Source: Gammaproteobacteria bacterium
GTDB lineage: Bacteria > Pseudomonadota > Gammaproteobacteria > GCA-001735895
Assembly: GCA_050298595.1 (NCBI GenBank)
Contig: JBNKUM010000028.1
Coordinates: 39,075-103,074 of the forward strand
Length of the DNA: 64,000 bases
Reading direction: 5' to 3'
Positions within the stretch are counted from its first letter, which is position 1, and each line of letters starts with the position of its first letter. Position numbers and translations under genes: made by a program. The notes beneath the pieces are model-generated. The model worked only from the letters and a program-made list of their open reading frames with translations, did not search any database and was not told where the DNA came from. Below, piece after piece: positions 1-64,000 of this stretch.

Positions 1-85
1 GAGCAGGACGTGGAAGCTTTTTAACTCCTTGATCTACACCACCTCAAACGCACTCTTCAACTCATCAAACTGCGGAATCTAGGGT
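1..85. repeat. Partial copy (right end) of a dispersed MITE-like repeat, cut by the window start
   Basis: gagcaggacgtggaagctttttaactcct...tctacaccacctcaaacgcact...aactgcggaatctagg aligns to 31154-31270, with an internal deletion of about 30 nt. Confidence 0.75.
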
Positions 86-211
86 GAAACACTTATCTGG
101 TCAGATGCTAAACTGAAGAAAGCTCGCTACGTTGACACTCGCGATGAACATAATAGAAAAAAACCAAAAAAAGGTTAAACTAACCTACCACCTAAAATCG
201 GAGAACTCCCC

Positions 212-1186
212 ATGCCAAAAGCTATTCGTATCCATAAAACCGGCGGTACCGAAGTACTAAAATGGGAAGATATCGAGGTGGGTAAGCCCGGCCCAGGCCA
301 GGTAAAACTTAAACAAACCGCTTGCGGACTCAATTATATCGACGTCTACGGTAGATCCGGCCTGTACCCTGTAGGCGATCTACCCGCCGTGCTGGGCATG
401 GAAGCAGTCGGTATCATCACTGAACTCGGAGATGGCGTTAATTCGTCTAAAATTGGCGATAGAGTCGCCTACCCCATGTGCCTGGGTGCCTATGCCGAAG
501 AACGTCTGATTGATGCCGATACGCTGTGTAAGGTTCCCGATAATATCGACGACCAAACTGCTGCTGCCATGATGCTAAAAGGGCTGACTGCGCATTATCT
601 GTTATTTAGAACCTACCCTGTAAAACCCGGCGATAGCATCCTGGTGTACGCAGCTGCTGGCGGTGTTGGATTAATCCTTTGCCAGTGGGCCAAACTATTA
701 GGTGCCACTGTAATTGGATGCGTTGGTTCTGAAGATAAGGCAAAACTTGCGCGCGCCAATGGCTGTGACCATATCATCATGTACCGCAACGAAGATATCC
801 CTGCACGAGTTGCTGAAATCACCAATGGGAAAGGGGTTGCTGTGGCTTATGACTCGATTGGTCAGGCTACCTTCGAGGCTTCGCTGGATTCCTTACGTCC
901 CTTTGGTGTGCTGGCCACCTATGGCAATGCAAGCGGCCCGGTAGAGGCTTTTAACCCCGGCATTCTGGCGGCTAAAGGTTCACTGTATGTCACACGCCCC
1001 ACTCTGGCTACACATGTTGCTACCAGGGAATTATATTTAGAAGGTGCCAACCGTTTGATGAGCGTTGTTGCCAGTGGTGAGGTCAAGGTTCATGTGAATC
1101 AAACCTTTGCATTGTCGGATTGCGCCGCTGCCCACCGTGCGCTGGAAGGCAGGCAAACCAGTGGCTGTACGGTTTTGACGGTATAA
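212..1186 (+). CDS. qor: NADPH:quinone oxidoreductase (zeta-crystallin/MDR family)
   Basis: N-terminus MPKAIRIHKTGG..VLKWED, GLNYID, AAAGGVG nucleotide-binding loop, GSLYVTRPTL; ggaga RBS upstream. Confidence 0.92.
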   Translation: MPKAIRIHKTGGTEVLKWEDIEVGKPGPGQVKLKQTACGLNYIDVYGRSGLYPVGDLPAVLGMEAVGIITELGDGVNSSKIGDRVAYPMCLGAYAEERLIDADTLCKVPDNIDDQTAAAMMLKGLTAHYLLFRTYPVKPGDSILVYAAAGGVGLILCQWAKLLGATVIGCVGSEDKAKLARANGCDHIIMYRNEDIPARVAEITNGKGVAVAYDSIGQATFEASLDSLRPFGVLATYGNASGPVEAFNPGILAAKGSLYVTRPTLATHVATRELYLEGANRLMSVVASGEVKVHVNQTFALSDCAAAHRALEGRQTSGCTVLTV

Positions 1187-1188
1187 GC

Positions 1189-1530
1189 TTAGGCCCGCAC
1201 GAGATATAAGCTGTTGTTACGAATTTCTACCTCAAGCTGATATAGAGAGTCCCCTGCACAGGGACCAGATACACAAAGCCCGCTTTGTATGTCAAATCGG
1301 GCATCGTGTACCGCGCACTGGATCTGCGCTGAATCCTTATCAAGAAATTGATGCTCGACCCAGTCTAATGGTGCTCCCGTATGTGGACACTCATTTCGGT
1401 AAGCAAAAAAATGTCCATCTTTATGCACGATAAACCCTTCAATGATTCTATCACCATATTTTGCGCTAAAGCCTCGGCTTGCAGGGTCATTGATTTCGCT
1501 TATCTTACATATATACAAATCTTCATTCAT
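1189..1530 (-). CDS. Rieske 2Fe-2S ferredoxin-like protein
   Basis: Rieske ligand motifs CPH and CAVHDARFDI..GLC. Confidence 0.9.
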   Translation of the reverse strand: MNEDLYICKISEINDPASRGFSAKYGDRIIEGFIVHKDGHFFAYRNECPHTGAPLDWVEHQFLDKDSAQIQCAVHDARFDIQSGLCVSGPCAGDSLYQLEVEIRNNSLYLVRA

Positions 1531-2410
1531 CGATCAGTTCCGGCCTAAAATTCATACCTTGATACTGCACCTTACTTGCTGCAAGTTTATTGGCATAGGT
1601 CAGCGCCTGTTTAAACGCCAGCTGCTGACTTAGTCGACTAATGAGTCCTGCAATAAAGCAATCTCCCGCACCAATACTATCAATAACCTTATCAACAGCT
1701 ACTGCTTCCATTTTAATAAGCCCAGCTTCAACGGTTCGAGCGACCAGGCCCTTACTTCCCTGCGTACACACGACTTTAAGCTTAGGATTAATTTCAGCGA
1801 ATTCATTGATGCAGGCCTGTGTACTTATCTGTCGCTGCCTTAGATAATCATCGGAAACGATGACTACGTTGACATAGGGCAACAGCTTTTCGATGTGCTC
1901 GCGTGGTTTTTCGATTTCCAGTGAAATGGGTACACCATAACGATTTTGTAATACTGGTAAATAATCAAGCAATACCGGGATATTTCTACCCTCAAAATGT
2001 ATCCATTGATAGGCTTCTGCCTGTATGAGTGTTAGCTGCTGTAATGAAAGCTCGGGTAGATCACGATAGTGGCAGATGGTCCTGCTGCCGTTGCTGGTGT
2101 TTAGCCAGATACTGGAAATTGGTGTGATGCTGTCTTTTTCCGATGAGCATTGTGAAGTTCCGATTGATCTATCTTCTAGCTGCTGACGTATCCAGTTGGC
2201 ATCGGCATCATCGGCCAGTTGGCTCATAAGCTCAACTTCATGCCCCAGTCTGGATAGGATACTGGCTGTATTACAGGCATTGCCTCCAAGTTGTCGCAAA
2301 TGTGCCTGAGCGCGAAATTCAGCATCCTGCTGTGGAAATTGATCAATTTTCCAGATCTGGTCCAGGATGCAATTGCCCACTATGAGCAATCTGGGTAAAT
2401 GAGTATGCAA
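1523..2410 (-). CDS. PfkB-family carbohydrate kinase, ketohexokinase-like
   Basis: GGNACN and DSIGAGDCF PfkB signatures; WIHFEGRN and NGSRTI match ketohexokinase subfamily motifs; TTG start; overlaps the Rieske gene. Confidence 0.85.
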   Translation of the reverse strand: MHTHLPRLLIVGNCILDQIWKIDQFPQQDAEFRAQAHLRQLGGNACNTASILSRLGHEVELMSQLADDADANWIRQQLEDRSIGTSQCSSEKDSITPISSIWLNTSNGSRTICHYRDLPELSLQQLTLIQAEAYQWIHFEGRNIPVLLDYLPVLQNRYGVPISLEIEKPREHIEKLLPYVNVVIVSDDYLRQRQISTQACINEFAEINPKLKVVCTQGSKGLVARTVEAGLIKMEAVAVDKVIDSIGAGDCFIAGLISRLSQQLAFKQALTYANKLAASKVQYQGMNFRPELIDE

Positions 2411-2505
2411 AATATCTCCACTTTAACTGGAAACCTGTAGTATAAATTCTACAATACTCTCAGCTATACTCTTTCCGACAATAAAACCAATCAGCAGGTA
2501 TCCCG

Positions 2506-4044
2506 GTGTCAGACGATAAGGACTGGAAATCAAAATATTTTACCAGCCTCAAAGAGCTTGAAGAGATGGAGAAATCCTGGGCCAGGCTTGAGGATATGCT
2601 GCGTAAAACCATTTCCAGGGTAACCATTACTGCCAAGGGTATAGATCCACAACTGGATCGAATTCTAAACGATATACAGAATCATACACGCAATAAAAAA
2701 GATCTGGAGTTACAGAACGATCTGGAAAATCTGGCACAGACTCTGTTGCGTATTGAGGAAAAGCCCTCCAGCAAGGAAGAACTTCCCGAAATCGATACCG
2801 ATATCAGCCATGATGTCGATGAAAGCAGTTTTACACTGGCTCTTATTGACCAACTTCAGGTATCGGAGGAACAGCAGTCTCAGCTTGACCAACTGCGTAA
2901 TAAGTTACCCGGAATTTCCCCCGAAAGTTGCCTGGCCGAACTGGCTGTATTGATCAACAGGCTCCTGCAAATTGAGGCATCTGAAACTGAAGATAAGAGC
3001 AAAAGCTTTGAGGTATTAATCTCTTTGATCGAAAAAATCACCTTCAGTTTCGGCAATACGGCGGAGCTGGATGTGTTAACCGAAAGGCTGGAAAATGCGG
3101 GTAAGGATGACAACTGGCGTGATTATCTGGATCAAATTATCAAACAAATCCGTGTCATTATGCATGGTATCAGCAATGAGAAGATTGAGTTAGAGGGTCT
3201 AATCGTTGACGTGACGCGTCAACTTGGCGAGATTTCAAGTGCTCTCAACGATGAGCATCAGGATACTCTCGAAGGACGTAAGGAAACTCAGCAGCTGCAG
3301 CAGATTATGGATAAAAGCGTGCATAACATCCAGCAAAAGGTGCAATCTGAAACGGATATCACGCAACTTAAATCGGCTATCAGTGATAACCTGATATCGA
3401 TTAAAACAAGCCTGCAGGAGTTTGTTGTACATGATTCAAAGCGTTTTGAGAAAGCTGAATTACGTAACCAGAAGTTGCGGCAACAAATTCAATACATGGA
3501 ACAGGAATCTGAACAGCTGAAAAAGAAACTCAGCGAAAACCGAAAAAAGCTGATGTTCGACACGCTTACCGGGGTGCGCAATCGTCTGTCATACGACGAA
3601 ATACTGGAGCAGGAGCTTTCTCGCTATGCACGATACCGTGAAACCTTTAGCTATGCACTGCTGGATATTGACCACTTCAAGCGTATCAACGATGAATACG
3701 GGCACAATGCCGGTGATAAGGCATTGCAGATTGTCGCGCAGATGATGTCAAGGAATATCCGCAAAACCGATTTTCTATTTCGCATAGGTGGCGAAGAGTT
3801 CGTGCTGATTTTACCTAAAACAGCTCTGGAGAGTGCTGCGCCACTGGTTGAAAAGATTCGCAAATCAGTGGGAGAAACAAACTTTCATTTCAAGCAGCAA
3901 AAGGTCAATATCAGCCTTTCTGTCGGGCTTAGCTGTATACGCTCAAATGATACGGCTGTATCAATATACGAACGCGCAGATAATGCACTCTATCAGGCAA
4001 AGAATTCCGGCCGTGATAAACTGGTTGTGACTAAGCCTGAATGA
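2506..4044 (+). CDS. Diguanylate cyclase with long helical/coiled-coil N-terminus
   Basis: DTLTG, DIDHFKRINDEYGHNAGD, RKTD I-site, GGEEF. Confidence 0.92.
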   Translation: MSDDKDWKSKYFTSLKELEEMEKSWARLEDMLRKTISRVTITAKGIDPQLDRILNDIQNHTRNKKDLELQNDLENLAQTLLRIEEKPSSKEELPEIDTDISHDVDESSFTLALIDQLQVSEEQQSQLDQLRNKLPGISPESCLAELAVLINRLLQIEASETEDKSKSFEVLISLIEKITFSFGNTAELDVLTERLENAGKDDNWRDYLDQIIKQIRVIMHGISNEKIELEGLIVDVTRQLGEISSALNDEHQDTLEGRKETQQLQQIMDKSVHNIQQKVQSETDITQLKSAISDNLISIKTSLQEFVVHDSKRFEKAELRNQKLRQQIQYMEQESEQLKKKLSENRKKLMFDTLTGVRNRLSYDEILEQELSRYARYRETFSYALLDIDHFKRINDEYGHNAGDKALQIVAQMMSRNIRKTDFLFRIGGEEFVLILPKTALESAAPLVEKIRKSVGETNFHFKQQKVNISLSVGLSCIRSNDTAVSIYERADNALYQAKNSGRDKLVVTKPE

Positions 4045-4267
4045 TTTCCTGCGGAGTTTTTGCAACAATCGTTAAGGCATGTAATGCGCCTGAGGCAATA
4101 TCGTCATTAACGCAGGCGTAAACAAGTTTGTGTCGTTTAATAGGGGTCAGTCCGGCAAATTGCTCGCTAACTACCTGGGCGGTAAATTTACCTTCATCGC
4201 CAGTAACTGAAACTTCTGCATCAGGCATACCCTGTATAATTTTTTGCTCGATGTGTTGTGGTGTCAT
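4031..4267 (-). CDS. BolA/IbaG family protein
   Basis: VVSEQFAGL..IKRHKLVY...LHALTI..KTP BolA pattern; 78 aa. Confidence 0.9.
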   Translation of the reverse strand: MTPQHIEQKIIQGMPDAEVSVTGDEGKFTAQVVSEQFAGLTPIKRHKLVYACVNDDIASGALHALTIVAKTPQEIIQA

Positions 4268-4322
4268 AGAATCTAATTATTGTTAAAACAGAAATATAGT
4301 ATCAATTCATTCGGAAATAACC

Positions 4323-4727
4323 ATGCAAAAATTAATAATCAGCCTGTTGTTACTGATTTTCACCTTACCGCTGTTTGCAGCCGATGAGCCAGAGAAGCCT
4401 GAATTGACGCCTGGTTACATTTCTATGGGTGAAGCTATGGTACTTAATCTGGCCACGGATAGCACTCGCTCGTCTTTTGTTCAATTAAAAGCGGATGTTC
4501 TGGTCAGGGATGAGAATAGTAGTGATCTGGTAAAATTACATATGCCTGCTTTGCGTCATCAGCTTATTCTGATGATGAGTGAGCAGGATGCTGCCAAAAT
4601 GAAGTCACCCGTCGAGCGCGAAAAGCTGCGTAAACAGATTACCGATAAGATTCGAAGTGTATATAAAGAACTGGTTGGTAAAGATGATATTGATGAAGTT
4701 TTGTTTTCCAGTTTCCTGGTGCAATAA
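4323..4727 (+). CDS. fliL: FliL-like protein, outside any flagellar operon
   Basis: N-terminal hydrophobic segment, VLNL, HMPALRHQLI, C-terminal IDEVLFSSFLVQ. Confidence 0.8.
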   Translation: MQKLIISLLLLIFTLPLFAADEPEKPELTPGYISMGEAMVLNLATDSTRSSFVQLKADVLVRDENSSDLVKLHMPALRHQLILMMSEQDAAKMKSPVEREKLRKQITDKIRSVYKELVGKDDIDEVLFSSFLVQ

Positions 4728-4785
4728 GCGTATGATCCTGGTGAAGTTTAGTTCTGCAGCACTTGTTAACTATTAATACTTGAAG

Positions 4786-5835
4786 ATGCTGAAGATATAT
4801 CCGGTAAAACGCTTCTTCATTTCAGCAGTTTTTTTTATTCTATCTACACCACTCTTTGCAAATCCGCCATCCAGTTTTGAAAAAGATTTTGAGCAGAGCT
4901 TTAACGATGCTCCATTAGAACGTGAAATTCAACATCCTGAATGGTTCAAGGAGTCCTTTCTTGATCTTAGAGAAGACCTTCAACAGGCAAAAGCGGAAGG
5001 TAAACAGGGCATCGCTTTATATTTTGGCCAGGAGCATTGCGCCTATTGCAAAGCACTTATGGAAATAAATTTGACTAAACCAGATATCGTTAAATACGTA
5101 AGAGATCACTATGAAATTATTACGCTAGATATCTGGGGAAGTCGCATGCTTACCCTGTTTGATGGCAGAGAAATCAGCGAACGAGATCTGGCGATAAGTG
5201 AAAACACCAACTTTACTCCATCAATTATCTTTTATAACGACGTCGGTGATATAGCTTTTCGGATGCGTGGTTATTACCCACCTTATCGCTTTCAGGCCAT
5301 GCTCACATACATTGTTGAAGGCTTTTATAAATTTGAAAGCTTCCGTGATTATATGGAACGCGCTGACCCACCACCAAAATTCTCACAGGAAGATCTGAAT
5401 GAACATGAGCAGCTACTGAAAGGCCCTGTTATTCTGGATAGACGAGCCACAGCGGGTAGTAAACCACTGGCCGTTATTTTCGAACAGAAAGAATGTCATG
5501 CCTGCGATCAGTTACATTCAGAGCCCCTTAACAATGAAATCACCCTGCAATGGTTAGCCGGATTTGAATTACGACAGCTTGATGCTTGGTCTGAAACTCC
5601 AGTTATGACACCCACAGGTGAAAAAATCACCGCACGTGACTGGGCCGATAAGCTGGACATACATTACATGCCAACCACGGTCTTTTTTAATGAACAGGGT
5701 GAAGAAATTTTGCGTATCGATTCAGTGGTTAAGCTCTATCGAATGCGCAGTATTCTTAGTTATATTCTTACCAAAGGATATCAAAAATACGACAGCTTTC
5801 AGCAATGGCGTCGTTATAGCGATATACAACGTTAA
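4786..5835 (+). CDS. Exported tandem thioredoxin-fold protein (SoxW-like)
   Basis: Signal peptide; two thioredoxin domains with CAYC and CHAC; PEWFKESFLDLREDL; cis-Pro loops FTPS and YMPT. Confidence 0.8.
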   Translation: MLKIYPVKRFFISAVFFILSTPLFANPPSSFEKDFEQSFNDAPLEREIQHPEWFKESFLDLREDLQQAKAEGKQGIALYFGQEHCAYCKALMEINLTKPDIVKYVRDHYEIITLDIWGSRMLTLFDGREISERDLAISENTNFTPSIIFYNDVGDIAFRMRGYYPPYRFQAMLTYIVEGFYKFESFRDYMERADPPPKFSQEDLNEHEQLLKGPVILDRRATAGSKPLAVIFEQKECHACDQLHSEPLNNEITLQWLAGFELRQLDAWSETPVMTPTGEKITARDWADKLDIHYMPTTVFFNEQGEEILRIDSVVKLYRMRSILSYILTKGYQKYDSFQQWRRYSDIQR

Positions 5836-6725
5836 TCCCTGATCAATTGTCTTCTTTTATTAATCGATCCCAGTGTGAATACGATCAGTCCGGCCCAGAT
5901 AAAACAGAAACCGATAAATTGATCATGACTGAAAGGTTCTTTTAATATAAACAGGGCGATAAAGAATTGCATCGTAGGGTTTATATACATCATGAACCCT
6001 ATAATCGATAGCGTGAGTTTTTTGGTGGCTGAAGCAAACAGTAATAAAGGTATTGATGTGACCGCCCCACAGGCTAACAGTAACAGGGTAAAGCGATCGG
6101 GCGCCTGATAAAAATGGTCTGCGTTATGCTGAATGAGATAAAACCAGTACGAGATGGCAAGGGGAAACATTAAACCAGTTTCAATCGTTAAGCCGGTTAA
6201 GGTATCTACCTCCAGTCGTTTTCTCACCAGACCATACAGTCCAAAACTGGTGGCCAGGGTTATCGAGACCCAGGGCAGATAACCGAGCCTGACCACCAGC
6301 CAGATAATCCCTAAAGCGGCAAAAACGATAGCGAGTTGCTGTTTTCGATTTAATCTTTCCTGCAGAAATACCCGAGCCAGAAAAACACTCACCAGAGGTG
6401 TCAGAAAATAACCCAGGCTGGATTCAACCACACGACCCTGGCTTACCGCCCAGATATAGATCAGCCAGTTTAAACTGACCAGCAAGGCAGAGAATACCAG
6501 TCCTTGTATCAAAGCTGGTTTGCGTATTGCCTCTATTAGACGTCGATGCCAGCCCTTCACCATCAGGATTACTAGCACAAATACAAACGACCAGATTACG
6601 CGATGTAACAGTACCTCGGTTGAGGGGACATCACGCAGCAAATGGAAAAACAGGGGAAAGATTCCCCACATGCTGTAAGCCAGAAAGCCATACAGCAAAC
6701 CCTGTGTGGTTTGCGAAATTCTCAA
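5832..6725 (-). CDS. rarD: EamA-family transporter RarD
   Basis: AY.MWG.FPLF, EVLLHRVIWS, NWLIYIWAV, SLGYFLTPL, YGLVRK, YINPT. Confidence 0.92.
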   Translation of the reverse strand: MRISQTTQGLLYGFLAYSMWGIFPLFFHLLRDVPSTEVLLHRVIWSFVFVLVILMVKGWHRRLIEAIRKPALIQGLVFSALLVSLNWLIYIWAVSQGRVVESSLGYFLTPLVSVFLARVFLQERLNRKQQLAIVFAALGIIWLVVRLGYLPWVSITLATSFGLYGLVRKRLEVDTLTGLTIETGLMFPLAISYWFYLIQHNADHFYQAPDRFTLLLLACGAVTSIPLLLFASATKKLTLSIIGFMMYINPTMQFFIALFILKEPFSHDQFIGFCFIWAGLIVFTLGSINKRRQLIRD

Positions 6726-6737
6726 CTGTTTATCCTG

Positions 6738-7115
6738 TTATTTGGCGTCGGATTTTAGAATAAAGTTTTCCAGTGCCTTATCGGTGCCAAAAATATGGCT
6801 GCGTAGCCACTCGCGTAGAAATTCAGCCAGCGCTGCACAGAATTTAATATCGTAGGTATGGCATTCCCTGATCATTAAATCCAGCTCAGACCTGAACTTG
6901 TCGTGCTCGCATTTGTGTGCTTCATAATGTGGAAACTCGAGTTTGATCATATACTCTTCTTCAAGTGTAAAATGATTTTCAGCAAATTCATTTAAGCGTC
7001 TAAATATAGATTTATCACCATGCCCAGTCTCTAACTGATCTATGAGTTCAAATAGTACCCGATGTTGTTTATCTTGCCAGATTAGATCACTGGTTTTTTT
7101 CATTGTATGCTCCAC
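6738..7115 (-). CDS. Single-domain hemerythrin
   Basis: QH...HFTLEE...H...EH...HIFGTD di-iron ligand pattern; possible ATG start at 7103. Confidence 0.88.
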   Translation of the reverse strand: MEHTMKKTSDLIWQDKQHRVLFELIDQLETGHGDKSIFRRLNEFAENHFTLEEEYMIKLEFPHYEAHKCEHDKFRSELDLMIRECHTYDIKFCAALAEFLREWLRSHIFGTDKALENFILKSDAK

Positions 7116-7210
7116 AGGTTAATTCTTTATATCAGGCATTTCTATCATGGCAAATTCTTTTTTCTCATACTAGATATACTCTTAGCTGGCGACTTTTTTA
7201 CTGTATATAA

Positions 7211-7834
7211 ATGCATAAGTTACATAATTTTCTGCTGCTAGGCAGTGGCTCTCATTTTACCTGTCAGGTTCTCAAAACGCTGTTATCCAGCGATTGCTTC
7301 CCTGTTGCCTATGTACAATACGGATGCCAAATACCCGATACCCCCAGTTATTTTGAAAATATTCCGATTGAAAGCTCTCGCCCATTGACACCTGTTACTG
7401 CTTTGATCAATCCCTACGATATTGCCTGCTACTATCAAAATTCTCTACAGCTTGCCGACTGGGTTCAGCAAAAGAATATAGACTTTTTACTGGTCGCCTG
7501 CTGGCCTGAGCTTATCTCTGCTGAGGTTATTTACAGTGTCAATTGTGCTGCTGTTAATATTCATCCCTCATTGTTGCCCACATTTCGCGGTTTTGATCCG
7601 ATAAGCGATCAGCTTAACTCTGGAAGTTCTTCATTTGGAGTGAGCTTACACCTGCTGAATGAATCATTTGATTGCGGTGACATCGTATTGCAGGAGGTTG
7701 TAAAGTCTGATGCTACAGCAACAAGATTAGAAATTGAAGCGCGCTGCGCAAAAAAAGGGGCACAGCTATTTATTCGTGCGCTGCAGACATATTCAATGCC
7801 TGGGTGGCATTTAATAAAACAGTCCGAACAGTAA
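7211..7834 (+). CDS. Stand-alone formyltransferase-family protein
   Basis: NIHPSLLP.FRG and H....FDCGDI formyl-THF-dependent motifs; lacks the Fmt C-terminal domain. Confidence 0.8.
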   Translation: MHKLHNFLLLGSGSHFTCQVLKTLLSSDCFPVAYVQYGCQIPDTPSYFENIPIESSRPLTPVTALINPYDIACYYQNSLQLADWVQQKNIDFLLVACWPELISAEVIYSVNCAAVNIHPSLLPTFRGFDPISDQLNSGSSSFGVSLHLLNESFDCGDIVLQEVVKSDATATRLEIEARCAKKGAQLFIRALQTYSMPGWHLIKQSEQ

Positions 7835-7862
7835 AAAAAGAAAGCCGCATTAAGCGGCTTTC
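7833..7862 (-). terminator. Intrinsic terminator for glcB (possibly bidirectional)
   Basis: gaaagccgc-attaa-gcggctttc hairpin with an A-run on the left, between convergent genes. Confidence 0.8.
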
Positions 7863-7885
7863 CCTGAACTTTAAGTGACAAAATA

Positions 7886-10060
7886 TCAGACCTGTTTTGC
7901 TTTTAATCGGTACTTTTGCAACAGGTCTTCGGTATATCCATTAGCGGATTCAGCACCCTGTAAAACCAGTTGCAAAGCCGCTTCAAATGCAACACCGTCA
8001 AATTTCGGTGCCATATTCCTGTAACCCGGCGTTGTGCTATTTTGCTTATCAACCACCTTGGCCATACGCTTAAAAGTTTCGACTAGCTGTTGTTCAGTAC
8101 ATATGCCGTGTAATAGCCAGTTTGCCATATGCTGGCTGGATATACGGAGCGTAGCGCGATCTTCCATCAGGCCAACATCATGGATATCGGGAACCTTGGA
8201 ACAACCTACACCCTGATCTATCCATTTCACTACATAACCCAATATGCCCTGGGCATTATTATCAAGTTCCTGCTGGATTTCACTGTCAGATAATTTACGC
8301 TTTTTAGGTAATAAAGGAACCGTCAATATATGATCTATATTGGCACGATTTCTCAGTTTAATCTTTTGCTGTTCCTGTTTCACATTAACACTATGGTAAT
8401 GCAAGGCATGTATTACCGCTGCGGTAGGTGAGGGAACCCATGCGCAATTTGCTCCGGCTTCCGGGTGTACCTGTTTACTGTCGTACATGGCTTTGATTTG
8501 GTCTGGTACCGCCCACATACCTTTACCTATCTGCGCAACGCCATCCAGCCCACACATTAATCCGGTGTCAACATTCCAGTTTTCATAGGCTTCCATCCAG
8601 CGTTCACCTTTGATTTCTCCTTTTGGTAGCATGGCACCAATCTTCATGCTGGTATGAATTTCATCGCCGGTACGATCAAGGAATCCGGTATTAATAAAAA
8701 TAACTCTTTCCTTAGCCTCTCTGATACATTCTTTCAGGTTTACAGTGGTTCTTCTTTCTTCATCCATAATACCGATTTTTACGGTATTTTTCGGCAGACT
8801 GTAGGCCTCTTCAATGGCATCAAATAAGCGGCAGGTAAAAGCTACTTCTTCTGGGCCATGCATCTTCGGCTTTACGATATAGATGCTTTTTGTACGGCTA
8901 TTATTGTATGCATGACGCTTACAGATATCGTACAACGAAATCAACACCGTGATTAATCCGTCGACCAGGCCTTCCGGCATCATTTGATCTTTTGCATCCA
9001 GCACCAGATCAGTCTTCATATGCATGCCTGTATTCCGCACTAGCATCAAACTGCGCCCTGGCAGGCTGAATGGCTCACCCTTCTTATTGCAGTATTCACG
9101 ATTTGCGTTTAATACTCTGGTAAATGATTTGCCATCCTTGCGCATTTCAAAACACAGTTCGCCATGCACTAATAGTCTCCAGTTACGATAGACCAGCATT
9201 TTATCTTCTGTATCTACCGCTGCTACTGAATCTTCACAATCTTCAATGGTGGTAACCGCAGCTTCCAGAATTATATCGGTTAATCCTGCTGGATGATGCT
9301 GGCCTATGATGCTTTTCTTGTTGATTCTAAGTTCAAAATAAAGGTCATTATGAATAAATAAAAGTACCAGATCTCCGCAATGTGAATAGCCTTTAAATTG
9401 ATCTGCATCCTGCAACTTGACTCTTACACAATTGTCCAGTTTAAAGAAAGGTCGCTCTATGCCCATGATCAGTTCAAGGCCGTATTCTTTAACTTCTGCA
9501 TGAGAAACGCCACCTTGTAGCGGTAGTACCTTATCCAGCCATTGGGTACAGAAATCAAATACTGCCTGACCACGCGCTTTATTGTATTGCTTACCAATAG
9601 CTGTTTCGCCTTCGTTGGCAATCATGTCGGTACCATACAGCGCATCGTATAGACTGCCCCATCTTGCATTCGCTGCATTTATTGCAAAGCGTGCATTATT
9701 GATGGGAACCACCAGTTGAGGGGCAGCTACACTTGAGATTTCACGATCAATATTTTCAATACTGACCTTAAAGTCTTCTTTTTCGGGAACGATATAACCA
9801 ATTTCATTGAGAAATTGCTTATAGTTATCCAGATCGTCTGCTTCGTATTTATTCTTCTTATGCCAGCCATCTATCTGCTGCTGGATTTCATCTCTTTTGT
9901 TTAATAACGCAGTATTCACTTCACTAAAAGTGGTCATTATGGATTCGAAATTTTCCCAATAACTCTGCGAATCCATTTCCAGTTCAGGCAAAACCTCTGT
10001 ATTGACGAAATCAACCAGTGACTGTGCAACCTTAATCTTTTTTAAATGTATATATGACAT
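7886..10060 (-). CDS. glcB: Malate synthase G
   Basis: PQLVVP, NAANARWGSLYDALYGTD, DCEDSVAAVD, KPKMHGPEEV, NTGFLDRTGDEIHT, LMEDRATLRISSQ; 724 aa. Confidence 0.97.
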   Translation of the reverse strand: MSYIHLKKIKVAQSLVDFVNTEVLPELEMDSQSYWENFESIMTTFSEVNTALLNKRDEIQQQIDGWHKKNKYEADDLDNYKQFLNEIGYIVPEKEDFKVSIENIDREISSVAAPQLVVPINNARFAINAANARWGSLYDALYGTDMIANEGETAIGKQYNKARGQAVFDFCTQWLDKVLPLQGGVSHAEVKEYGLELIMGIERPFFKLDNCVRVKLQDADQFKGYSHCGDLVLLFIHNDLYFELRINKKSIIGQHHPAGLTDIILEAAVTTIEDCEDSVAAVDTEDKMLVYRNWRLLVHGELCFEMRKDGKSFTRVLNANREYCNKKGEPFSLPGRSLMLVRNTGMHMKTDLVLDAKDQMMPEGLVDGLITVLISLYDICKRHAYNNSRTKSIYIVKPKMHGPEEVAFTCRLFDAIEEAYSLPKNTVKIGIMDEERRTTVNLKECIREAKERVIFINTGFLDRTGDEIHTSMKIGAMLPKGEIKGERWMEAYENWNVDTGLMCGLDGVAQIGKGMWAVPDQIKAMYDSKQVHPEAGANCAWVPSPTAAVIHALHYHSVNVKQEQQKIKLRNRANIDHILTVPLLPKKRKLSDSEIQQELDNNAQGILGYVVKWIDQGVGCSKVPDIHDVGLMEDRATLRISSQHMANWLLHGICTEQQLVETFKRMAKVVDKQNSTTPGYRNMAPKFDGVAFEAALQLVLQGAESANGYTEDLLQKYRLKAKQV

Positions 10061-10077
10061 TACCTGCTACCTACGAA

Positions 10078-11076
10078 TTACTTTTTTGTGGGTTTACCCG
10101 ACATGGAATTTAAAAACTGCTCAGCCTGTTCACGCCATTGATCCTGAAAAACCTTCCCTTTTGTCTGTAGTTCACCATCCAGATTCCTGAGCATTTCATC
10201 TGACATAGAAGCTAGTTGATTCAAATTGTTAACACCCTGCTGGTGCAGCTTTTCATTAAATTTCTGCCCGATACCATTAAGTACCGTGAAGTCATCTGCT
10301 GCCGCTTTCAATGCTTCCTGATCTGGCGTTTTTTCACTCAATTCCCTGATTTGTTTCTGTAATGATTCTAGCTGCATTTGCATAGCATGATAGGTTTTTT
10401 CAGTGACAAGTCCCAGGCTCTGTGCGAGGGTTTCACGGTACTGCTCTTTATCATCGGCCAGTTTGGCCTGTACCATTTCCAGTTTTTTCTGTAACTCCTG
10501 ATAAGCCTCGCTCGTTTTCGATTCTTCAAAAACAGATTGCGTAATCTCTGCCCACCACTGTGGCACATTGTTTAGATCCTGTTTATCCTTTTCGTTCACC
10601 TTTTTCTGCAATTTTTCCAGACTATCGATGGCTAACTGCGCCATTAAATGATTGATCTCCATCGATATCTGCTGGTAATCCTTGATTGAATTCATTAGGT
10701 CTTCTGCCTTACTACGCTCATCGTCACTGAACAGTCCCTGCATCATGCTGATAAAAGGCGATTGCAAACTGCTCATATCGGGAACATCTGGTATCTTGAA
10801 AGGATTCTGTAACTGTGATTTAAATTGATCATTCATCTGCTGGTAGAGCGTGTTCATCGAACTCATGTCTGCCAGTGGCCAGCTATTCATCGGGTTTTGC
10901 ATCTGAGCAAATGGATTGGCTGATGCATTACCCGGCATCCAGGCCTTAAACATCTGTTCCATCGGATTTGCAGGTGCCTGTGGTTGCATCATTTGCTGTA
11001 AATTCTTCATATACTGCTGTTGCAGATTGTACAACTGGGCCAGGTAATCCTGACCTTCATTCTTATTCTCTGGCAT
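10078..11076 (-). CDS. PhaE-like (class III PHA synthase partner) protein with C-terminal helix-hairpin-helix domain
   Basis: Q/M-rich helical protein with WW.E..Q..FE....SEAY and ..SLGL.T......M...L..L PhaE-like segments; C-terminal DDFTVLNGIGQKF...W.EQA HhH module; divergent from phaA as in the Chromatiaceae layout. Confidence 0.6.
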   Translation of the reverse strand: MPENKNEGQDYLAQLYNLQQQYMKNLQQMMQPQAPANPMEQMFKAWMPGNASANPFAQMQNPMNSWPLADMSSMNTLYQQMNDQFKSQLQNPFKIPDVPDMSSLQSPFISMMQGLFSDDERSKAEDLMNSIKDYQQISMEINHLMAQLAIDSLEKLQKKVNEKDKQDLNNVPQWWAEITQSVFEESKTSEAYQELQKKLEMVQAKLADDKEQYRETLAQSLGLVTEKTYHAMQMQLESLQKQIRELSEKTPDQEALKAAADDFTVLNGIGQKFNEKLHQQGVNNLNQLASMSDEMLRNLDGELQTKGKVFQDQWREQAEQFLNSMSGKPTKK

Positions 11077-11123
11077 TTTAACATCCCCCCTTTATATGAT
11101 TGATGAGACCCTATCACTCTAAA

Positions 11124-11138
11124 TGTTGCACCGCAACA
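11124..11138. promoter_or_regulatory. Putative PhaR operator in the phaE-like/phaA divergent region
   Basis: Palindrome tgttgc-acc-gcaaca containing TGC-N3-GCA. Confidence 0.65.
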
Positions 11139-11273
11139 ATTATTCATGCTTAAATATATCGGATAATTTCAATACAAATTATGTAGCAGGACCTGTGAAC
11201 ACTAAATATATAAACATTGTATTTAGGGGCAGTGAATCATCCTGATAAATTAATAACAAGAGGTTTTATAACT

Positions 11274-12461
11274 ATGTCTGAATCTATTGTCATCACTCAT
11301 GCCACAAGAACCGCCATTGGCGCCTTTGGGGGGGCTTTGGCCAGTGTTTCTGCTGTTCAACTCGGCGCAACGGTCGTTAAATCATTGCTCGAGCAATCTG
11401 GAGTTTCAGCGGATCAGGTTGATGAAGTCATTTTAGGCCAGGTTCTGACAGCAGGTGCGGGGCAAAATCCCGCGCGTCAAACCGCTTTAGCTGCCGGGCT
11501 ACCCGATACTTCCTCAGCCATGACCATCAACAAGGTATGTGGCAGTGGTTTGAAAGCCGTTCATCTGGCTTTTCAATCCATAAGCTGTGGCGATGCCGAT
11601 ATCGTCATTGCAGGTGGCCAGGAAAATATGAGCATGTCCGCGCATGTGCTGCCCAAATCACGCAATGGCAAGATGATAGGTAACTGGGAGCTGGAAGACA
11701 GTATGATCGTTGATGGCCTTTGGTGTGCAATGAATGATATTCACATGGGCATTACCGCTGAAAATATTGCAGAACAATTCTCTCTGACCCGTGACGATCA
11801 GGATGCTTTTGCTGCTGCTTCACAACAAAAGACTGAAGCTGCTCAGAGTGCAGGTAATTTTGATCATGAAATCACACCTGTTTCTATCCCGCAACGCAAG
11901 GGCGATCCGATCATCTTCAGTAAAGACGAATTTCCACGTGCCGGTACAACCGCTGAAAAGCTCGGTGGCTTACGCCCTGCGTTCAAGAAAGACGGTACCG
12001 TTACTGCGGGTAATGCGTCGGGTATTAACGATGGCGCGGCGGCGGTTATGGTGATGAAAGAATCCAGGGCTAAAGAGCTTGGCCTGAAACCAATTGCACG
12101 TATAGTTGCTTTCTCCAGCGCTGGCGTTGATCCAAAGATTATGGGTACTGGACCGATTCCTTCTACCCAGAAATGCCTCGAAAAAGCAGGCTGGGATATT
12201 TCTGATCTTGATCTGATCGAAGCTAACGAAGCTTTTGCTGCGCAGGCGCTTTCGGTTAATAAGAGCCTGGGCTGGGACACCGATAAGGTTAATGTCAGTG
12301 GTGGTGCTATTTCAATAGGCCATCCTATTGGTGCTTCCGGTGCTCGTATTCTGGTAACCCTGTTACACGGTATGCAACGTAAATCAGCTCGAAAAGGGCT
12401 TGCTACTCTGTGTATCGGTGGTGGTCAGGGTGTTGCAATGGCCGTAGAATTGATAGATTAA
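11274..12461 (+). CDS. phaA: Acetyl-CoA acetyltransferase (beta-ketothiolase)
   Basis: NKVCGSG, NEAFA, GHPIGASG, LCIGGGQG; ATG at 11274 follows a gagg RBS. Confidence 0.95.
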   Translation: MSESIVITHATRTAIGAFGGALASVSAVQLGATVVKSLLEQSGVSADQVDEVILGQVLTAGAGQNPARQTALAAGLPDTSSAMTINKVCGSGLKAVHLAFQSISCGDADIVIAGGQENMSMSAHVLPKSRNGKMIGNWELEDSMIVDGLWCAMNDIHMGITAENIAEQFSLTRDDQDAFAAASQQKTEAAQSAGNFDHEITPVSIPQRKGDPIIFSKDEFPRAGTTAEKLGGLRPAFKKDGTVTAGNASGINDGAAAVMVMKESRAKELGLKPIARIVAFSSAGVDPKIMGTGPIPSTQKCLEKAGWDISDLDLIEANEAFAAQALSVNKSLGWDTDKVNVSGGAISIGHPIGASGARILVTLLHGMQRKSARKGLATLCIGGGQGVAMAVELID

Positions 12462-12479
12462 TCATCTCTAATTAGTGAT

Positions 12480-12508
12480 GCCGCGCATCTTGAGCTAAGA
12501 TGCGCGGC
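12480..12508 (+). terminator. Hairpin between phaA and phaR
   Basis: gccgcgcatctt-gagct-aagatgcgcggc 12-bp stem; weak U-tail; overlaps TGC-N3-GCA at 12479-12487. Confidence 0.55.
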
Positions 12509-12530
12509 CTGTAAACCGAGGAAACAACAC

Positions 12531-13004
12531 GTGTCAGAATCCTGTGATAATGAACGTCTCATAAAGAAATACCCGAACCGTCGCTTATACGATACTCAGG
12601 ATAGTCGTTATATCACCCTTGACGACACCAAACAGATGGTTATAAACAACATACCGTTTAAGGTTGTAGACCAGAAAACCGGCGAAGATCTAACCCGTAG
12701 CATTCTGTTACAGATCATCCTGGAACAGGAAAATAATAACGAACCGCTATTCAATAGCAATATTCTGTCCGAATTTATCCGCAACAATAGTCAGACAAAT
12801 CGAGATTATTTCTCCAGCTTTTTACAGGCCAGTATGCAGTTATTCTCTGAGCAACAGGGTACTCTGGTGAACCAGATGGATAAGGTTTTCAAGAATTCTC
12901 CGATGGATTTCTGGATGCAAATGACCAGTCAAAACCTTGAGAAGCTAACAGAATTACAGAGCAAATTTTTTAAAAAAGGATCTTCTGAAGAATCAAAAAA
13001 ATAA
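12531..13004 (+). CDS. phaR: PHA synthesis repressor PhaR
   Basis: IKKYPNRRLYDT..SRYITL, TGEDLTRSILLQIILEQE. Confidence 0.95.
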   Translation: MSESCDNERLIKKYPNRRLYDTQDSRYITLDDTKQMVINNIPFKVVDQKTGEDLTRSILLQIILEQENNNEPLFNSNILSEFIRNNSQTNRDYFSSFLQASMQLFSEQQGTLVNQMDKVFKNSPMDFWMQMTSQNLEKLTELQSKFFKKGSSEESKK

Positions 13005-13095
13005 ATATCGCTTCTCTTCTATAATATAAGTATTTGAATTTATTACATATAATATAAATATACTTTTATATTAAAAAATAAATCTCATTCCACTC

Positions 13096-13153
13096 TTGAC
13101 AATTTTCCGATCAGACATACTATTTGTGCAGCGCAGCATTGTGCAGTGCACAA
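13096..13153 (+). promoter_or_regulatory. Sigma70 promoter of the phasin gene with tandem PhaR boxes
   Basis: TTGACA (13096-13101), 16 nt, TACTAT (13118-13123), followed by TGCAGCGCA (13127-13135) and TGCAGTGCA (13142-13150). Confidence 0.75.
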
Positions 13154-13200
13154 ATGACGGAATTTGAATTTACTTCTTAACTTAAGCTCGGAGAAATGCC

Positions 13201-13599
13201 ATGACTAACCCTACAGTTGAATTATTTTACGAATACAACACGAAAGCGATGGAAGCCATGCGTGCTTTCGGTGATCTAAACGTTGCAACTGCTCAGTCTT
13301 TCATCAACAAGCAGGTTGAACTAACCAATGCAATCGTTGAAGCAACTCTGGCTACTAGCAAAGAAATTGTTTCTGCTAAAACTCCTGTTGATGCAATGCA
13401 GGCTTCTAGCGCTCTGATGCAGACTGTATCTTACAGTGTGACTGGTTTTGTTAAAGAGTCAGCTGCTGACGCAGTTAAAACTCGCGACGAACTGAAAGTA
13501 GCTATCGATGACGCAGTCAAACTGAACAGTGTATATGCAACAAAAGCTTTCGATACCAGCGTAGAGGTTGTTAAGAAAACTGCTAAAAAAGCTGCTTAA
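13201..13599 (+). CDS. phaP: Phasin (PHA granule protein)
   Basis: Ala-rich amphipathic 132 aa protein between phaR and phaB, preceded by PhaR boxes; C-terminal KKTAKKAA. Confidence 0.8.
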   Translation: MTNPTVELFYEYNTKAMEAMRAFGDLNVATAQSFINKQVELTNAIVEATLATSKEIVSAKTPVDAMQASSALMQTVSYSVTGFVKESAADAVKTRDELKVAIDDAVKLNSVYATKAFDTSVEVVKKTAKKAA

Positions 13600-13772
13600 T
13601 CAGGCACTGATTTAACCTGCTGACGGCACCGAGTAATTAATGCTGTGCCGTCAGTTTCAACATGACTTTGTGCCCATGTTGAAAACACAAGATTTTTACT
13701 GCGCTGAAATTTAAATTATCAAAATTCAACGCAACTCTGAAGCAGATAAGATTAAGGTTTAATGAGGTTTAT

Positions 13773-14519
13773 ATGTCAAAGAAAGTTGCATTAGTCACTG
13801 GCGGTACCGGCGGAATCGGAACAGCAATCTGTGAAGCCCTTGCATCAAGCGGTCACAGCGTTGTTGCTAACTATTTCCCTGCTGATAAAGAAGCAGCCGA
13901 AAGCTGGTTAGACGATATGCAAAGCAGAAATGCCGATGTACATATTGCTCCTGCCGATGTGACCAGTTATGAAGAATGCGGCGAAATGGTTCAGTTTATT
14001 GAATCCAGTGTTGGACCTATCGATGTACTGGTGAACTGTGCCGGCATCACTCGCGACAAAACCTTAAAGCGTATGACTCCTGATCAGTGGACAGCGGTTA
14101 TCAACACCAACCTGAACAGTGCATTCAACGTAACCCAGCATGTAGTCAGTGGTATGACCGAGCGTGGTTTTGGTCGCATCATTAATATTTCATCGGTGAA
14201 TGGCCAGAAAGGTCAATTTGGTCAGGCTAACTACTCAGCTGCGAAAGCTGGCTTACATGGTTTCACCATGTCAGTAGCCCAGGAAACTGCATCTAAAGGC
14301 GTTACTGTAAATACCGTATCACCTGGATACATCGAAACAGCTATGACCAGCGCCATGCCTGAAGAAGTGCTTAAAGCCATCGTCAGTGCCGTTCCTGCGG
14401 GACGCATGGGCAAGCCTGAAGAAATCGCTAATACTGTTGCCTGGTTGGCCGATGCGCAAAATGCCTACACTACCGGCGCCAATATTCCTGTTAATGGCGG
14501 CATGTTTATGTCTGCCTGA
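13773..14519 (+). CDS. phaB: Acetoacetyl-CoA reductase
   Basis: VTGGTGGIG, NCAGITRD, SSVNGQKGQFGQANYSAAK, NTVSPGYI. Confidence 0.95.
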   Translation: MSKKVALVTGGTGGIGTAICEALASSGHSVVANYFPADKEAAESWLDDMQSRNADVHIAPADVTSYEECGEMVQFIESSVGPIDVLVNCAGITRDKTLKRMTPDQWTAVINTNLNSAFNVTQHVVSGMTERGFGRIINISSVNGQKGQFGQANYSAAKAGLHGFTMSVAQETASKGVTVNTVSPGYIETAMTSAMPEEVLKAIVSAVPAGRMGKPEEIANTVAWLADAQNAYTTGANIPVNGGMFMSA

Positions 14520-14556
14520 CAAAGAATCTCGACATTTGACCTCCTCAATGTCCGTT

Positions 14557-14583
14557 GCGCCTCAATATCTGAGGCGCCTTTTT
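14557..14583 (+). terminator. Intrinsic terminator after phaB
   Basis: gcgcctca-atatc-tgaggcgc followed by cttttt. Confidence 0.75.
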
Positions 14584-14760
14584 ACACCAGATGACCTCGC
14601 AATATGACGAGGTCATCGAAAAATCTAAGGTTTGCACAGGTACGAAAACAAAATATTGTGACATTTAATACTAAGTATTCGATCACAAGCTGATATGCTA
14701 TAAATCAGCGTCAAAATAATAATAATAAAATTAAATTATCACTCATGAGAGGTTTTAAAG

Positions 14761-15705
14761 ATGAGCATTTCTCCCCCTTGTTATAAACAGAATCGTCTGA
14801 AGCAGCTGCGCGCCTTCTGTAAAGCCGTCGAAACCAAGAGCATCTCAAAAGCAGGTGAAGAGTTATTCCTCTCACAGCCGACTGTATCGCTACAGATACG
14901 TGCACTGGAGCGAGAGCTATGTGTTCAGGTATTCGAACGTCGTGGCCCCGTTATTAATCTGACTCCCGATGGTCAAATACTCTACGAACTCTCCAAGCCG
15001 TTAATCAGTGGTATCGATAATCTTTCGCAAAATTTTAATAGCTTAGCCGGACGTATGGAATCGGGTGAGCTGCACATTACTGCAGGGCAGACCGCCTGTA
15101 TGTACCTGCTACCCAAATACATCAGCAAATTCAGGGAAGAATACCCCAGTATTCACGTCAAATTATCCAACAATACCGGCAAGGAAGGTCGCGCTCTACT
15201 TAAGTCCGATAATGTTGATTTTGCAGTGGGCACCATGGCTGATAATAGTGACGATATGGTTTTTGAACCATTACATGAATTTGAGCCCGTTTTGATCATG
15301 CCGGTAGATCACCCTCTGGCGAGGAGTAAGGACATTACGCTACAGGATATCTCTCCTTACGGGCTGATTCTGCCTCCGCGCGAATTATCCACCTGGCGCA
15401 AGGTGGACAAAATATTTAACGAAAATAATGTCCCTTACAAGGTGTCGATGGAAGTCGGTGGCTGGGAAGTGATAAAAACCTACGTAGAAGAAGGCATGGG
15501 GGTTTCGATCGTTAGCTGTCTTTCATTAACCGGCAAGGAAAACCTGAAAGCAATATCTCTCGCTAAATACTTCCCCAAGCAAGTGTATGGTGCAGTTATC
15601 CGTAAAGGAAAATTCCTCACCCCGCAGGCACGTGGATTTCTGGAAATACTATCTTCCGATCTATTTGACGAATCTTGCGATAAGAAGATCGTTAACGCAA
15701 AGTAA
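14761..15705 (+). CDS. LysR-family transcriptional regulator
   Basis: LKQLRAF...SISKAGEELFLSQPTVSLQIRALERELC..FER HTH plus substrate-binding domain. Confidence 0.92.
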   Translation: MSISPPCYKQNRLKQLRAFCKAVETKSISKAGEELFLSQPTVSLQIRALERELCVQVFERRGPVINLTPDGQILYELSKPLISGIDNLSQNFNSLAGRMESGELHITAGQTACMYLLPKYISKFREEYPSIHVKLSNNTGKEGRALLKSDNVDFAVGTMADNSDDMVFEPLHEFEPVLIMPVDHPLARSKDITLQDISPYGLILPPRELSTWRKVDKIFNENNVPYKVSMEVGGWEVIKTYVEEGMGVSIVSCLSLTGKENLKAISLAKYFPKQVYGAVIRKGKFLTPQARGFLEILSSDLFDESCDKKIVNAK

Positions 15706-15902
15706 GACGTTAACCCCTGAAGAACTCAATAGACTGCATTGATGCAGATGAGTTATTCATTAAACTGGGTAGTTTGGTAATTCCGATCTGCCCAGATTGC
15801 CAGAATTGTGTTTAATCCGGCATTTCGCTATATTGCATCGCCATTTAAATTAACTATATGCGCTAATAATAGCGCTAGATAACATATAACAAGAGGTTCT
15901 CC

Positions 15903-18506
15903 ATGCTCGAAGCCTATCGTCAACACGTCGAAGAACGCGCCCAACAAGGTATTCCCCCGTTACCATTGAATGCCGAACAGGTCGCTGACCTGGTTGAGTT
16001 ATTAAAAAATCCTCCGGCGGGTGAAGAAGAAACACTGGTCGACTTACTCACCAATCGCATTCCACCCGGCGTAGACGAAGCGGCTTATGTAAAAGCAGGT
16101 TTCCTGTCAGCTGTGGCCAAGGGTGAAGCTAAATCACCACTGATCAGCTCATCACGGGCTGTTGAATTACTCGGCACCATGATGGGTGGTTACAATATCG
16201 TTTCCATGATCGAATTACTCGACGATGCTGAGCTGGGTGAACTGGCGGCTGAACAACTCAAGTACACCTTATTAATGTTCGATGCATTCCACGATGTCGC
16301 TGATAAAGCAAAAGCGGGTAATGCCAATGCGCAGGCAGTTTTACAATCCTGGGCCGATGCCGAATGGTTTACACGCAAGGATAAGGTTGCCGAAGAAATC
16401 AAACTTCGTGTATTCAAGGTAACCGGTGAAACTAATACTGATGACCTGTCTCCAGCGCAGGATGCCTGGTCTCGTCCCGACATTCCATTACATGCACTGG
16501 CCATGTTAAAGAATGCGCGCGATGGCATTGAACCCGATGATGCTGGCAAACTCGGACCTGTCAAATTGATTCAGTCTATGGAGCAACAGGGTATCCCGCT
16601 GGCTTACGTCGGTGACGTAGTCGGTACCGGCTCTTCACGTAAATCAGCCACCAACTCGGTGCTCTGGTTCATGGGTCATGATATCCCTTATGTCCCCAAC
16701 AAACGTCAGGGTGGCGTGGTATTGGGCAGCAAGATCGCACCTATCTTTTTTAACACGGTTGAAGACTCCGGTGCCCTACCTATCGAATGTCCTGTAGATA
16801 ATATGAATATGGGTGATGTGATTACTCTAAAGCCTTATGAAGGCAAGGTGTATAACGAAGCAGGAGAAGTGATCTCGGAATTTGAACTGAAAACCGATGT
16901 TATTCTGGATGAGGTTCAGGCGGGTGGTCGTATCCCACTGATCATTGGACGATCATTAACCGAAAAAGCGCGTGAAGCACTGGGCCTGGGTGCCAGCGAC
17001 ATTTTCCGCCGCCCGGTAGATCCAGCCGATAGCGGCAAGGGTTACACGCTGGCGCAGAAAATGGTGGGTAAAGCCTGTGGTGTGGAAGGCGTGCGTGCTG
17101 GTACCTACTGCGAACCTCGTATGAGCACGGTCGGTTCTCAGGATACCACTGGCCCAATGACCCGTGATGAGCTGAAAGAACTGGCCTGTCTGGGATTTTC
17201 TGCGGACCTGGTAATGCAGTCTTTCTGTCATACAGCCGCTTACCCCAAGCCAGTTGATATCAATACCCAGCACTCATTACCTGATTTTATCAAGACCCGT
17301 GGCGGTGTTTCATTACGTCCTGGTGATGGTGTTATCCACTCCTGGCTTAACCGCATGCTGCTACCTGACCAGGTTGGTACCGGCGGCGATTCGCACACCC
17401 GTTTCCCATTAGGAATTTCTTTCCCGGCCGGTTCTGGTCTGGTTGCATTTGGTGCCGCACTAGGCGTTATTCCGCTGGATATGCCGGAATCGGTACATGT
17501 TAAATTCACTGGTGAAATGCAACCCGGTATCACCCTGCGTGACCTGGTCAATGCAATTCCTTATGAAGCGCTCAAGCGTGGATTACTAACCGTAGAAAAG
17601 AAAGGCAAGAAAAACGTCTATAACGGTCGTATCCTGGAGATATCCGGTCTGCCTGATTTGACTGTTGAGCAGGCTTTTGAATTATCTGATGCATCAGCAG
17701 AACGTAGTGCCGGTGGTTGTACTATTGAGCTCTCTGAAGAGTCTGTAGCTGAATACCTGCGCTCTAATATCGTAATGCTACGCTGGATGATCGACAATGG
17801 ATATGACGATGCCCGTACACTGGAACGTCGTGCCCGTGCGATGGAAGCCTGGCTGGAAAACCCCAGCCTGATGCGTGCAGATGAAAATGCCGAGTACGCC
17901 GAAGTGATTGAAATTAATATGAGCGAAATCACCGAGCCTCTACTGGCCTGCCCGAATGATCCAGATGATGTTAAGCCATTATCAGAGATTGCTGGAGCCA
18001 AAATCGATGAAGTCTTTATCGGTTCCTGTATGACCAATATCGGCCATTTCCGCGCGGCAGCTAAACTGCTGGAAGCTTCAGGTGGCGTTATCCCAACACG
18101 TCTGTGGATTGCACCTCCCACCAAGATGGATGAACAGCAATTGATGGACGAAGGTATATACAATATCTTCGCCACATCCGGTGCACGTACTGAAATGCCC
18201 GGCTGTTCATTATGCATGGGCAATCAGGCTCGAATTGCAGCAAATTCAACTGCGGTTTCCACCTCAACACGTAATTTCCCGAATCGACTGGGACAGGGCG
18301 CAGACGTCTACCTGGCCTCTGCTGAACTGGCCGCGATTGCTGCCATACTCGGAAAATTACCCACAGTTGAAGAGTACATGCAATATGCTGGCAAGTTAGA
18401 CAGTATGTCTGCCGAGATCTACAGGTATCTAAACTTCGATAAGATGCCTAATTTTATTGAATCAGCAGCTCGTGGTAAAAGTGTTGGTGTAGAGATGAAT
18501 TTCTAA
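15903..18506 (+). CDS. acnB: Aconitate hydratase B
   Basis: [67 protein letters not shown]. Confidence 0.98.
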
Positions 18507-18521
18507 ATCAAGCCAGCCTGT

Positions 18522-18553
18522 AAAAAAAGCCGGAATCTTTCCGGCTTTTTTTT
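18522..18553 (+). terminator. Intrinsic terminator after acnB
   Basis: aaaaaaagccgga-atctt-tccggctttttttt. Confidence 0.88.
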
Positions 18554-18592
18554 GTCTTGTAAAGAAGCTTTAGTTTATTAATAGGGATCAGG

Positions 18593-19246
18593 ATGCAACA
18601 ATCTCTCAAAAAAATCATACGAGAAAATCGTTCTTTTATCGTATTCATGCTGCTGATGTTTGTATTTCGCAGTGTAGTCGCAGACTGGAATAATGTACCC
18701 ACCGGTTCCATGAAACCGACCATCATTGAGGGTGACCGCATTCTGGTGAACAAGATGGCCTATGATTTACGTATTCCTTTCACCCATATCTCTCTTCTTC
18801 AGCTTGCTGTTCCTGAACGTGGCGATATCATCGTGTTCGATTCAAAGGCCTCCGATAAGCGACTGGTAAAACGCGTGATCGGTGTACCTGGTGATACCAT
18901 CAGTATGCTAAATAACCGCCTGACTATTAATGGTAAACCACTGCCTTACCATATCAAGCAAAGCAACCTTGCAATAATCGATGTAGTTGAAAATCTAAAT
19001 GGTCTAAATCATGACATTCGAGTCCATTTAAATGCCAATCCAGAATACAGCAGCTTCAGTCCTATTAGCGTACCCGAAGAGTATTATCTGGTATTGGGTG
19101 ATAACCGGGACAACAGTGCCGATTCCCGCGTCATCGGACTGGTGCCCAGGGCAGAAATAGTCGGTCGTTCACGCGAAGTCATCATGTCATTAAACTACGA
19201 TAATTATTATCTCCCTCGAGCAGAAAGGTTCTTTAAAAGCCTTTGA
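18593..19246 (+). CDS. lepB: Signal peptidase I (stand-alone paralog)
   Basis: PTGSMKPT (Ser), LVKRVIG (Lys), LGDNRDNSADSR. Confidence 0.92.
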   Translation: MQQSLKKIIRENRSFIVFMLLMFVFRSVVADWNNVPTGSMKPTIIEGDRILVNKMAYDLRIPFTHISLLQLAVPERGDIIVFDSKASDKRLVKRVIGVPGDTISMLNNRLTINGKPLPYHIKQSNLAIIDVVENLNGLNHDIRVHLNANPEYSSFSPISVPEEYYLVLGDNRDNSADSRVIGLVPRAEIVGRSREVIMSLNYDNYYLPRAERFFKSL

Positions 19247-19292
19247 TCAATTACTATCCAGCGACTTACTTAATTAACGCCGCTCATCAAAT

Positions 19293-20303
19293 ATGATATC
19301 CCGGGAAAAGCTACAACAGGCTGTTGAACACAATCTAATACAGGCACAACAGCTTGAACCACTGTATGAATTTTTAACGCAGGATAAGCAGGAAATTTCT
19401 GCTGCAGTTGAAACCAGAGAGGAACCGTTAAAATTTATTCGTAGTTTCGGCGATATCTTTATTACGCTAGGAATTGTTCTACTGGTTCTCGCCAGCCATC
19501 AAATCAATATCAGCGGTTATTATTATCTGATACCCGCTGCTGGGTTTATTGTTCTGGCTGAGTGGCTGGTACGAGTAAGAAAGTTAGCGCTACCGGGCAT
19601 TGCGGTTCTTATAGCCATCCTTTATTTCGTCAATAAAGCCATAGCATTTAATCACAGCGAGGCAACCACCTTTGGCCTTACCGTATTAAGTGCAACAAGC
19701 CTTTTATTCTATCTTCGCTACCGCATGCCTTTTAGTCTATTACCGCTGGTGGCCGGATTACTGGCGATCATTATGCTACAACTTGGCATGGATCTTCTTG
19801 AAAAACCCTGGGTATTTATCCTGCTCGGCCTGATGGTATTTACTATCGCCATGGGTTTTGATATTCAGGATACTGCCAGAAAGTCACACTTAAGTGACAG
19901 TGCTTTCTGGCTGCATTTATTAGCAGCACCTCTAATCGTTCATGGCTCTATGGTGACACTTTTAATCAATGATCCGGCCTGGTTACAGTCGATTAATAAA
20001 GAAATCATCATGATCCTGTTCTTTGTCGTTTTCTTTCTCATCGCATTAATACTGGACCGAAGAGCAATACTAATCTCAACCCAGATTTATGCCATCTATG
20101 CGTTGACCCAATTACTAAAAAACCATATCAGTGGCAGTCAAAATATTTTGATGTACATCTTGATGGGACTGGGACTGTTCGTGATCTTTTTTGGCACCTA
20201 CTGGTATAAAACTCGGAGTTTGATTTTTGGCTTCCTACGGCATTACTCATTCAGCCGTTATATACCAGATTTAAATGTAGAAAATTCTTTTAAGAAAGGT
20301 TAG
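19293..20303 (+). CDS. Hypothetical multi-pass membrane protein
   Basis: About 10 hydrophobic segments; EE..KFIRSFGDIF and SDSAFWLHLLAAP look like conserved motifs. Confidence 0.75.
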   Translation: MISREKLQQAVEHNLIQAQQLEPLYEFLTQDKQEISAAVETREEPLKFIRSFGDIFITLGIVLLVLASHQINISGYYYLIPAAGFIVLAEWLVRVRKLALPGIAVLIAILYFVNKAIAFNHSEATTFGLTVLSATSLLFYLRYRMPFSLLPLVAGLLAIIMLQLGMDLLEKPWVFILLGLMVFTIAMGFDIQDTARKSHLSDSAFWLHLLAAPLIVHGSMVTLLINDPAWLQSINKEIIMILFFVVFFLIALILDRRAILISTQIYAIYALTQLLKNHISGSQNILMYILMGLGLFVIFFGTYWYKTRSLIFGFLRHYSFSRYIPDLNVENSFKKG

Positions 20304-20443
20304 ATATTTTGGCTTTGAATAATTTTCTCGTACAATCGATTAGAATCGTAATGTGTAAATAAATCTTACTACGTTTGTTAATGAGTTGACTCGCATCACG
20401 TTATTTATGTAATCACCCCATATTGGGGTTTGAGTTCCATTTT

Positions 20444-20476
20444 AAAAAGCCACCCATTATGCGGTGGCTTTTTTTT
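20444..20476. terminator. Bidirectional intrinsic terminator
   Basis: aaaaagccacc-cattatgc-ggtggctttttttt. Confidence 0.82.
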
Positions 20477-20636
20477 ATGCTAAAAATCCTGTCTTCTGAC
20501 CTCAGTCCGCAGTTGACCGCTCGCATTATAGTAACCCACTGTTTCATCACCATTACAGTCGATTTATATTTTCACCCTGAGTCTGCTTGCTGTTTTTATT
20601 TGGTGATAATAGAGTTAGAAGATCTGATCAATTGTG

Positions 20637-21218
20637 TTATGCCTTACCTCTGGATCGATTCTGGTAATGGATGATGTTAATAACCCTGGCATCAACATCG
20701 TTAAGATTACGATATCCATGTGGCCTGTCTCCCGCAAAGCGGATGGTTTGGCCTGTCTTTAAAGGGTGCCATTTTTTTTCGCTGAGTACGTCCAGTTGTC
20801 CTTCAATAACGGTTATAAATTCAATTATACCAGGGGCGTGAGCTTTGGATCTGCGTTCATAACCGGCCTCAAAGGTGAGCTCCAGATATTCAAAACCTAG
20901 TGCTTCCTCAAAAGGGAAAAGTGGCGCAATATGTAACCCGCCATCGGCAGGATGTTGGCGGATGTCATCAGCTGTTCTGATCACGGTTGTCTGTGGGTAG
21001 CTTGTTGGTGCGGGTTCGATAAAAGTCGTTAATGAAACATCAAGGCCGGTTGCAATCCTCCACAGTGTTGAAACTGTAGGGCTGGATTCGCCCCGCTCAA
21101 TCTGCCCTAACATGGCTTTGCTTACGCCGGTTAATTTTGCCGTGGCATCCAGGCTTAAGCCTTTATCTTTTCGTATCTGTTGAAGCGCACTGCTTAAATA
21201 TTGTTTTGGATCTGCCAT
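20637..21218 (-). CDS. XRE-family HTH + cupin regulator (SutR/YdcN-like)
   Basis: GLSLD..AKLTGVSKAMLGQIERGESSPTVSTLWRIATG plus cupin; likely start MADPK at 21218; divergent from benE. Confidence 0.9.
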   Translation of the reverse strand: MADPKQYLSSALQQIRKDKGLSLDATAKLTGVSKAMLGQIERGESSPTVSTLWRIATGLDVSLTTFIEPAPTSYPQTTVIRTADDIRQHPADGGLHIAPLFPFEEALGFEYLELTFEAGYERRSKAHAPGIIEFITVIEGQLDVLSEKKWHPLKTGQTIRFAGDRPHGYRNLNDVDARVINIIHYQNRSRGKA

Positions 21219-21249
21219 AAAAAATGTACCAGTAAAAAACTGCCTGGAT

Positions 21250-21298
21250 GTTATAACGCACAAGTGATAAGGTTGCCAGTCTGTACGTTATAACGCAC
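21250..21298. promoter_or_regulatory. Tandem operator sites of the XRE regulator
   Basis: gttataacgcac at 21250-21261 and 21287-21298; the second lies in the near-perfect palindrome gtacgttataacgcac. Confidence 0.7.
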
Positions 21299-21307
21299 GT
21301 AAAAATC

Positions 21308-22480
21308 ATGCTAAAAGATTTCCTGTCACTCAAATATATGGTTTCCGGTTTTGTCGCGATCCTGATCGGTTATACAAGTTCAGCAGCTATCGTATTTCAG
21401 GCTGCTATCGCGGCTGGGGCGACAGTTGATCAGGTGAGTTCATGGCTGTGGGCTCTGGGGATGGGCTTGGGCGTGGTTGGTATTGGCTTATCTCTTTATT
21501 ATAAGCACCCAATCCTGCTGGCATGGTCTACCCCCGGCGCGGCACTACTGGTGACGAGCTTACCTGGTATTGCGATGTCTGATGCCATTGGCGCTTTCAT
21601 GTTTAGTTCCATTCTGATTATGATATGCGGTGTCACCGGCTGGTTTAATAACATCATGAAGCTGGTGCCGCATAGCCTGGCGACGGCGATGCTGGGGGGC
21701 GTTTTATTGCGCTTTGGACTGGCGGTTTTCCCGGCCTTTACTGAAGAGTTAATCCTGGTCGGTAGCATGATCACAATCTACGTTTTAGGAAAATGGAGAC
21801 GATCTTCCTATACGGTTCCATGGACGTTTGCTACAGGTGTTGTTATCGCTTTAATGCAGGGAAAGATGCAGGCTGTGGAGTCGGTGCTCACCTTTACCAC
21901 ACCGGTTGTTGTGATGCCGAGCTGGAATGTCTCGGTACTGATTGGTGTGGGCCTGCCGCTTTTTATCGTGACCATGGCTTCGCAAAATGTACCGGGGATT
22001 GCCGTATTACGCGCACATAAATACCAGACGCCGGCATCGCCTCTGATAGGCTGGACAGGTTTACTGGGTGTGCTTTTGGGTCCGTTTGGTGGTTATGCCT
22101 ACAACATGGCAGCTATTACCGCAGCTCTGTGTATGGGGGAAGATGTCGATAAGAATCCGAGCAAGCGATATTTCGCCACCATCTGGACCGGTATTTTCTA
22201 TATCCTGGCCGGGCTTTTTGGGGCTACAGTAGCAGGCCTGTTTGCGGCTTTTCCTGTTCAGCTGGTTTCAGCTATTGCGGGGCTGGCATTGCTGGCTACC
22301 ATCGCTAATAGCCTGGGTGCTGCTTTACAGGATGTAGATCATAGAGAAGCGGCAATACTCACCTTTATTATTACGGCTTCCGATGGTTCTTTTCTATCGA
22401 TAGGGACCCCGTTTTGGGGCCTGGTTATTGGTCTGCTGGTTCATTATTTAATGCAACACTCGAAAAGCCGGAAGCAATAA
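21308..22480 (+). CDS. benE: BenE/YdcO-family aromatic acid:H+ symporter
   Basis: GYTSSAAIVFQAA, AWSTPGAALL, PLFIVTMASQNVPG, N.AAITAALC, REAA..TF..TAS. Confidence 0.92.
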   Translation: MLKDFLSLKYMVSGFVAILIGYTSSAAIVFQAAIAAGATVDQVSSWLWALGMGLGVVGIGLSLYYKHPILLAWSTPGAALLVTSLPGIAMSDAIGAFMFSSILIMICGVTGWFNNIMKLVPHSLATAMLGGVLLRFGLAVFPAFTEELILVGSMITIYVLGKWRRSSYTVPWTFATGVVIALMQGKMQAVESVLTFTTPVVVMPSWNVSVLIGVGLPLFIVTMASQNVPGIAVLRAHKYQTPASPLIGWTGLLGVLLGPFGGYAYNMAAITAALCMGEDVDKNPSKRYFATIWTGIFYILAGLFGATVAGLFAAFPVQLVSAIAGLALLATIANSLGAALQDVDHREAAILTFIITASDGSFLSIGTPFWGLVIGLLVHYLMQHSKSRKQ

Positions 22481-22546
22481 AGTAACTGATCGGGCAGATA
22501 TTTTCGCGTTATAGTGCATGTCACAGAATGCCAGGGAATGTGCCTG

Positions 22547-23347
22547 TCAGCTATGCATTGCAGGCGTATCCAGCAGGCCCAGCCCCAGAGCTCTTAGCTC
22601 TTCGGTTTTATTGAAGTGAAATGTTTTGTAAGCCCGGGTATCCGGTTCCACAAGCAGGATATTTTTATGGTTATGCCTGAGGTTGTTGCGGGTCTGATTA
22701 TAGATTAACAGGCGCATCGATTTCTCAAACATCTCCAGTACCTTGGGGGTTTTGAAAAAGCCATCCGGCATCTTTTTTTCAAAAGAATGCTGACCGAGTA
22801 CATCAACAGCCAGAATATTTTCATAACTCGCTTCGTTTAATCCAAGGTTTTCACACAGAAACCCATCGCCATAGATGTTTCCATCGATTTCCTGCTCAGC
22901 AAAAATACCGGGGATTGCCATGGTTGCTAGCACAGCATCTTTAATATAAATATCATCGGTGCAATCAAAGACTTTCTTATTTCCATTTAGTAGGTTGGTT
23001 GCGATAAGTTTAAGAGGAATAGATGTATCGCTCATCTGTCTGTCTTCAAAGATGCCTTCAAAAATTGCAGCGATTTTTCCACTATCGATAACCGCGTTTC
23101 CGCTCCAGGAGAATTTTACCCAGTTGAAGATTCCAGCAAGGCTTTTAAGTCTTTCAAATATTTCCTGTTCCTGCATGCCCATGGCCTTACAGGCACCGAT
23201 AATGCCACCCATACTGGTACCGACAATTTCGCAGGGTACCAAACCCTGTAGCTCCATATCGTGCAATATACCCAGATGAGCAATGCCTAAAGCACCGCCG
23301 CCAGAAAGCACGAGGGTGAAAGGTTCTGTTTTAAAATCTATGGCCAT
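22547..23347 (-). CDS. Patatin-like phospholipase
   Basis: LSGGGALG oxyanion loop, GTSMG nucleophile elbow, DGF; start moved to ATG 23347 because the longer ORF runs through the upstream terminator. Confidence 0.88.
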   Translation of the reverse strand: MAIDFKTEPFTLVLSGGGALGIAHLGILHDMELQGLVPCEIVGTSMGGIIGACKAMGMQEQEIFERLKSLAGIFNWVKFSWSGNAVIDSGKIAAIFEGIFEDRQMSDTSIPLKLIATNLLNGNKKVFDCTDDIYIKDAVLATMAIPGIFAEQEIDGNIYGDGFLCENLGLNEASYENILAVDVLGQHSFEKKMPDGFFKTPKVLEMFEKSMRLLIYNQTRNNLRHNHKNILLVEPDTRAYKTFHFNKTEELRALGLGLLDTPAMHS

Positions 23348-23405
23348 AAGGTTTATTCGTTTACCTGTGAAAATGGATATTACACTATACCTATCGGGAT
23401 GAATG

Positions 23406-23434
23406 AAAAAAAAGGGCAGAGATAAATCTGCCCT
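23406..23434 (-). terminator. Intrinsic terminator after the aldolase gene
   Basis: A8 followed by gggcaga-gataaa-tctgccc. Confidence 0.8.
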
Positions 23435-23457
23435 CAAATGTAAGAGTGGTAAATCTA

Positions 23458-24507
23458 TTAAGCAAGCGTTATAGAATCATCCAGATAAACATCCTGAATT
23501 GCATTTAATAACTGTATACCTTCATCCATTGGTTTCTGGAAAGCCTTGCGACCGGAAATCAAACCCATACCACCAGCACGTTTATTGATTACCGCAGTGC
23601 GTACTGCCTGATGCAAATCATCAGAACCAGATCCACCACCGGAATTAATCAGTCCTGCTCTCCCCATATAACAATTAGCCACCTGATAACGAGTTAGATC
23701 GATGGGGTGATCAGTAGTCAGGTCGCTATAAACTTTTGCGTGGGTTTTGCCAAATTTAATCGCATTGTAACCACCGTTATTCTCGGCCTGTTTCTGTTTG
23801 ATGATGTCGGCATCGATAGTTGCCGCCAAATGATTAGCCTGTCCAGTTAAATCAGCAGACACATGGTAATCTACACCATCCTTTTTGAAATCGCTGTTGC
23901 GCAGATAAGCCCATAGTATGGTCACCATGCCTAGTTCATGAGCATGCTCGAAGGCTTCTGAGATTTCCATAATCTGGCGTCGGCATTCGGCTGAGCCATA
24001 GTAGATGGTGGCTCCAACTGCAGCAGCGCCCATATCAAATGCCTGATCGACACTGGCAAACAGGGTTTGATCATAAAAGTTGGGATAGCTGAGGATTTCG
24101 TTGTGATTGATTTTGACGATGAAAGGGATTTTGTGAGCATAGGTACGCGCGACTGAATTGAGTACGCCCATGGTTGATGCTACGGCATTGCAACCCCCAT
24201 TGATGGCTAGCTCTACGATATGCGCAGGATCAAAATAGGCCGGGTTGGGCGCAAAAGAGGCGCCTGCGGAATGCTCTACACCCTGGTCTACCGGTAACAG
24301 CGAGAGATAACCGGTTCCAGCCAGGCGACCGGTGTTGTACATCGCATTAAGGTTGCGTAGTACCGATGGCTTGCGATTTTTGCTGGCGACCACACGTTCG
24401 ATATAGTCAGGTCCAGGAGCATGGATGGTGTTTTTTGGGATCCCTGTGCAGACATGGCTCAATAATGATTCGGCTTCTTCACCCAATAGGGTTTGGCTGT
24501 TATTCAT
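23458..24507 (-). CDS. fbaB: Class I fructose-bisphosphate aldolase (FbaB/DhnA)
   Basis: [34 protein letters not shown] (Schiff-base Lys), [10 protein letters not shown]; GGAGG RBS before ATG 24507. Confidence 0.95.
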
Positions 24508-24659
24508 AATGCCCTCCATTGATTGTATGAGAAGTTGTTTTATAGCATGGAATAGCTTGTCACGGAGCGGTTACTTAATAGATAGTAAGTGTAATATCAA
24601 TAGAGTTTGCTTCTGGTGTGTGATAATTTTTAAAGACTAAATGAAAAGGAGAGTCAGTT

Positions 24660-25460
24660 ATGCCAGTAAATCCAGCTAAACCACGTGTAGCATTAATCGT
24701 GCACGGAGTTCAAACCGGAGCCGACAAGGATCAAAATCAACATCTGGTGATCAAGCAACTGATCAAAAACCGCCTCGGTAATATCCCGTTGAATTACAAA
24801 ACTGATATCTATCGTTACGAAGACATCAACGATAAAACCATTGCTCCCGCAAAAAAGCTGATTAAATTAATGGCCAAAACACCCATCGCAGGAAAAGTAG
24901 CTGAACAGGCTATGGACCTGATAGGAGATGTGGTGCTGAATCTGGCAGATAACTCAACAGCGGCCAAAGTCAGGGCTGGATTAAAAAAGAAGATACTCGA
25001 CTACTACCAAAGCGGAAACCCCTGCTATCTGGTGGCTCATAGCCTGGGTTCCATCTATGCGCTGGATGTAGTTAATGAATTGATGCAGGAGAATGATTTA
25101 TTTGACCGTAAGCATCGTACCACATGGCCGGTACAGGGGCTGTTAACCATTGGCTCACCTATAGGCCTTGCGATGTTCCGAAAGGATAGAAGCAAGTTAT
25201 CTAAAATGGGCGCAGGGACCAGTCTTTTGCGCTGGAAAAACTGCTGGGACCGCAATGATCCAGTTGTTTCAGGAAGTATATTTGGTAAGACCATAAGCGG
25301 ATTTGAAATAGCAGAGAAGTTCCAGAGTACCGACAAGGAGTTTGGCTGGTTTATTAAAGATGTAGCTGTTAACACCGGAAAACTATGGCTACCGGCACAT
25401 ATCGCCTATTGGGAGTTGCCCGAGGTTGGAGATATTCTGGTAGAAATGATGGCGAACTAG
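24660..25460 (+). CDS. Hypothetical alpha/beta-hydrolase-fold protein
   Basis: VHGV, AHSLG nucleophile elbow, TIGSP, W.N.WD..DPV, AH..YW. Confidence 0.75.
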   Translation: MPVNPAKPRVALIVHGVQTGADKDQNQHLVIKQLIKNRLGNIPLNYKTDIYRYEDINDKTIAPAKKLIKLMAKTPIAGKVAEQAMDLIGDVVLNLADNSTAAKVRAGLKKKILDYYQSGNPCYLVAHSLGSIYALDVVNELMQENDLFDRKHRTTWPVQGLLTIGSPIGLAMFRKDRSKLSKMGAGTSLLRWKNCWDRNDPVVSGSIFGKTISGFEIAEKFQSTDKEFGWFIKDVAVNTGKLWLPAHIAYWELPEVGDILVEMMAN

Positions 25461-25470
25461 GGAGAGAGAC

Positions 25471-25965
25471 ATGAGTAATAAAAATTATCTAATCATAGTT
25501 TTACTGCTACTGATACAGGGCTGTACACATACGCTGTATCAGGGTGACCTGGTGAGTGCAAATAATTTCGATCAGCAGCAAAGCTTCAGGCTGTGGTGGA
25601 TTAAGACCAGTCTGTTTTCCAGACAAAAAGGTGATGGCAGTATCCGGCTGGACACCGGATGCAGCCGATACGGCTTTACCGAATCGGATAAGGGTCTGAA
25701 TGTTGTGTTACCCGCAGATCAATATAAAAGCGAAAATGGGCAGCAGGGCGATCGGATAACCTGCGCAAAAATAACCAACTTGCAACGTATACGGGATTAT
25801 CAAAAAGGTGAGCTGACAGTAGAAACCTATTGCTCTCCTGTAAGCAGTGAATTTAGCGTGGAGAAGAAAACCTTTCCTAAGGTTAATATGAAACATCGAT
25901 TCGTGATACAGAGTAAAGAGATTGATAATGTAGAATTTTCTCCTGAGCCATTGCCCTGTATTTGA
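25471..25965 (+). CDS. Hypothetical lipoprotein
   Basis: Lipobox IQGC after a hydrophobic stretch; four further Cys; ggag RBS. Confidence 0.7.
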   Translation: MSNKNYLIIVLLLLIQGCTHTLYQGDLVSANNFDQQQSFRLWWIKTSLFSRQKGDGSIRLDTGCSRYGFTESDKGLNVVLPADQYKSENGQQGDRITCAKITNLQRIRDYQKGELTVETYCSPVSSEFSVEKKTFPKVNMKHRFVIQSKEIDNVEFSPEPLPCI

Positions 25966-26001
25966 AAATTTAAACCACAAAGAGAGCGAAGAAAAATTAG
26001 T

Positions 26002-26409
26002 ATGGAAGTAAAGATAGAAATAAATGGCCAAATTGAACAGGCCGAAGTTGTAGCGTTATACAAAGCCAATCACTGGTCTTCTGCAGACAAACCGGAAAAA
26101 TTAATTCCTGGTTTACGTAACTCGCATACGCTGGTAACGGCCAGAATCGGTGATGATCTAGTGGGTATAGGTAATGCCATCGCTGATGGTCACCTTGTGG
26201 TTTATTATCCTCATATGCTGGTACATCCAGATTTTCAGGGAAAAGGAATAGGTCGAAAAATGATGCAGGCCATGCAATCTATTTACAAAGATTATCATCA
26301 ACAAATGCTAACTGCTGATGGTGATGCAATTGAGTTTTATAAGGCTTTGGGGTTTCAGCGAGCGGGCAAAACAGAATCGATGTGGGTGTATGTCGGGTTA
26401 GAGCATTAA
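26002..26409 (+). CDS. GNAT acetyltransferase
   Basis: LVHPDFQGKGIG acetyl-CoA motif A; AIEFYKALGF. Confidence 0.9.
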   Translation: MEVKIEINGQIEQAEVVALYKANHWSSADKPEKLIPGLRNSHTLVTARIGDDLVGIGNAIADGHLVVYYPHMLVHPDFQGKGIGRKMMQAMQSIYKDYHQQMLTADGDAIEFYKALGFQRAGKTESMWVYVGLEH

Positions 26410-26421
26410 GATAGACACAAT

Positions 26422-26772
26422 ATGATCGAAAGAATGAGAGGTGCTTATATTGGAAGAAATAAATCATCGGCCTATAAAGATCTGGTGTGGACAGTTGCAA
26501 CCTCATCTGACACTACATGCTCAATTGAGCAGCAAACAGAAAACACCCTTGAAATAATCCAGCAAAATTTAAATGAGTTAAAATCGGATAAATCATTGAT
26601 TGTTTCAGCACAGGTTTACATAGCCAATATGAAAGATAAGCCAAAAATGGATGCTTTGTGGAAAAACTGGATTGGATCGAATCCGGAAAACTGGCCACAA
26701 AGAGCCTGTCTCGGCGTTGATCTTGAAGGTGATGTATTAATTGAGGTTACCGTTGTGGCTGTGCGAATGTAA
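26422..26772 (+). CDS. RidA/YoaB-like (YjgF family) protein
   Basis: IEQQT..TL..I, IVSAQVYI, MDALW..W....PQRAC, LIEVTVVA. Confidence 0.85.
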   Translation: MIERMRGAYIGRNKSSAYKDLVWTVATSSDTTCSIEQQTENTLEIIQQNLNELKSDKSLIVSAQVYIANMKDKPKMDALWKNWIGSNPENWPQRACLGVDLEGDVLIEVTVVAVRM

Positions 26773-26797
26773 ATACAACAGGTTTAGAATAATAACC

Positions 26798-27172
26798 TCA
26801 AATTCCAATCTGATTACGACCATTGTCCTTAGCTGCATACAATGCCCTGTCAGCTCGATCAATTAAATCCCCCATATTTTCTCCTTCACGCCATTCGGCC
26901 ATGCCGATTGATATAGTAACCGTGATATTTTTTCCATTCTCTAAAGTCACTGGTTGTAATTCAACAATAGAACGAACTCTTTCCGCTACGATGTGCGCCT
27001 GGTGAACAATAGTGCCAGGCATTAATACCACTAACTCTTCCCCACCGTAACGAACCAGTAAATCTGTTTCTCTTAAATTCTCTGAAATGATCTTACATAG
27101 ATGTTTCAGGGTTTCATCTCCAGCCCGATGTCCAAAAGTATCATTAACTTTTTTGACGATCTTTTCAGACAC
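26798..27172 (-). pseudogene. 5'-truncated GGDEF domain remnant
   Basis: Homology begins at KKVNDTFGHRAGD; the upstream D-x-D-x-FK strand and any sensor domain are missing; GGEEL instead of GGEEF. Confidence 0.7.
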
Positions 27173-27802
27173 CCAGTGCGCCGAGATAAATCGGCAACGG
27201 GGTAAAACACTATTGAAATATTTTGTCTGATCGGAACGTGTTCCAGAGGTAGCTACGGCTGAAGCAATTGACTGAATTTTAGATGGACCAGCTATAGACT
27301 ACAATCTATCAGAAATGGCAGGGTCGGGTCGGCTTGAAACAATACAGGTCCACCTCGAACGATCACTTCTGACATTGTTGCCGTTTGTTACGGTTTTCAG
27401 GAATGACGGTAGTTGGCACACCAAAGACTTTAACTCATTAACTTGGGAACGACCGATTCGAGGAAGAAGGCGTTTAACATCGCAATTCACCGAAGGTAAA
27501 AAGTATTGTAAGGAAAGAACGATGATTTTTTGCCTTCCAGAATTTTACTGAGGTCACCCATTAGCCAGGAACTCTTAAACCAAAACTTTAATGGTTGCCA
27601 AGTTTTTGTATGGCCTAAGCGGCGTATTGCACTTACAAACTGAATGCCTGTGTCCTCGAATACTATCACGTTTTTCCAAAAGTGAATGGCCACTCCTGGT
27701 CACTTAGCAGAAGTCATATTGTTTATAGTTTTTCCTTTTAGGCCTCATAAATTTCAGACAATATCTCTCTCTCGATAATGTCTGCTATTGACAGATTTAA
27801 TC

Positions 27803-29770
27803 TTACATCGGGTGCAAGCCAAACCCCATTAACTCTAGCTCTGCACGGGCTTCTGGTTCGTTCAACAAGGCGATAAAGCGTTGTACCGCCGGGCTATCCC
27901 AGCGTGACTCTGGTACTGCAAAATCATAGTGCTCTTCCTGCAACGGTAGAAATTCCAGATCATACATTTTTGCTACGGTATCGATAGCAATACCCCAGTC
28001 GGCGCGGCCCTGGGCCACTGCGGTTGCGACAGCATTGTGCGATTTGGTCTGTACCGCATAGCCTGCAGGTTGTGCTCCGTTGAGTAACTGGTCGATCAGT
28101 ACCCTTGTGCCGCTGCCAGCGTTGCGGTTGACCATGATGCAGTCTGCATCTGCCAGAGCTGCTGCCACAGCCTGTTGTGGATTATTAGCGCTGGCGAAGC
28201 GAGGGTCATCTCGCCGGTATACGAAACCCTGCATGCGTAAATAGCCGGGTAACAGGCGCATGCCGTCTTCCAGATAGGGGCTGTTGTAGATACCTGAATC
28301 TGGATCCATCAGGTGGATACCAGCGATATCACATTCTCCACGCCGCGCGGCGGCGAGGCCTCCCTGGCTGCCTACATGCATGGACTTGGTACTCATGCCT
28401 TCGTGTTGCAGGCGGCGTAGTAATACATCCAGTCCGACACAGTGAGAGCCGATGCTGACCAGCTGTGCGGGGTCCAGACGTTGAGATAGCAACTGTACAC
28501 TGACAGCTGTGCCTGCCGGTAGTTGCTCGGTCTGAGCATCTATGCGGATGAAACCATCAGCCTTACTAAAGGCGGTGACTGCACCGGAGTTTTTACCCAT
28601 AGGGTAAGCAGCATAGCCTGCATGGGTGCGCATCAGGCCTACCATGAGATACTCAGTACGCCCACGCTCTGAGCCGACCCGTACAGGAAGTTCTGCTCCA
28701 ACCTGTTGGCGGGTTTCCTCGGGCATCCCAGCCAGCACGCGCAGCATGGGTGCTACAAACTGTTGAAAGGTGAAGATGGCGGAAGTCGGGAAGCCGGGCA
28801 GGATGACCACGGGCTTGTTCCCGCTTACTGCCAGGCACAGGGGTTTTCCGGGTTTGATCGCTACCCCATGCACGACAATTCCTGGGTCGGACAGAGCGCT
28901 GACCACTTCGTAGGTAAGATCACCGGCACCCTTGGAGGTGCCACCGGAGAGAATGACTGCATCAGCTTCGAGGCCGCGCTGCAGAATATCCTGTTGTACC
29001 TGCAATACATCTGGAACAGCGCCCAGGCGTATAGCCTCGCAACCGAGTTCTTCGACAGCAGCAGCGACTATGGCCTGATTTGAATCGTAGACGCCGCCTT
29101 TGCGCATAGGCTGGCCGGGTTGCACCAGTTCATCTCCGGTAGAGATGATTGCTATTCGGGGTTTACGGTAGACGGTGACCTGATCCAGCCCAACCGCTGC
29201 TAGCAGCCCTATATCGCGTGATGTTAACAGTTGGCCGCAACGCAATACCGTTTCGCCGCGACCTATGTCAGTACCGGCAAAGCTGATGAAGGCGCCTGCA
29301 GGCAGGGCTTTTTCGATGCGTACATATTGCTGGCTATCCTGTTCTACCAGCTCGGTATTTTCTACCAGCATCACTGAGTCAGCGCCGCGCGGTAGCATGC
29401 CGCCAGTGGCAATGACACTGGCATGACCTGACTCTACCGTAATCTGTGGTGGCTTGCCGGGGGTGATGACTTCATCGGTGAGTGATAACAGAAGCGGAGA
29501 CTCTTCGCCAGCGCCCAGAGTGTCCTGAGCACGCAGTGCGAAACCATCAACATTGGAGCGGTCGAATCCGGGTACATCTACTGGTGACTCTATATCCTGC
29601 GCTAGTACTCGTCCGAGTGAGGATTCAAGTGGTACCTGTTCAGTGCCCAGGGGTTGTGGATTTAAGGCATCGCGAAAACGTTGCAATGCTTCGTCAGCGC
29701 TTGCGACATCCAGAAACTGACGTTGGCTGGCTGCCTTGCGCCTTGCCATCATGGATTCTACTTCACTCAT
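27803..29770 (-). CDS. moeA: MoeA fused to a C-terminal periplasmic-binding-protein-like domain
   Basis: PGFDRSNVDGFA, STGDEL, GGTSKG, KPGKP, LPGFP; C-terminal GSHC...GSQGGL...CDIAGIHL, NRNAGSGTR PBP domain. Confidence 0.92.
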   Translation of the reverse strand: MSEVESMMARRKAASQRQFLDVASADEALQRFRDALNPQPLGTEQVPLESSLGRVLAQDIESPVDVPGFDRSNVDGFALRAQDTLGAGEESPLLLSLTDEVITPGKPPQITVESGHASVIATGGMLPRGADSVMLVENTELVEQDSQQYVRIEKALPAGAFISFAGTDIGRGETVLRCGQLLTSRDIGLLAAVGLDQVTVYRKPRIAIISTGDELVQPGQPMRKGGVYDSNQAIVAAAVEELGCEAIRLGAVPDVLQVQQDILQRGLEADAVILSGGTSKGAGDLTYEVVSALSDPGIVVHGVAIKPGKPLCLAVSGNKPVVILPGFPTSAIFTFQQFVAPMLRVLAGMPEETRQQVGAELPVRVGSERGRTEYLMVGLMRTHAGYAAYPMGKNSGAVTAFSKADGFIRIDAQTEQLPAGTAVSVQLLSQRLDPAQLVSIGSHCVGLDVLLRRLQHEGMSTKSMHVGSQGGLAAARRGECDIAGIHLMDPDSGIYNSPYLEDGMRLLPGYLRMQGFVYRRDDPRFASANNPQQAVAAALADADCIMVNRNAGSGTRVLIDQLLNGAQPAGYAVQTKSHNAVATAVAQGRADWGIAIDTVAKMYDLEFLPLQEEHYDFAVPESRWDSPAVQRFIALLNEPEARAELELMGFGLHPM

Positions 29771-29793
29771 TCATAAAACTCCTGCTAATGGTA

Positions 29794-30942
29794 TTATTCA
29801 TAGAGATACACCTCTACCTGGCTGCCTTCTGCATAGCCTTCACTATTTTCAGGCAATAATACAAAGCCATCCGCTCTTACACTACTGGATAACAGACGAT
29901 CATCTGCCACTGCCAGCGGTGCTGCGAATTGATCATCGATGCGCATACGTGCAAGTTCGAACTGGCCGATGCGTGATACCAGTTTACGCGATAGAGTAAA
30001 GGTTTGACGACGGTAAGGTAGTTTATCCGTTTTCAATGCCAGACGGCGTAGCAGGCGTGCTGCGATCAGGTCATAAGCACACAGACAGGCCAGCGGTGAG
30101 CCGGGTAATAATATGACGGGCTTATCTGCGATTTTACCGAGCACCATGCCCCCTCCAGGGTGGATGCTGATTCCATCTAGACTGACTGTACCTGTGTCTT
30201 TTAGCGCCTGAACGGCATAATCCTGAGCGCCATAACCGCTGCCTCCAGTGACCAGAATCAGCTCGGCTTCCGACTGTGACAGTCCTTGAGCCAGTTCCTG
30301 AGAAGATATGGTTAAGTTTGTCGAAACGAGTTGTCCGCCATCTCTATTTATCAAGGCATTGAGCATGGGGCCATTGGCATTGTGCTCAAAATGTCCGGCA
30401 ATAAAAAGTTGGACTCGTGGTCGGCTGAGTACATTGACCTCGATTATTCCAGCTAGAGCAAGTATTGCCATGTCCTGAGGGCGCAGTAGACGCCCGGCGT
30501 TGAGAAGTATTTCATTCTGCTGACATTCTTCCCCTTTATCAACAACACCGTCTCCTGGAGCCAGGCTGGAGACGACATCCAGTAATGTATTGCGTAAATC
30601 TGCCTGTTCTAGTGGAAGCACAGCATCTGCGCCGACAGGAAGAGGGTCCCCGAACGAAACCTGGATAGCGCTGCCTGGAATTAATGCGTCATCAATGCCT
30701 AATAGACGAAGAGGCAGAGGGTTGTAGTCACCCGCGCCTAGAGTATCGGCTGCCATTATTGCATAACCATCGCGAGCGCACAGGGTGCGAGCTGGTATAT
30801 CGTTGCTGGCCTTGATGTCCTGCGCCAGTAAATACCCTGCCGCCTGATTTAGGGGGAGTGCCTGAACAGAGGATTGAGTCATGCATTGATCAATCCATTC
30901 AAAGGCCTGTTGAGAGGGGGCTGGAGAATAACTGCGTTTCAT
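29794..30942 (-). CDS. moeA: Second, divergent MoeA paralog
   Basis: RDGYA, LPVGADAV, TGGSGYG..DY, HPGG, LLPGSP, RADGFV. Confidence 0.85.
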   Translation of the reverse strand: MKRSYSPAPSQQAFEWIDQCMTQSSVQALPLNQAAGYLLAQDIKASNDIPARTLCARDGYAIMAADTLGAGDYNPLPLRLLGIDDALIPGSAIQVSFGDPLPVGADAVLPLEQADLRNTLLDVVSSLAPGDGVVDKGEECQQNEILLNAGRLLRPQDMAILALAGIIEVNVLSRPRVQLFIAGHFEHNANGPMLNALINRDGGQLVSTNLTISSQELAQGLSQSEAELILVTGGSGYGAQDYAVQALKDTGTVSLDGISIHPGGGMVLGKIADKPVILLPGSPLACLCAYDLIAARLLRRLALKTDKLPYRRQTFTLSRKLVSRIGQFELARMRIDDQFAAPLAVADDRLLSSSVRADGFVLLPENSEGYAEGSQVEVYLYE

Positions 30943-30981
30943 GAGTTAGAGTGGTACCGTGTTAGAGTGTCTATAGTAGGC

Positions 30982-31274
30982 TTAAACCTGGATTCCGAGG
31001 TTGACCGCTCGTATTGGAGTGTAGTCCACTGTTTCGTAGACCATTACACTCGATTTATCTTTTCATCCAGCAGGTGAATCCCGCTACGAGCTTAATTGCA
31101 CGTTTGAGGCGTTGTATCTCTGCGTAGCCTATATGGACATAGGTAAGGGGCGTGAGCAGGACGCGGAAGCCTTGTAACTCCCTGGAAAAGCCCGCTATTC
31201 CGCGTCGTCACGCCTTGGTCTACAACACCACCGCAAACGCACTACAACTTGCCCAACTGCAAATTCCAGGTTAA
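30982..31274. mobile_element. MITE-like non-coding element (~290 bp) with imperfect terminal inverted repeats
   Basis: Left end ttaaacctggattccgaggttg...gtagacca versus right end tggtctac...caactgcaaattccaggttaa; TTAA at both ends; internal part recurs at 1-85 and 62326-62394. Confidence 0.65.
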
Positions 31275-31437
31275 AGCTGCATATTATAATAAAAAGCTTG
31301 TCCTGATTTTGTCTGTAATCGAACTTATATCAATCAGCCATAGTTAGCAGCTTGTAGTGCAAAACTAAGCTATGATAAAAAGAGTTTACATACAAGTTCT
31401 CAGCTGCAACAGAAGACGAGGCCCATAATACCCAATA

Positions 31438-33762
31438 ATGATTGTTAAATTATTAGCTGCACTGTTTTTTTTATTTATAGCCCCCTGTGCTACTCAAGCG
31501 AATGAAGATTTACAGTCAGTATCTTTACAGCTTAAATGGAAGCATGCCTTTCAATTTGCGGGGTTTTATATGGCAAAGGAAAAAGGGTTCTATCGTAAAG
31601 CGGGTCTGGATGTTGAAATCAGAGAAGCCTCAGCCGATAGCAACCTTGTTGATGAAGTGCTTTCAGGTAGAGCAACATTTGGTGTCAGTGACTCGGCTCT
31701 GGTTCAAAACTGGTTGAATGGTGAACCGGTGATAGCCTTAGCGGGGATTTTACAGCATTCGCCTCTTGCATTATTGACATTAAAGACATCAGGGATCAGC
31801 ACGCCTGATCAATTGAAGGGCAAGAAGGTGATGATGTTTTCCACTCGTAACACCGCATCTTTGACTTCTATGCTGGCCAGTAAAAGTATCAATACAAAGG
31901 ACTTTATTCAGATCCCGCATAGCTTCAATATTAAAGACCTGATTGAAGGCAGGGTGGATGCCTATGAGGTGTACACCTCGGATCAACCGCATCAGTTAGA
32001 GCAGTTGGGTATCCAGTACAATCTGCTTAATCCGGGTGATTACGGCTTCGATTTTTACGGTGATATCCTTTTTACTTCACTGCAGGAATTAAGGCGGCAG
32101 CCTGGTCAGACAAAGGCTTTTTATGAGGCTTCTATTGATGGATGGGAATATGCTTTTGCCCATATAGATGAAACCGTGGATTTAATTCTGAAAAATTATA
32201 ATAGTCAGCATCTGACAAAAGACCATTTGTACTATGAAGCGAGAGTACTGAAAAAATTATCAGGTTTAAGTGAGGGTTTGCTGGGTCATCTGGACGCAAC
32301 TAAAATTGATTCCATTGCAAATATTTATCGTTTGCTGGGACTCGCAACTGAAAAAGGTAAGCCGAAAAATTTTATCTATAGGGAAGGAGATTTTTATCTC
32401 TCACTCGATGAAAAAAAATATATAGCCGAAAATGAAATAAATATTATCAGCACGGATAACTGGGCCCCTTTTAATGCCAGGGATGATGATGGAGACCTGG
32501 CTGGTATAGCAATCGATTACTGGTCTTTGATTCAGAAGAAGACAGGATTGAAATCGCACATACAAGGTACCAGTTTGTGGATGGATGTTATTAATGGCAT
32601 AAAGAATAAAACGGCTGATTTAACGATATCGACCAGTGTTACTGAAGATAGAAAGCAGTACGCGATTTTTTCCGATCCTTATGCATTTTTCCCTATAGCA
32701 ATAGCGACAACTACCGATAAGGGGTTCATTTCTTCCGGTGCAGACCTGGTGGGGAAAACTGTTGCTGTGGGTAATAATTTCAGCGCTCATAAAATCCTTA
32801 AGCAACACTTCCCAGATATTAAATTTGTTGCGGTTAAAGATACAATCACTGCATTGCAATATGTATCGGATGGTAAGGCATTTGCTGCAGTAGATGTGTT
32901 ACCAGTATTGACGCATAAAATAGGTGAGCTTGGGTATAGTAATCTGAAAATTTCTGGCACCACAGAATTTAATATCGATATCAGGGTGATGGCCAGGAAA
33001 GACCTGCCGCAGTTGATTTCTATAATCAATAAAGGTATCAATGCCATTACGAATGATGAAAAAAAAACAATCTTCAATAAATGGGTTGGAGTAAAGATTG
33101 AAGGCAGGCAGGATTATTCTCTGGTGTGGAAAATAACGCTTCCATTGCTTTTTGTGCTAGCTATTATTTTATTCTGGAACCGGGTGCTAAAGCGGGAGAT
33201 AAAGCGGCGAGTAGATGCAGAAAATAAGCTAAGAATTCTAGCAACCACCGATGTGCTGACCGGTGTTCCTAATCGTTACAAAATGGAAAATGAGCTGGAT
33301 AAAATGTTGCAGGTATTTGCAAGATATCAGCGCCCATTCAGTATAATGTTTCTCGATCTTGATGATTTTAAGATTATTAATGATACCTTTGGACACGAGG
33401 CAGGTGATGTGACATTAATCGAGTTTGCTGAGTTAGTTAGATCCTGTCTTCGTGGTAGTGATTATTTCGGTCGTTGGGGTGGAGAAGAGTTTTTGATCAT
33501 AATGCCTGAAGCAACTTTGCAAAAAGCGATGAAGCTGGCAAATAAATTATTGAAGCTGATTTCAAGCCATAAATTCTCAACAATCAATCAACTGACCAGT
33601 AGCATTGGTATTGCAGAAGCGGTTGAGAATGACAATCTAAAGTCGATTTTAAGTAGAGCTGATATACGTCTGTATCGGGCCAAAGAGCTGGGTAAAAACA
33701 GGATTGAGAGTTTATACAATGGGGAAACCACTCCAGTAAAAGGTTCGCCTTTATCTGAGTAA
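31438..33762 (+). CDS. Membrane-bound diguanylate cyclase with NMT1/THI5-like and PBP sensor domains
   Basis: Signal peptide, QLKWKHAFQFAGFY.A.EKGFY (NMT1-like), second PBP domain (NWAPF), TM helix, DLDDFK.INDTFGH, RGSD I-site, GGEEF. Confidence 0.9.
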   Translation: MIVKLLAALFFLFIAPCATQANEDLQSVSLQLKWKHAFQFAGFYMAKEKGFYRKAGLDVEIREASADSNLVDEVLSGRATFGVSDSALVQNWLNGEPVIALAGILQHSPLALLTLKTSGISTPDQLKGKKVMMFSTRNTASLTSMLASKSINTKDFIQIPHSFNIKDLIEGRVDAYEVYTSDQPHQLEQLGIQYNLLNPGDYGFDFYGDILFTSLQELRRQPGQTKAFYEASIDGWEYAFAHIDETVDLILKNYNSQHLTKDHLYYEARVLKKLSGLSEGLLGHLDATKIDSIANIYRLLGLATEKGKPKNFIYREGDFYLSLDEKKYIAENEINIISTDNWAPFNARDDDGDLAGIAIDYWSLIQKKTGLKSHIQGTSLWMDVINGIKNKTADLTISTSVTEDRKQYAIFSDPYAFFPIAIATTTDKGFISSGADLVGKTVAVGNNFSAHKILKQHFPDIKFVAVKDTITALQYVSDGKAFAAVDVLPVLTHKIGELGYSNLKISGTTEFNIDIRVMARKDLPQLISIINKGINAITNDEKKTIFNKWVGVKIEGRQDYSLVWKITLPLLFVLAIILFWNRVLKREIKRRVDAENKLRILATTDVLTGVPNRYKMENELDKMLQVFARYQRPFSIMFLDLDDFKIINDTFGHEAGDVTLIEFAELVRSCLRGSDYFGRWGGEEFLIIMPEATLQKAMKLANKLLKLISSHKFSTINQLTSSIGIAEAVENDNLKSILSRADIRLYRAKELGKNRIESLYNGETTPVKGSPLSE

Positions 33763-33783
33763 TATCTTACAGATGGTCTCTGA

Positions 33784-34839
33784 TTATGCAGTGATGTCAG
33801 CTAACTGTGTTAACAGCGTGATAAATTTATCTACCGACTGCATGGAGGCTGACTCTGAGGTAGTGTGGTAGCCGGTAGTGGGAATCTGGATGGTTGTGCC
33901 GTCTACAAGGCCATTTGAAGCAGCGATTATTCTCCCCAGTTCTATACTGCCAAAGGTTTGTGGTTTGAGTCCTTCTGCGATTAGTGTGCGGTTTTTTTCT
34001 TCTATCACTTTATCTTTAAACGAATAAGGGATTTCATTTTTCATGCACAGTGATTCAACAATGCTGGTGGCTTCAGAATTAAATGTCGCATTGGCATCTT
34101 TGTTACGCAGCACCAGTAGTTGCTGATCAGCATCTTGTACGCTATTAAATGGGCTCGTATCTACAGCAAACAGGCGGTTGGTTGTATGACCAAATCGGCG
34201 GAACCATTCCAGCAGGTAGCGCCAGCTTTTACCGGCTTCTTCCTGAGCAGTGAAAAAAACAGTACCCTGAAAACCGATGCTGAATAAATGTACCAGGGCA
34301 GCAGCGCTTAATACATTATCCAGCTGTCCCAGTAGTCGATTTCCTTCAATCCTTAATTTATCCTCGAATGCAACTGGCGTTCCGGCGACTACATCAGAGA
34401 GGCCATCAATCTCGAAAATAAGATTTTTGCGATGCTCGCAAACATAAGTTTTTTTGATCACGCCATTACCGCGATACATTCCTGACCAGGGTTCATAGGC
34501 ATACACAGGCGCAGCTTCAAAGCGTTCGGTGACCTTTGCCATCAGTTCTTCTGAAACTGAATTATTCAGCAGGTCAGAGCGATTGGCAGTAATAAAGGCG
34601 GCAAATTGAAATTCATTGGGGCCGGTGCAAATCAGGCCGTGCCGGTCTATGTGGGCGGATATCATGGTGCTGGATGGATTTTTGCCCTGAGCTACCAGTA
34701 TGCCTTCATACCAGTGAACACTGGCGCCTCGTTCTTCAAGTTCTCGTTGTAATACTCTAAAAAATGAGTGCTCAGCACCGACAACACTGGGTTGTCGAAT
34801 GAGTAGTTTTAACAGATCGATAAAATCTGGGTTTAGCAA
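33784..34839 (-). CDS. M42/M20-like metallopeptidase
   Basis: SAHIDR, QLDN, AQEE, VDTS, GYHT metal-ligand pattern. Confidence 0.75.
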   Translation of the reverse strand: MLNPDFIDLLKLLIRQPSVVGAEHSFFRVLQRELEERGASVHWYEGILVAQGKNPSSTMISAHIDRHGLICTGPNEFQFAAFITANRSDLLNNSVSEELMAKVTERFEAAPVYAYEPWSGMYRGNGVIKKTYVCEHRKNLIFEIDGLSDVVAGTPVAFEDKLRIEGNRLLGQLDNVLSAAALVHLFSIGFQGTVFFTAQEEAGKSWRYLLEWFRRFGHTTNRLFAVDTSPFNSVQDADQQLLVLRNKDANATFNSEATSIVESLCMKNEIPYSFKDKVIEEKNRTLIAEGLKPQTFGSIELGRIIAASNGLVDGTTIQIPTTGYHTTSESASMQSVDKFITLLTQLADITA

Positions 34840-34944
34840 TTTGGTTTGTCCCGTACAGCGGCTGGTTCGCCTGAGAAGGAAAAACTAGATGGCTTGAATA
34901 TCATCGCTATTTTTTAATGACAATAAAATAGCAATGATTGAGAG

Positions 34945-37704
34945 CTATTTAGGAGTTGGATTTTTTAATGCGGCATGCGCAGCAGCAAGACGGGCAACCG
35001 GTATTCTGGGCGCAGAACAGGATACATAATTAAGCATAGCATTATGGCAGAATTCTATCGATGCAGGATGCCCCCCATGTTCACCGCAGATACCTACTGA
35101 TAAATCTGGTTTTACCTCTCTACCCCATTGTATGGCCAGTTTCATCAGCTTACCGACACCGTTCGAATCAAGGACTTCGAAAGGGTTGTCCCTGAGGATC
35201 ATATTCTGGTTGTACATGGGCAGGAATTTATTTTCTGCATCTTCGCGTGAAAAAGAAAAAGTCGCCTGAGTCAGGTCATTGGTACCGAAAGAGAAAAATT
35301 CAGAGTTTGCAGCCAGATCATCTGCTCGCATACAGGCACGTACGACTTCTATCATTGTGCCAAAGCGACAGTTGAGTGTATGCCCTGATTGTTTTTCCAC
35401 CTCAGCCTTGATCTCATCCACGTAACGACGCACCCAGATTAACTCTTCTGCAGAACATACCTGTGGCACCATCATTTGCGGATGAACCTCTAACCCTTTT
35501 GCGGTACATTCGGCTTCTGCTTCTAGAATGGCGCGGATTTGCATGCGATAGATTTCCGGATAAGTGATACCCAGGCGCACACCGCGATGTCCCAGCATAG
35601 GATTCACCTCGGTCAGGGCTCTGACTTTTTTAAGCATCACCTCTTTGGTGGCTATCGCCTGCTCAACCAGCCCAATATCGACGATATTGGGGATTTCGGT
35701 ATTCAGATTGGCCGTATTTTTTAGCAACATTATAGAGTTTGAAAGGACGTCCAGACCGCGGATCGAACGTTTCAGATGATGTAGCTTATCAATATCATCC
35801 CTGAGTTGCTCCTCAGTGGGCAGGAACTCGTGGATTGGTGGGTCGAGTAGACGGATAGTCACGGGGAATGGAGCCATTGTTTCAAACAGTTTTCTAAAGT
35901 CAGAGCGCTGTATCGGTAGTAAACGATCCAGTGCAGACTGGCGATTTTCAGTCGTTTCAGCAACAATCATTTCGATGACGATGGGTAAGCGATCAATCGC
36001 ATTAAACATACGCTCGGTACGGCACAGGCCGATACCTTTTGCACCAAACTTGAGTGCTTTTGCAGCATCTTCAGGAGTGTCTGCATTCGCCATCACGCGC
36101 AGATAGGCCGCCTCGTCAGCCCATGCCAGGAGCTGATTAAGCTCATGACTAAATTCGGGTTCTACGGTAGGGACTTCCCCCAGATAAACATTACCGTTGG
36201 AGCCATCGATGGTGATGACATCACCTTCCTGGATAACATGAATGCCTATTCTGGCTTCGCGTCGCTGAACATCGACATGTATGCCCTCGGCACCGGCTAC
36301 ACAGGGCTTACCCATACCGCGCGCGACTACGGCGGCATGCGATGTTTTACCGCCACGACTGGTGAGTATGCCCTGAGAGGCAAAGAAACCGTGTATGTCT
36401 TCGGGCTTGGTTTCTTCGCGTACCAGAATGACTTTGGAACCCATGTCTTTACCCAGTAGTTCAGCGCGATCAGCATCAAATACTGCCTGGCCAACCGCAG
36501 CACCAGGTGAAGCAGGTAAACCCTGTGCGATGGGTTGTACGCGAACATTTTTATCCAGCGTGGGATAAAGCATCTGTTCCAGATCATCAGGATTAATTCT
36601 GAGTAAGGCCTGATGCCTGTCTATCAGATTTTCCAGAACCATCTCGACCGAACTGCGTACAGTGGCAGAGGCGTTCATTTTGCCGTTACGTGTTTGCAGG
36701 CAGTAGAGCGTGCCTCTCTCGATAGTGAACTCAAAATCCTGTACTTCTTTATAGTGTGATTCTAGCTTATCACGTAATTCGGCCAGTTCTTTGGCCATTT
36801 GCGGCATTTCCTTATCAAGCCGATCTATGGCTTTGGGCGTACGGATACCAGCGACTACATCTTCGCCCTGCGCATTGACCAGATATTCACCGTACAAGCG
36901 ATTTTCGCCGCTACCTGGGTTACGTGTAAAGGCAACACCGGTAGCTGAATCATTTCCTCGATTGCCGAATACCATGGTGCATATATTGACTGCGGTACCA
37001 TTCGCCATATCGGGAGTGATATGAAACTCGCGTCGATAATCGACAGCGCGTTTACCGCTCCATGACTGAAATACGGCCTTTATGGCTATTTCAAGCTGCT
37101 CGAAAGGGTCTTCGGGAAAGGGGGTACCTGTCTGTGCTTCATAAACCTTCAGGTATGTCTTGCAGATTTGCTCCAGATCCTGAGCGGATAGGCCGACGTC
37201 TTCAGTGACTCGGGCAGCCTGTTTTACGGCTTCGAATTCTTCATCGAATAGTTCATCAGGGATACCCATCGCTACCTTGCCGAACAGCTGGATGAAGCGG
37301 CGGTAGGCATCGTAGCCAAAACGCGCATCTCCAGTCTGTTTGATTTCGCCTTTCAGGGTCTGGCTGTTAAGGCCGAGGTTAAGTATGGTATCCATCATGC
37401 CAGGCATGGACATGGCTGAGCCACTACGTACCGAGATTAGTAAGGGATTGTCGGCATCACCAAAACCTTTGCCTGTAGCTTTTTCTACCTTTTGAATCTG
37501 TTCTCTAACCTGTTGCATTACCTTTTTAGGTAATGAATTGTCGTCTGATTCAAGATAGTACAGGCAAGCTTCGGTAGTAATGACAAAACCAGGCGGAACG
37601 TTCAGGCCGATTTGGGTCATTTCGCACAGATTTGCACCTTTTCCACCAAGTAGCTTTTTATTCTTCCCGTCACCCTCGGTAAAGTTATATACCCATTTTT
37701 TCAT
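34945..37704 (-). CDS. ppdK: Pyruvate, phosphate dikinase
   Basis: LLGGKGANL, SVRSG...SMPGMMDT, GGKTSHAAVVARG (phospho-His), GLCRTE, FSFGTNDLTQ, GICGEHGG. Confidence 0.97.
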   Translation of the reverse strand: MKKWVYNFTEGDGKNKKLLGGKGANLCEMTQIGLNVPPGFVITTEACLYYLESDDNSLPKKVMQQVREQIQKVEKATGKGFGDADNPLLISVRSGSAMSMPGMMDTILNLGLNSQTLKGEIKQTGDARFGYDAYRRFIQLFGKVAMGIPDELFDEEFEAVKQAARVTEDVGLSAQDLEQICKTYLKVYEAQTGTPFPEDPFEQLEIAIKAVFQSWSGKRAVDYRREFHITPDMANGTAVNICTMVFGNRGNDSATGVAFTRNPGSGENRLYGEYLVNAQGEDVVAGIRTPKAIDRLDKEMPQMAKELAELRDKLESHYKEVQDFEFTIERGTLYCLQTRNGKMNASATVRSSVEMVLENLIDRHQALLRINPDDLEQMLYPTLDKNVRVQPIAQGLPASPGAAVGQAVFDADRAELLGKDMGSKVILVREETKPEDIHGFFASQGILTSRGGKTSHAAVVARGMGKPCVAGAEGIHVDVQRREARIGIHVIQEGDVITIDGSNGNVYLGEVPTVEPEFSHELNQLLAWADEAAYLRVMANADTPEDAAKALKFGAKGIGLCRTERMFNAIDRLPIVIEMIVAETTENRQSALDRLLPIQRSDFRKLFETMAPFPVTIRLLDPPIHEFLPTEEQLRDDIDKLHHLKRSIRGLDVLSNSIMLLKNTANLNTEIPNIVDIGLVEQAIATKEVMLKKVRALTEVNPMLGHRGVRLGITYPEIYRMQIRAILEAEAECTAKGLEVHPQMMVPQVCSAEELIWVRRYVDEIKAEVEKQSGHTLNCRFGTMIEVVRACMRADDLAANSEFFSFGTNDLTQATFSFSREDAENKFLPMYNQNMILRDNPFEVLDSNGVGKLMKLAIQWGREVKPDLSVGICGEHGGHPASIEFCHNAMLNYVSCSAPRIPVARLAAAHAALKNPTPK

Positions 37705-37764
37705 AGTAACCCCTTGTTATAAATTTCCAGCCTTGTTGATTTCTACTATATTGGGTTAATCGGT

Positions 37765-38019
37765 TTAGTCTATCAGTTTGAGTTTCTCCGATTTAATCCA
37801 TTTATCGATTTGAGCTTCTGCAGCAAGCCAGTTGTCGAGTTCGCTATTGGATCTGAAATTCTGTTGCTCGGCTAGCAGGTAGGCGGCTTCGGCTATCTTT
37901 TGATAACGCAATTGGTAACTGATAGTTTTAGCGGCTTTTTTTACGCTAGCTTTTTTAGGTGCGGCCTTTTTAGCTACGGCTTTCTTAACAGCCTTTTTCT
38001 TAGGTGTGGCTTTGTCCAT
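37765..38019 (-). CDS. DUF2934-like protein with histone H1-like Lys/Ala-rich N-terminus
   Basis: KKAVKKAVAKKAAPKK repeats, then RYQKIAEAAYLLAEQ..F....LDNWLAAE. Confidence 0.8.
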   Translation of the reverse strand: MDKATPKKKAVKKAVAKKAAPKKASVKKAAKTISYQLRYQKIAEAAYLLAEQQNFRSNSELDNWLAAEAQIDKWIKSEKLKLID

Positions 38020-38269
38020 TGTGTTTACCCTCTGTTTTGTATCGTTGGAAGCTAAAACTCAATATTTGATTACTATAAGGCATTACAGGGCATTATATAA
38101 AATATTTTTGAATAATCCTTAAACTTATTCAATCTTAGTTACTGCTTTTTGGTGCTATATAGCATGTTATCACAACTATGATACCTTAATCCTTATAGTC
38201 TCAACTGAATATAGTTGATTGATCCAGATCAGTTTTAAATGAATATTATAGCCCTGAAAACCCCGGTTT

Positions 38270-39217
38270 TCAGGAAGGTATAAAGTCATAGGTGTAGGGA
38301 GCGATAATGACAGGCACTTTTTTGTTAGCAAACTTAAACTTGCTGATTTTTGAGATAAGGCGTTGTTCCATTTTTTTATTGCCTAGTTCGCTGGATACGA
38401 TGACACATTTGGTTACCGTACCATCAGGAGCAATAGTCAGTTCAAAAACAACCTTACCCTGTAATGTAGGGTCTTTGCGTAATTCACGATTATAGATTGC
38501 ATCGATAGCACCCTGATTCTTTTGGAAAACGAGAGCAATTTCTTCCTGACTACGGCTAGCACCACGTGATGAGGGTGTTGATGCTTTGGCGATCTGAGTT
38601 TTGCTGGCAATCTTGCTTTCGACCTTGCTGGTGGTTTGGCGTTGCGCAAGCTCACTGCCCTTGATCTTGCGAGACAGCGTATTTGTGGCAATGCCGCCAC
38701 TGCCCTGAGTAGCTTTAGCAGTCAGCACATCACTGGTTGATATGACGGTTTCAGCCTGATTCCCAGTTTTCTGTTGAGGCAGGTCGGCTATATCGGAAAA
38801 ATCAAAACTTTCTCGCAGATCCGACAGTTCGTCGCTCAAAGCAATTAAACCACTTTGCTGGGCTTTCTTTTTCGCCGCAGCTCGACTGTCTGGTTTTGTT
38901 TCGGGCTTGGGTATCTCTTTCGGTTTGGGTTTCTCAGGTTCTTTTTTCTCTTTTTTGGGTTTTTCAGCCTCTTTCTTTTCAGGCTTGGGTGGCGGCGGCG
39001 GTGGCTGCTTTTTCTTTTCCTGAATCAACTGCGCCAGACGGGGTGAAACATCTACCAGCTTGCGTTGTTTTGGCTCAGGAAGAATCACACTGTTGATGAT
39101 AAGGCCCAGGATTAGAAAAATTATTATCAGAGCAATTGCCATACGGCGAAACAGACGATCTTCCTTGCCTTCAACCCAGGGTAAAAGTAGATCGACGGGG
39201 ATTAATTGAGTTGACAT
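38270..39217 (-). CDS. TonB-like energy transducer with AgmX/PglI-type C-terminal domain (GltG-like)
   Basis: N-terminal TM, PPPPPP and KE-rich linker, C-terminal RS.EEI..VF......I..IYNRELRKDPTLQGKVVFELTI.PDGTV. Confidence 0.82.
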   Translation of the reverse strand: MSTQLIPVDLLLPWVEGKEDRLFRRMAIALIIIFLILGLIINSVILPEPKQRKLVDVSPRLAQLIQEKKKQPPPPPPKPEKKEAEKPKKEKKEPEKPKPKEIPKPETKPDSRAAAKKKAQQSGLIALSDELSDLRESFDFSDIADLPQQKTGNQAETVISTSDVLTAKATQGSGGIATNTLSRKIKGSELAQRQTTSKVESKIASKTQIAKASTPSSRGASRSQEEIALVFQKNQGAIDAIYNRELRKDPTLQGKVVFELTIAPDGTVTKCVIVSSELGNKKMEQRLISKISKFKFANKKVPVIIAPYTYDFIPS

Positions 39218-39218
39218 A

Positions 39219-39716
39219 TCAGCCCTCTACCTCAGCTGATTTCTGGATAACGGCAAATGACAGGTTGGTAAAACCGGCCCCCTGGCAGGTGAGCATTATT
39301 TTTTTTAGTAGTGCATAAGGTATCTCTCGATCAGCCATAATGGTGACACCTTTTTTATCGGTCAGGTCTTTAACTTTTACTACTGTAGTTTTGAGAGACT
39401 TAAACAATGCAGGAATAGTTTTTTGTTCAGGGTTGCTTACCGACTTTACGTCGACTACAGGTAAGCCTTCGAGATTAATGCTTTCATTATTCACTGAGAT
39501 GACCAGATTTCTACGTGGTACCTGATCAGCCATAGAATTGGGCAGCGTTATTTTTTTAGGAGTGGGTAACACCTCAGAACTGGTGGCATTGACCAGCAGG
39601 AAAAACACCAGGATGGTGAAGATATCCATCAGCGAAATCATGTTCAGCCCGGCATTACGATCCTTACTGCGGGCATGGTGTGACTGCATTCGTTTGGCGC
39701 GTCGTGAAAGTTTCAT
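39219..39716 (-). CDS. exbD: ExbD/TolR-family protein (AglS-like), membrane Asp retained
   Basis: LNMISLMDIFTILVFFLL TM with D31; IMADREIPY..LKKIM. Confidence 0.88.
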   Translation of the reverse strand: MKLSRRAKRMQSHHARSKDRNAGLNMISLMDIFTILVFFLLVNATSSEVLPTPKKITLPNSMADQVPRRNLVISVNNESINLEGLPVVDVKSVSNPEQKTIPALFKSLKTTVVKVKDLTDKKGVTIMADREIPYALLKKIMLTCQGAGFTNLSFAVIQKSAEVEG

Positions 39717-39741
39717 GAGCTATCCGTTATTTCTCACCAGG

Positions 39742-40236
39742 TTATTTGGCGGCATCGCCGATGGATATATCGGGAAACAGTTCAGCAAAAAACTGTTCAC
39801 CTTCGTACATGGCTGCATAGGAGCGAGCACTATCCATCACCTGGATCATGTCATTGTAGGGGGTATCTGCTTCAGACAGAATGGTGATATTAGTTTTATC
39901 TGGAAATCGTGATTTGATCATTTTCAGGGTTTCTTTTAATACCGCATAGTTTTGATCCTGTGCAGTTTTGGGTATGCGTTTGATCAGCCCGCCTTTATTA
40001 TCCGATACGATTAACGCATCCTTACGGATGGTTACACGTAATTCATAGGGCGGATTTTTAGGGTCTTCGTTATTGGCTGCGCCTGGAGGCGGCAGGTTCA
40101 GGTCAAGGATAGTGATATGACTGAAAACCGCTGTCATCAGTAGAAAAGGTACCAGTACCACCATCAGGTTCATGAAGGCAGTAATGTTGAGCTCAACCGC
40201 TGGATGTTTACGCCGTATGCGTTTATTTCGAGCCAT
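39742..40236 (-). CDS. exbD: ExbD/TolR-family protein (AglQ-like), Asn at the canonical Asp position
   Basis: LNITAFMNLMVVLVPFLLMTAVF TM with N23; TPYNDMIQVMD; LFPDISI. Confidence 0.85.
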   Translation of the reverse strand: MARNKRIRRKHPAVELNITAFMNLMVVLVPFLLMTAVFSHITILDLNLPPPGAANNEDPKNPPYELRVTIRKDALIVSDNKGGLIKRIPKTAQDQNYAVLKETLKMIKSRFPDKTNITILSEADTPYNDMIQVMDSARSYAAMYEGEQFFAELFPDISIGDAAK

Positions 40237-40239
40237 GGT

Positions 40240-40878
40240 TTACTGACCGGTGCTTTTGAATTTAGCCAGATGGTTGGTGAAACGCACGGTCGCCATTTCC
40301 AGGCTGTCGATAATCTCTGTGGTTTTGGTTTGTAGCAGGGTGTAAAAAACCAGCAGAGGAATTGCAACGATCAATCCGAAGGCTGTGGTGTTCATGGCGA
40401 CTGAGATACTGGTCGACAGGATTTCTGCCTTCATCGATGGGTCAACCTGAGCTACCGCAGTAAATGCCTTGATCAAGCCGATAATGGTACCCAGTAATCC
40501 CAGCAGAGTTGCTATGTTGGCAAATAGCGCCAGGTAATGAGTGCGTTTTTCGAGGCGAGGAATGGCTTCCATGATGCTTTCTTCCATCGAGGCTTCTATG
40601 TCTTCGCGACGGCGAGCATTTTTGAAGTTATTCAAGCCCTGAGCCAGAATTTTACTCACGGTTGAGTTCGATTCCCTGGTGAGTTTGATGACGCTGTTCA
40701 TTTCCCCTTTTTCAAGCATTGGGATGATCTGGTTAAGCACGAGACGATTTTTAGATTTCGCCACAGTTAGAAAAATATAACGTTCCAGAGTAATGGCCAG
40801 GCCTAAAGCGAGTACAACCAGTATCGGATACATAAAAGGTCCGCCTGACTGAAAAAAATTAATAACGGTGTTAAGCAT
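40240..40878 (-). CDS. exbB: MotA/TolQ/ExbB proton-channel protein (AglR-like)
   Basis: GGPFMYPI, ATLLGLLGTIIGLI, ISVAMNTTAFGLIVAIP. Confidence 0.9.
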   Translation of the reverse strand: MLNTVINFFQSGGPFMYPILVVLALGLAITLERYIFLTVAKSKNRLVLNQIIPMLEKGEMNSVIKLTRESNSTVSKILAQGLNNFKNARRREDIEASMEESIMEAIPRLEKRTHYLALFANIATLLGLLGTIIGLIKAFTAVAQVDPSMKAEILSTSISVAMNTTAFGLIVAIPLLVFYTLLQTKTTEIIDSLEMATVRFTNHLAKFKSTGQ

Positions 40879-40970
40879 GGGATCTTTCTCCGTGGTTCAT
40901 CGTGCAGTTGATATACTGCGGTGTTTGATTAAATAAATGTGATAAAGCGGTCATTGATTGTAAATATTTT

Positions 40971-41237
40971 CTAAAGTTCAGGATACAGTTCACGATAGTA
41001 TTTTACCTGGCGACGAAAGCTACTAGGTTCCAGAGGCTGCAGTGCATCATCCAGGACACTGCTATAAGCCGGTGTTGAAAGGTCAATTTTATCTGCCGGT
41101 TTCCAGGGCACGACATACATTACAGTGGGTAATTCCTTATTTCCAATGATAGATGTACCCTGCATCTCAAGACGTTCCTGCGCCAATACCTCAAGCGGAA
41201 GTATCAACAACATAAGGGGAATAAGTAATATTTTCAT
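40971..41237 (-). CDS. Small exported protein (GltF-like position)
   Basis: Signal peptide ending VLA; G.SIIGNKELPTVMYVVPWK; lies between the TPR lipoprotein and exbB. Confidence 0.7.
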   Translation of the reverse strand: MKILLIPLMLLILPLEVLAQERLEMQGTSIIGNKELPTVMYVVPWKPADKIDLSTPAYSSVLDDALQPLEPSSFRRQVKYYRELYPEL

Positions 41238-41244
41238 TCTACTT

Positions 41245-41847
41245 TTAACCTTCGTTTTTCTTGTCAATTCGACGTTGTAGATCAACTATCCATTTTTCTA
41301 CAGATTCATTTTTTGCACCAGTCAATTCCTGATACTTCTGATAATGAGCTAATGCATCATTCCATTGCTGTAGATAGATATCCAGCAATATACCCAGATT
41401 TAAATGCGCATTTGCATACTCGGGGTTAATTTCTAGCGCTTGCAGGTAATGCTGTTTTGCCGGTTCAAATAAACCCTGCTGGCGCTCGATAATGGCCAGG
41501 TGATTATAGGCAATTGCATCCTGTTTATCCTGCTCAATTGCGGTCAAAAATTCACTTTGGGCTGGTTTGTATTCTTTTTGTTGAAATAACAGCAAACCCA
41601 GATTGGTATGCGCATGCTTATATTCGTTATCAATAGCGATCAATTGTCGAAAGAAATCGATTGATTCGTGAGTTTGCCCCGCTTTTGCTGTGGAAATAGC
41701 GAGGTCGTAAAGCTCTAGCCTGGGGTCAACTTTAACGACTTCAGGTGCCTGCTCTGCTGGTTCTGGTTGAGTTGGAGCTATGCTCTGACAGGCAGATTGC
41801 AGAATGGCAAACAAAAAGATTAAGATCGGGTAGTTTTTATTCAACAT
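41245..41847 (-). CDS. TPR lipoprotein (GltE-like)
   Basis: Lipobox QSAC; TPR repeats AHTNLG, AYNHLA, AHLNLGILLDIY. Confidence 0.85.
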   Translation of the reverse strand: MLNKNYPILIFLFAILQSACQSIAPTQPEPAEQAPEVVKVDPRLELYDLAISTAKAGQTHESIDFFRQLIAIDNEYKHAHTNLGLLLFQQKEYKPAQSEFLTAIEQDKQDAIAYNHLAIIERQQGLFEPAKQHYLQALEINPEYANAHLNLGILLDIYLQQWNDALAHYQKYQELTGAKNESVEKWIVDLQRRIDKKNEG

Positions 41848-44629
41848 ATTGATCACTTATTTCAGTTTTGCCGTATCTAAAAGGTAGCAGTCTGGCCAGG
41901 CTTTGCAGGCTGTTTTTGATAGAGTCATCGTAGCTGCCTTTTGGAATTCTTGAGATATTGGTTTCGTGAATGGCGATTGCCTTTTCTTCAAAAGGAAATG
42001 CCTGATCTTCCAGCAGGTAGTTATATTCTTCCAGCTCTGCCGCGTTTAGATTTTTTGGTTTTTCTGAAGTTAATAATGCAGTGGCAAAATCACGATAGAT
42101 TTCGGCAATATAATAAGTAGAGGCGGTGGTTACTTCTTCAACCTGATATTTTGCTGCTTTTGTATAGGCTTTAATGGCTTTTTGCATTAGAGCTTTCTTC
42201 TTTTTCAAGCTTTTCTTCAGCGGCGTAGTAAGCCGAGCTTTAGTGTATTGTTGACGGATCGGCTCTATCAAAATCAGACTGGAGGTTGCCGCCAGATAGC
42301 GACTACGGTCACTGCGTTGAGTTTTGGCATTGGCATCTGCTTCGATAATACTATTTAGCCAGCTGTGATAATTTTTCGTATCCTTTTTATTCAGATAAGA
42401 CTGGGCTATTTTATAGCGTAACTCGATAGAGCGAGATAAGGGGTTGGGATATTTTTTGACATAGGTTTTATAGAGGTCTATAACCTTTTCTGGCTTCCCA
42501 TCTTTATCATGCAATTCGGCAGCCTGCCACAATAGATCACGCTGATCTTTGGTCGGGGAAAGGGCAACCAGTGCCATGACTTCTTTGGCAGCTTTGCCAT
42601 ATTGATTGGTATTGTTATAGCAAAGCGCAAGTTTCTCGCTAACACCCTGGTTCCATTTCTCCTGTTTTGGGTATTTACGCCGAAAATCTTCCAGAATGGT
42701 GATTGCGCTGGACCAGTCTTGCAGGGCTATGTATTCAGTGGCCGCATCGTACTGGGCGATGATTTTTTTGTCAGAACTGGGAACAACCTGGCCCAGGCGC
42801 TGAAAGTGCTGCGCAGCAAGTAGATGATCGCCCTGATTACGCGCCATTTCACCCTGCAGATAAATACTGGATGCCAGTTGGTCTTGCATTTGCTCGCGGG
42901 TTTTACGATCTTTAACCGCTAGCCCGGCGATGACCTGCTGGTAGGCATCTTCTGCCTGGGCATATTGCTTCAATTCAAACTGACTGTGAGCAATGATAAT
43001 CCAGGCCTGATGATGAATTTTTTTATCCAGCTGCAGATCATCTACAAGACGTTGCGAGGCATTAATCGCTTCGTTATATTTTTTTAGGCTGAAAAACTTT
43101 TCCGAGGTATTTAGTAGCACAGATGGCATACGTTTATCTTCAATGAATTTATCACTGAAGGTTAAAGAGCTTTGTATTAGACGCAGGTTTAAAGCGGGCT
43201 GTAATTCAGGTTTGGTGATTGCATACAGTGCGTTATAACTCATCAATGCGGCATAGCCCGCTTCAGCACTATTTTTATGTGGAGGGTACTGGTAGGCGGT
43301 TTTTTCATATTGCTCAATGGCCATTGCGTATTGTTTTGATTCGAAGCGTGTTTCGGCTAACAGGAAGTTGATTTCAGCCGCATCCTTGTCGTTAGGGAAT
43401 GAATCGAGATACAACTGATACCAACTGGCGGCAGTTTTGTAATCGCTTACTTTTTTGCTACTGCGTGCCAGTGCGTGGTAATGGGTTGAAATGTCGTATA
43501 AATGACGGGTTAATACAGGTTGTAGATCCTTGCGTGTCTGTTCATTGGCCTGTGACCAGTAAGCATTGCCGATATTGTAGTTCTCGATAAAACGACGCTT
43601 TTCTGCCAGTATCAGTTTGCTAAACCCGCCTTTCTGATAGGCGTCTATAGCCAGTCCATGCATCCCTGGGGTATAGATGGAGAAAGGGTAATTTTGCACA
43701 TAGGCCAGATAGTTATCAGCAGCATCGGTAATACGTTCTTTACTTAAATACAGCTCACCAAGTTTTAGATATAACAGGGGTTCATAGTCTCTTTTGCCGT
43801 GGGTGTTGAAGAATTGTGCGATGGGTTGTTTGCTGCTGCTGTAGGAAAATGAAAGACTGACAACGCGTAGTACATCGTTTAATAATTCCTGATCGGCGCG
43901 ACTTAAGGAAGCTGGTAGACTGTTTGGTTCGATCTTGCCTAATTTTTTATTGTAATCAAGGAGTGATATATAACTCTGGGTGGCGGCAACGTAATTACTC
44001 TGTTTAAACAATGCCCAGCCTTGCTTATACAGTGCTTTCTCGTAGTACAGGGAATCGGGAAAGTTTTCGACAATAACGGCATAGGCAGATTGTGCCTGTT
44101 TATATTCACCATCAAGAAAAAAGGCTTCCCCTCGGCGGAACTGTATTTCATCAATGTATTGAGACTGAGGAAAGTTAGATGCCAGTTGATCCATTGCGGC
44201 TCGTGCTTTCTCAGTTTCACCTTCAAGGGCATAAGCACGTGATAACTGGTACAGGATCAGGTCGTTATCGGGTCGGTATGGGTAGCGTTTCAAATAGGAT
44301 TGATAGCGTTGAATGGCTACCTGGGTTTCAAGTTTGGCGCGTTTTTCTATCTCTGGATCATCGGATAATTTATTGTCCATGCTAGCTTCCAGTTCGAGGT
44401 CAGCCAGACGTTGTACCTCTTTTCCGTAAACTTCATTCTGTGGCGTAATATCGATCAGTTCGCGATAGCTTTTAATGACCTTGCTTTTAGAGATGTCAAA
44501 ATTTACCTGAGGTTGAATCTCTTCTATCGGCTCTAATTCAATATCGGCAATATTACGAATATCTGGCGTGTTTGCGCAGCCCTGTAAAAGTAATAAAGTG
44601 AGTAGGAATATAAGCCAGCGATCAGTCAT
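41837..44629 (-). CDS. Large TPR lipoprotein (GltD-like)
   Basis: Lipobox LQGC; many TPRs (LYQLSRAY, QFRRGEAFF, ALYKQGW); C-terminal EEY..LLEDQAFPFEEKAI..HE.N. Confidence 0.85.
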   Translation of the reverse strand: MTDRWLIFLLTLLLLQGCANTPDIRNIADIELEPIEEIQPQVNFDISKSKVIKSYRELIDITPQNEVYGKEVQRLADLELEASMDNKLSDDPEIEKRAKLETQVAIQRYQSYLKRYPYRPDNDLILYQLSRAYALEGETEKARAAMDQLASNFPQSQYIDEIQFRRGEAFFLDGEYKQAQSAYAVIVENFPDSLYYEKALYKQGWALFKQSNYVAATQSYISLLDYNKKLGKIEPNSLPASLSRADQELLNDVLRVVSLSFSYSSSKQPIAQFFNTHGKRDYEPLLYLKLGELYLSKERITDAADNYLAYVQNYPFSIYTPGMHGLAIDAYQKGGFSKLILAEKRRFIENYNIGNAYWSQANEQTRKDLQPVLTRHLYDISTHYHALARSSKKVSDYKTAASWYQLYLDSFPNDKDAAEINFLLAETRFESKQYAMAIEQYEKTAYQYPPHKNSAEAGYAALMSYNALYAITKPELQPALNLRLIQSSLTFSDKFIEDKRMPSVLLNTSEKFFSLKKYNEAINASQRLVDDLQLDKKIHHQAWIIIAHSQFELKQYAQAEDAYQQVIAGLAVKDRKTREQMQDQLASSIYLQGEMARNQGDHLLAAQHFQRLGQVVPSSDKKIIAQYDAATEYIALQDWSSAITILEDFRRKYPKQEKWNQGVSEKLALCYNNTNQYGKAAKEVMALVALSPTKDQRDLLWQAAELHDKDGKPEKVIDLYKTYVKKYPNPLSRSIELRYKIAQSYLNKKDTKNYHSWLNSIIEADANAKTQRSDRSRYLAATSSLILIEPIRQQYTKARLTTPLKKSLKKKKALMQKAIKAYTKAAKYQVEEVTTASTYYIAEIYRDFATALLTSEKPKNLNAAELEEYNYLLEDQAFPFEEKAIAIHETNISRIPKGSYDDSIKNSLQSLARLLPFRYGKTEISDQYVE

Positions 44630-46487
44630 TTTTCTTCTCGCTATTTGCCAGGTCATCATATAAACGGGCCAGGGAGTAACGCGCGCTCAGACGTAACTGT
44701 TTGATATGATCCTGTTGCTGAAGCAGTGTATTGATAGCTACCTGGTTAATATAATTTTTCTGTCTGCCGAGCAGGTTATCAACCTGCGTAAACAGCTGAC
44801 TAATTATCGACGATTGCCCTGCAATGCGCTTATCTAGCTCGCTTAGTGTGTTGTCGTTAACTACAGCGGCAAGGCTGAGTGATTGAGCGGCTGCACTGGT
44901 TTCAAGCATGGACTGCTTAAGTGACTTCAGTTCAGATGTCGCGCGCCAGGCACGTGTGGGAAAATCGGTTTCTATCTGATATTGCAGCAATCCTTTTAGC
45001 AGACGGTATTTGGCTTTTTCTGCGCTTAAATCCTGCTGCCCTTCAAGTTGATCAAGAATAGATTTTAATTCATCCAGCTGTTGCAGATATTCAGTTTCAT
45101 CTGCATCGGCCAGAGCCAGATAATTCTCTTCATTAACTATTGAGGTCACTTTCTGTGAGAGTTGTTCAACCTGTGATTGAAAGTCGTTTATATGTTCTAA
45201 TTCTGCATTGTTTTCAATGGCTGGACGCTTGGCCTCAAAATTTGCTCGACGTTCTTTAAGCATTAATGTCAGTACTGGGAGATTCTCATCCCATTTAAGC
45301 AGAGCATCCAGAATATCAAGCAGTTCCTGATAACGGCGAACCTGTTGTTGGAATTGTTTGTCTGCGATCAGTGTATACAGATAGTTCGCTGTGTTTTTTT
45401 CCAGCGTTGTTTCGCCTATCAGTTTAATGCTTGAATCTTCAATGATGCGATGTTGAATCAGTGCATCAATCAGTTGGTCATCAGTGATCTGAGAAATAAG
45501 TTTTTGTTGCTCGACCAATAGTTTGTCGAAGTTGGCGGCTGCCTGACGATAGTATTCAATTGCCTGAGTTTTACGTTGTTTGAGTTCCAGAGCATAGGGA
45601 ATAGCCAGATAGGATTCCAGAGTCGCACCATCTATCTGAGTTTTTTTCTGCAACACTCTCCAGTAACTCATGGCCTTATCCAGATCAGATTTCTGGCTCC
45701 AGGCCCAACCTATGCCAAGCAAAGCTTTATTTGAAACGGGTCCAGAGAAGCGAATTTTTAAAAAATGTGCGATTGCGGCATCATTTTCTTCATGCCTCAG
45801 GCTGTTCAATCCTAATGCCAACTGACTCGAATCCAGTAAGCCAGCAAACTCATCACCGGGTATGCTAAGTTTTTGCAGACTTTCCAGGCCCTGGTAACCG
45901 GGTTCTTCCTGACCAGCTGTTATTTGCGCAATCGATAAGTTGTATATTGCATAAGCACGCCAGATGCTACGAGGGTCAATTTTCTGTATAGCATCTGCAG
46001 CCTGCTCGAAGTTTTGTTTGCGGGTAAACAGAGAACTCAATAGATACTGTCTTTGTTGTTCACGTTGTGCGGGCAGGGGATTTGAAATTCGTGATAGCAG
46101 TTGTTCAGCCTGCTCGAAATTGCCCTGTTCAAACTGTACTCTGGCCAGATTGAACCAGACACGGTTCTGGGTGTTTGTGGATTTTTCCTGTTGCAGCAAC
46201 TGATTGAATATCTGTTCGGCGTCATCGCTTAAGCCGTAGTTAAAGTACAGGCTACCGCGTAATAACTCGGCATCATGGGGTTGTACCTTGAATGCGTTTT
46301 TAAATTTTCCTACATCAATTTCGGTAATTGCATTTAGCGTTTTATTCTGGAACAGCTGATACAGTGCTGTGCCGTACGGCAGGTCGAGAGTGGGGAGATC
46401 TTTCTCTGCACGTAAGCTATGAGTGACAATTAAGAGCGGGAGTGTCAGGCATACAGACCGGATTTTAAAACGAAATACTTTCATCAC
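44622..46487 (-). CDS. Exported TPR + coiled-coil protein (GltC-like)
   Basis: Signal peptide, TPRs (VWFNLARVQF, ALLGIGWA), long coiled coil, C-terminal ARYSLARLYD. Confidence 0.8.
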   Translation of the reverse strand: MMKVFRFKIRSVCLTLPLLIVTHSLRAEKDLPTLDLPYGTALYQLFQNKTLNAITEIDVGKFKNAFKVQPHDAELLRGSLYFNYGLSDDAEQIFNQLLQQEKSTNTQNRVWFNLARVQFEQGNFEQAEQLLSRISNPLPAQREQQRQYLLSSLFTRKQNFEQAADAIQKIDPRSIWRAYAIYNLSIAQITAGQEEPGYQGLESLQKLSIPGDEFAGLLDSSQLALGLNSLRHEENDAAIAHFLKIRFSGPVSNKALLGIGWAWSQKSDLDKAMSYWRVLQKKTQIDGATLESYLAIPYALELKQRKTQAIEYYRQAAANFDKLLVEQQKLISQITDDQLIDALIQHRIIEDSSIKLIGETTLEKNTANYLYTLIADKQFQQQVRRYQELLDILDALLKWDENLPVLTLMLKERRANFEAKRPAIENNAELEHINDFQSQVEQLSQKVTSIVNEENYLALADADETEYLQQLDELKSILDQLEGQQDLSAEKAKYRLLKGLLQYQIETDFPTRAWRATSELKSLKQSMLETSAAAQSLSLAAVVNDNTLSELDKRIAGQSSIISQLFTQVDNLLGRQKNYINQVAINTLLQQQDHIKQLRLSARYSLARLYDDLANSEKKND

Positions 46488-46502
46488 TAAGCGCTAATAA
46501 GC

Positions 46503-47033
46503 CTAATCTCTGATTTTGGCTTCGAAAAGCGGTTGCTCTTTGCTAGGGTCATCAATTATCTGTAGCTCGACAAATTGCGGCTCGCTGCCTTTTTCCATTT
46601 TAAGTGTAGCGCCGCGTCGATAGTCTCTGCCATTCGGCCCTTTGCCAATAAATAATGCAATGATTTCATGTTCACCGGATGCCAGGTTGCCCTGATACAG
46701 GCGTTGAACACCGCCGCGTTTGAGCGCATCCAGTTCGCGTTGAGTGTACAGGTAGTTTGTGACTACTTTGTTATCGATTTTTAGCTGTACCGAATCCAGT
46801 GTGAATAATTGTCCAGCGTCGATAGAAAGAAAAACATTAAACTGAGTATTGGCGGGAAATAACAGGTCTTCTTCAAGAATAAACAGGTTGCGATTAAGCG
46901 TAAGCACCTGTTTTTTTAAGTCGATAATTTCCTGCTGCAACTCGCTATCGGGTTGCTGGGCGCTCACGATAGTGGGTGTGAGGAATACGGTGCCCAATAG
47001 CAGCAAAATTAAAATTCTGTGAGCTGTTGTCAT
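46503..47033 (-). CDS. Exported hypothetical protein of the cluster
   Basis: Signal peptide (VSA), short coiled coil LKKQVLTLNRNLFILEEDLLFP, then beta-rich domain; no HTH. Confidence 0.75.
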   Translation of the reverse strand: MTTAHRILILLLLGTVFLTPTIVSAQQPDSELQQEIIDLKKQVLTLNRNLFILEEDLLFPANTQFNVFLSIDAGQLFTLDSVQLKIDNKVVTNYLYTQRELDALKRGGVQRLYQGNLASGEHEIIALFIGKGPNGRDYRRGATLKMEKGSEPQFVELQIIDDPSKEQPLFEAKIRD

Positions 47034-47077
47034 GTGAATAACCTGTTATACCCTGTTAAATTTAGTTATTTTGCGAT

Positions 47078-48073
47078 TTAAGATGGATCGGGTGAAACCA
47101 GTCCGGATGAGTAATGAACTTTACCGCTGGCATCTATGATAATCGCATCCAGATTCTGCATTTTTTCTATGAGTTGTATCCCTTTCTCTGCACCCAGTAC
47201 GAACAGAGTGGTCGATAATGCATCAGTAGTCGTTGCGTCAGGACCAATAACCGACGCACTCCATGACCTTTTTGCTGATCGGCCGGTACGGGGGTTGATT
47301 ATATGATGAATTCTTTCATCATTGGTTAAAAAATAACGCTCATAGTCGCCGGATGTTGAAATTGCAGTATTAGAAAGCGGGATGCGTAGCGCATAGGCAT
47401 CTTTATTGCGCGGATGTTGAATACCGATAATCCACGGTCTTCCATTTTTATCTCCTATGATGCGGCTGTCTCCGCCGGCGCTGACAATGCCTGAGCTGAT
47501 TCCACATTTCTGCAGTAGATCTATAGCGCGGTCTACCGCATAGCCCTTGGCTATTCCCCCCAGATCGATACGCATGCCGGCGTGGGTGAAATGTACGGTG
47601 TTGGCCTGTAGCTCAATATTTCGATAATTAACACTGGGTAAAGCCAGTTTGATATGTTTTTCATCAGGTTGAATTTTTTTTCGATAATCATACTGGTAGC
47701 CGATAGAGGCAAAACTGATATCGAAAGCGCCTGCAGAGAGTTCAGAGAATTTAATCGATGTTTTCAATAGATCAAATAGCTCCGGGCTTACTGCAACAGT
47801 CTGTGCGGCGGCTTTATTATTGATCTGCGAGATTTCGCTTTCTGCGATATAGGGGCTCATCAGCTGTTCAATACGATTAAATTCATCAAACACCTGCCCA
47901 ACACAGGTGACAGCCTGTTGCTGGTTCGGGCTATCGATCTCTAGCGAAATTAGAGTGCCCATCATATTACGCTGCTGTTTCAGCCAGTTTGCGTTGATCG
48001 ATGAGCTATAAAGCCCCAGACTGATTAAGCACAGATAAAAAGTGGCAGCAGGAATTGAAAAGCTAAACTGCAT
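47078..48073 (-). CDS. apbE: FAD:protein FMN transferase
   Basis: MGT, SEISQIN, GAFDI, DLGGIAKGYAVD, STSGDYERY, HHIINPRTG, DALST. Confidence 0.95.
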   Translation of the reverse strand: MQFSFSIPAATFYLCLISLGLYSSSINANWLKQQRNMMGTLISLEIDSPNQQQAVTCVGQVFDEFNRIEQLMSPYIAESEISQINNKAAAQTVAVSPELFDLLKTSIKFSELSAGAFDISFASIGYQYDYRKKIQPDEKHIKLALPSVNYRNIELQANTVHFTHAGMRIDLGGIAKGYAVDRAIDLLQKCGISSGIVSAGGDSRIIGDKNGRPWIIGIQHPRNKDAYALRIPLSNTAISTSGDYERYFLTNDERIHHIINPRTGRSAKRSWSASVIGPDATTTDALSTTLFVLGAEKGIQLIEKMQNLDAIIIDASGKVHYSSGLVSPDPS

Positions 48074-48082
48074 ATTGAATGG

Positions 48083-49687
48083 TCAGGAGATGATAGGCTC
48101 GAAGGCGACGTATTGTTCATAACTGGTTCCGCTACCTAATCCATGACCTGGAAAAGTAGTAGCGAAGTTACTTAGTTGATTATTCAGCGCCATATAATTT
48201 AATAGCACGGTGTTCACTAGCAGATTGACATTATTTGCGGCTGGGCTGGACGAAGTCACTACTGATGCATCACTTGAGAAGCGGCCTATCTGGCGACCAG
48301 CTCCTGGGCCGCTTGCGCTTAGAAGCGGTGATGAATTGGGGTTATAGACGAGGAAGAATGAACAGGCTGTAGAAGAATTATCACCGCTCCACACACCCTT
48401 GCCATTGGCAGAACTGTCTCTTGTGCCATTGCTGGCGACGGAGCCATCGCTGAAGACATAAATCATCAAAGGGCTACCCAGGAGATTTGCATAATTGAGG
48501 CAGGCGCCTATGCATTGGCCCGCGCGCCTGTCTCTTGTTTCACCGGTGCTACGGTCACCCGTATGGTAGTCATAACCACCCATGGTGATACAACCAGCGG
48601 CCGAATACCCGTTTAATACCATCTTCATGATGGATGCGGTTTTACGGAATTCGGTATCTTTCATTTCCGTAGTGTTAAAAATTGCTTGAATATTAGTATC
48701 ATCTTCTGGGTTTACTGCTACACCAGCAAAGCCATTTGCCAGGTCGGCGGCTTTTAAGTAGCCGCAGCGCACCAGATCCTTTACCACCTCATCGTTGGTG
48801 ATTCCGGTCTGGATAGTGCCCAGTTTGAGTTTTTTATGGGTGATGCGAGCCATCGATTCCATGACTGCTGTTACATCGGCGGGGTTGCTCAGGGTAGCGG
48901 TTAAATTGCCAACATCAACCATGCCGGTGACATCGCTGGGTCGGTCGACCTTGGTAGGCCTAAACTCAGGGTTAACCATATTTGCAGGGGCTACCGAGTT
49001 ACCACCCGATTCACTATTACGCGAACCGATCAGGTCAACAACCGAGCCACGGGCACCCGCTATAGCAACACCATACAGGGGGTTATGCGGATTATTACCG
49101 GTATCATTGTCTGATCGAGCAGGGATGACGCAACCATCGATATTACCACCAGTTACTGCAGCTCCGCCTTTTTCCAGAATTCCCGCCAGCATAGCGCTGT
49201 CAGCATGAAACTGTAATCCGAGCTGAGAATTAACGAAATCGTTATTGATGCTGGGGTTTTGTAAAGTAGTGAAGGCGGTGGAATCGAGTCCGGGAATCAT
49301 GTCACCGGGTATACCCATCTTGCTGTAGCCCGCAGTTGTTATGGTGCCATCGTTCTGGCCGCCAGCACCGCCAACCAGTACATTGGAACCAGCGAAGTTA
49401 GCACCTCCGGCCAGGTCGAAACAGATCATCGGTACGTTACCGGTATCAAGGCCAAAGGAACAGCCTATGTCGGCTGCCAGAGCATTCATATCTGAAGATA
49501 GCGCTGCGCGCGCCTGATTCGGTGTTGCGAACAGGCTGAAGACTCCACCGCTTAATACGCTAGCAGAACCCAATGTAAAACCCTGCCGGATAAAATCTCG
49601 GCGCGAGACGGGGCGGGCGTGATCGGCATGATACAGCGGAGCATCAACCGGCAGGTTTTTCATCGAGTATTTGTTTTTTTGGCGCAT
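48083..49687 (-). CDS. Tat-exported hypothetical protein (DUF1501/DUF1552-like)
   Basis: Twin-arginine SRRDFI plus hydrophobic helix and ARA cleavage site; FDLAGGAN, GGYDYHTG, YVFSDGS motifs. Confidence 0.7.
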   Translation of the reverse strand: MRQKNKYSMKNLPVDAPLYHADHARPVSRRDFIRQGFTLGSASVLSGGVFSLFATPNQARAALSSDMNALAADIGCSFGLDTGNVPMICFDLAGGANFAGSNVLVGGAGGQNDGTITTAGYSKMGIPGDMIPGLDSTAFTTLQNPSINNDFVNSQLGLQFHADSAMLAGILEKGGAAVTGGNIDGCVIPARSDNDTGNNPHNPLYGVAIAGARGSVVDLIGSRNSESGGNSVAPANMVNPEFRPTKVDRPSDVTGMVDVGNLTATLSNPADVTAVMESMARITHKKLKLGTIQTGITNDEVVKDLVRCGYLKAADLANGFAGVAVNPEDDTNIQAIFNTTEMKDTEFRKTASIMKMVLNGYSAAGCITMGGYDYHTGDRSTGETRDRRAGQCIGACLNYANLLGSPLMIYVFSDGSVASNGTRDSSANGKGVWSGDNSSTACSFFLVYNPNSSPLLSASGPGAGRQIGRFSSDASVVTSSSPAANNVNLLVNTVLLNYMALNNQLSNFATTFPGHGLGSGTSYEQYVAFEPIIS

Positions 49688-49695
49688 GATTTTAC

Positions 49696-52335
49696 CTATT
49701 GAATCAACATGGCGGCGCTACCAACGGCGGCTGCACAGATGGCTTTGACGATTTGTTTAGTACGATCTGCGGTGTAGATATCGCTATTCAGGTCGCAGGG
49801 GAAGTTCGCGTTATAGTGGGGGTCTCCATCTACAGGACATTTGGTCATTTCACTGATTAGCGAAGTGTAACTGTCGCTTCCACCATCGAAGGTCAACGTC
49901 TGCTGGGCAGGATCACCCAGCAGGGCTTTAACTTCGTTTTGATCCGGAGATGAATCCAGATTGCTCAATAATACCGCATCTAATATCGGTTGAATGGCAT
50001 AGTCGCGTTTGGTTGCAGTGTTGAATGCGGTCTGCGCCGATTCAGTAAAGTCTACGTTAGTAAACATCCGGTTAGCATCGCCTACAGGTAGCAGGGCATC
50101 GGCGTCAACTCTTTCACTACAGGAGATTAAAGCTAGCTGAGCAATCGCCATCTGGTGTGATGCAAGGAATGCGTCAATGGTCTCTATCGCTGGAAACTGT
50201 TGCTTATATTTTATATACAGGTCATTCACAGCAGTATTAGTGACTGGAATATTGGTCATTCTAGAGATAGTTGCATTAATTTCATCGAAGGTACGAACAC
50301 CTAAATCTGACACCGCTTCTGCAGCGTTTGCTGGTGTTGCCGCTGTTGGCATCGGGTCAATATGTGGATGGCTTTTGCTGCCCAGGGTCTCAAAGGTCAG
50401 GAAAAACTCATCGCTTTCTGGGCCTTTTTCCAGCGCGATTACGGCGCCTAATGTTGATAACAACTGACCACTCTCAGGGCTATAGCTGCTATCGATAGTG
50501 GTATTCATATTGGCAAATGCCTGCCCGGCAACCGCTTCTTTTCCGTTGATCGCAAGACGCATGCTGCCGATAGTGAATCCGCCAGGGGTCCAGTCAGGGT
50601 TGAGGTTGATAAAGGTGGGTTTATCAAACAAATAGCTGTAGCTGTCATACTGAGAAACTTCAAACATGATGTAGCTGTCAGGAATGTCAATTTGATGGGC
50701 AATTGAAAACAGCAGGAAATATTTTTCACCAACGCCTGCTGCATAATTCTGCGTTATCTGGGCCTGGGTAAGGCTACGGTTATGTATCTCAACCATGCGG
50801 ATCTGCCCCAACCAGGTTTGGCTGCCAGCTGCACTTCGTCCCAGCATAAAAGCATAGGTATCTTTCCATGAGTTCAGCGCAGTGGATACAGTGGTAGGGT
50901 CGGCAACATTGATCAGGGCACCATTGACATAAATCTTACGTCCTGCGACCGGATCATAGGTGGCGACTACATGCTGCAAACTGGACTGTACAATTTCGCC
51001 AGCATCCTTTGTGGAAAGAAAGGGTTCGCCATTAGCGTCGGACTGGTCAGTACGGTTATGGAAGTTGTAGTTATACAGGGTTTGAGAAAGGGTAAAGTTC
51101 TTCTGTGTTGAACCATTGTCATAACTGATGATATTGGTATCTTCCTGGGTGACATTAGCCGGGATGACCCAGCCTTCAATGGAGTATTCACCAGTAGATC
51201 TGACAAGATCGTGTATCTTTTTACTGGTGTGTGTATCTGCTCGGGCACCTCCACCATTAAGATTAATGCCATAAGAACCCAACCAGCTGACATTGCCGCT
51301 GAGTGCCAGATTAATCGAAGGTTCGATACCACTACTATCAAATGCAGTAGTTCCAGTACGCGTTTTGAACTCCCAGCGTGCGATCATATTGGCTTCATGA
51401 CGATCACCGCCGCTGGCCACTATGCCATCCTGCATAGTCAATGCCTTACTACTGATCAGCGTGGTATCTACGGCTGTGGGGCTAATGGCTGAAGCAAAAC
51501 GAGTAATGGCATCCAGCATTTCACCAGCATCACCATCTATTGCTCCAGTGGTTCCATTTTTTGAGCCACAGTCTGTCCAGCAGTTATGAGCTTCCAGCAA
51601 ACGCTGTACAAAGCGCGAGTTTTCGGGAGTATCGACGTTAATCTTGGCTTTTGCGGCCGCATAGGCAGCATCTACATCAACTAGATTGGCGAAGAAGGGT
51701 GCCTGTTGCTGTACGCTACCTTCTTCGTAATGACAGCTGGCACAGTTCGTTTTAAGTAATGGGTAGATGGTGTTTTCAAAGCTATTGCTGCCGTTCTCCT
51801 GAGCCGTATCTGGGTAAGTCTTGGTTGCACCAGGTTCCTTGATTGTGGGTGCTTCAAGGTCAACACCTCGTTTGGTGATACTGTTATCGGTACTGGCCCA
51901 GTTAGAAATCATTGCTGTCAACGCATCTGCGCAGACCTGAGGCACGTTTTCCCAGCAGTTGTGACCTGCGCCTACCTTGGTGACCATTCTGGAATCGGCG
52001 GGACTTTTCAGGTCGACTATTGCCGCCACTTCAGAGTATGCAAAATTGACATCCCCTGGATCAGCGAAGCCTGGCGAGTTTCCACCATTGATATGACAGC
52101 CACCGCATCGATTGGTCGACTTGATGTTGTCCCATAGGTTGACTTCAAATGCGCGTACATCTTCGGTAGCGGCAGCAGGCCCCTGTCTGGATGTTGTGGT
52201 ATCGCCCAGAAAAGGGTTCTGAATGGTTTCAGTACTGCCACCACAGGCGTTGAGAAGCGTAGCTACGGTAAGTAAGGATAGTGCTGTGCGGATCATTGAG
52301 GTTTTACGATAAGGGTTCATGTTATTAAGCGTCAC
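49696..52335 (-). CDS. Lipoprotein with two c-type heme motifs and a LamG/concanavalin-like domain
   Basis: Lipobox LNAC; CGGCH (52093-52107) and CASCH (51730-51744); LamG motifs YSIEGWV, QHVVATYD....KIYVNG; true start may be 52320 or 52296. Confidence 0.8.
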   Translation of the reverse strand: MTLNNMNPYRKTSMIRTALSLLTVATLLNACGGSTETIQNPFLGDTTTSRQGPAAATEDVRAFEVNLWDNIKSTNRCGGCHINGGNSPGFADPGDVNFAYSEVAAIVDLKSPADSRMVTKVGAGHNCWENVPQVCADALTAMISNWASTDNSITKRGVDLEAPTIKEPGATKTYPDTAQENGSNSFENTIYPLLKTNCASCHYEEGSVQQQAPFFANLVDVDAAYAAAKAKINVDTPENSRFVQRLLEAHNCWTDCGSKNGTTGAIDGDAGEMLDAITRFASAISPTAVDTTLISSKALTMQDGIVASGGDRHEANMIARWEFKTRTGTTAFDSSGIEPSINLALSGNVSWLGSYGINLNGGGARADTHTSKKIHDLVRSTGEYSIEGWVIPANVTQEDTNIISYDNGSTQKNFTLSQTLYNYNFHNRTDQSDANGEPFLSTKDAGEIVQSSLQHVVATYDPVAGRKIYVNGALINVADPTTVSTALNSWKDTYAFMLGRSAAGSQTWLGQIRMVEIHNRSLTQAQITQNYAAGVGEKYFLLFSIAHQIDIPDSYIMFEVSQYDSYSYLFDKPTFINLNPDWTPGGFTIGSMRLAINGKEAVAGQAFANMNTTIDSSYSPESGQLLSTLGAVIALEKGPESDEFFLTFETLGSKSHPHIDPMPTAATPANAAEAVSDLGVRTFDEINATISRMTNIPVTNTAVNDLYIKYKQQFPAIETIDAFLASHQMAIAQLALISCSERVDADALLPVGDANRMFTNVDFTESAQTAFNTATKRDYAIQPILDAVLLSNLDSSPDQNEVKALLGDPAQQTLTFDGGSDSYTSLISEMTKCPVDGDPHYNANFPCDLNSDIYTADRTKQIVKAICAAAVGSAAMLIQ

Positions 52336-52337
52336 GA

Positions 52338-53591
52338 TTAATTCCCCTTGCAGTAGGCTGCAACATCGCGAAACACCTGTTTCATCCTGAAGCCGGCCTT
52401 GAAGTCGCTAACAATGTTGTTTACCTCACTACGGTCTGCTGCGTAGTTATCCGGATCACGAAAACACACGGCTTTAAAGGCTTTCTTAACCTGACACTGG
52501 GCAAATGCTTCGCTATAGGCGAGTTCCTTACCCATTGATTTGGGGCCATTACCGTAGGCGTGCCCCTTGGCATCTTTTTGCACATCCGGATAGTCATTCC
52601 AGCCAAGCAGGGCGTTGGGGCCGTTGCGCCAGTAGTTTATCCAGCTGTCGTCGGTGGTGATAAAACCCTGTTTGAAGTTATTCGAGTTGATCAGGTACTT
52701 GGGCCGGACTGTACCTGCTGTGTATAGCAACTTAAGATTAGCTGCATCTTCCGTAACCTCGCCATTACCATCTTCAGTAGTCAGATCAAGATAGGCATAA
52801 GCCCCCAGTAGGCCGTCCATGCCAGCATGGCAACCGACGCAGGAGTTCAGGTAGATCTGGCTGTCGCCACCCGGGCTGCGCGCGACATCCTGATGCACTC
52901 GATCAGGGGTGCGTGAGTTATCCTTGATCTGTTCCAGATCGTTACATAGGTGGTTGAGCATGGTAAAGCGAAACAGCGCGCGATTGGTTCCAAGAATCAA
53001 AAATGCTCGTGCTGAAGCACGTGTGGTTATGACGCCAGCGGTGGCGGCTTCATCCAGCTGCGTGACGGCACTCTGGGCTTTTTTCTGTAGTATGTTTATG
53101 TCGGAAAGATCACCATCTACAGGGCCAAGTGCTTCCAGCTCCTGATAGTGCAAATTGTCTACATTATGGTATGGGGTAATTGGCTGACCATCTTTATTGA
53201 GCAGGTTGAAGTTTCCGGTATAAATGATGTCTCCGTATAGAATTTCACGAAAGTCGATATCATCACGTACCATGCCAATCACTGTGGCAGTGTAGTCGTT
53301 AAGTGGTGTGAATATTGTTTGCTCTTCGTTGGTCCAGGGAGCGGCCCAGTTTTTCAGTGTGACGTTGTAAAAGGCAGGGTCCTGCAGGGCGATTTCAGCA
53401 GCCGTTTTTCCACTAGCGTCCGAAATAAGGGCGGTTTCCATACTGTTTAGAACGCTAGCCGAAGGTGGCACACCGGTAAGACGGTCATGAATACGTTTGG
53501 CCTGACGCCTTTCCTGATCCCCGGCAAACAGTGACTGGCTGATCAATAGTAAAAGTATAACGGCGCTAGTGGCGAGAGAACTTTTTTGCAT
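52338..53591 (-). CDS. Exported monoheme c-type cytochrome-like protein
   Basis: Signal peptide (LFA); AKRIHDRLTGVPP; CVGCH (52827-52841) followed by AGMD; FAQCQVKK. Confidence 0.75.
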   Translation of the reverse strand: MQKSSLATSAVILLLLISQSLFAGDQERRQAKRIHDRLTGVPPSASVLNSMETALISDASGKTAAEIALQDPAFYNVTLKNWAAPWTNEEQTIFTPLNDYTATVIGMVRDDIDFREILYGDIIYTGNFNLLNKDGQPITPYHNVDNLHYQELEALGPVDGDLSDINILQKKAQSAVTQLDEAATAGVITTRASARAFLILGTNRALFRFTMLNHLCNDLEQIKDNSRTPDRVHQDVARSPGGDSQIYLNSCVGCHAGMDGLLGAYAYLDLTTEDGNGEVTEDAANLKLLYTAGTVRPKYLINSNNFKQGFITTDDSWINYWRNGPNALLGWNDYPDVQKDAKGHAYGNGPKSMGKELAYSEAFAQCQVKKAFKAVCFRDPDNYAADRSEVNNIVSDFKAGFRMKQVFRDVAAYCKGN

Positions 53592-53956
53592 GATTATCGA
53601 AGTTCCAGTTTAAAAATGGGTTAATTAGATGTTATAAGTTTGCACTTTTTAAACTAGCAAACCTCTTAAGCATAAAATAAGGATATCTAACCGTGATTAG
53701 ATCACATAAACTAAATTTGATGCGGGGTAGATTGTTTAATTTGAAACCTATTTCACAATATCTAGGTGATTTTAGCTGTCTCAGTGAAGCGAAGATGACC
53801 GTTGGTAGGGATAAAATGTAGATTCATCGGTTTATTTAGAGATCAGACTTACGGATTTGAGTTTTTATCTACAATGCAGCAGGATACTGTGCTTTTATCA
53901 CTTTCTTTAAACTAAATGTTTTGTTAATCAATGTATCAAAAAAGAAAAATTTTTAA

Positions 53957-56716
53957 GTGTTAATAAAAAATCATTACCCATTTTTCGCAGCAATATTGCA
54001 CCTTGCGCTAACTGGTTGCACCGAAAGTACTACCGGCAGTAAGGTGACGGGTGCTGACCCCGGTGTTTTGGAGGCGCCAATTGCTTTTGTTAAGCGACCC
54101 ATAGCGCTAGATGATAATGGCAACGAATTACAGTCCGATTTGCGCGAACCCCTGTTTTTTATGGCAGGCGGTGATGTTTATTTGCGCAGTAATTCTACCG
54201 TCACTGCAACCGAAAAAAATATTACCTTCAGTGTGACCGGCGGACAGGGAGATGTTAAGGGGTTAAGACCATCATTTGATGGCACCAAGCTGCTGTTTTC
54301 TCTACGTCTGTTTGATGATGACCTCAATGACGACGTAATTCCAAGCTGGAATATCTATGAATATGACCTGGGTACTGAAACGCTACGCCGGATTATTGAT
54401 GATAATTTGATTGCAGAGGAAGGCGACGATCTATCACCTGCTTATCTACCTGATGGGCGCATTATCTTCAGTTCTAACCGTCAGGTTCAGTCGGTTGAAA
54501 TGCTGTCTAATGAAAAGGGTAAACCTTTCAGGGCGCTGGATGAAGACGAGAATACGCTGGCCATGGTGCTGCATGTGATGGACGAGAATGGTGGTGAGCT
54601 TCATCAGGTTTCATTCAACCAGAGCCATGATCTGGATCCTACGGTATTAACGCATAACTATTCCGGTGAAGTGATGTTCACCCGTTGGGATAATGCGGGC
54701 AGCAATAGTTCAATGAATCTCTATAAGATGACTCCTGATGGAACCAGCCTGCAGGTGTTATATGGCGTGCATAGCCATGACACCGGGGCCAACAATAGTG
54801 GTAGTGATGATGCCACTATCCAGTTTACTCAGGCTCAGGAAATGGAAGATGGCCGCATTATTACCATAGCTCGACCTTTTACCAATACCTTTGATGGTGG
54901 TGATATTGTGATCATAGATGCGCAGAACTTCGCCAATAATTTTCAGCCGGTAGCGGGTATGAGCAGTCCAGGGCCTGCGCAAAGGTCAGCAACCATTAAC
55001 CCTGTCTCCACTGAAACAACGAATAATGAGCCATCTCTGGGTGGCCGCTATCGCTCTGTTTTTCCACTGTGGGATGGTTCGGATCGAATCATGTTTAGTA
55101 AAAGTACCTGTGAGCTGGATGTGAATGGTACGCGTAGACCCTGCATAGAACCCTATATATCAGATGTGTCAGCGGTTGAAGTATCACCCACTTATAGCAT
55201 CTGGTTATACGATATGAATCAGCACTCACAAAAGGTCATAGTGCGTGCCGAACAGGGCATGGTGATTAGCGATATAGTTGCCTTACAGGCAAGAGAAAAG
55301 CCGGATATTGTTTTTGATAAAGCTGGCGCTGACCTGAATACTACCTGGGCTTCGGATGTAGTCGCAGCACTGCATATAAGGAGTGTTTATGATTTTGGCA
55401 ATGGCAGCTTTAATGGATGCTTCCTCACACAATGTACATCAGCAAATGGAATTACCAGTGTGAATGATCTGGGTGATCCGTTAAAAGCTGGCGCAGATCA
55501 GCGTCCTGCTCGCTTTGTGCGCTTTGTTAAACCGGTTTCCCTGCCAGACCCTGATGACCCTGATCTGGCTAACCCCCCTGATCTGAATCGTGCTGCGTTC
55601 GGTCCATTGCGCAATCTGGCCATGCGTGAAATTGTCGGTTATGCACCTGTAGAGCCGGATGGTTCGGTGAAGGTGAAATTACCTGCGGATATTCCACTGG
55701 GGGTTGAAGTGCTGGATAAGATGGGCAGACGTATTGGTCCGCGTCACGAAAACTGGTTCCAGTTACGCCCGGGCGATACGATGGAATGCACCGGTTGTCA
55801 TACGGAAAATACCAGCAATAATGCGGTTCCTGATATTCATCATCGGCGTGACGCAGAAGCCGCGTCAATCAATGAGGGTATTCCAGCCAGTGGTGTTTTT
55901 GAAAATACACAGATACCCGGAAGTAGCGATAAATACTGGGGAAATCCGGGAGAAACTATGGCTGAAGTCAGGTTTCGATTAGCACCAGCAGAGCCAGAGG
56001 TTAATACTGATATTGTGTATGACGACTACTGGACAGACCCTGCATTGAATGCTGCATTTAGCTATGAGTATGGACTGCTTGATTCAAGCATCAGTTCTCC
56101 CGCAAGATCTAGCTGTACACCTTGGACTTATACCTGCCGCATTGTGATCAATTATGAACAGCATATTCATCCATTGTGGAATTTACCGCGTGGAGTAGCT
56201 GGCGTAGATACCTGCACCAATTGCCATAGCAAAACGGATTCAGTTCAGATGATCGATAGAGTACCGGCAGCGCAACTGGATTTAACCGATGGATTTTCGG
56301 ATATTGCGCCACAAATGCACTATAAGTCTTACGATGAATTGCTGGTCGCAGATGCTGGGCAGGAAATAGATGCAACAGGTAGTCTTGAGAACATTCAGAT
56401 CGAAGTGCCGATACTTGATGAGAATGGTGTTCAGGAAGTAATCAATGGTATACCACAAACCGAGTTTATTCCTGACCCATCTGCTACTGTGAGACCCTCC
56501 ATGTCAGCAAACGGAGCGAGGGCCAGCTATTTCATGGAAAAAATGACCGAAACCGAGTTGGACGCTGGCCGTACTTTAACTCGGGTAACAAATCCGAATT
56601 ATGTCGACCATTCAAATTTTATGGACGAACATGAATTGCGCCTGATCGCTGAATGGCTGGATTTAGGCGCACAATATTTTAATGACCCGTTTGACCCGGC
56701 AGTGCCGATGAATTAA
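53957..56716 (+). CDS. Beta-propeller (PD40) lipoprotein with hydrazine-synthase-alpha-like middle domain and two c-heme motifs
   Basis: Lipobox LTGC; PSFDGTKLLFS, PAYLPDGRIIFSSNR, FTRWD propeller blades; GYAPVEPDGSVKVKLPA...EVLD..GR...W.QLRPG...CTGCH; later CTNCH. Confidence 0.8.
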   Translation: MLIKNHYPFFAAILHLALTGCTESTTGSKVTGADPGVLEAPIAFVKRPIALDDNGNELQSDLREPLFFMAGGDVYLRSNSTVTATEKNITFSVTGGQGDVKGLRPSFDGTKLLFSLRLFDDDLNDDVIPSWNIYEYDLGTETLRRIIDDNLIAEEGDDLSPAYLPDGRIIFSSNRQVQSVEMLSNEKGKPFRALDEDENTLAMVLHVMDENGGELHQVSFNQSHDLDPTVLTHNYSGEVMFTRWDNAGSNSSMNLYKMTPDGTSLQVLYGVHSHDTGANNSGSDDATIQFTQAQEMEDGRIITIARPFTNTFDGGDIVIIDAQNFANNFQPVAGMSSPGPAQRSATINPVSTETTNNEPSLGGRYRSVFPLWDGSDRIMFSKSTCELDVNGTRRPCIEPYISDVSAVEVSPTYSIWLYDMNQHSQKVIVRAEQGMVISDIVALQAREKPDIVFDKAGADLNTTWASDVVAALHIRSVYDFGNGSFNGCFLTQCTSANGITSVNDLGDPLKAGADQRPARFVRFVKPVSLPDPDDPDLANPPDLNRAAFGPLRNLAMREIVGYAPVEPDGSVKVKLPADIPLGVEVLDKMGRRIGPRHENWFQLRPGDTMECTGCHTENTSNNAVPDIHHRRDAEAASINEGIPASGVFENTQIPGSSDKYWGNPGETMAEVRFRLAPAEPEVNTDIVYDDYWTDPALNAAFSYEYGLLDSSISSPARSSCTPWTYTCRIVINYEQHIHPLWNLPRGVAGVDTCTNCHSKTDSVQMIDRVPAAQLDLTDGFSDIAPQMHYKSYDELLVADAGQEIDATGSLENIQIEVPILDENGVQEVINGIPQTEFIPDPSATVRPSMSANGARASYFMEKMTETELDAGRTLTRVTNPNYVDHSNFMDEHELRLIAEWLDLGAQYFNDPFDPAVPMN

Positions 56717-56760
56717 CGTCTGCACTTTGCAGGGAAGAGTTTTATGATTTTAGCAGTCCA

Positions 56761-57525
56761 TTGATTACAAAAATAACAAGCACCGTGCATTTTTTCATTC
56801 TGGTTATATTGTTACTGCCCGCCATTGTGCGTGCAGAAACAGACAATGCCCAGCAGTTAACTATTGCCGATCCATATATTGAGATGCACACCGGCCCCGC
56901 TTCGGCTTACCCGATATTTCATGTGCTTGATCGAGGTGAAAAGATCAGCGTCATCAAGAGCAAAACCAACTGGTATCAGATACGTTCAAGCAAGGGAACC
57001 GAAGGTTGGGTGAATCGGGATCAATTACAACAGACATTGTTACCCAGCGGGCAGCAATTAAAGCTGCGCGATCTGTCGGAACAGGATTTTAAAGCGCGGC
57101 AGTGGGAAATGGGGGTATTGTCAGGTGAACTGGAAGGCGCTCCTGTAATATCATTCTATGGGGCCTATGCCTTTACCGAAAATTTATCGGCAGAGTTAAA
57201 TCTGGGACAATCTGTGGGTTCGGTTTCCACTAGTTTGTTGTATAAACTTAACTTGCTCATGCAGCCATTTCCTGAATGGGAGTATTCGCCGTTTTTTACT
57301 CTTGGGCTGGGGCATATTAATGTAAAACCCAATGCGACCTTGATTAACCCTGCAGATAAAGACAACCAGTTAAGCCAGATTGGCATCGGCTTCAGGAAAT
57401 TTTTAAGTCGGCGTTTTGTAGTTCGAGCAGAGTATAACGAGTATGTTATTTTTTCCGCCAGCAATGCTAAAGATGAAAATGAGGATATAGGTGAATGGAA
57501 ATTAGGTTTCGCAGTCTTTTTCTAA
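56761..57525 (+). CDS. SH3-like domain + outer-membrane beta-barrel protein
   Basis: Signal peptide; MHTGP..AYPI....RGE....WY.IR....EGWV SH3; barrel strands ending WKLGFAVFF (C-terminal Phe). Confidence 0.8.
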   Translation: MITKITSTVHFFILVILLLPAIVRAETDNAQQLTIADPYIEMHTGPASAYPIFHVLDRGEKISVIKSKTNWYQIRSSKGTEGWVNRDQLQQTLLPSGQQLKLRDLSEQDFKARQWEMGVLSGELEGAPVISFYGAYAFTENLSAELNLGQSVGSVSTSLLYKLNLLMQPFPEWEYSPFFTLGLGHINVKPNATLINPADKDNQLSQIGIGFRKFLSRRFVVRAEYNEYVIFSASNAKDENEDIGEWKLGFAVFF

Positions 57526-58154
57526 GCCTGTTATTAATCGTATTTTGCACAACGCTTTATGCGGCTGAACCGGCTGCTGAATCTGATCAGCAATCGCTGT
57601 TAATTCAAACGGATATTCAGCGACAACAGTTTGATGAAGCGCTGATCAATGCAGATGATTTTGAAATAATGCTGGCACTGGGTTACCTGAGTATTGAAGA
57701 TTTTGGTGTTAATCCGTTGATGGTTGCCAAGCTTGATTACCATGTAAATGAAGATATCTTTTTACAGATGGCGTATGGACAAAGCAAAGGTGGTACCACA
57801 AGTTGGGAAGTGTTGTCTGCAGGGGCGCCGCTGCTTACTGATGCTGAACGCGAATTGACTTATTACAGTATCAATATCGGATATAACCTGTTGCCGGGTG
57901 AAGCCTTCCTGACTGAGACCAGAACCTTTAATACCGCTTTTTATCTCACCGCCGGGATGGGTGTCACCGAATTCGCCGGAGAGAGTCGATTCACTATTAA
58001 CTATGGTACGGGTTATCGTTTCCTGCTCAATGATTCCTGTGCGATGTATATAGATTACCGAAACAACCAGTTTGATATGAATGTATTTGGTGAAACCAAA
58101 CCCAAAGCCACCAATAACCTTGAATTCACTTTCGGTATCAGCTGGATCTTCTAG
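57495..58154 (+). CDS. Small outer-membrane beta-barrel protein (GltA/B-like)
   Basis: Signal peptide; amphipathic strands; GYNLLPGE; C-terminal NLEFTFGISWIF BAM-type motif. Confidence 0.8.
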   Translation: MEIRFRSLFLSLLLIVFCTTLYAAEPAAESDQQSLLIQTDIQRQQFDEALINADDFEIMLALGYLSIEDFGVNPLMVAKLDYHVNEDIFLQMAYGQSKGGTTSWEVLSAGAPLLTDAERELTYYSINIGYNLLPGEAFLTETRTFNTAFYLTAGMGVTEFAGESRFTINYGTGYRFLLNDSCAMYIDYRNNQFDMNVFGETKPKATNNLEFTFGISWIF

Positions 58155-58165
58155 AGAGAAAAACT

Positions 58166-58669
58166 ATGAACAAAATATTTTTCTGGATCAAATTATTAAG
58201 CGCAGTGTTTACGCTATTGTTTGTCACTTCATTGCAGGCCCTGACGCTGGAAAAGGCAGCGCCAGATTTTACTCTGAAGAGTTTACAGAATAATAATATC
58301 AAACTCAGCGAACAGGCAGGCAATGTCGTGCTGCTCAATTTCTGGGCTTCCTGGTGTGGCCCCTGTCGTAAAGAAATGCCACTGCTCAATGATTTGCACA
58401 ATAAATATAAAGCACTGGGTTTCAGTGTGATAGGGGTCAATGTGGAACAGGAATCCAATCTGGCAAAATCATTCATCTCCAGTTCTCCGGTAGATTTTCC
58501 CATTCTGTTAGACGACAGTAATATAGCCAGCAAGTTATATGATGTAAATGCCATGCCTACCACAGTCATTATTGATCGCAATGGTGTGGTTAGACATTTG
58601 CATAAGGGTTACAAGGATGGTGATGAAAAAGCCTACCAGAAAGTGGTAAAAAAACTGTTACGTGAATAG
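58166..58669 (+). CDS. TlpA-family thiol:disulfide oxidoreductase
   Basis: APDFTL, LNFWASWCGPCRKEMP, AMPTT.IIDR.G. Confidence 0.92.
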   Translation: MNKIFFWIKLLSAVFTLLFVTSLQALTLEKAAPDFTLKSLQNNNIKLSEQAGNVVLLNFWASWCGPCRKEMPLLNDLHNKYKALGFSVIGVNVEQESNLAKSFISSSPVDFPILLDDSNIASKLYDVNAMPTTVIIDRNGVVRHLHKGYKDGDEKAYQKVVKKLLRE

Positions 58670-58673
58670 CTAT

Positions 58674-58904
58674 ATGAAACGATCTATTCGATCTCTAATG
58701 TTGTTGACGCTGTTACTTTGCCTGCAGGCCTGTAGCAGTGTTGAGCCCTGGGTCAAGCCCTACGAGCGCGCGCATCTGGCCGATCCTGTTATGGATGTTA
58801 ATCGTGATCCAGTTGCTACTAATTATATCCACCACGTTTATGATTCGCGTGAAAGCGCACGGGGTGCAGGTGTCGCCAGCGGTGGTGGTTGTGGCTGTAA
58901 TTAA
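58674..58904 (+). CDS. DUF4266-like small lipoprotein
   Basis: Lipobox LQAC; VKPYER..LADP.M, HH....RE.A.G, C-terminal GGGCGCN. Confidence 0.85.
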   Translation: MKRSIRSLMLLTLLLCLQACSSVEPWVKPYERAHLADPVMDVNRDPVATNYIHHVYDSRESARGAGVASGGGCGCN

Positions 58905-60075
58905 TATGTTGATCTGGCCAATGAAAAACGGATTTTTTCAGCGCCTTTTATTATTGCTGTTGGGTCTGGTGTATTTTTCTAATGCCTCAGCCCTGGTGCT
59001 ACCAGAAGATCGTGCGGATGTTCTCTATCATAGTTACGATGGTGGCGGTGCCGAGATATCCGGCCCTTCGATACTCATCAGAAAAAAGTTTAGCGAAAAT
59101 GTATCCGCCTCGTTTAATAACTATGTGGATAATGTTTCCAGTGCCTCTATTGATGTAATGACAACAGCCAGTAAATACACTGAGGAGCGTAAAGAAAACT
59201 CAATCAATCTGGATTATTTGCACGATAAAACTCTGATGAGTGTGGGTTATACCAACAGTAGTGAAAGTGATTATGATGCCGCTACAGTCAACCTGAATTT
59301 CTCTCAGGATTTTTTTGGTGATCTGACAACCCTGAGTATGGGTTATGCGATGGGTGACAATACGGTGAAGCGTAACGGAGACCCGGACTTTAAAGAAGAG
59401 CTACAATCTCGCAGTTACCGTGTATCACTATCTCAGGTAATCACTCAGGATACGATCATGTCCTTTGCGTTTGAATCTATCACCGATGAGGGTTTTCTTA
59501 ATAACCCCTATCGACAGGTACGCTATCTCAATTCTGCGGTAATATCTGGATATAGTTATATAGCTGAAAAGTACCCTAACACCAGGACCAGTAATGCTTT
59601 TGCGGTTAGCGCGCGTTACTATCTGTCGCAGCGCTCAGCCTTGCATGCGGGGTATCGTTACTTCAGTGATGACTGGGGGATAGAAGCTGATACCTTCGAG
59701 CTGGGTTATACCTTGCCTTATGATGAAGACTGGTTGCTGGAGTTTAGCTATCGATCTTATGGCCAGACTCATGCTGATTTTTATAGCGACCTATTACCTT
59801 TTTGGGAGCCAGGTAACGATCCGCAGACTTTTTATGGCAGAGACAAAGAACTAAGTACTTTTAACGATAGCTCTATTGGCGTGGGTGCAAGCTATGAGTT
59901 CAAAAAGAATGGTGATGGCTTTATAAAAAGAGGCACTGCCAACCTGTTTATCGATTACATCTCTTTTAACTACGATGACTTTAGAGATTTAACTAAAGCT
60001 GCAGCGCCTGGTGAAGAGCCTTTATATAAAATGGATGCTACGGTACTGCGCCTGTTTGTTTCGATCTGGTTTTAA
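58891..60075 (+). CDS. DUF3570-like outer-membrane beta-barrel protein
   Basis: Probable GTG start overlapping the GCGCN codons; D..SSAS/D..TTAS, SSESDY, G.LNNPYR, EKYPNTR, YRYFSDDWGI, SYRSYGQ; C-terminal Phe. Confidence 0.82.
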   Translation: MAVINMLIWPMKNGFFQRLLLLLLGLVYFSNASALVLPEDRADVLYHSYDGGGAEISGPSILIRKKFSENVSASFNNYVDNVSSASIDVMTTASKYTEERKENSINLDYLHDKTLMSVGYTNSSESDYDAATVNLNFSQDFFGDLTTLSMGYAMGDNTVKRNGDPDFKEELQSRSYRVSLSQVITQDTIMSFAFESITDEGFLNNPYRQVRYLNSAVISGYSYIAEKYPNTRTSNAFAVSARYYLSQRSALHAGYRYFSDDWGIEADTFELGYTLPYDEDWLLEFSYRSYGQTHADFYSDLLPFWEPGNDPQTFYGRDKELSTFNDSSIGVGASYEFKKNGDGFIKRGTANLFIDYISFNYDDFRDLTKAAAPGEEPLYKMDATVLRLFVSIWF

Positions 60076-60163
60076 TCCCTTCATGCTGGTTTGACAGCCC
60101 TGTAAATCTGCCGCAAACTGCTAAAATTCTCTAACAAAAGCTATCACAGGCAGGTTTTGTATC

Positions 60164-60547
60164 ATGAATCCGGAAAAAGTAGTCTTTGGGTTTTTTATCG
60201 TTCTCGCATTAACCCTCAACTTTGGATTTTTTATCGGTGAAATCGATAACCCGGATCATCACCATGTATATGAACTGTTTGCTGTGGTGGTGGTTAACCT
60301 GATTGCCACCATTCTCAAGTTTGGTGATCGCAGTCAAATGGGGGCGGTGTTACTGGCCACCAGCCTGGTCGCTATCCTGCAGTTAGTTGCAGCAACGCTG
60401 GTATGGGTGGCGGCTGAGCATATTACCGGTGTCGGACTGACCCCTGCGGTTACTTCAAGTATTGTTTCACTCTCAGGAGGTGCCATGCTTGCCAATGTGG
60501 TATCAGTGATATTACTCATCATTGAAACAGTGATGTTACGACGCTAA
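60164..60547 (+). CDS. Small 4-TM membrane protein (DUF6394-like)
   Basis: EKVVFGFFIVLALTLNFGF, NLIATILKFGD, LLATSLVA, GAMLANVVS. Confidence 0.7.
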   Translation: MNPEKVVFGFFIVLALTLNFGFFIGEIDNPDHHHVYELFAVVVVNLIATILKFGDRSQMGAVLLATSLVAILQLVAATLVWVAAEHITGVGLTPAVTSSIVSLSGGAMLANVVSVILLIIETVMLRR

Positions 60548-60562
60548 TCCTGGAATGTTTCG

Positions 60563-62281
60563 ATGGATAACATCGTTTTCCTGATCTTTCGGCGCATGCG
60601 CCGACCTTTGATTACCCTGCTAATCATCTATTCTATCTCGATATTAGGTCTGGTTTTAATTCCGGGTCTGGATGACAAGGGTAATGTCTGGCACATGGAT
60701 TTTTTCCATGCCTTTTATTTCGTCAGTTATATGTCTACCACCATTGGATTTGGCGAGATTCCATATGCTTTTAGTGATGCGCAACGGCTGTGGGTTACTC
60801 TGGCAATGTATGCCGGGGTTATAGGCTGGTTATATGCCATCAGTAATATCCTGACTCTGGTGCAGGATAAAACCTTTCAACTAGCATTAGCAGAAAACAA
60901 ATTTGCGCGACAGATCAGAGGTATGCGTCAGCCGTTTTATCTGGTGTGTGGTTATGGCGAAACCGGTAGTGCATTGGTGCGAGGATTAACCAATGTCGGT
61001 CAGCATGTAGTGGTGATCGAAATCAACGAATTTCGCAGCAATCTGACCAAACTTGATAACCTGCGCGATTTTGTACCGGTGTTACATGGCGATGCACAAA
61101 AGCCATTGCATCTGCAGGAGGCAGGGTTAGAAAACCCGCTGTGTCAGGCAGTGGTTGCGGTAACCAATGACAACGAAGCAAATCTCAAAATCGCTATCAC
61201 CAGTAAATTACTTCACCCCCGTATCAAGGTCATTTGCCGAGCCGACTCATACGATATTGAAAAGAATATGGCTTCTTTCGGGACCGATTATATTATCGAT
61301 CCCTATGAAACCTTTGCGCTTTCTCTGGTGACTGCTTTTCAGGTGCCTTGTCTGTACCTGATGCAACGCTGGTTATATTCCGGTTATGGAAAAGAAAGTC
61401 TGGAAGAACCCATTTATCCACCACAAAACAGCCACTGGATCATCTGTGGTTTTGGCCGTTTTGGAAAAGCATTGTATAAACGCATGATCAAGGAAGGGTT
61501 AGATGTGATTATCGTTGAAGCGAATTCACAGATGGTAGACCTGCCCCAGCAAGGCGTGATTGACGGTCGTGGAACCGAAGCTGAAACTTTACAATTAGCA
61601 GGTATAGAGAAAGCCTGCGGTTTGATAGCAGGGACTGATAATGATGCCAATAATCTATCTATCGTGGTTACCGCACGCGATCTGAATCCAGACCTGTTTG
61701 TTGTCGTACGTCAGAACCACTCAGACAATAGTGCGATTATTGATGCCGTCAAAGCTGATTTAGTGATGCACTCCAGCAAAATCATCGCGGATAAAATCCG
61801 CGTATTACTCGGAACGCCGATGCTTTACGAATTTATTTCGTTAGCAGCTTATCAGGAAAACGAATGGGCCTGTGAACTGGTCAGTCGTATTTCGGCGTTA
61901 GCTGGAAATCATGCTCCGCGTCTGGAAGAAATCGTAATCAACGAACGCATGGCAGAAGCGGTTTACCGGCATTTGCAGCAGGGAGGGGCGCTCACTGTGG
62001 GTGAATTATTGCGTGATTCCTGGCATAAAGAGACACAATTACATTGCATCGTATTAATGCTACAGCGGCATAACGATCATCGATTGTTACCAGCAGATGA
62101 TGTCGAGCTTAGAATAAATGACCGCCTGCTTGTATGTGCCCGTAGAGGTGGGTTTACTCGTCTGTTCTGGAATTTACAGCAGGAAACCATCCTCAGTTAT
62201 ATACGCACAGGAGAAGTCAGAAAGCATGGATGGTTGTGGCGCAAGTTAAGTGGTAGTGATCACTGGCGTGATAAATTGTGA
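60563..62281 (+). CDS. Potassium channel protein with two RCK/TrkA-N domains
   Basis: Pore signature TTIGFGE; Rossmann motifs CGYGETG and CGFGRFG. Confidence 0.88.
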   Translation: MDNIVFLIFRRMRRPLITLLIIYSISILGLVLIPGLDDKGNVWHMDFFHAFYFVSYMSTTIGFGEIPYAFSDAQRLWVTLAMYAGVIGWLYAISNILTLVQDKTFQLALAENKFARQIRGMRQPFYLVCGYGETGSALVRGLTNVGQHVVVIEINEFRSNLTKLDNLRDFVPVLHGDAQKPLHLQEAGLENPLCQAVVAVTNDNEANLKIAITSKLLHPRIKVICRADSYDIEKNMASFGTDYIIDPYETFALSLVTAFQVPCLYLMQRWLYSGYGKESLEEPIYPPQNSHWIICGFGRFGKALYKRMIKEGLDVIIVEANSQMVDLPQQGVIDGRGTEAETLQLAGIEKACGLIAGTDNDANNLSIVVTARDLNPDLFVVVRQNHSDNSAIIDAVKADLVMHSSKIIADKIRVLLGTPMLYEFISLAAYQENEWACELVSRISALAGNHAPRLEEIVINERMAEAVYRHLQQGGALTVGELLRDSWHKETQLHCIVLMLQRHNDHRLLPADDVELRINDRLLVCARRGGFTRLFWNLQQETILSYIRTGEVRKHGWLWRKLSGSDHWRDKL

Positions 62282-62325
62282 AGTTATAAAGTCATCCCTG
62301 AAACCCGCCTAAAGACGAGGGAATC

Positions 62326-62394
62326 TTGATCAATGCGAGACGTCGTGGAATGGCGGGCTATTCCAGGGAGTTACAAGGCTTCCGCGTCTTGCTC
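62326..62394 (-). repeat. Inverted internal fragment of the MITE-like repeat
   Basis: Reverse complement gagcaagacgcggaagccttgtaactccctggaatagcccgccattccacgacgtc matches 31154 onward with few mismatches. Confidence 0.85.
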
Positions 62395-62526
62395 TTTACG
62401 ATAGACGAAACAGTGGGTTACCCTCGATTAAACAGAGCCAGGTCAAAGCCTCGATTTCAGCGTTATACTGTCTTTTTTCAATGCGATAATAATATGTAGC
62501 TCCTCTCAAGCTAGACGAGGGTGATA

Positions 62527-62909
62527 ATGGATATGGAATTACTCATCAAGCTGGGCGGCATTTACTACATTATTCTGATTGTTTTTCATCTATTATTCTG
62601 GCGCATCTTCAACTGGCAGGAAGATCTCAGGTCTGTTTCATTTATCAATAGATCAACCATGCAGGTTATGAATATTTTTCTGATATTCGTATTTCTGTTT
62701 TTTTTGCCTGGATATCGTTATTTCATACCCAAGAAATACTCACAACTCCATTAGGTAACACCCTGTTAATTTCTATCACCTTGCTGTGGATAGGTCGTAG
62801 TGTTTTACAGGTGGTATTTTATAAGTTGAAACATTGGGCATCGGTTGTATTATTAGTTTGTTTCCTGTCAGGGGGCCTGTTGTATGGAATTCCTGCAATT
62901 TTTGGGTGA
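62527..62909 (+). pseudogene. Small membrane protein gene frameshifted at a T8 tract
   Basis: First frame reads ..FHLLFWRIFNW..QVMNIFLIFVFL; after T8 (62698-62705) another frame continues AWISLFHTQEILTTPLG...YGIPAIFG to a stop at 62907-62909. Confidence 0.75.
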
Positions 62910-62935
62910 TAAGGAAGCTTTGTGGAACGATTGAT

Positions 62936-63544
62936 ATGGCAAAAATAGACCTAAAAAAAGAATACAGGCATCTCTATGCTCCTTCGGCCAGGCAGGTTGT
63001 TGAGGTTGATGTGCCCGGCTTTAATTTCCTGATGATTGATGGGGTGGGTGATCCGAATACATCACAGAAATACGCCCAGGCGGTAGAGGCGTTATTCTCG
63101 GTTTCCTATAAGATAAAATTCATGATAAAGAAAGGGGTTGATGCCATTGATTATGCAGTGATGCCGCTTGAAGGACTGTGGTGGGCTGATGATATGTCGG
63201 CATTTGCCAGCAATGATAAATCGAACTGGAAGTGGACGATGATGATTATGCAACCTGCATTTGTTGATCAGAATATAATCGATGAAGCTATCAGCGAAGT
63301 GCAGAAGAAAAAAAATATATCGGCTATTTCCGAACTACGTTTCGAAGCGTTTACTGAAGGGCGTTGTGCCCAAATATTGCACATAGGGCCATTTTCTGAA
63401 GAAGGCCCGACCATTCAACGGGTACATAGCTTTATCGCTGAGCATTCAGCAATCACTGGCAAGCATCATGAGATTTATTTAAGCGATATTAGACGGGCGG
63501 CCCCCGAAAAATGGAAAACGGTTATTCGTCAACCGATGCTATAA
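62936..63544 (+). CDS. GyrI-like small-molecule-binding protein
   Basis: KIDLKKEY..LY.P, DG.GDPN, VMPLEGLWW, HIGPFSEE, HHEIYLSD.R, KTVIRQP; start MAKID. Confidence 0.88.
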   Translation: MAKIDLKKEYRHLYAPSARQVVEVDVPGFNFLMIDGVGDPNTSQKYAQAVEALFSVSYKIKFMIKKGVDAIDYAVMPLEGLWWADDMSAFASNDKSNWKWTMMIMQPAFVDQNIIDEAISEVQKKKNISAISELRFEAFTEGRCAQILHIGPFSEEGPTIQRVHSFIAEHSAITGKHHEIYLSDIRRAAPEKWKTVIRQPML

Positions 63545-63578
63545 GGCTTCGCTGTCTATGTGTTTAATAACAACTTGC

Positions 63579-64000
63579 CTAAACCTTAAAATGCCCCAGC
63601 AGCTTGTGTAACTGATGGTTAAGCTCATCCAGTTTTATTATGCTATCACTGATGCGCTCATTACTACTGCTAGATTGGGAATTGATGTCACGGATGTTGT
63701 CGAGATTCTGCTGCATGACGCCGGTTTTTTCATTCTGCGATGAGGTGGCCGTGGATATCTTGCTGATGGTATAGCCCATAGATTGAATATCTTCAGTGAT
63801 ACTGTTTAGAGATTCGGATGCAGTGCCTGTTGTAGACAGGGTTAGTTGCGCTTTTTCTCTACTCTTGATCATCACCGCAGCAGCTTGTTCCGATCCTTGT
63901 TGCAGGCGTTCTATGATCGCCCTTATCTCTTTGGTTGATTGCTGAGTACGGCTTGCAAGCGTTCTTACTTCATCTGCGACAACCGCAAAGCCTCTTCCCT
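63579..64000 (-). CDS. Methyl-accepting chemotaxis protein, C-terminal part (5' end outside the window)
   Basis: Reverse strand reads GRGFAVVADEVRTLASRTQQSTKEI, the MCP hairpin-tip motif. Confidence 0.92.
   Translation of the reverse strand, partial: GRGFAVVADEVRTLASRTQQSTKEIRAIIERLQQGSEQAAAVMIKSREKAQLTLSTTGTASESLNSITEDIQSMGYTISKISTATSSQNEKTGVMQQNLDNIRDINSQSSSSNERISDSIIKLDELNHQLHKLLGHFKV

Follow-up and report, generated by a model that had tools for sequence, protein, structure and literature searches.

A candidate motor-driven system for outer-membrane lipoprotein cytochromes encoded in a 22-kb cell-envelope gene cluster of the Gammaproteobacteria

In Myxococcus, an outer-membrane platform of GltA, GltB, GltH and GltK is described as governing the surface exposure of the lipoprotein CglB (bioRxiv 10.1101/2020.07.22.216333; PMC4488436), and the first of these sources, the Islam preprint, refers to AglRQS-GltG as a putative TonB-type unit. 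A core of gltC, gltD, gltE, gltG, aglR, aglQ, aglS and one extra gene, of unknown function, has been reported from the Gammaproteobacteria, and GltF lies outside this core (Luciano 2011, PMC3169522). A separate line of work describes clusters of ApbE and DUF3570 with thioredoxin-like and DUF4266 genes and gives DUF3570 as a proven ApbE substrate in Chlorobium (Meheust 2021, PMC8238504).

The window (the whole stretch of DNA that was analysed, 64,000 nucleotides) contains a 22-kb cell-envelope cluster of 19 genes, 13 on the minus strand (38270-53591) and six on the plus strand (53957-60075), which are tightly packed with intergenic gaps of 1-92 bp or short overlaps inside each run. Domains were assigned to the open reading frames with Pfam and NCBIfam profiles and by counting CXXCH motifs, and signal peptides, lipoboxes and transmembrane (TM) segments were called by eye from the N-termini. 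The positions, domains and haem motifs that the initial annotation had given for the 19 genes were all confirmed by the ORF map, the profile searches and the motif counts. Since this set of genes is found again at 80 loci in other genomes, the arrangement is not a product of chance. The features are as follows.

38270..39217, minus: GltG-type TonB-like transducer, 315 aa (NCBIfam, Pfam)
39219..39716, minus: ExbD/TolR-like stator subunit with a TM aspartate (LMDIF; Pfam ExbD 68.7 bits)
39742..40236, minus: ExbD/TolR-like stator subunit, Asn replacing the TM aspartate (FMNLM; Pfam ExbD 54.8 bits)
40240..40878, minus: ExbB/TolQ/AglR-like proton channel (Pfam MotA_ExbB 106 bits)
40971..41285, minus: small exported protein with signal-like N-terminus; ORF of 104 aa, likely start Met at about 41237
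41245..41856, minus: TPR lipoprotein, 203 aa, GltE-like position (Pfam TPR families; lipobox-like LQSAC)
41837..44659, minus: TPR lipoprotein, 940 aa, GltD-like position (YbgF/CpoB-type and BamD-type TPRs)
44622..46487, minus: exported TPR protein, 621 aa (Pfam TPR_16 and related families)
46503..47033, minus: exp176, exported protein, 176 aa, marker gene of the Glt-like block
47078..48073, minus: ApbE FAD:protein FMN transferase with signal peptide (Pfam ApbE 280.5 bits)
48083..49687, minus: Tat-exported protein, 534 aa (SRRDFIRQG), predicted alkaline-phosphatase-superfamily fold
49696..52335, minus: lipoprotein, 879 aa, Laminin_G_3 and two CXXCH (Pfam, motif count)
52338..53591, minus: exported mono-haem protein, 417 aa, PSD2 (DUF1585)/PSCyt3 type, one CXXCH
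53592..53956, no strand: intergenic region separating the two divergent runs, 365 bp (ORF map)
53957..56716, plus: HZS-alpha-like lipoprotein, 919 aa, PD40 propeller, two CXXCH (Pfam HZS_alpha 52 bits)
56761..57525, plus: SH3 domain and small outer-membrane beta-barrel, 254 aa, GltB/GltA-like position (SH3_3 44 bits, OMP_b-brl 28 bits)
57495..58154, plus: small outer-membrane beta-barrel, 219 aa, OMP_myx_plus type (TIGR04565 147.1 bits, cut-off 60)
58166..58669, plus: TlpA/ResA-like periplasmic thioredoxin with CGPC (Pfam Redoxin 108.8 bits)
58662..58904, plus: DUF4266 lipoprotein, C-terminal GCGCN with a CXC motif (Pfam 73.6 bits)
58906..60075, plus: DUF3570 protein, likely outer-membrane barrel and ApbE substrate (Pfam 149 bits)

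A promoter scan of the divergent region scored no better than shuffled sequences.

The four genes at the end of the minus-strand run encode the motor. In the TonB-like protein, an N-terminal TM helix is joined by a Pro/Lys-rich linker to a C-terminal AgmX/PglI-TonB_C domain; the protein matches NF033768 (69.1 bits, cut-off 40), the GltG equivalog (49 bits, cut-off 650), tolA_full (33.7 bits) and Pfam TonB_C (22.5 bits), with weak TonB matches in the PDB. The top NCBIfam match of the ExbB-like protein is TolQ (72.8 bits, under the cut-off of 221). The Asp-bearing TM motif of the first ExbD is conserved among its orthologues, and the orthologues of the second carry Asn or Ser where the aspartate would sit.

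Upstream of the motor genes, the 940-aa TPR lipoprotein passes the cut-off of the tol_pal_ybgF model (114 bits, cut-off 90.1) and matches Pfam TPR_6 and YfiO, the 203-aa TPR lipoprotein reaches 43 bits against the GltE model (cut-off 225), and the 621-aa TPR protein is close in size to Myxococcus GltC (673 aa as given in PMC4488436). The 104-aa ORF has no Pfam or NCBIfam family and occupies the same position in related loci. exp176 likewise has no Pfam or NCBIfam family; its predicted fold (model pLDDT 84.7) consists of a long helix and then a beta-sandwich, for which a fold search returned generic Ig/transthyretin-like matches only. Overall, the likeness of the locus proteins to Glt lies at the domain level, and every NCBIfam equivalog cut-off is missed. 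The initial annotation had equated this set with the Agl-Glt core and its lack of an assigned role outside gliding, which agrees with the account of Luciano 2011 (PMC3169522) except in one point: since GltF is not in the core described there, the small exported protein is more likely to be the extra gene.

The first gene of the plus-strand run encodes a lipoprotein with a hydrazine-synthase-alpha middle domain, whose sole PDB relative is 5c2v_A (E 1.1e-18) in an alignment that extends over the first CXXCH as well as the C-terminal tail. It is followed by the two small barrels, of which the SH3-containing one scores 34 bits with TIGR04565, under the cut-off of 60. An ExbB/ExbD-like stator and an arm that ends in a TonB_C-type domain would also fit energised uptake or gating in place of export or exposure, in which the arm would open the DUF3570 barrel or the small barrels in the manner of ExbBD-TonB with TonB-dependent transporters and a substrate would reach periplasmic haem and flavin enzymes and the Tat enzyme. 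This reading is considered unlikely: no barrel of the locus matches Plug or TonB_dep_Rec in Pfam, and we know of no TonB uptake system with an equivalent of the three large TPR scaffold proteins or the several lipoproteins. It draws some support from a second redox core in the source genome, which adjoins a TonB-dependent receptor gene (L097:60-2801), and from the putative TonB-type unit of the Islam preprint (bioRxiv 10.1101/2020.07.22.216333).

The grouping of ApbE, thioredoxin, DUF4266 and DUF3570 as a recognised flavinylation module, as the initial annotation had it, is upheld by the clusters described in Meheust 2021 (PMC8238504). The DUF3570 gene starts at about 58906 (the longest ORF would place the start at 58738), and its product carries the tandem variant flavinylation motifs DNVSSAS and DVMTTAS, kept in 119/120 and 109/119 close homologues, respectively, and both lacking the Gly that the published motif, [S/T]GA[S/T], contains. 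The barrel is most likely flavinylated by ApbE at two tandem Ser sites. The source genome holds four ApbE genes in all, including the copy in the locus, and, on its contig C12, a canonical pair of DUF4266 and DUF3570 genes, with no other locus gene recognised in the 4.2 kb examined there.

The remaining three genes form a trio. Laminin_G_3 is present in 11/11 scanned homologues of the 879-aa lipoprotein. The mono-haem protein of the window itself has no PSD2 match in Pfam, and 7/11 of its homologues match PSD2 at E <=0.001, one of them over the cut-off (28.8 vs 25.8 bits). The 534-aa Tat protein has no Pfam or NCBIfam family and belongs to a family that no database models; a profile comparison with DUF1501 (hhalign 81%, E 1.2e-5, 319 columns) and a structure model (pLDDT 84.7; VIA Z 11-12.5 to NPP, sulfatase and iPGM chains) assign it a predicted alkaline-phosphatase-superfamily fold that is distantly DUF1501-like.

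The haem proteins and the Tat protein contain 4-8 cysteines besides haem motifs and lipoboxes, and Cys-rich and haem parts of this kind could be what the redox genes mature or repair in a Tol-Pal-like apparatus for outer-membrane tethering or lipoprotein handling that sends no electrons outward. The top NCBIfam matches (TolQ, TolR, TolA and YbgF/CpoB, with the YbgF model over its cut-off on the 940-aa protein) fit such an apparatus, as does the PD40 repeat of the HZS-like lipoprotein, a kind of repeat present in TolB. Even so, it is judged very improbable: five haem sites, a putatively flavinylated barrel and a dedicated ApbE would be a large outlay for housekeeping, and the scores with the TolQ and TolR equivalogs fall far short of the cut-offs.

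Linkage was followed in the 80 loci from other genomes, which had been found with the Tat protein and in which genes were traced by tblastn; related genomes in these counts and in the phyletic counts below are non-independent samples and many are MAGs. Of the 52 loci whose upstream flank extends for 9 kb or more, 51 contain the full set of HZS-like gene, both barrels, TlpA and DUF4266. The ApbE-exp176-TPR-motor block directly follows the Tat gene in 53/80 loci and lies inverted on the other side in three more (L032, L036, L043), and ExbB is included in 35/38 loci with enough flank past exp176. The downstream block is missing from 14 loci; four of the five genomes searched carry exp176 elsewhere, each time within a complete ApbE-to-TonB block (abutting the DUF3570 end in G002, beyond the Tat gene at a distance of about 10.7 kb in G003, and on other contigs in two). 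Three loci (L010, L052, L083) have the TPR block with no adjacent motor, and each of their genomes has a GltG-like gene at another place (strong matches, E 1e-92 to 1e-110). Several lineages have everything from ApbE to the TonB-like gene in a single co-directional run: in L100, L101 and L108 it leads from ApbE through the HZS-like gene, a 167-aa gene, two barrels, TlpA, DUF4266, DUF3570, exp176, three TPR genes, the small gene, ExbB and two ExbD to TonB; two of these genomes lack the Tat protein and the third (G155) has the trio 198 kb from the rest.

Among 400 sampled genomes of the class Gammaproteobacteria, the exp176/Glt-like block was found in 76, the HZS-like gene in 51 and the Tat protein in 48, in a nested pattern with exp176 in 50/51 HZS-like genomes and 46/48 Tat genomes. 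By a hand count over these 46 genomes, the distance between exp176 and the Tat gene is under 3 kb in 16; another 14 have both on one contig, 4.5-29 kb apart, and in at least nine of these 14 exp176 lies 3.3-5.4 kb beyond the HZS-like gene, on the strand of that gene. In the exp176 tree, a branch with support 90/70 separates all 67 rows linked to barrels or redox genes from the four bare-core rows. The HZS-like gene is absent from 26/76 genomes that carry exp176; four fetched loci of this kind (L102-L105) are bare Glt-like cores. The only one of the 51 HZS-like genomes without exp176 is the complete genome G049, in which the trio is present and the HZS-like gene is truncated. G005, which carries the trio and whose HZS-like gene and barrels look intact, gave no exp176 or GltG-like match in a possibly incomplete assembly. 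The source genome carries a second copy of the outer-membrane module and the trio on contig C118, with no ApbE, exp176, TPR or motor gene beside it and a single exp176 in the genome.

The locus is therefore not one indivisible unit, because the motor block occurs alone, the trio is separable and the second redox core has no adjacent motor. Such separability might mean that a Tol-like envelope-maintenance paralogue, a DUF3570 module and a PSCyt/DUF1501-like trio are independent neighbours that co-travel through regulation or hitch-hiking only, since every module is found alone somewhere (the cores of L102-L105, the pair on C12, the trio in G155 and G049). This is quite improbable given that the HZS-like gene occurs without exp176 in just one of 51 genomes, where it is truncated, that linkage persists across at least four different gene orders, among them a single fused co-directional run, and that the paralogous second Glt-like blocks L094 and L096 keep both small barrels. 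The proposal in the initial annotation that the modules belong to a single machine is partly supported, by linkage that is conserved through rearrangements and by a nested phyletic pattern; such a machine might, as conjectured there, export, assemble or energise a surface redox complex, for example for extracellular electron transfer or attack on a polymer or mineral.

The favoured conjecture is that one integrated cell-envelope system of three evolutionarily stacked layers handles lipoprotein cytochromes of the outer membrane under the control of the motor, a reading given a probability of about 0.5. The first layer would be a Tol/Glt-type proton-driven machine with an ExbB/TolQ-like channel, a heteromeric ExbD/TolR-like pair in which one subunit only has the proton-relay aspartate, a GltG-type TonB-like arm, three periplasmic TPR scaffold proteins (GltC/D/E-like), exp176 and the small exported protein. 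The second would be an outer-membrane module of two small barrels (GltA/GltB-like), the flavinylated DUF3570 barrel, the DUF4266 CXC lipoprotein, TlpA and the HZS-alpha-related dihaem lipoprotein, and the third the separable trio of mono-haem protein, LamG dihaem lipoprotein and Tat-exported enzyme. By analogy with the control of CglB exposure by GltA/B/H/K in Myxococcus, the arm may act on the barrels through the TPR scaffold, so that the lipoprotein cytochromes and the flavinylated barrel would be inserted, exposed or gated and electrons would pass from thiol to flavin to haem at the outer membrane. It counts against this reading that no protein for inner-membrane electron input, such as DsbD or a quinol dehydrogenase, is encoded in the locus or the rest of the window.

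A literature search found no paper on the combination of motor, cytochromes and flavinylation. Because this combination stays together in many marine Gammaproteobacteria, it may offer the first concrete clue to the target of a Glt-type motor outside gliding bacteria.

Two divergent, closely packed gene runs that span positions 38270-60075 were identified in the ORF map of the window, with intergenic gaps of 1-92 bp or short overlaps within either run. The minus-strand run contains 13 genes and the plus-strand run contains six.

Gene content of the two divergent runs at 38270-60075, in order of transcription
Minus strand: exported protein of 417 aa with one CXXCH motif (mono-heme protein)
Minus strand: lipoprotein of 879 aa with two CXXCH motifs and a Laminin_G_3 domain (LamG protein)
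Minus strand: twin-arginine protein of 534 aa, no family (Tat protein)
Minus strand: ApbE
Minus strand: exported protein of 176 aa, no family (exp176)
Minus strand: three TPR proteins of 621, 940, and 203 aa
Minus strand: small exported protein
Minus strand: ExbB, followed by two ExbD
Minus strand: TonB-like protein
Plus strand: lipoprotein of 919 aa with a PD40 repeat, a hydrazine-synthase-alpha middle domain, and two CXXCH motifs (HZS-like protein)
Plus strand: SH3-plus-barrel protein
Plus strand: TIGR04565 "OMP_myx_plus" barrel
Plus strand: TlpA-type thioredoxin
Plus strand: DUF4266 protein ending in GCGCN
Plus strand: DUF3570 protein

An N-terminal signal, a lipobox, or a membrane helix was recognized by eye in every product, in line with the statement of the initial annotation that all of them are exported or membrane bound. 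Outside the locus, the window carries genes of ordinary metabolism (among them PHA genes, aconitase B, malate synthase, and MoeA), and neither DsbD nor a quinol dehydrogenase is encoded in the window. The genes that border the locus (60164-62281 and 37765-38019) encode a DUF6394 membrane protein together with a TrkA-N/ion-channel protein at one end and, at the other end, a small DUF2934 protein rich in Lys and Ala; no match to these genes was obtained in the related loci. Two MoeA-family genes, one of them fused to a PBP-like domain, are located at 27803-30942, ~7 kb from the locus; a MoeA gene also adjoins the ApbE gene that heads a long run in another genome (G170, L100:341-1609), possibly by coincidence. 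Promoter and terminator scans returned sites no more numerous than in shuffled sequences.

The conservation of the locus was analyzed with a search for the Tat protein in species-representative genomes, from which the best 80 of 563 confirmed loci were taken and all window proteins mapped onto them by tblastn. Nearly all of these 80 loci belong to the Gammaproteobacteria, including cultured Microbulbifer, Biformimicrobium, and Marinibactrum. Where a locus extended for 9 kb or more upstream of the Tat gene, the mono-heme and LamG genes were always present (52/52), and the HZS-like gene, both barrel genes, TlpA, and DUF4266 were present in all of these loci except L011 (51/52). The exp176 block was located directly downstream of the Tat gene in 53 out of 80 loci, inverted on the other side in three, and absent over 3 kb or more of downstream sequence in 14, with the flank too short to decide in the remaining 10. 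Where the sequence continued for 7.5 kb or more past exp176 (38 loci), ExbB was found in 35, and the genomes of the three loci without it (L010, L052, and L083) each contain a strong GltG-like gene elsewhere. A genome-wide search for exp176 in five of the 14 genomes without the downstream block located it in four, always within a complete ApbE-exp176-TPR-TPR-TPR-small-ExbB-ExbD-ExbD-TonB block that abuts the DUF3570 end in one genome (G002), lies ~10.7 kb past the Tat gene in another (G003), and is found on other contigs in two; the fifth, a genome of unknown completeness (G005), yielded no match to exp176 and none to GltG-like proteins.

Other gene orders were also identified. Three loci (L100, L101, and L108) contain a single co-directional run of ApbE, HZS-like, barrel, TlpA, DUF4266, DUF3570, exp176, and TPR genes through to TonB; the genomes of L100 and L101 lack the Tat protein, and in that of L108 (G155) the mono-heme/LamG/Tat trio lies 198 kb away. 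This co-directional architecture contains an additional gene, 167-173 aa long and unmatched by any Pfam family, between the HZS-like and SH3-barrel genes (L100:5974-6477, L106:4596-5117), unlike the window, where no gene lies between the two. Paralogous second Glt-like blocks (L094 and L096) have retained the small barrels but not ApbE, more distant Glt-like blocks (L102-L105) are bare, and a Pfam scan of the neighbors of paralogous and bare blocks found no recurrent partner apart from barrels and DUF3570. The Tat-homologue frames of two loci (L020, a scaffold of the Olavius algarvensis Gamma 3 symbiont, and L054) are interrupted by 7 and 11 stop codons within the region of the match, and ~2.7 kb splits the match to the 940-aa TPR protein in L020; these disrupted frames represent either frameshifted genes or assembly errors.

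The phyletic pattern was determined by searching 400 genomes, evenly sampled from the class, with profiles of exp176, the HZS-like protein, and the Tat protein, which were found in 76, 51, and 48 genomes, respectively. The HZS-like protein co-occurs with exp176 in 50 out of 51 genomes and the Tat protein in 46 out of 48; since the sampled genomes are related and hence not independent, Fisher values on these co-occurrences are not readable as probabilities. The single exception for the HZS-like protein (G049) is a complete genome with a truncated gene (approximately residues 5-444), and the exceptions for the Tat protein are the same genome and one in which the match is a fragment at a contig end (G007). 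A further nine genomes contain the HZS-like protein but no Tat protein, and 21 contain exp176 with neither of the two. Based on these counts the sets are nested, with the Tat trio inside the HZS/barrel module and the latter inside the motor block. The exception G049 carries what looks like a decayed locus (L098, G049:C1:1994000-2013999): in this 3.4-Mb genome the trio is kept but the HZS-like gene is reduced to N-terminal pieces, the window barrels, TlpA, and DUF4266 had no tblastn match within 20 kb around the trio, and exp176 gave no match in the genome.

In the 46 genomes with both exp176 and the Tat protein, a hand count of the distance between them gave <3 kb in 16, 4.5-29 kb on the same contig in 14, at least 58 kb on the same contig in three, and different contigs in 13. 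At least nine of the 14 genomes in the 4.5-29 kb class have exp176 on the strand of the HZS-like gene and 3.3-5.4 kb past it; the entire motor block is part of the other divergent operon in these lineages. A maximum-likelihood tree of 71 exp176 sequences placed all 67 barrel- or redox-linked sequences within one branch (support 90/70) and the four bare-core sequences outside it, in a tree that is unrooted and in which the four bare-core branches are long. Gene-neighborhood and phylogenetic profiling, which the initial annotation had proposed as a check on the co-occurrence of the modules, shows linkage that is kept through several gene orders and a nested distribution. The locus is a real, widely conserved system.

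The genome itself contains a second, diverged copy of the redox genes (contig C118, L097:4527-17330) with 38-55% identity to the window proteins (~30% for DUF3570). This copy consists of Tat, LamG-diheme, and mono-heme genes and of HZS-like, SH3-barrel, barrel, TlpA, DUF4266, and DUF3570 genes, with genes for a TonB-dependent receptor and two TetR regulators as neighbors; no ApbE, exp176, TPR, or motor genes are located beside it, and the genome carries a single exp176. One motor block with two copies of the redox core fits one machine that serves several cargo sets, and it fits equally well a reading in which the modules are independent neighbors. Set beside the linkage and nesting described above, independence of the modules appears quite improbable. 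A further contig (C12, L109:1450-2948) carries a canonical DUF4266-DUF3570 pair (PF12094, 318 bits across nearly the whole model), and no other genes of the window locus were recognized in the 4.2 kb around the pair.

The motor part of the locus consists of three adjacent genes for an AglR-type channel (MotA_ExbB, 106 bits) and two TolR/ExbD-type subunits (ExbD, 68.7 and 54.8 bits). The two subunits (39219-39716 and 39742-40236, minus strand) are not equivalent: one keeps the transmembrane proton-relay Asp, whereas Asn (or, in some orthologues, Ser) occupies this position in the other, a split that is conserved in all orthologues seen. The C-terminus of the TonB-like protein passes the AgmX/PglI-tail model NF033768 (69.1 bits, cut-off 40), and the protein weakly matches GltG and TolA (GltG equivalog, 49 bits, cut-off 650). 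The three TPR proteins are comparable in size and order to GltC, GltD, and GltE; the GltE model gave 43 bits against a cut-off of 225, and the GltC and GltD models gave no match. The two barrels scored 147 and 34 bits against TIGR04565 (cut-off 60). Overall, every Glt equivalog cut-off was missed by the locus proteins.

This composition was compared with two kinds of known envelope motors. Tol-Pal and ExbBD-TonB resemble the locus in how the stator is built, in having an arm of the TolA/TonB kind, and in a TPR protein of YbgF type. The locus has, unlike these systems, two different TolR-like subunits, one without the Asp, and its large TPR proteins number three; neither Pal nor a TonB-dependent receptor is encoded there, and the Tol-Pal equivalogs were missed (TolQ, 72.8 vs. 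221 bits; TolR, 33.5 and 31.1 vs. 127.3; TolA, 33.7 vs. 59.45). A reading of the locus as a Tol-Pal-like housekeeping system appears very improbable. The second kind is the gammaproteobacterial Agl/Glt core complex, a single cluster of gltC, D, E, and G, aglR, Q, and S, and one extra gene with no known function, according to the accessible text of Luciano et al. (2011; PMC3169522). The window locus has the same composition (one TolQ-like, two TolR-like, a GltG-type TonB-like, and three TPR genes, with an extra gene without a myxobacterial homologue) and the same clustering, as judged by gene content rather than by sequence comparison with the published clusters. Window-type loci occur in Gammaproteobacteria of families that are also named there (those of Marinobacter, Teredinibacter, and Saccharophagus). 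The same portion of that paper mentions no barrels, cytochromes, ApbE, or DUF3570 beside the core, all of which are present in the window, and it restricts GltA/B to the Myxococcales and Bdellovibrionales, whereas the window block is accompanied by a TIGR04565-type barrel pair.

The Agl-Glt gliding and Nfs spore-coat machines of Myxococcus xanthus resemble the locus in the kinds of parts that they have in each of the three envelope layers. The barrel pairs are of similar size in the available descriptions (GltB 275 aa and GltA 256 aa in Myxococcus; 254 and 219 aa in the window), and lipoproteins accompany the barrels in both. The partners at the window locus are heme, flavin, and thiol proteins rather than an adhesin or polysaccharide, and no equivalents of GltI, GltJ, GltK, GltH, CglB, or AglZ and no MglA/MreB-coupling genes were found among the locus ORFs. 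Gliding by carriers of the locus is not expected.

The marker gene of the block, exp176, gave no functional lead. Its model displays a long helix followed by a beta-sandwich, the fold search returned generic beta-sandwich matches, and a profile search against PDB sequences gave nothing meaningful. A possible role as a new ApbE substrate, based on a D-Y-R-R-G-A-T stretch in the window protein, was rejected as the G-A-T is not conserved in 62 homologues.

The flavinylation module was recognized by matches to ApbE (280 bits), DUF3570 (149 bits), DUF4266 (73.6 bits, with GCGCN containing the CXC), and a thioredoxin-like protein (108.8 bits). The strict motif [S/T]GA[S/T] is absent from all locus proteins, as it is from 114 out of 120 close DUF3570 homologues. 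A relaxed search identified tandem motifs in the window DUF3570 (D-N-V-S-S-A-S and D-V-M-T-T-A-S), of which the first is conserved as D.[VI][ST]SAS in 119 out of 120 close homologues and the second follows [STV][STG]A[ST] in 109 out of 119. Both align with the motif region of the canonical C12 paralogue, which reads DSLTGSS, and in the C118 paralogue the second site is SGAS. Because DUF3570 of Chlorobium is described in the accessible text of Meheust et al. (2021; PMC8238504) as a proven ApbE substrate with two sites, the window DUF3570 is likely to be flavinylated by ApbE. The clusters described there (DsbD, thioredoxin-like, DUF4266, DUF3570, and ApbE, with 316 such clusters lacking DsbD) resemble the window in encoding ApbE, DUF3570, DUF4266 with a C-terminal CXC, and a thioredoxin-fold protein together. 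As far as these published descriptions go, the window module differs in being embedded among cytochromes, barrels, and a motor, in having Ser or Thr at the published Gly of the DUF3570 motifs, and in a thioredoxin of the Redoxin/TlpA type rather than PF13899.

The sole solved relative of the HZS-like lipoprotein is hydrazine synthase alpha (PDB 5c2v chain A), which shares the propeller, the middle domain, and two heme motifs, with the first CXXCH and the C-terminal tail aligned; the aligned regions are restricted to the middle domain and tail. The protein should not be called a hydrazine synthase: the alpha equivalog NF052339 was missed (44.9 bits, cut-off 800), the locus encodes no beta or gamma subunit, and the organism is not an anammox bacterium. 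Neither Gammaproteobacteria nor TolB is mentioned in the accessible text of a paper on HZS homologues (PMC12758564).

The Tat protein belongs to a large family (7974 clusters at 90% identity among 8000 candidates scored, 1519 clusters at 50%). Pfam gave no match for the window protein (E up to 10) or for 30 diverged relatives, PF07394 (DUF1501) included, and PF07394 had no match in the window's own genome. A shallow alignment of the family reached only 10% in hhalign against DUF1501, whereas a deeper one of 77 diverse members reached 81% (E = 1.2e-5, 319 columns) against a DUF1501 profile of nine gammaproteobacterial genes, with the Tat signal and the GG.D..N, GG.D.H, and D-G/F-G motifs aligned in order. 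A protein-atlas homologue (P0029) likewise gave a DUF1501 lead (0.91). The AlphaFold model (pLDDT 84.7, pTM 0.84) aligns to nucleotide pyrophosphatases, sulfatases, phosphoglycerate mutases, and phosphoethanolamine transferases (Z 11-12.5, 217-249 residues, rmsd 3.8-4.9); in Foldseek alone all E-values were >0.001, and PDB sequence searches with the protein and its profile gave nothing meaningful. The hhalign result and the model alignments indicate that this putative enzyme has a predicted alkaline-phosphatase-superfamily fold and is distantly DUF1501-like.

Among the homologues of the mono-heme protein, seven out of 11 matched PSD2 (DUF1585) at E ≤ 0.001, with one above the cut-off, and weak PSCyt3 matches were also found. 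These matches tie the trio to unexplained PSCyt/PSD modules with DUF1501 (or DUF1552) in Planctomycetes and Verrucomicrobia, listed with no known function in the available portion of Kamneva et al. (2012; PMC3542564). Those modules likewise pair an enzyme-like protein with a Tat signal with CXXCH proteins that may carry Laminin_G_3. The window differs from the modules as described there in that its Tat protein has no Pfam match, its heme proteins lack PSCyt1/2 and PSD1, the host belongs to the Gammaproteobacteria, and a larger locus accompanies the trio.

A mechanism for the combined system can be proposed by analogy with Myxococcus, where, according to the accessible text of two reports, GltA and GltB are paralogous small outer-membrane barrels that stabilize each other and bind the TPR protein GltC (PMC4488436), the GltA/B/H/K platform governs how the lipoprotein CglB is exposed at the cell surface, and the TonB-like GltG/J are proposed to pull on this platform (bioRxiv 10.1101/2020.07.22.216333). 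The motor, the TPR scaffold, and the barrel pair would have the cytochrome lipoproteins and the presumably flavinylated DUF3570 barrel as their targets, a reading to which we assign a probability of roughly one half. The cytochromes and the DUF3570 barrel would form a thiol-flavin-heme path at the outer membrane, and the Tat trio may be an add-on enzyme module. A more specific version, which is tentative and rather doubtful, is a mechanically operated outer-membrane electron conduit of a new kind. The TonB-like arm and TPR scaffold of the Glt-type motor would pull the GltA/B-like barrels and thread or expose the HZS-alpha-like and LamG diheme lipoproteins beside a doubly flavinylated DUF3570; the proton motive force would switch surface redox chemistry on, and the ancestral job of the gliding motor would have been the handling of outer-membrane redox lipoproteins. 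The same motor and barrels could alternatively serve energized uptake through the barrels, which we consider unlikely.

The pieces have appeared in separate publications, those on the core complex dating from 2011, on the PSCyt/DUF1501 modules from 2012, and on the DUF3570 module from 2021. A full-text literature search found no description of the combined system, within sources whose supplementary tables (Luciano 2011 and Meheust 2021) may list some of the neighbors, and a search for Agl-Glt, Gammaproteobacteria, and cytochrome found nothing. In their accessible text, papers on DUF3570/DUF4266 do not mention Glt, and those on the GltG/GltD core complex in Gammaproteobacteria do not describe window-type neighbors. 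The combined system joins kinds that are already known singly, and its mechanism is proposed.

Since its description in 2011, the Glt core complex of Gammaproteobacteria, which is considered ancestral to the gliding and spore-coat machines of myxobacteria, has been without an assigned function. What DUF3570-based flavinylation does is likewise reported to be uncertain, and PSCyt/DUF1501-type modules are described as having no known role. The conserved, nested genomic tie of the three sets makes all three functional questions testable in one system, and the carriers identified include culturable ones (several Microbulbifer species, Biformimicrobium ophioploci, and Marinibactrum halimedae). If the motor does control the surface exposure of cytochrome lipoproteins, this would represent a new principle for extracytosolic electron transfer.
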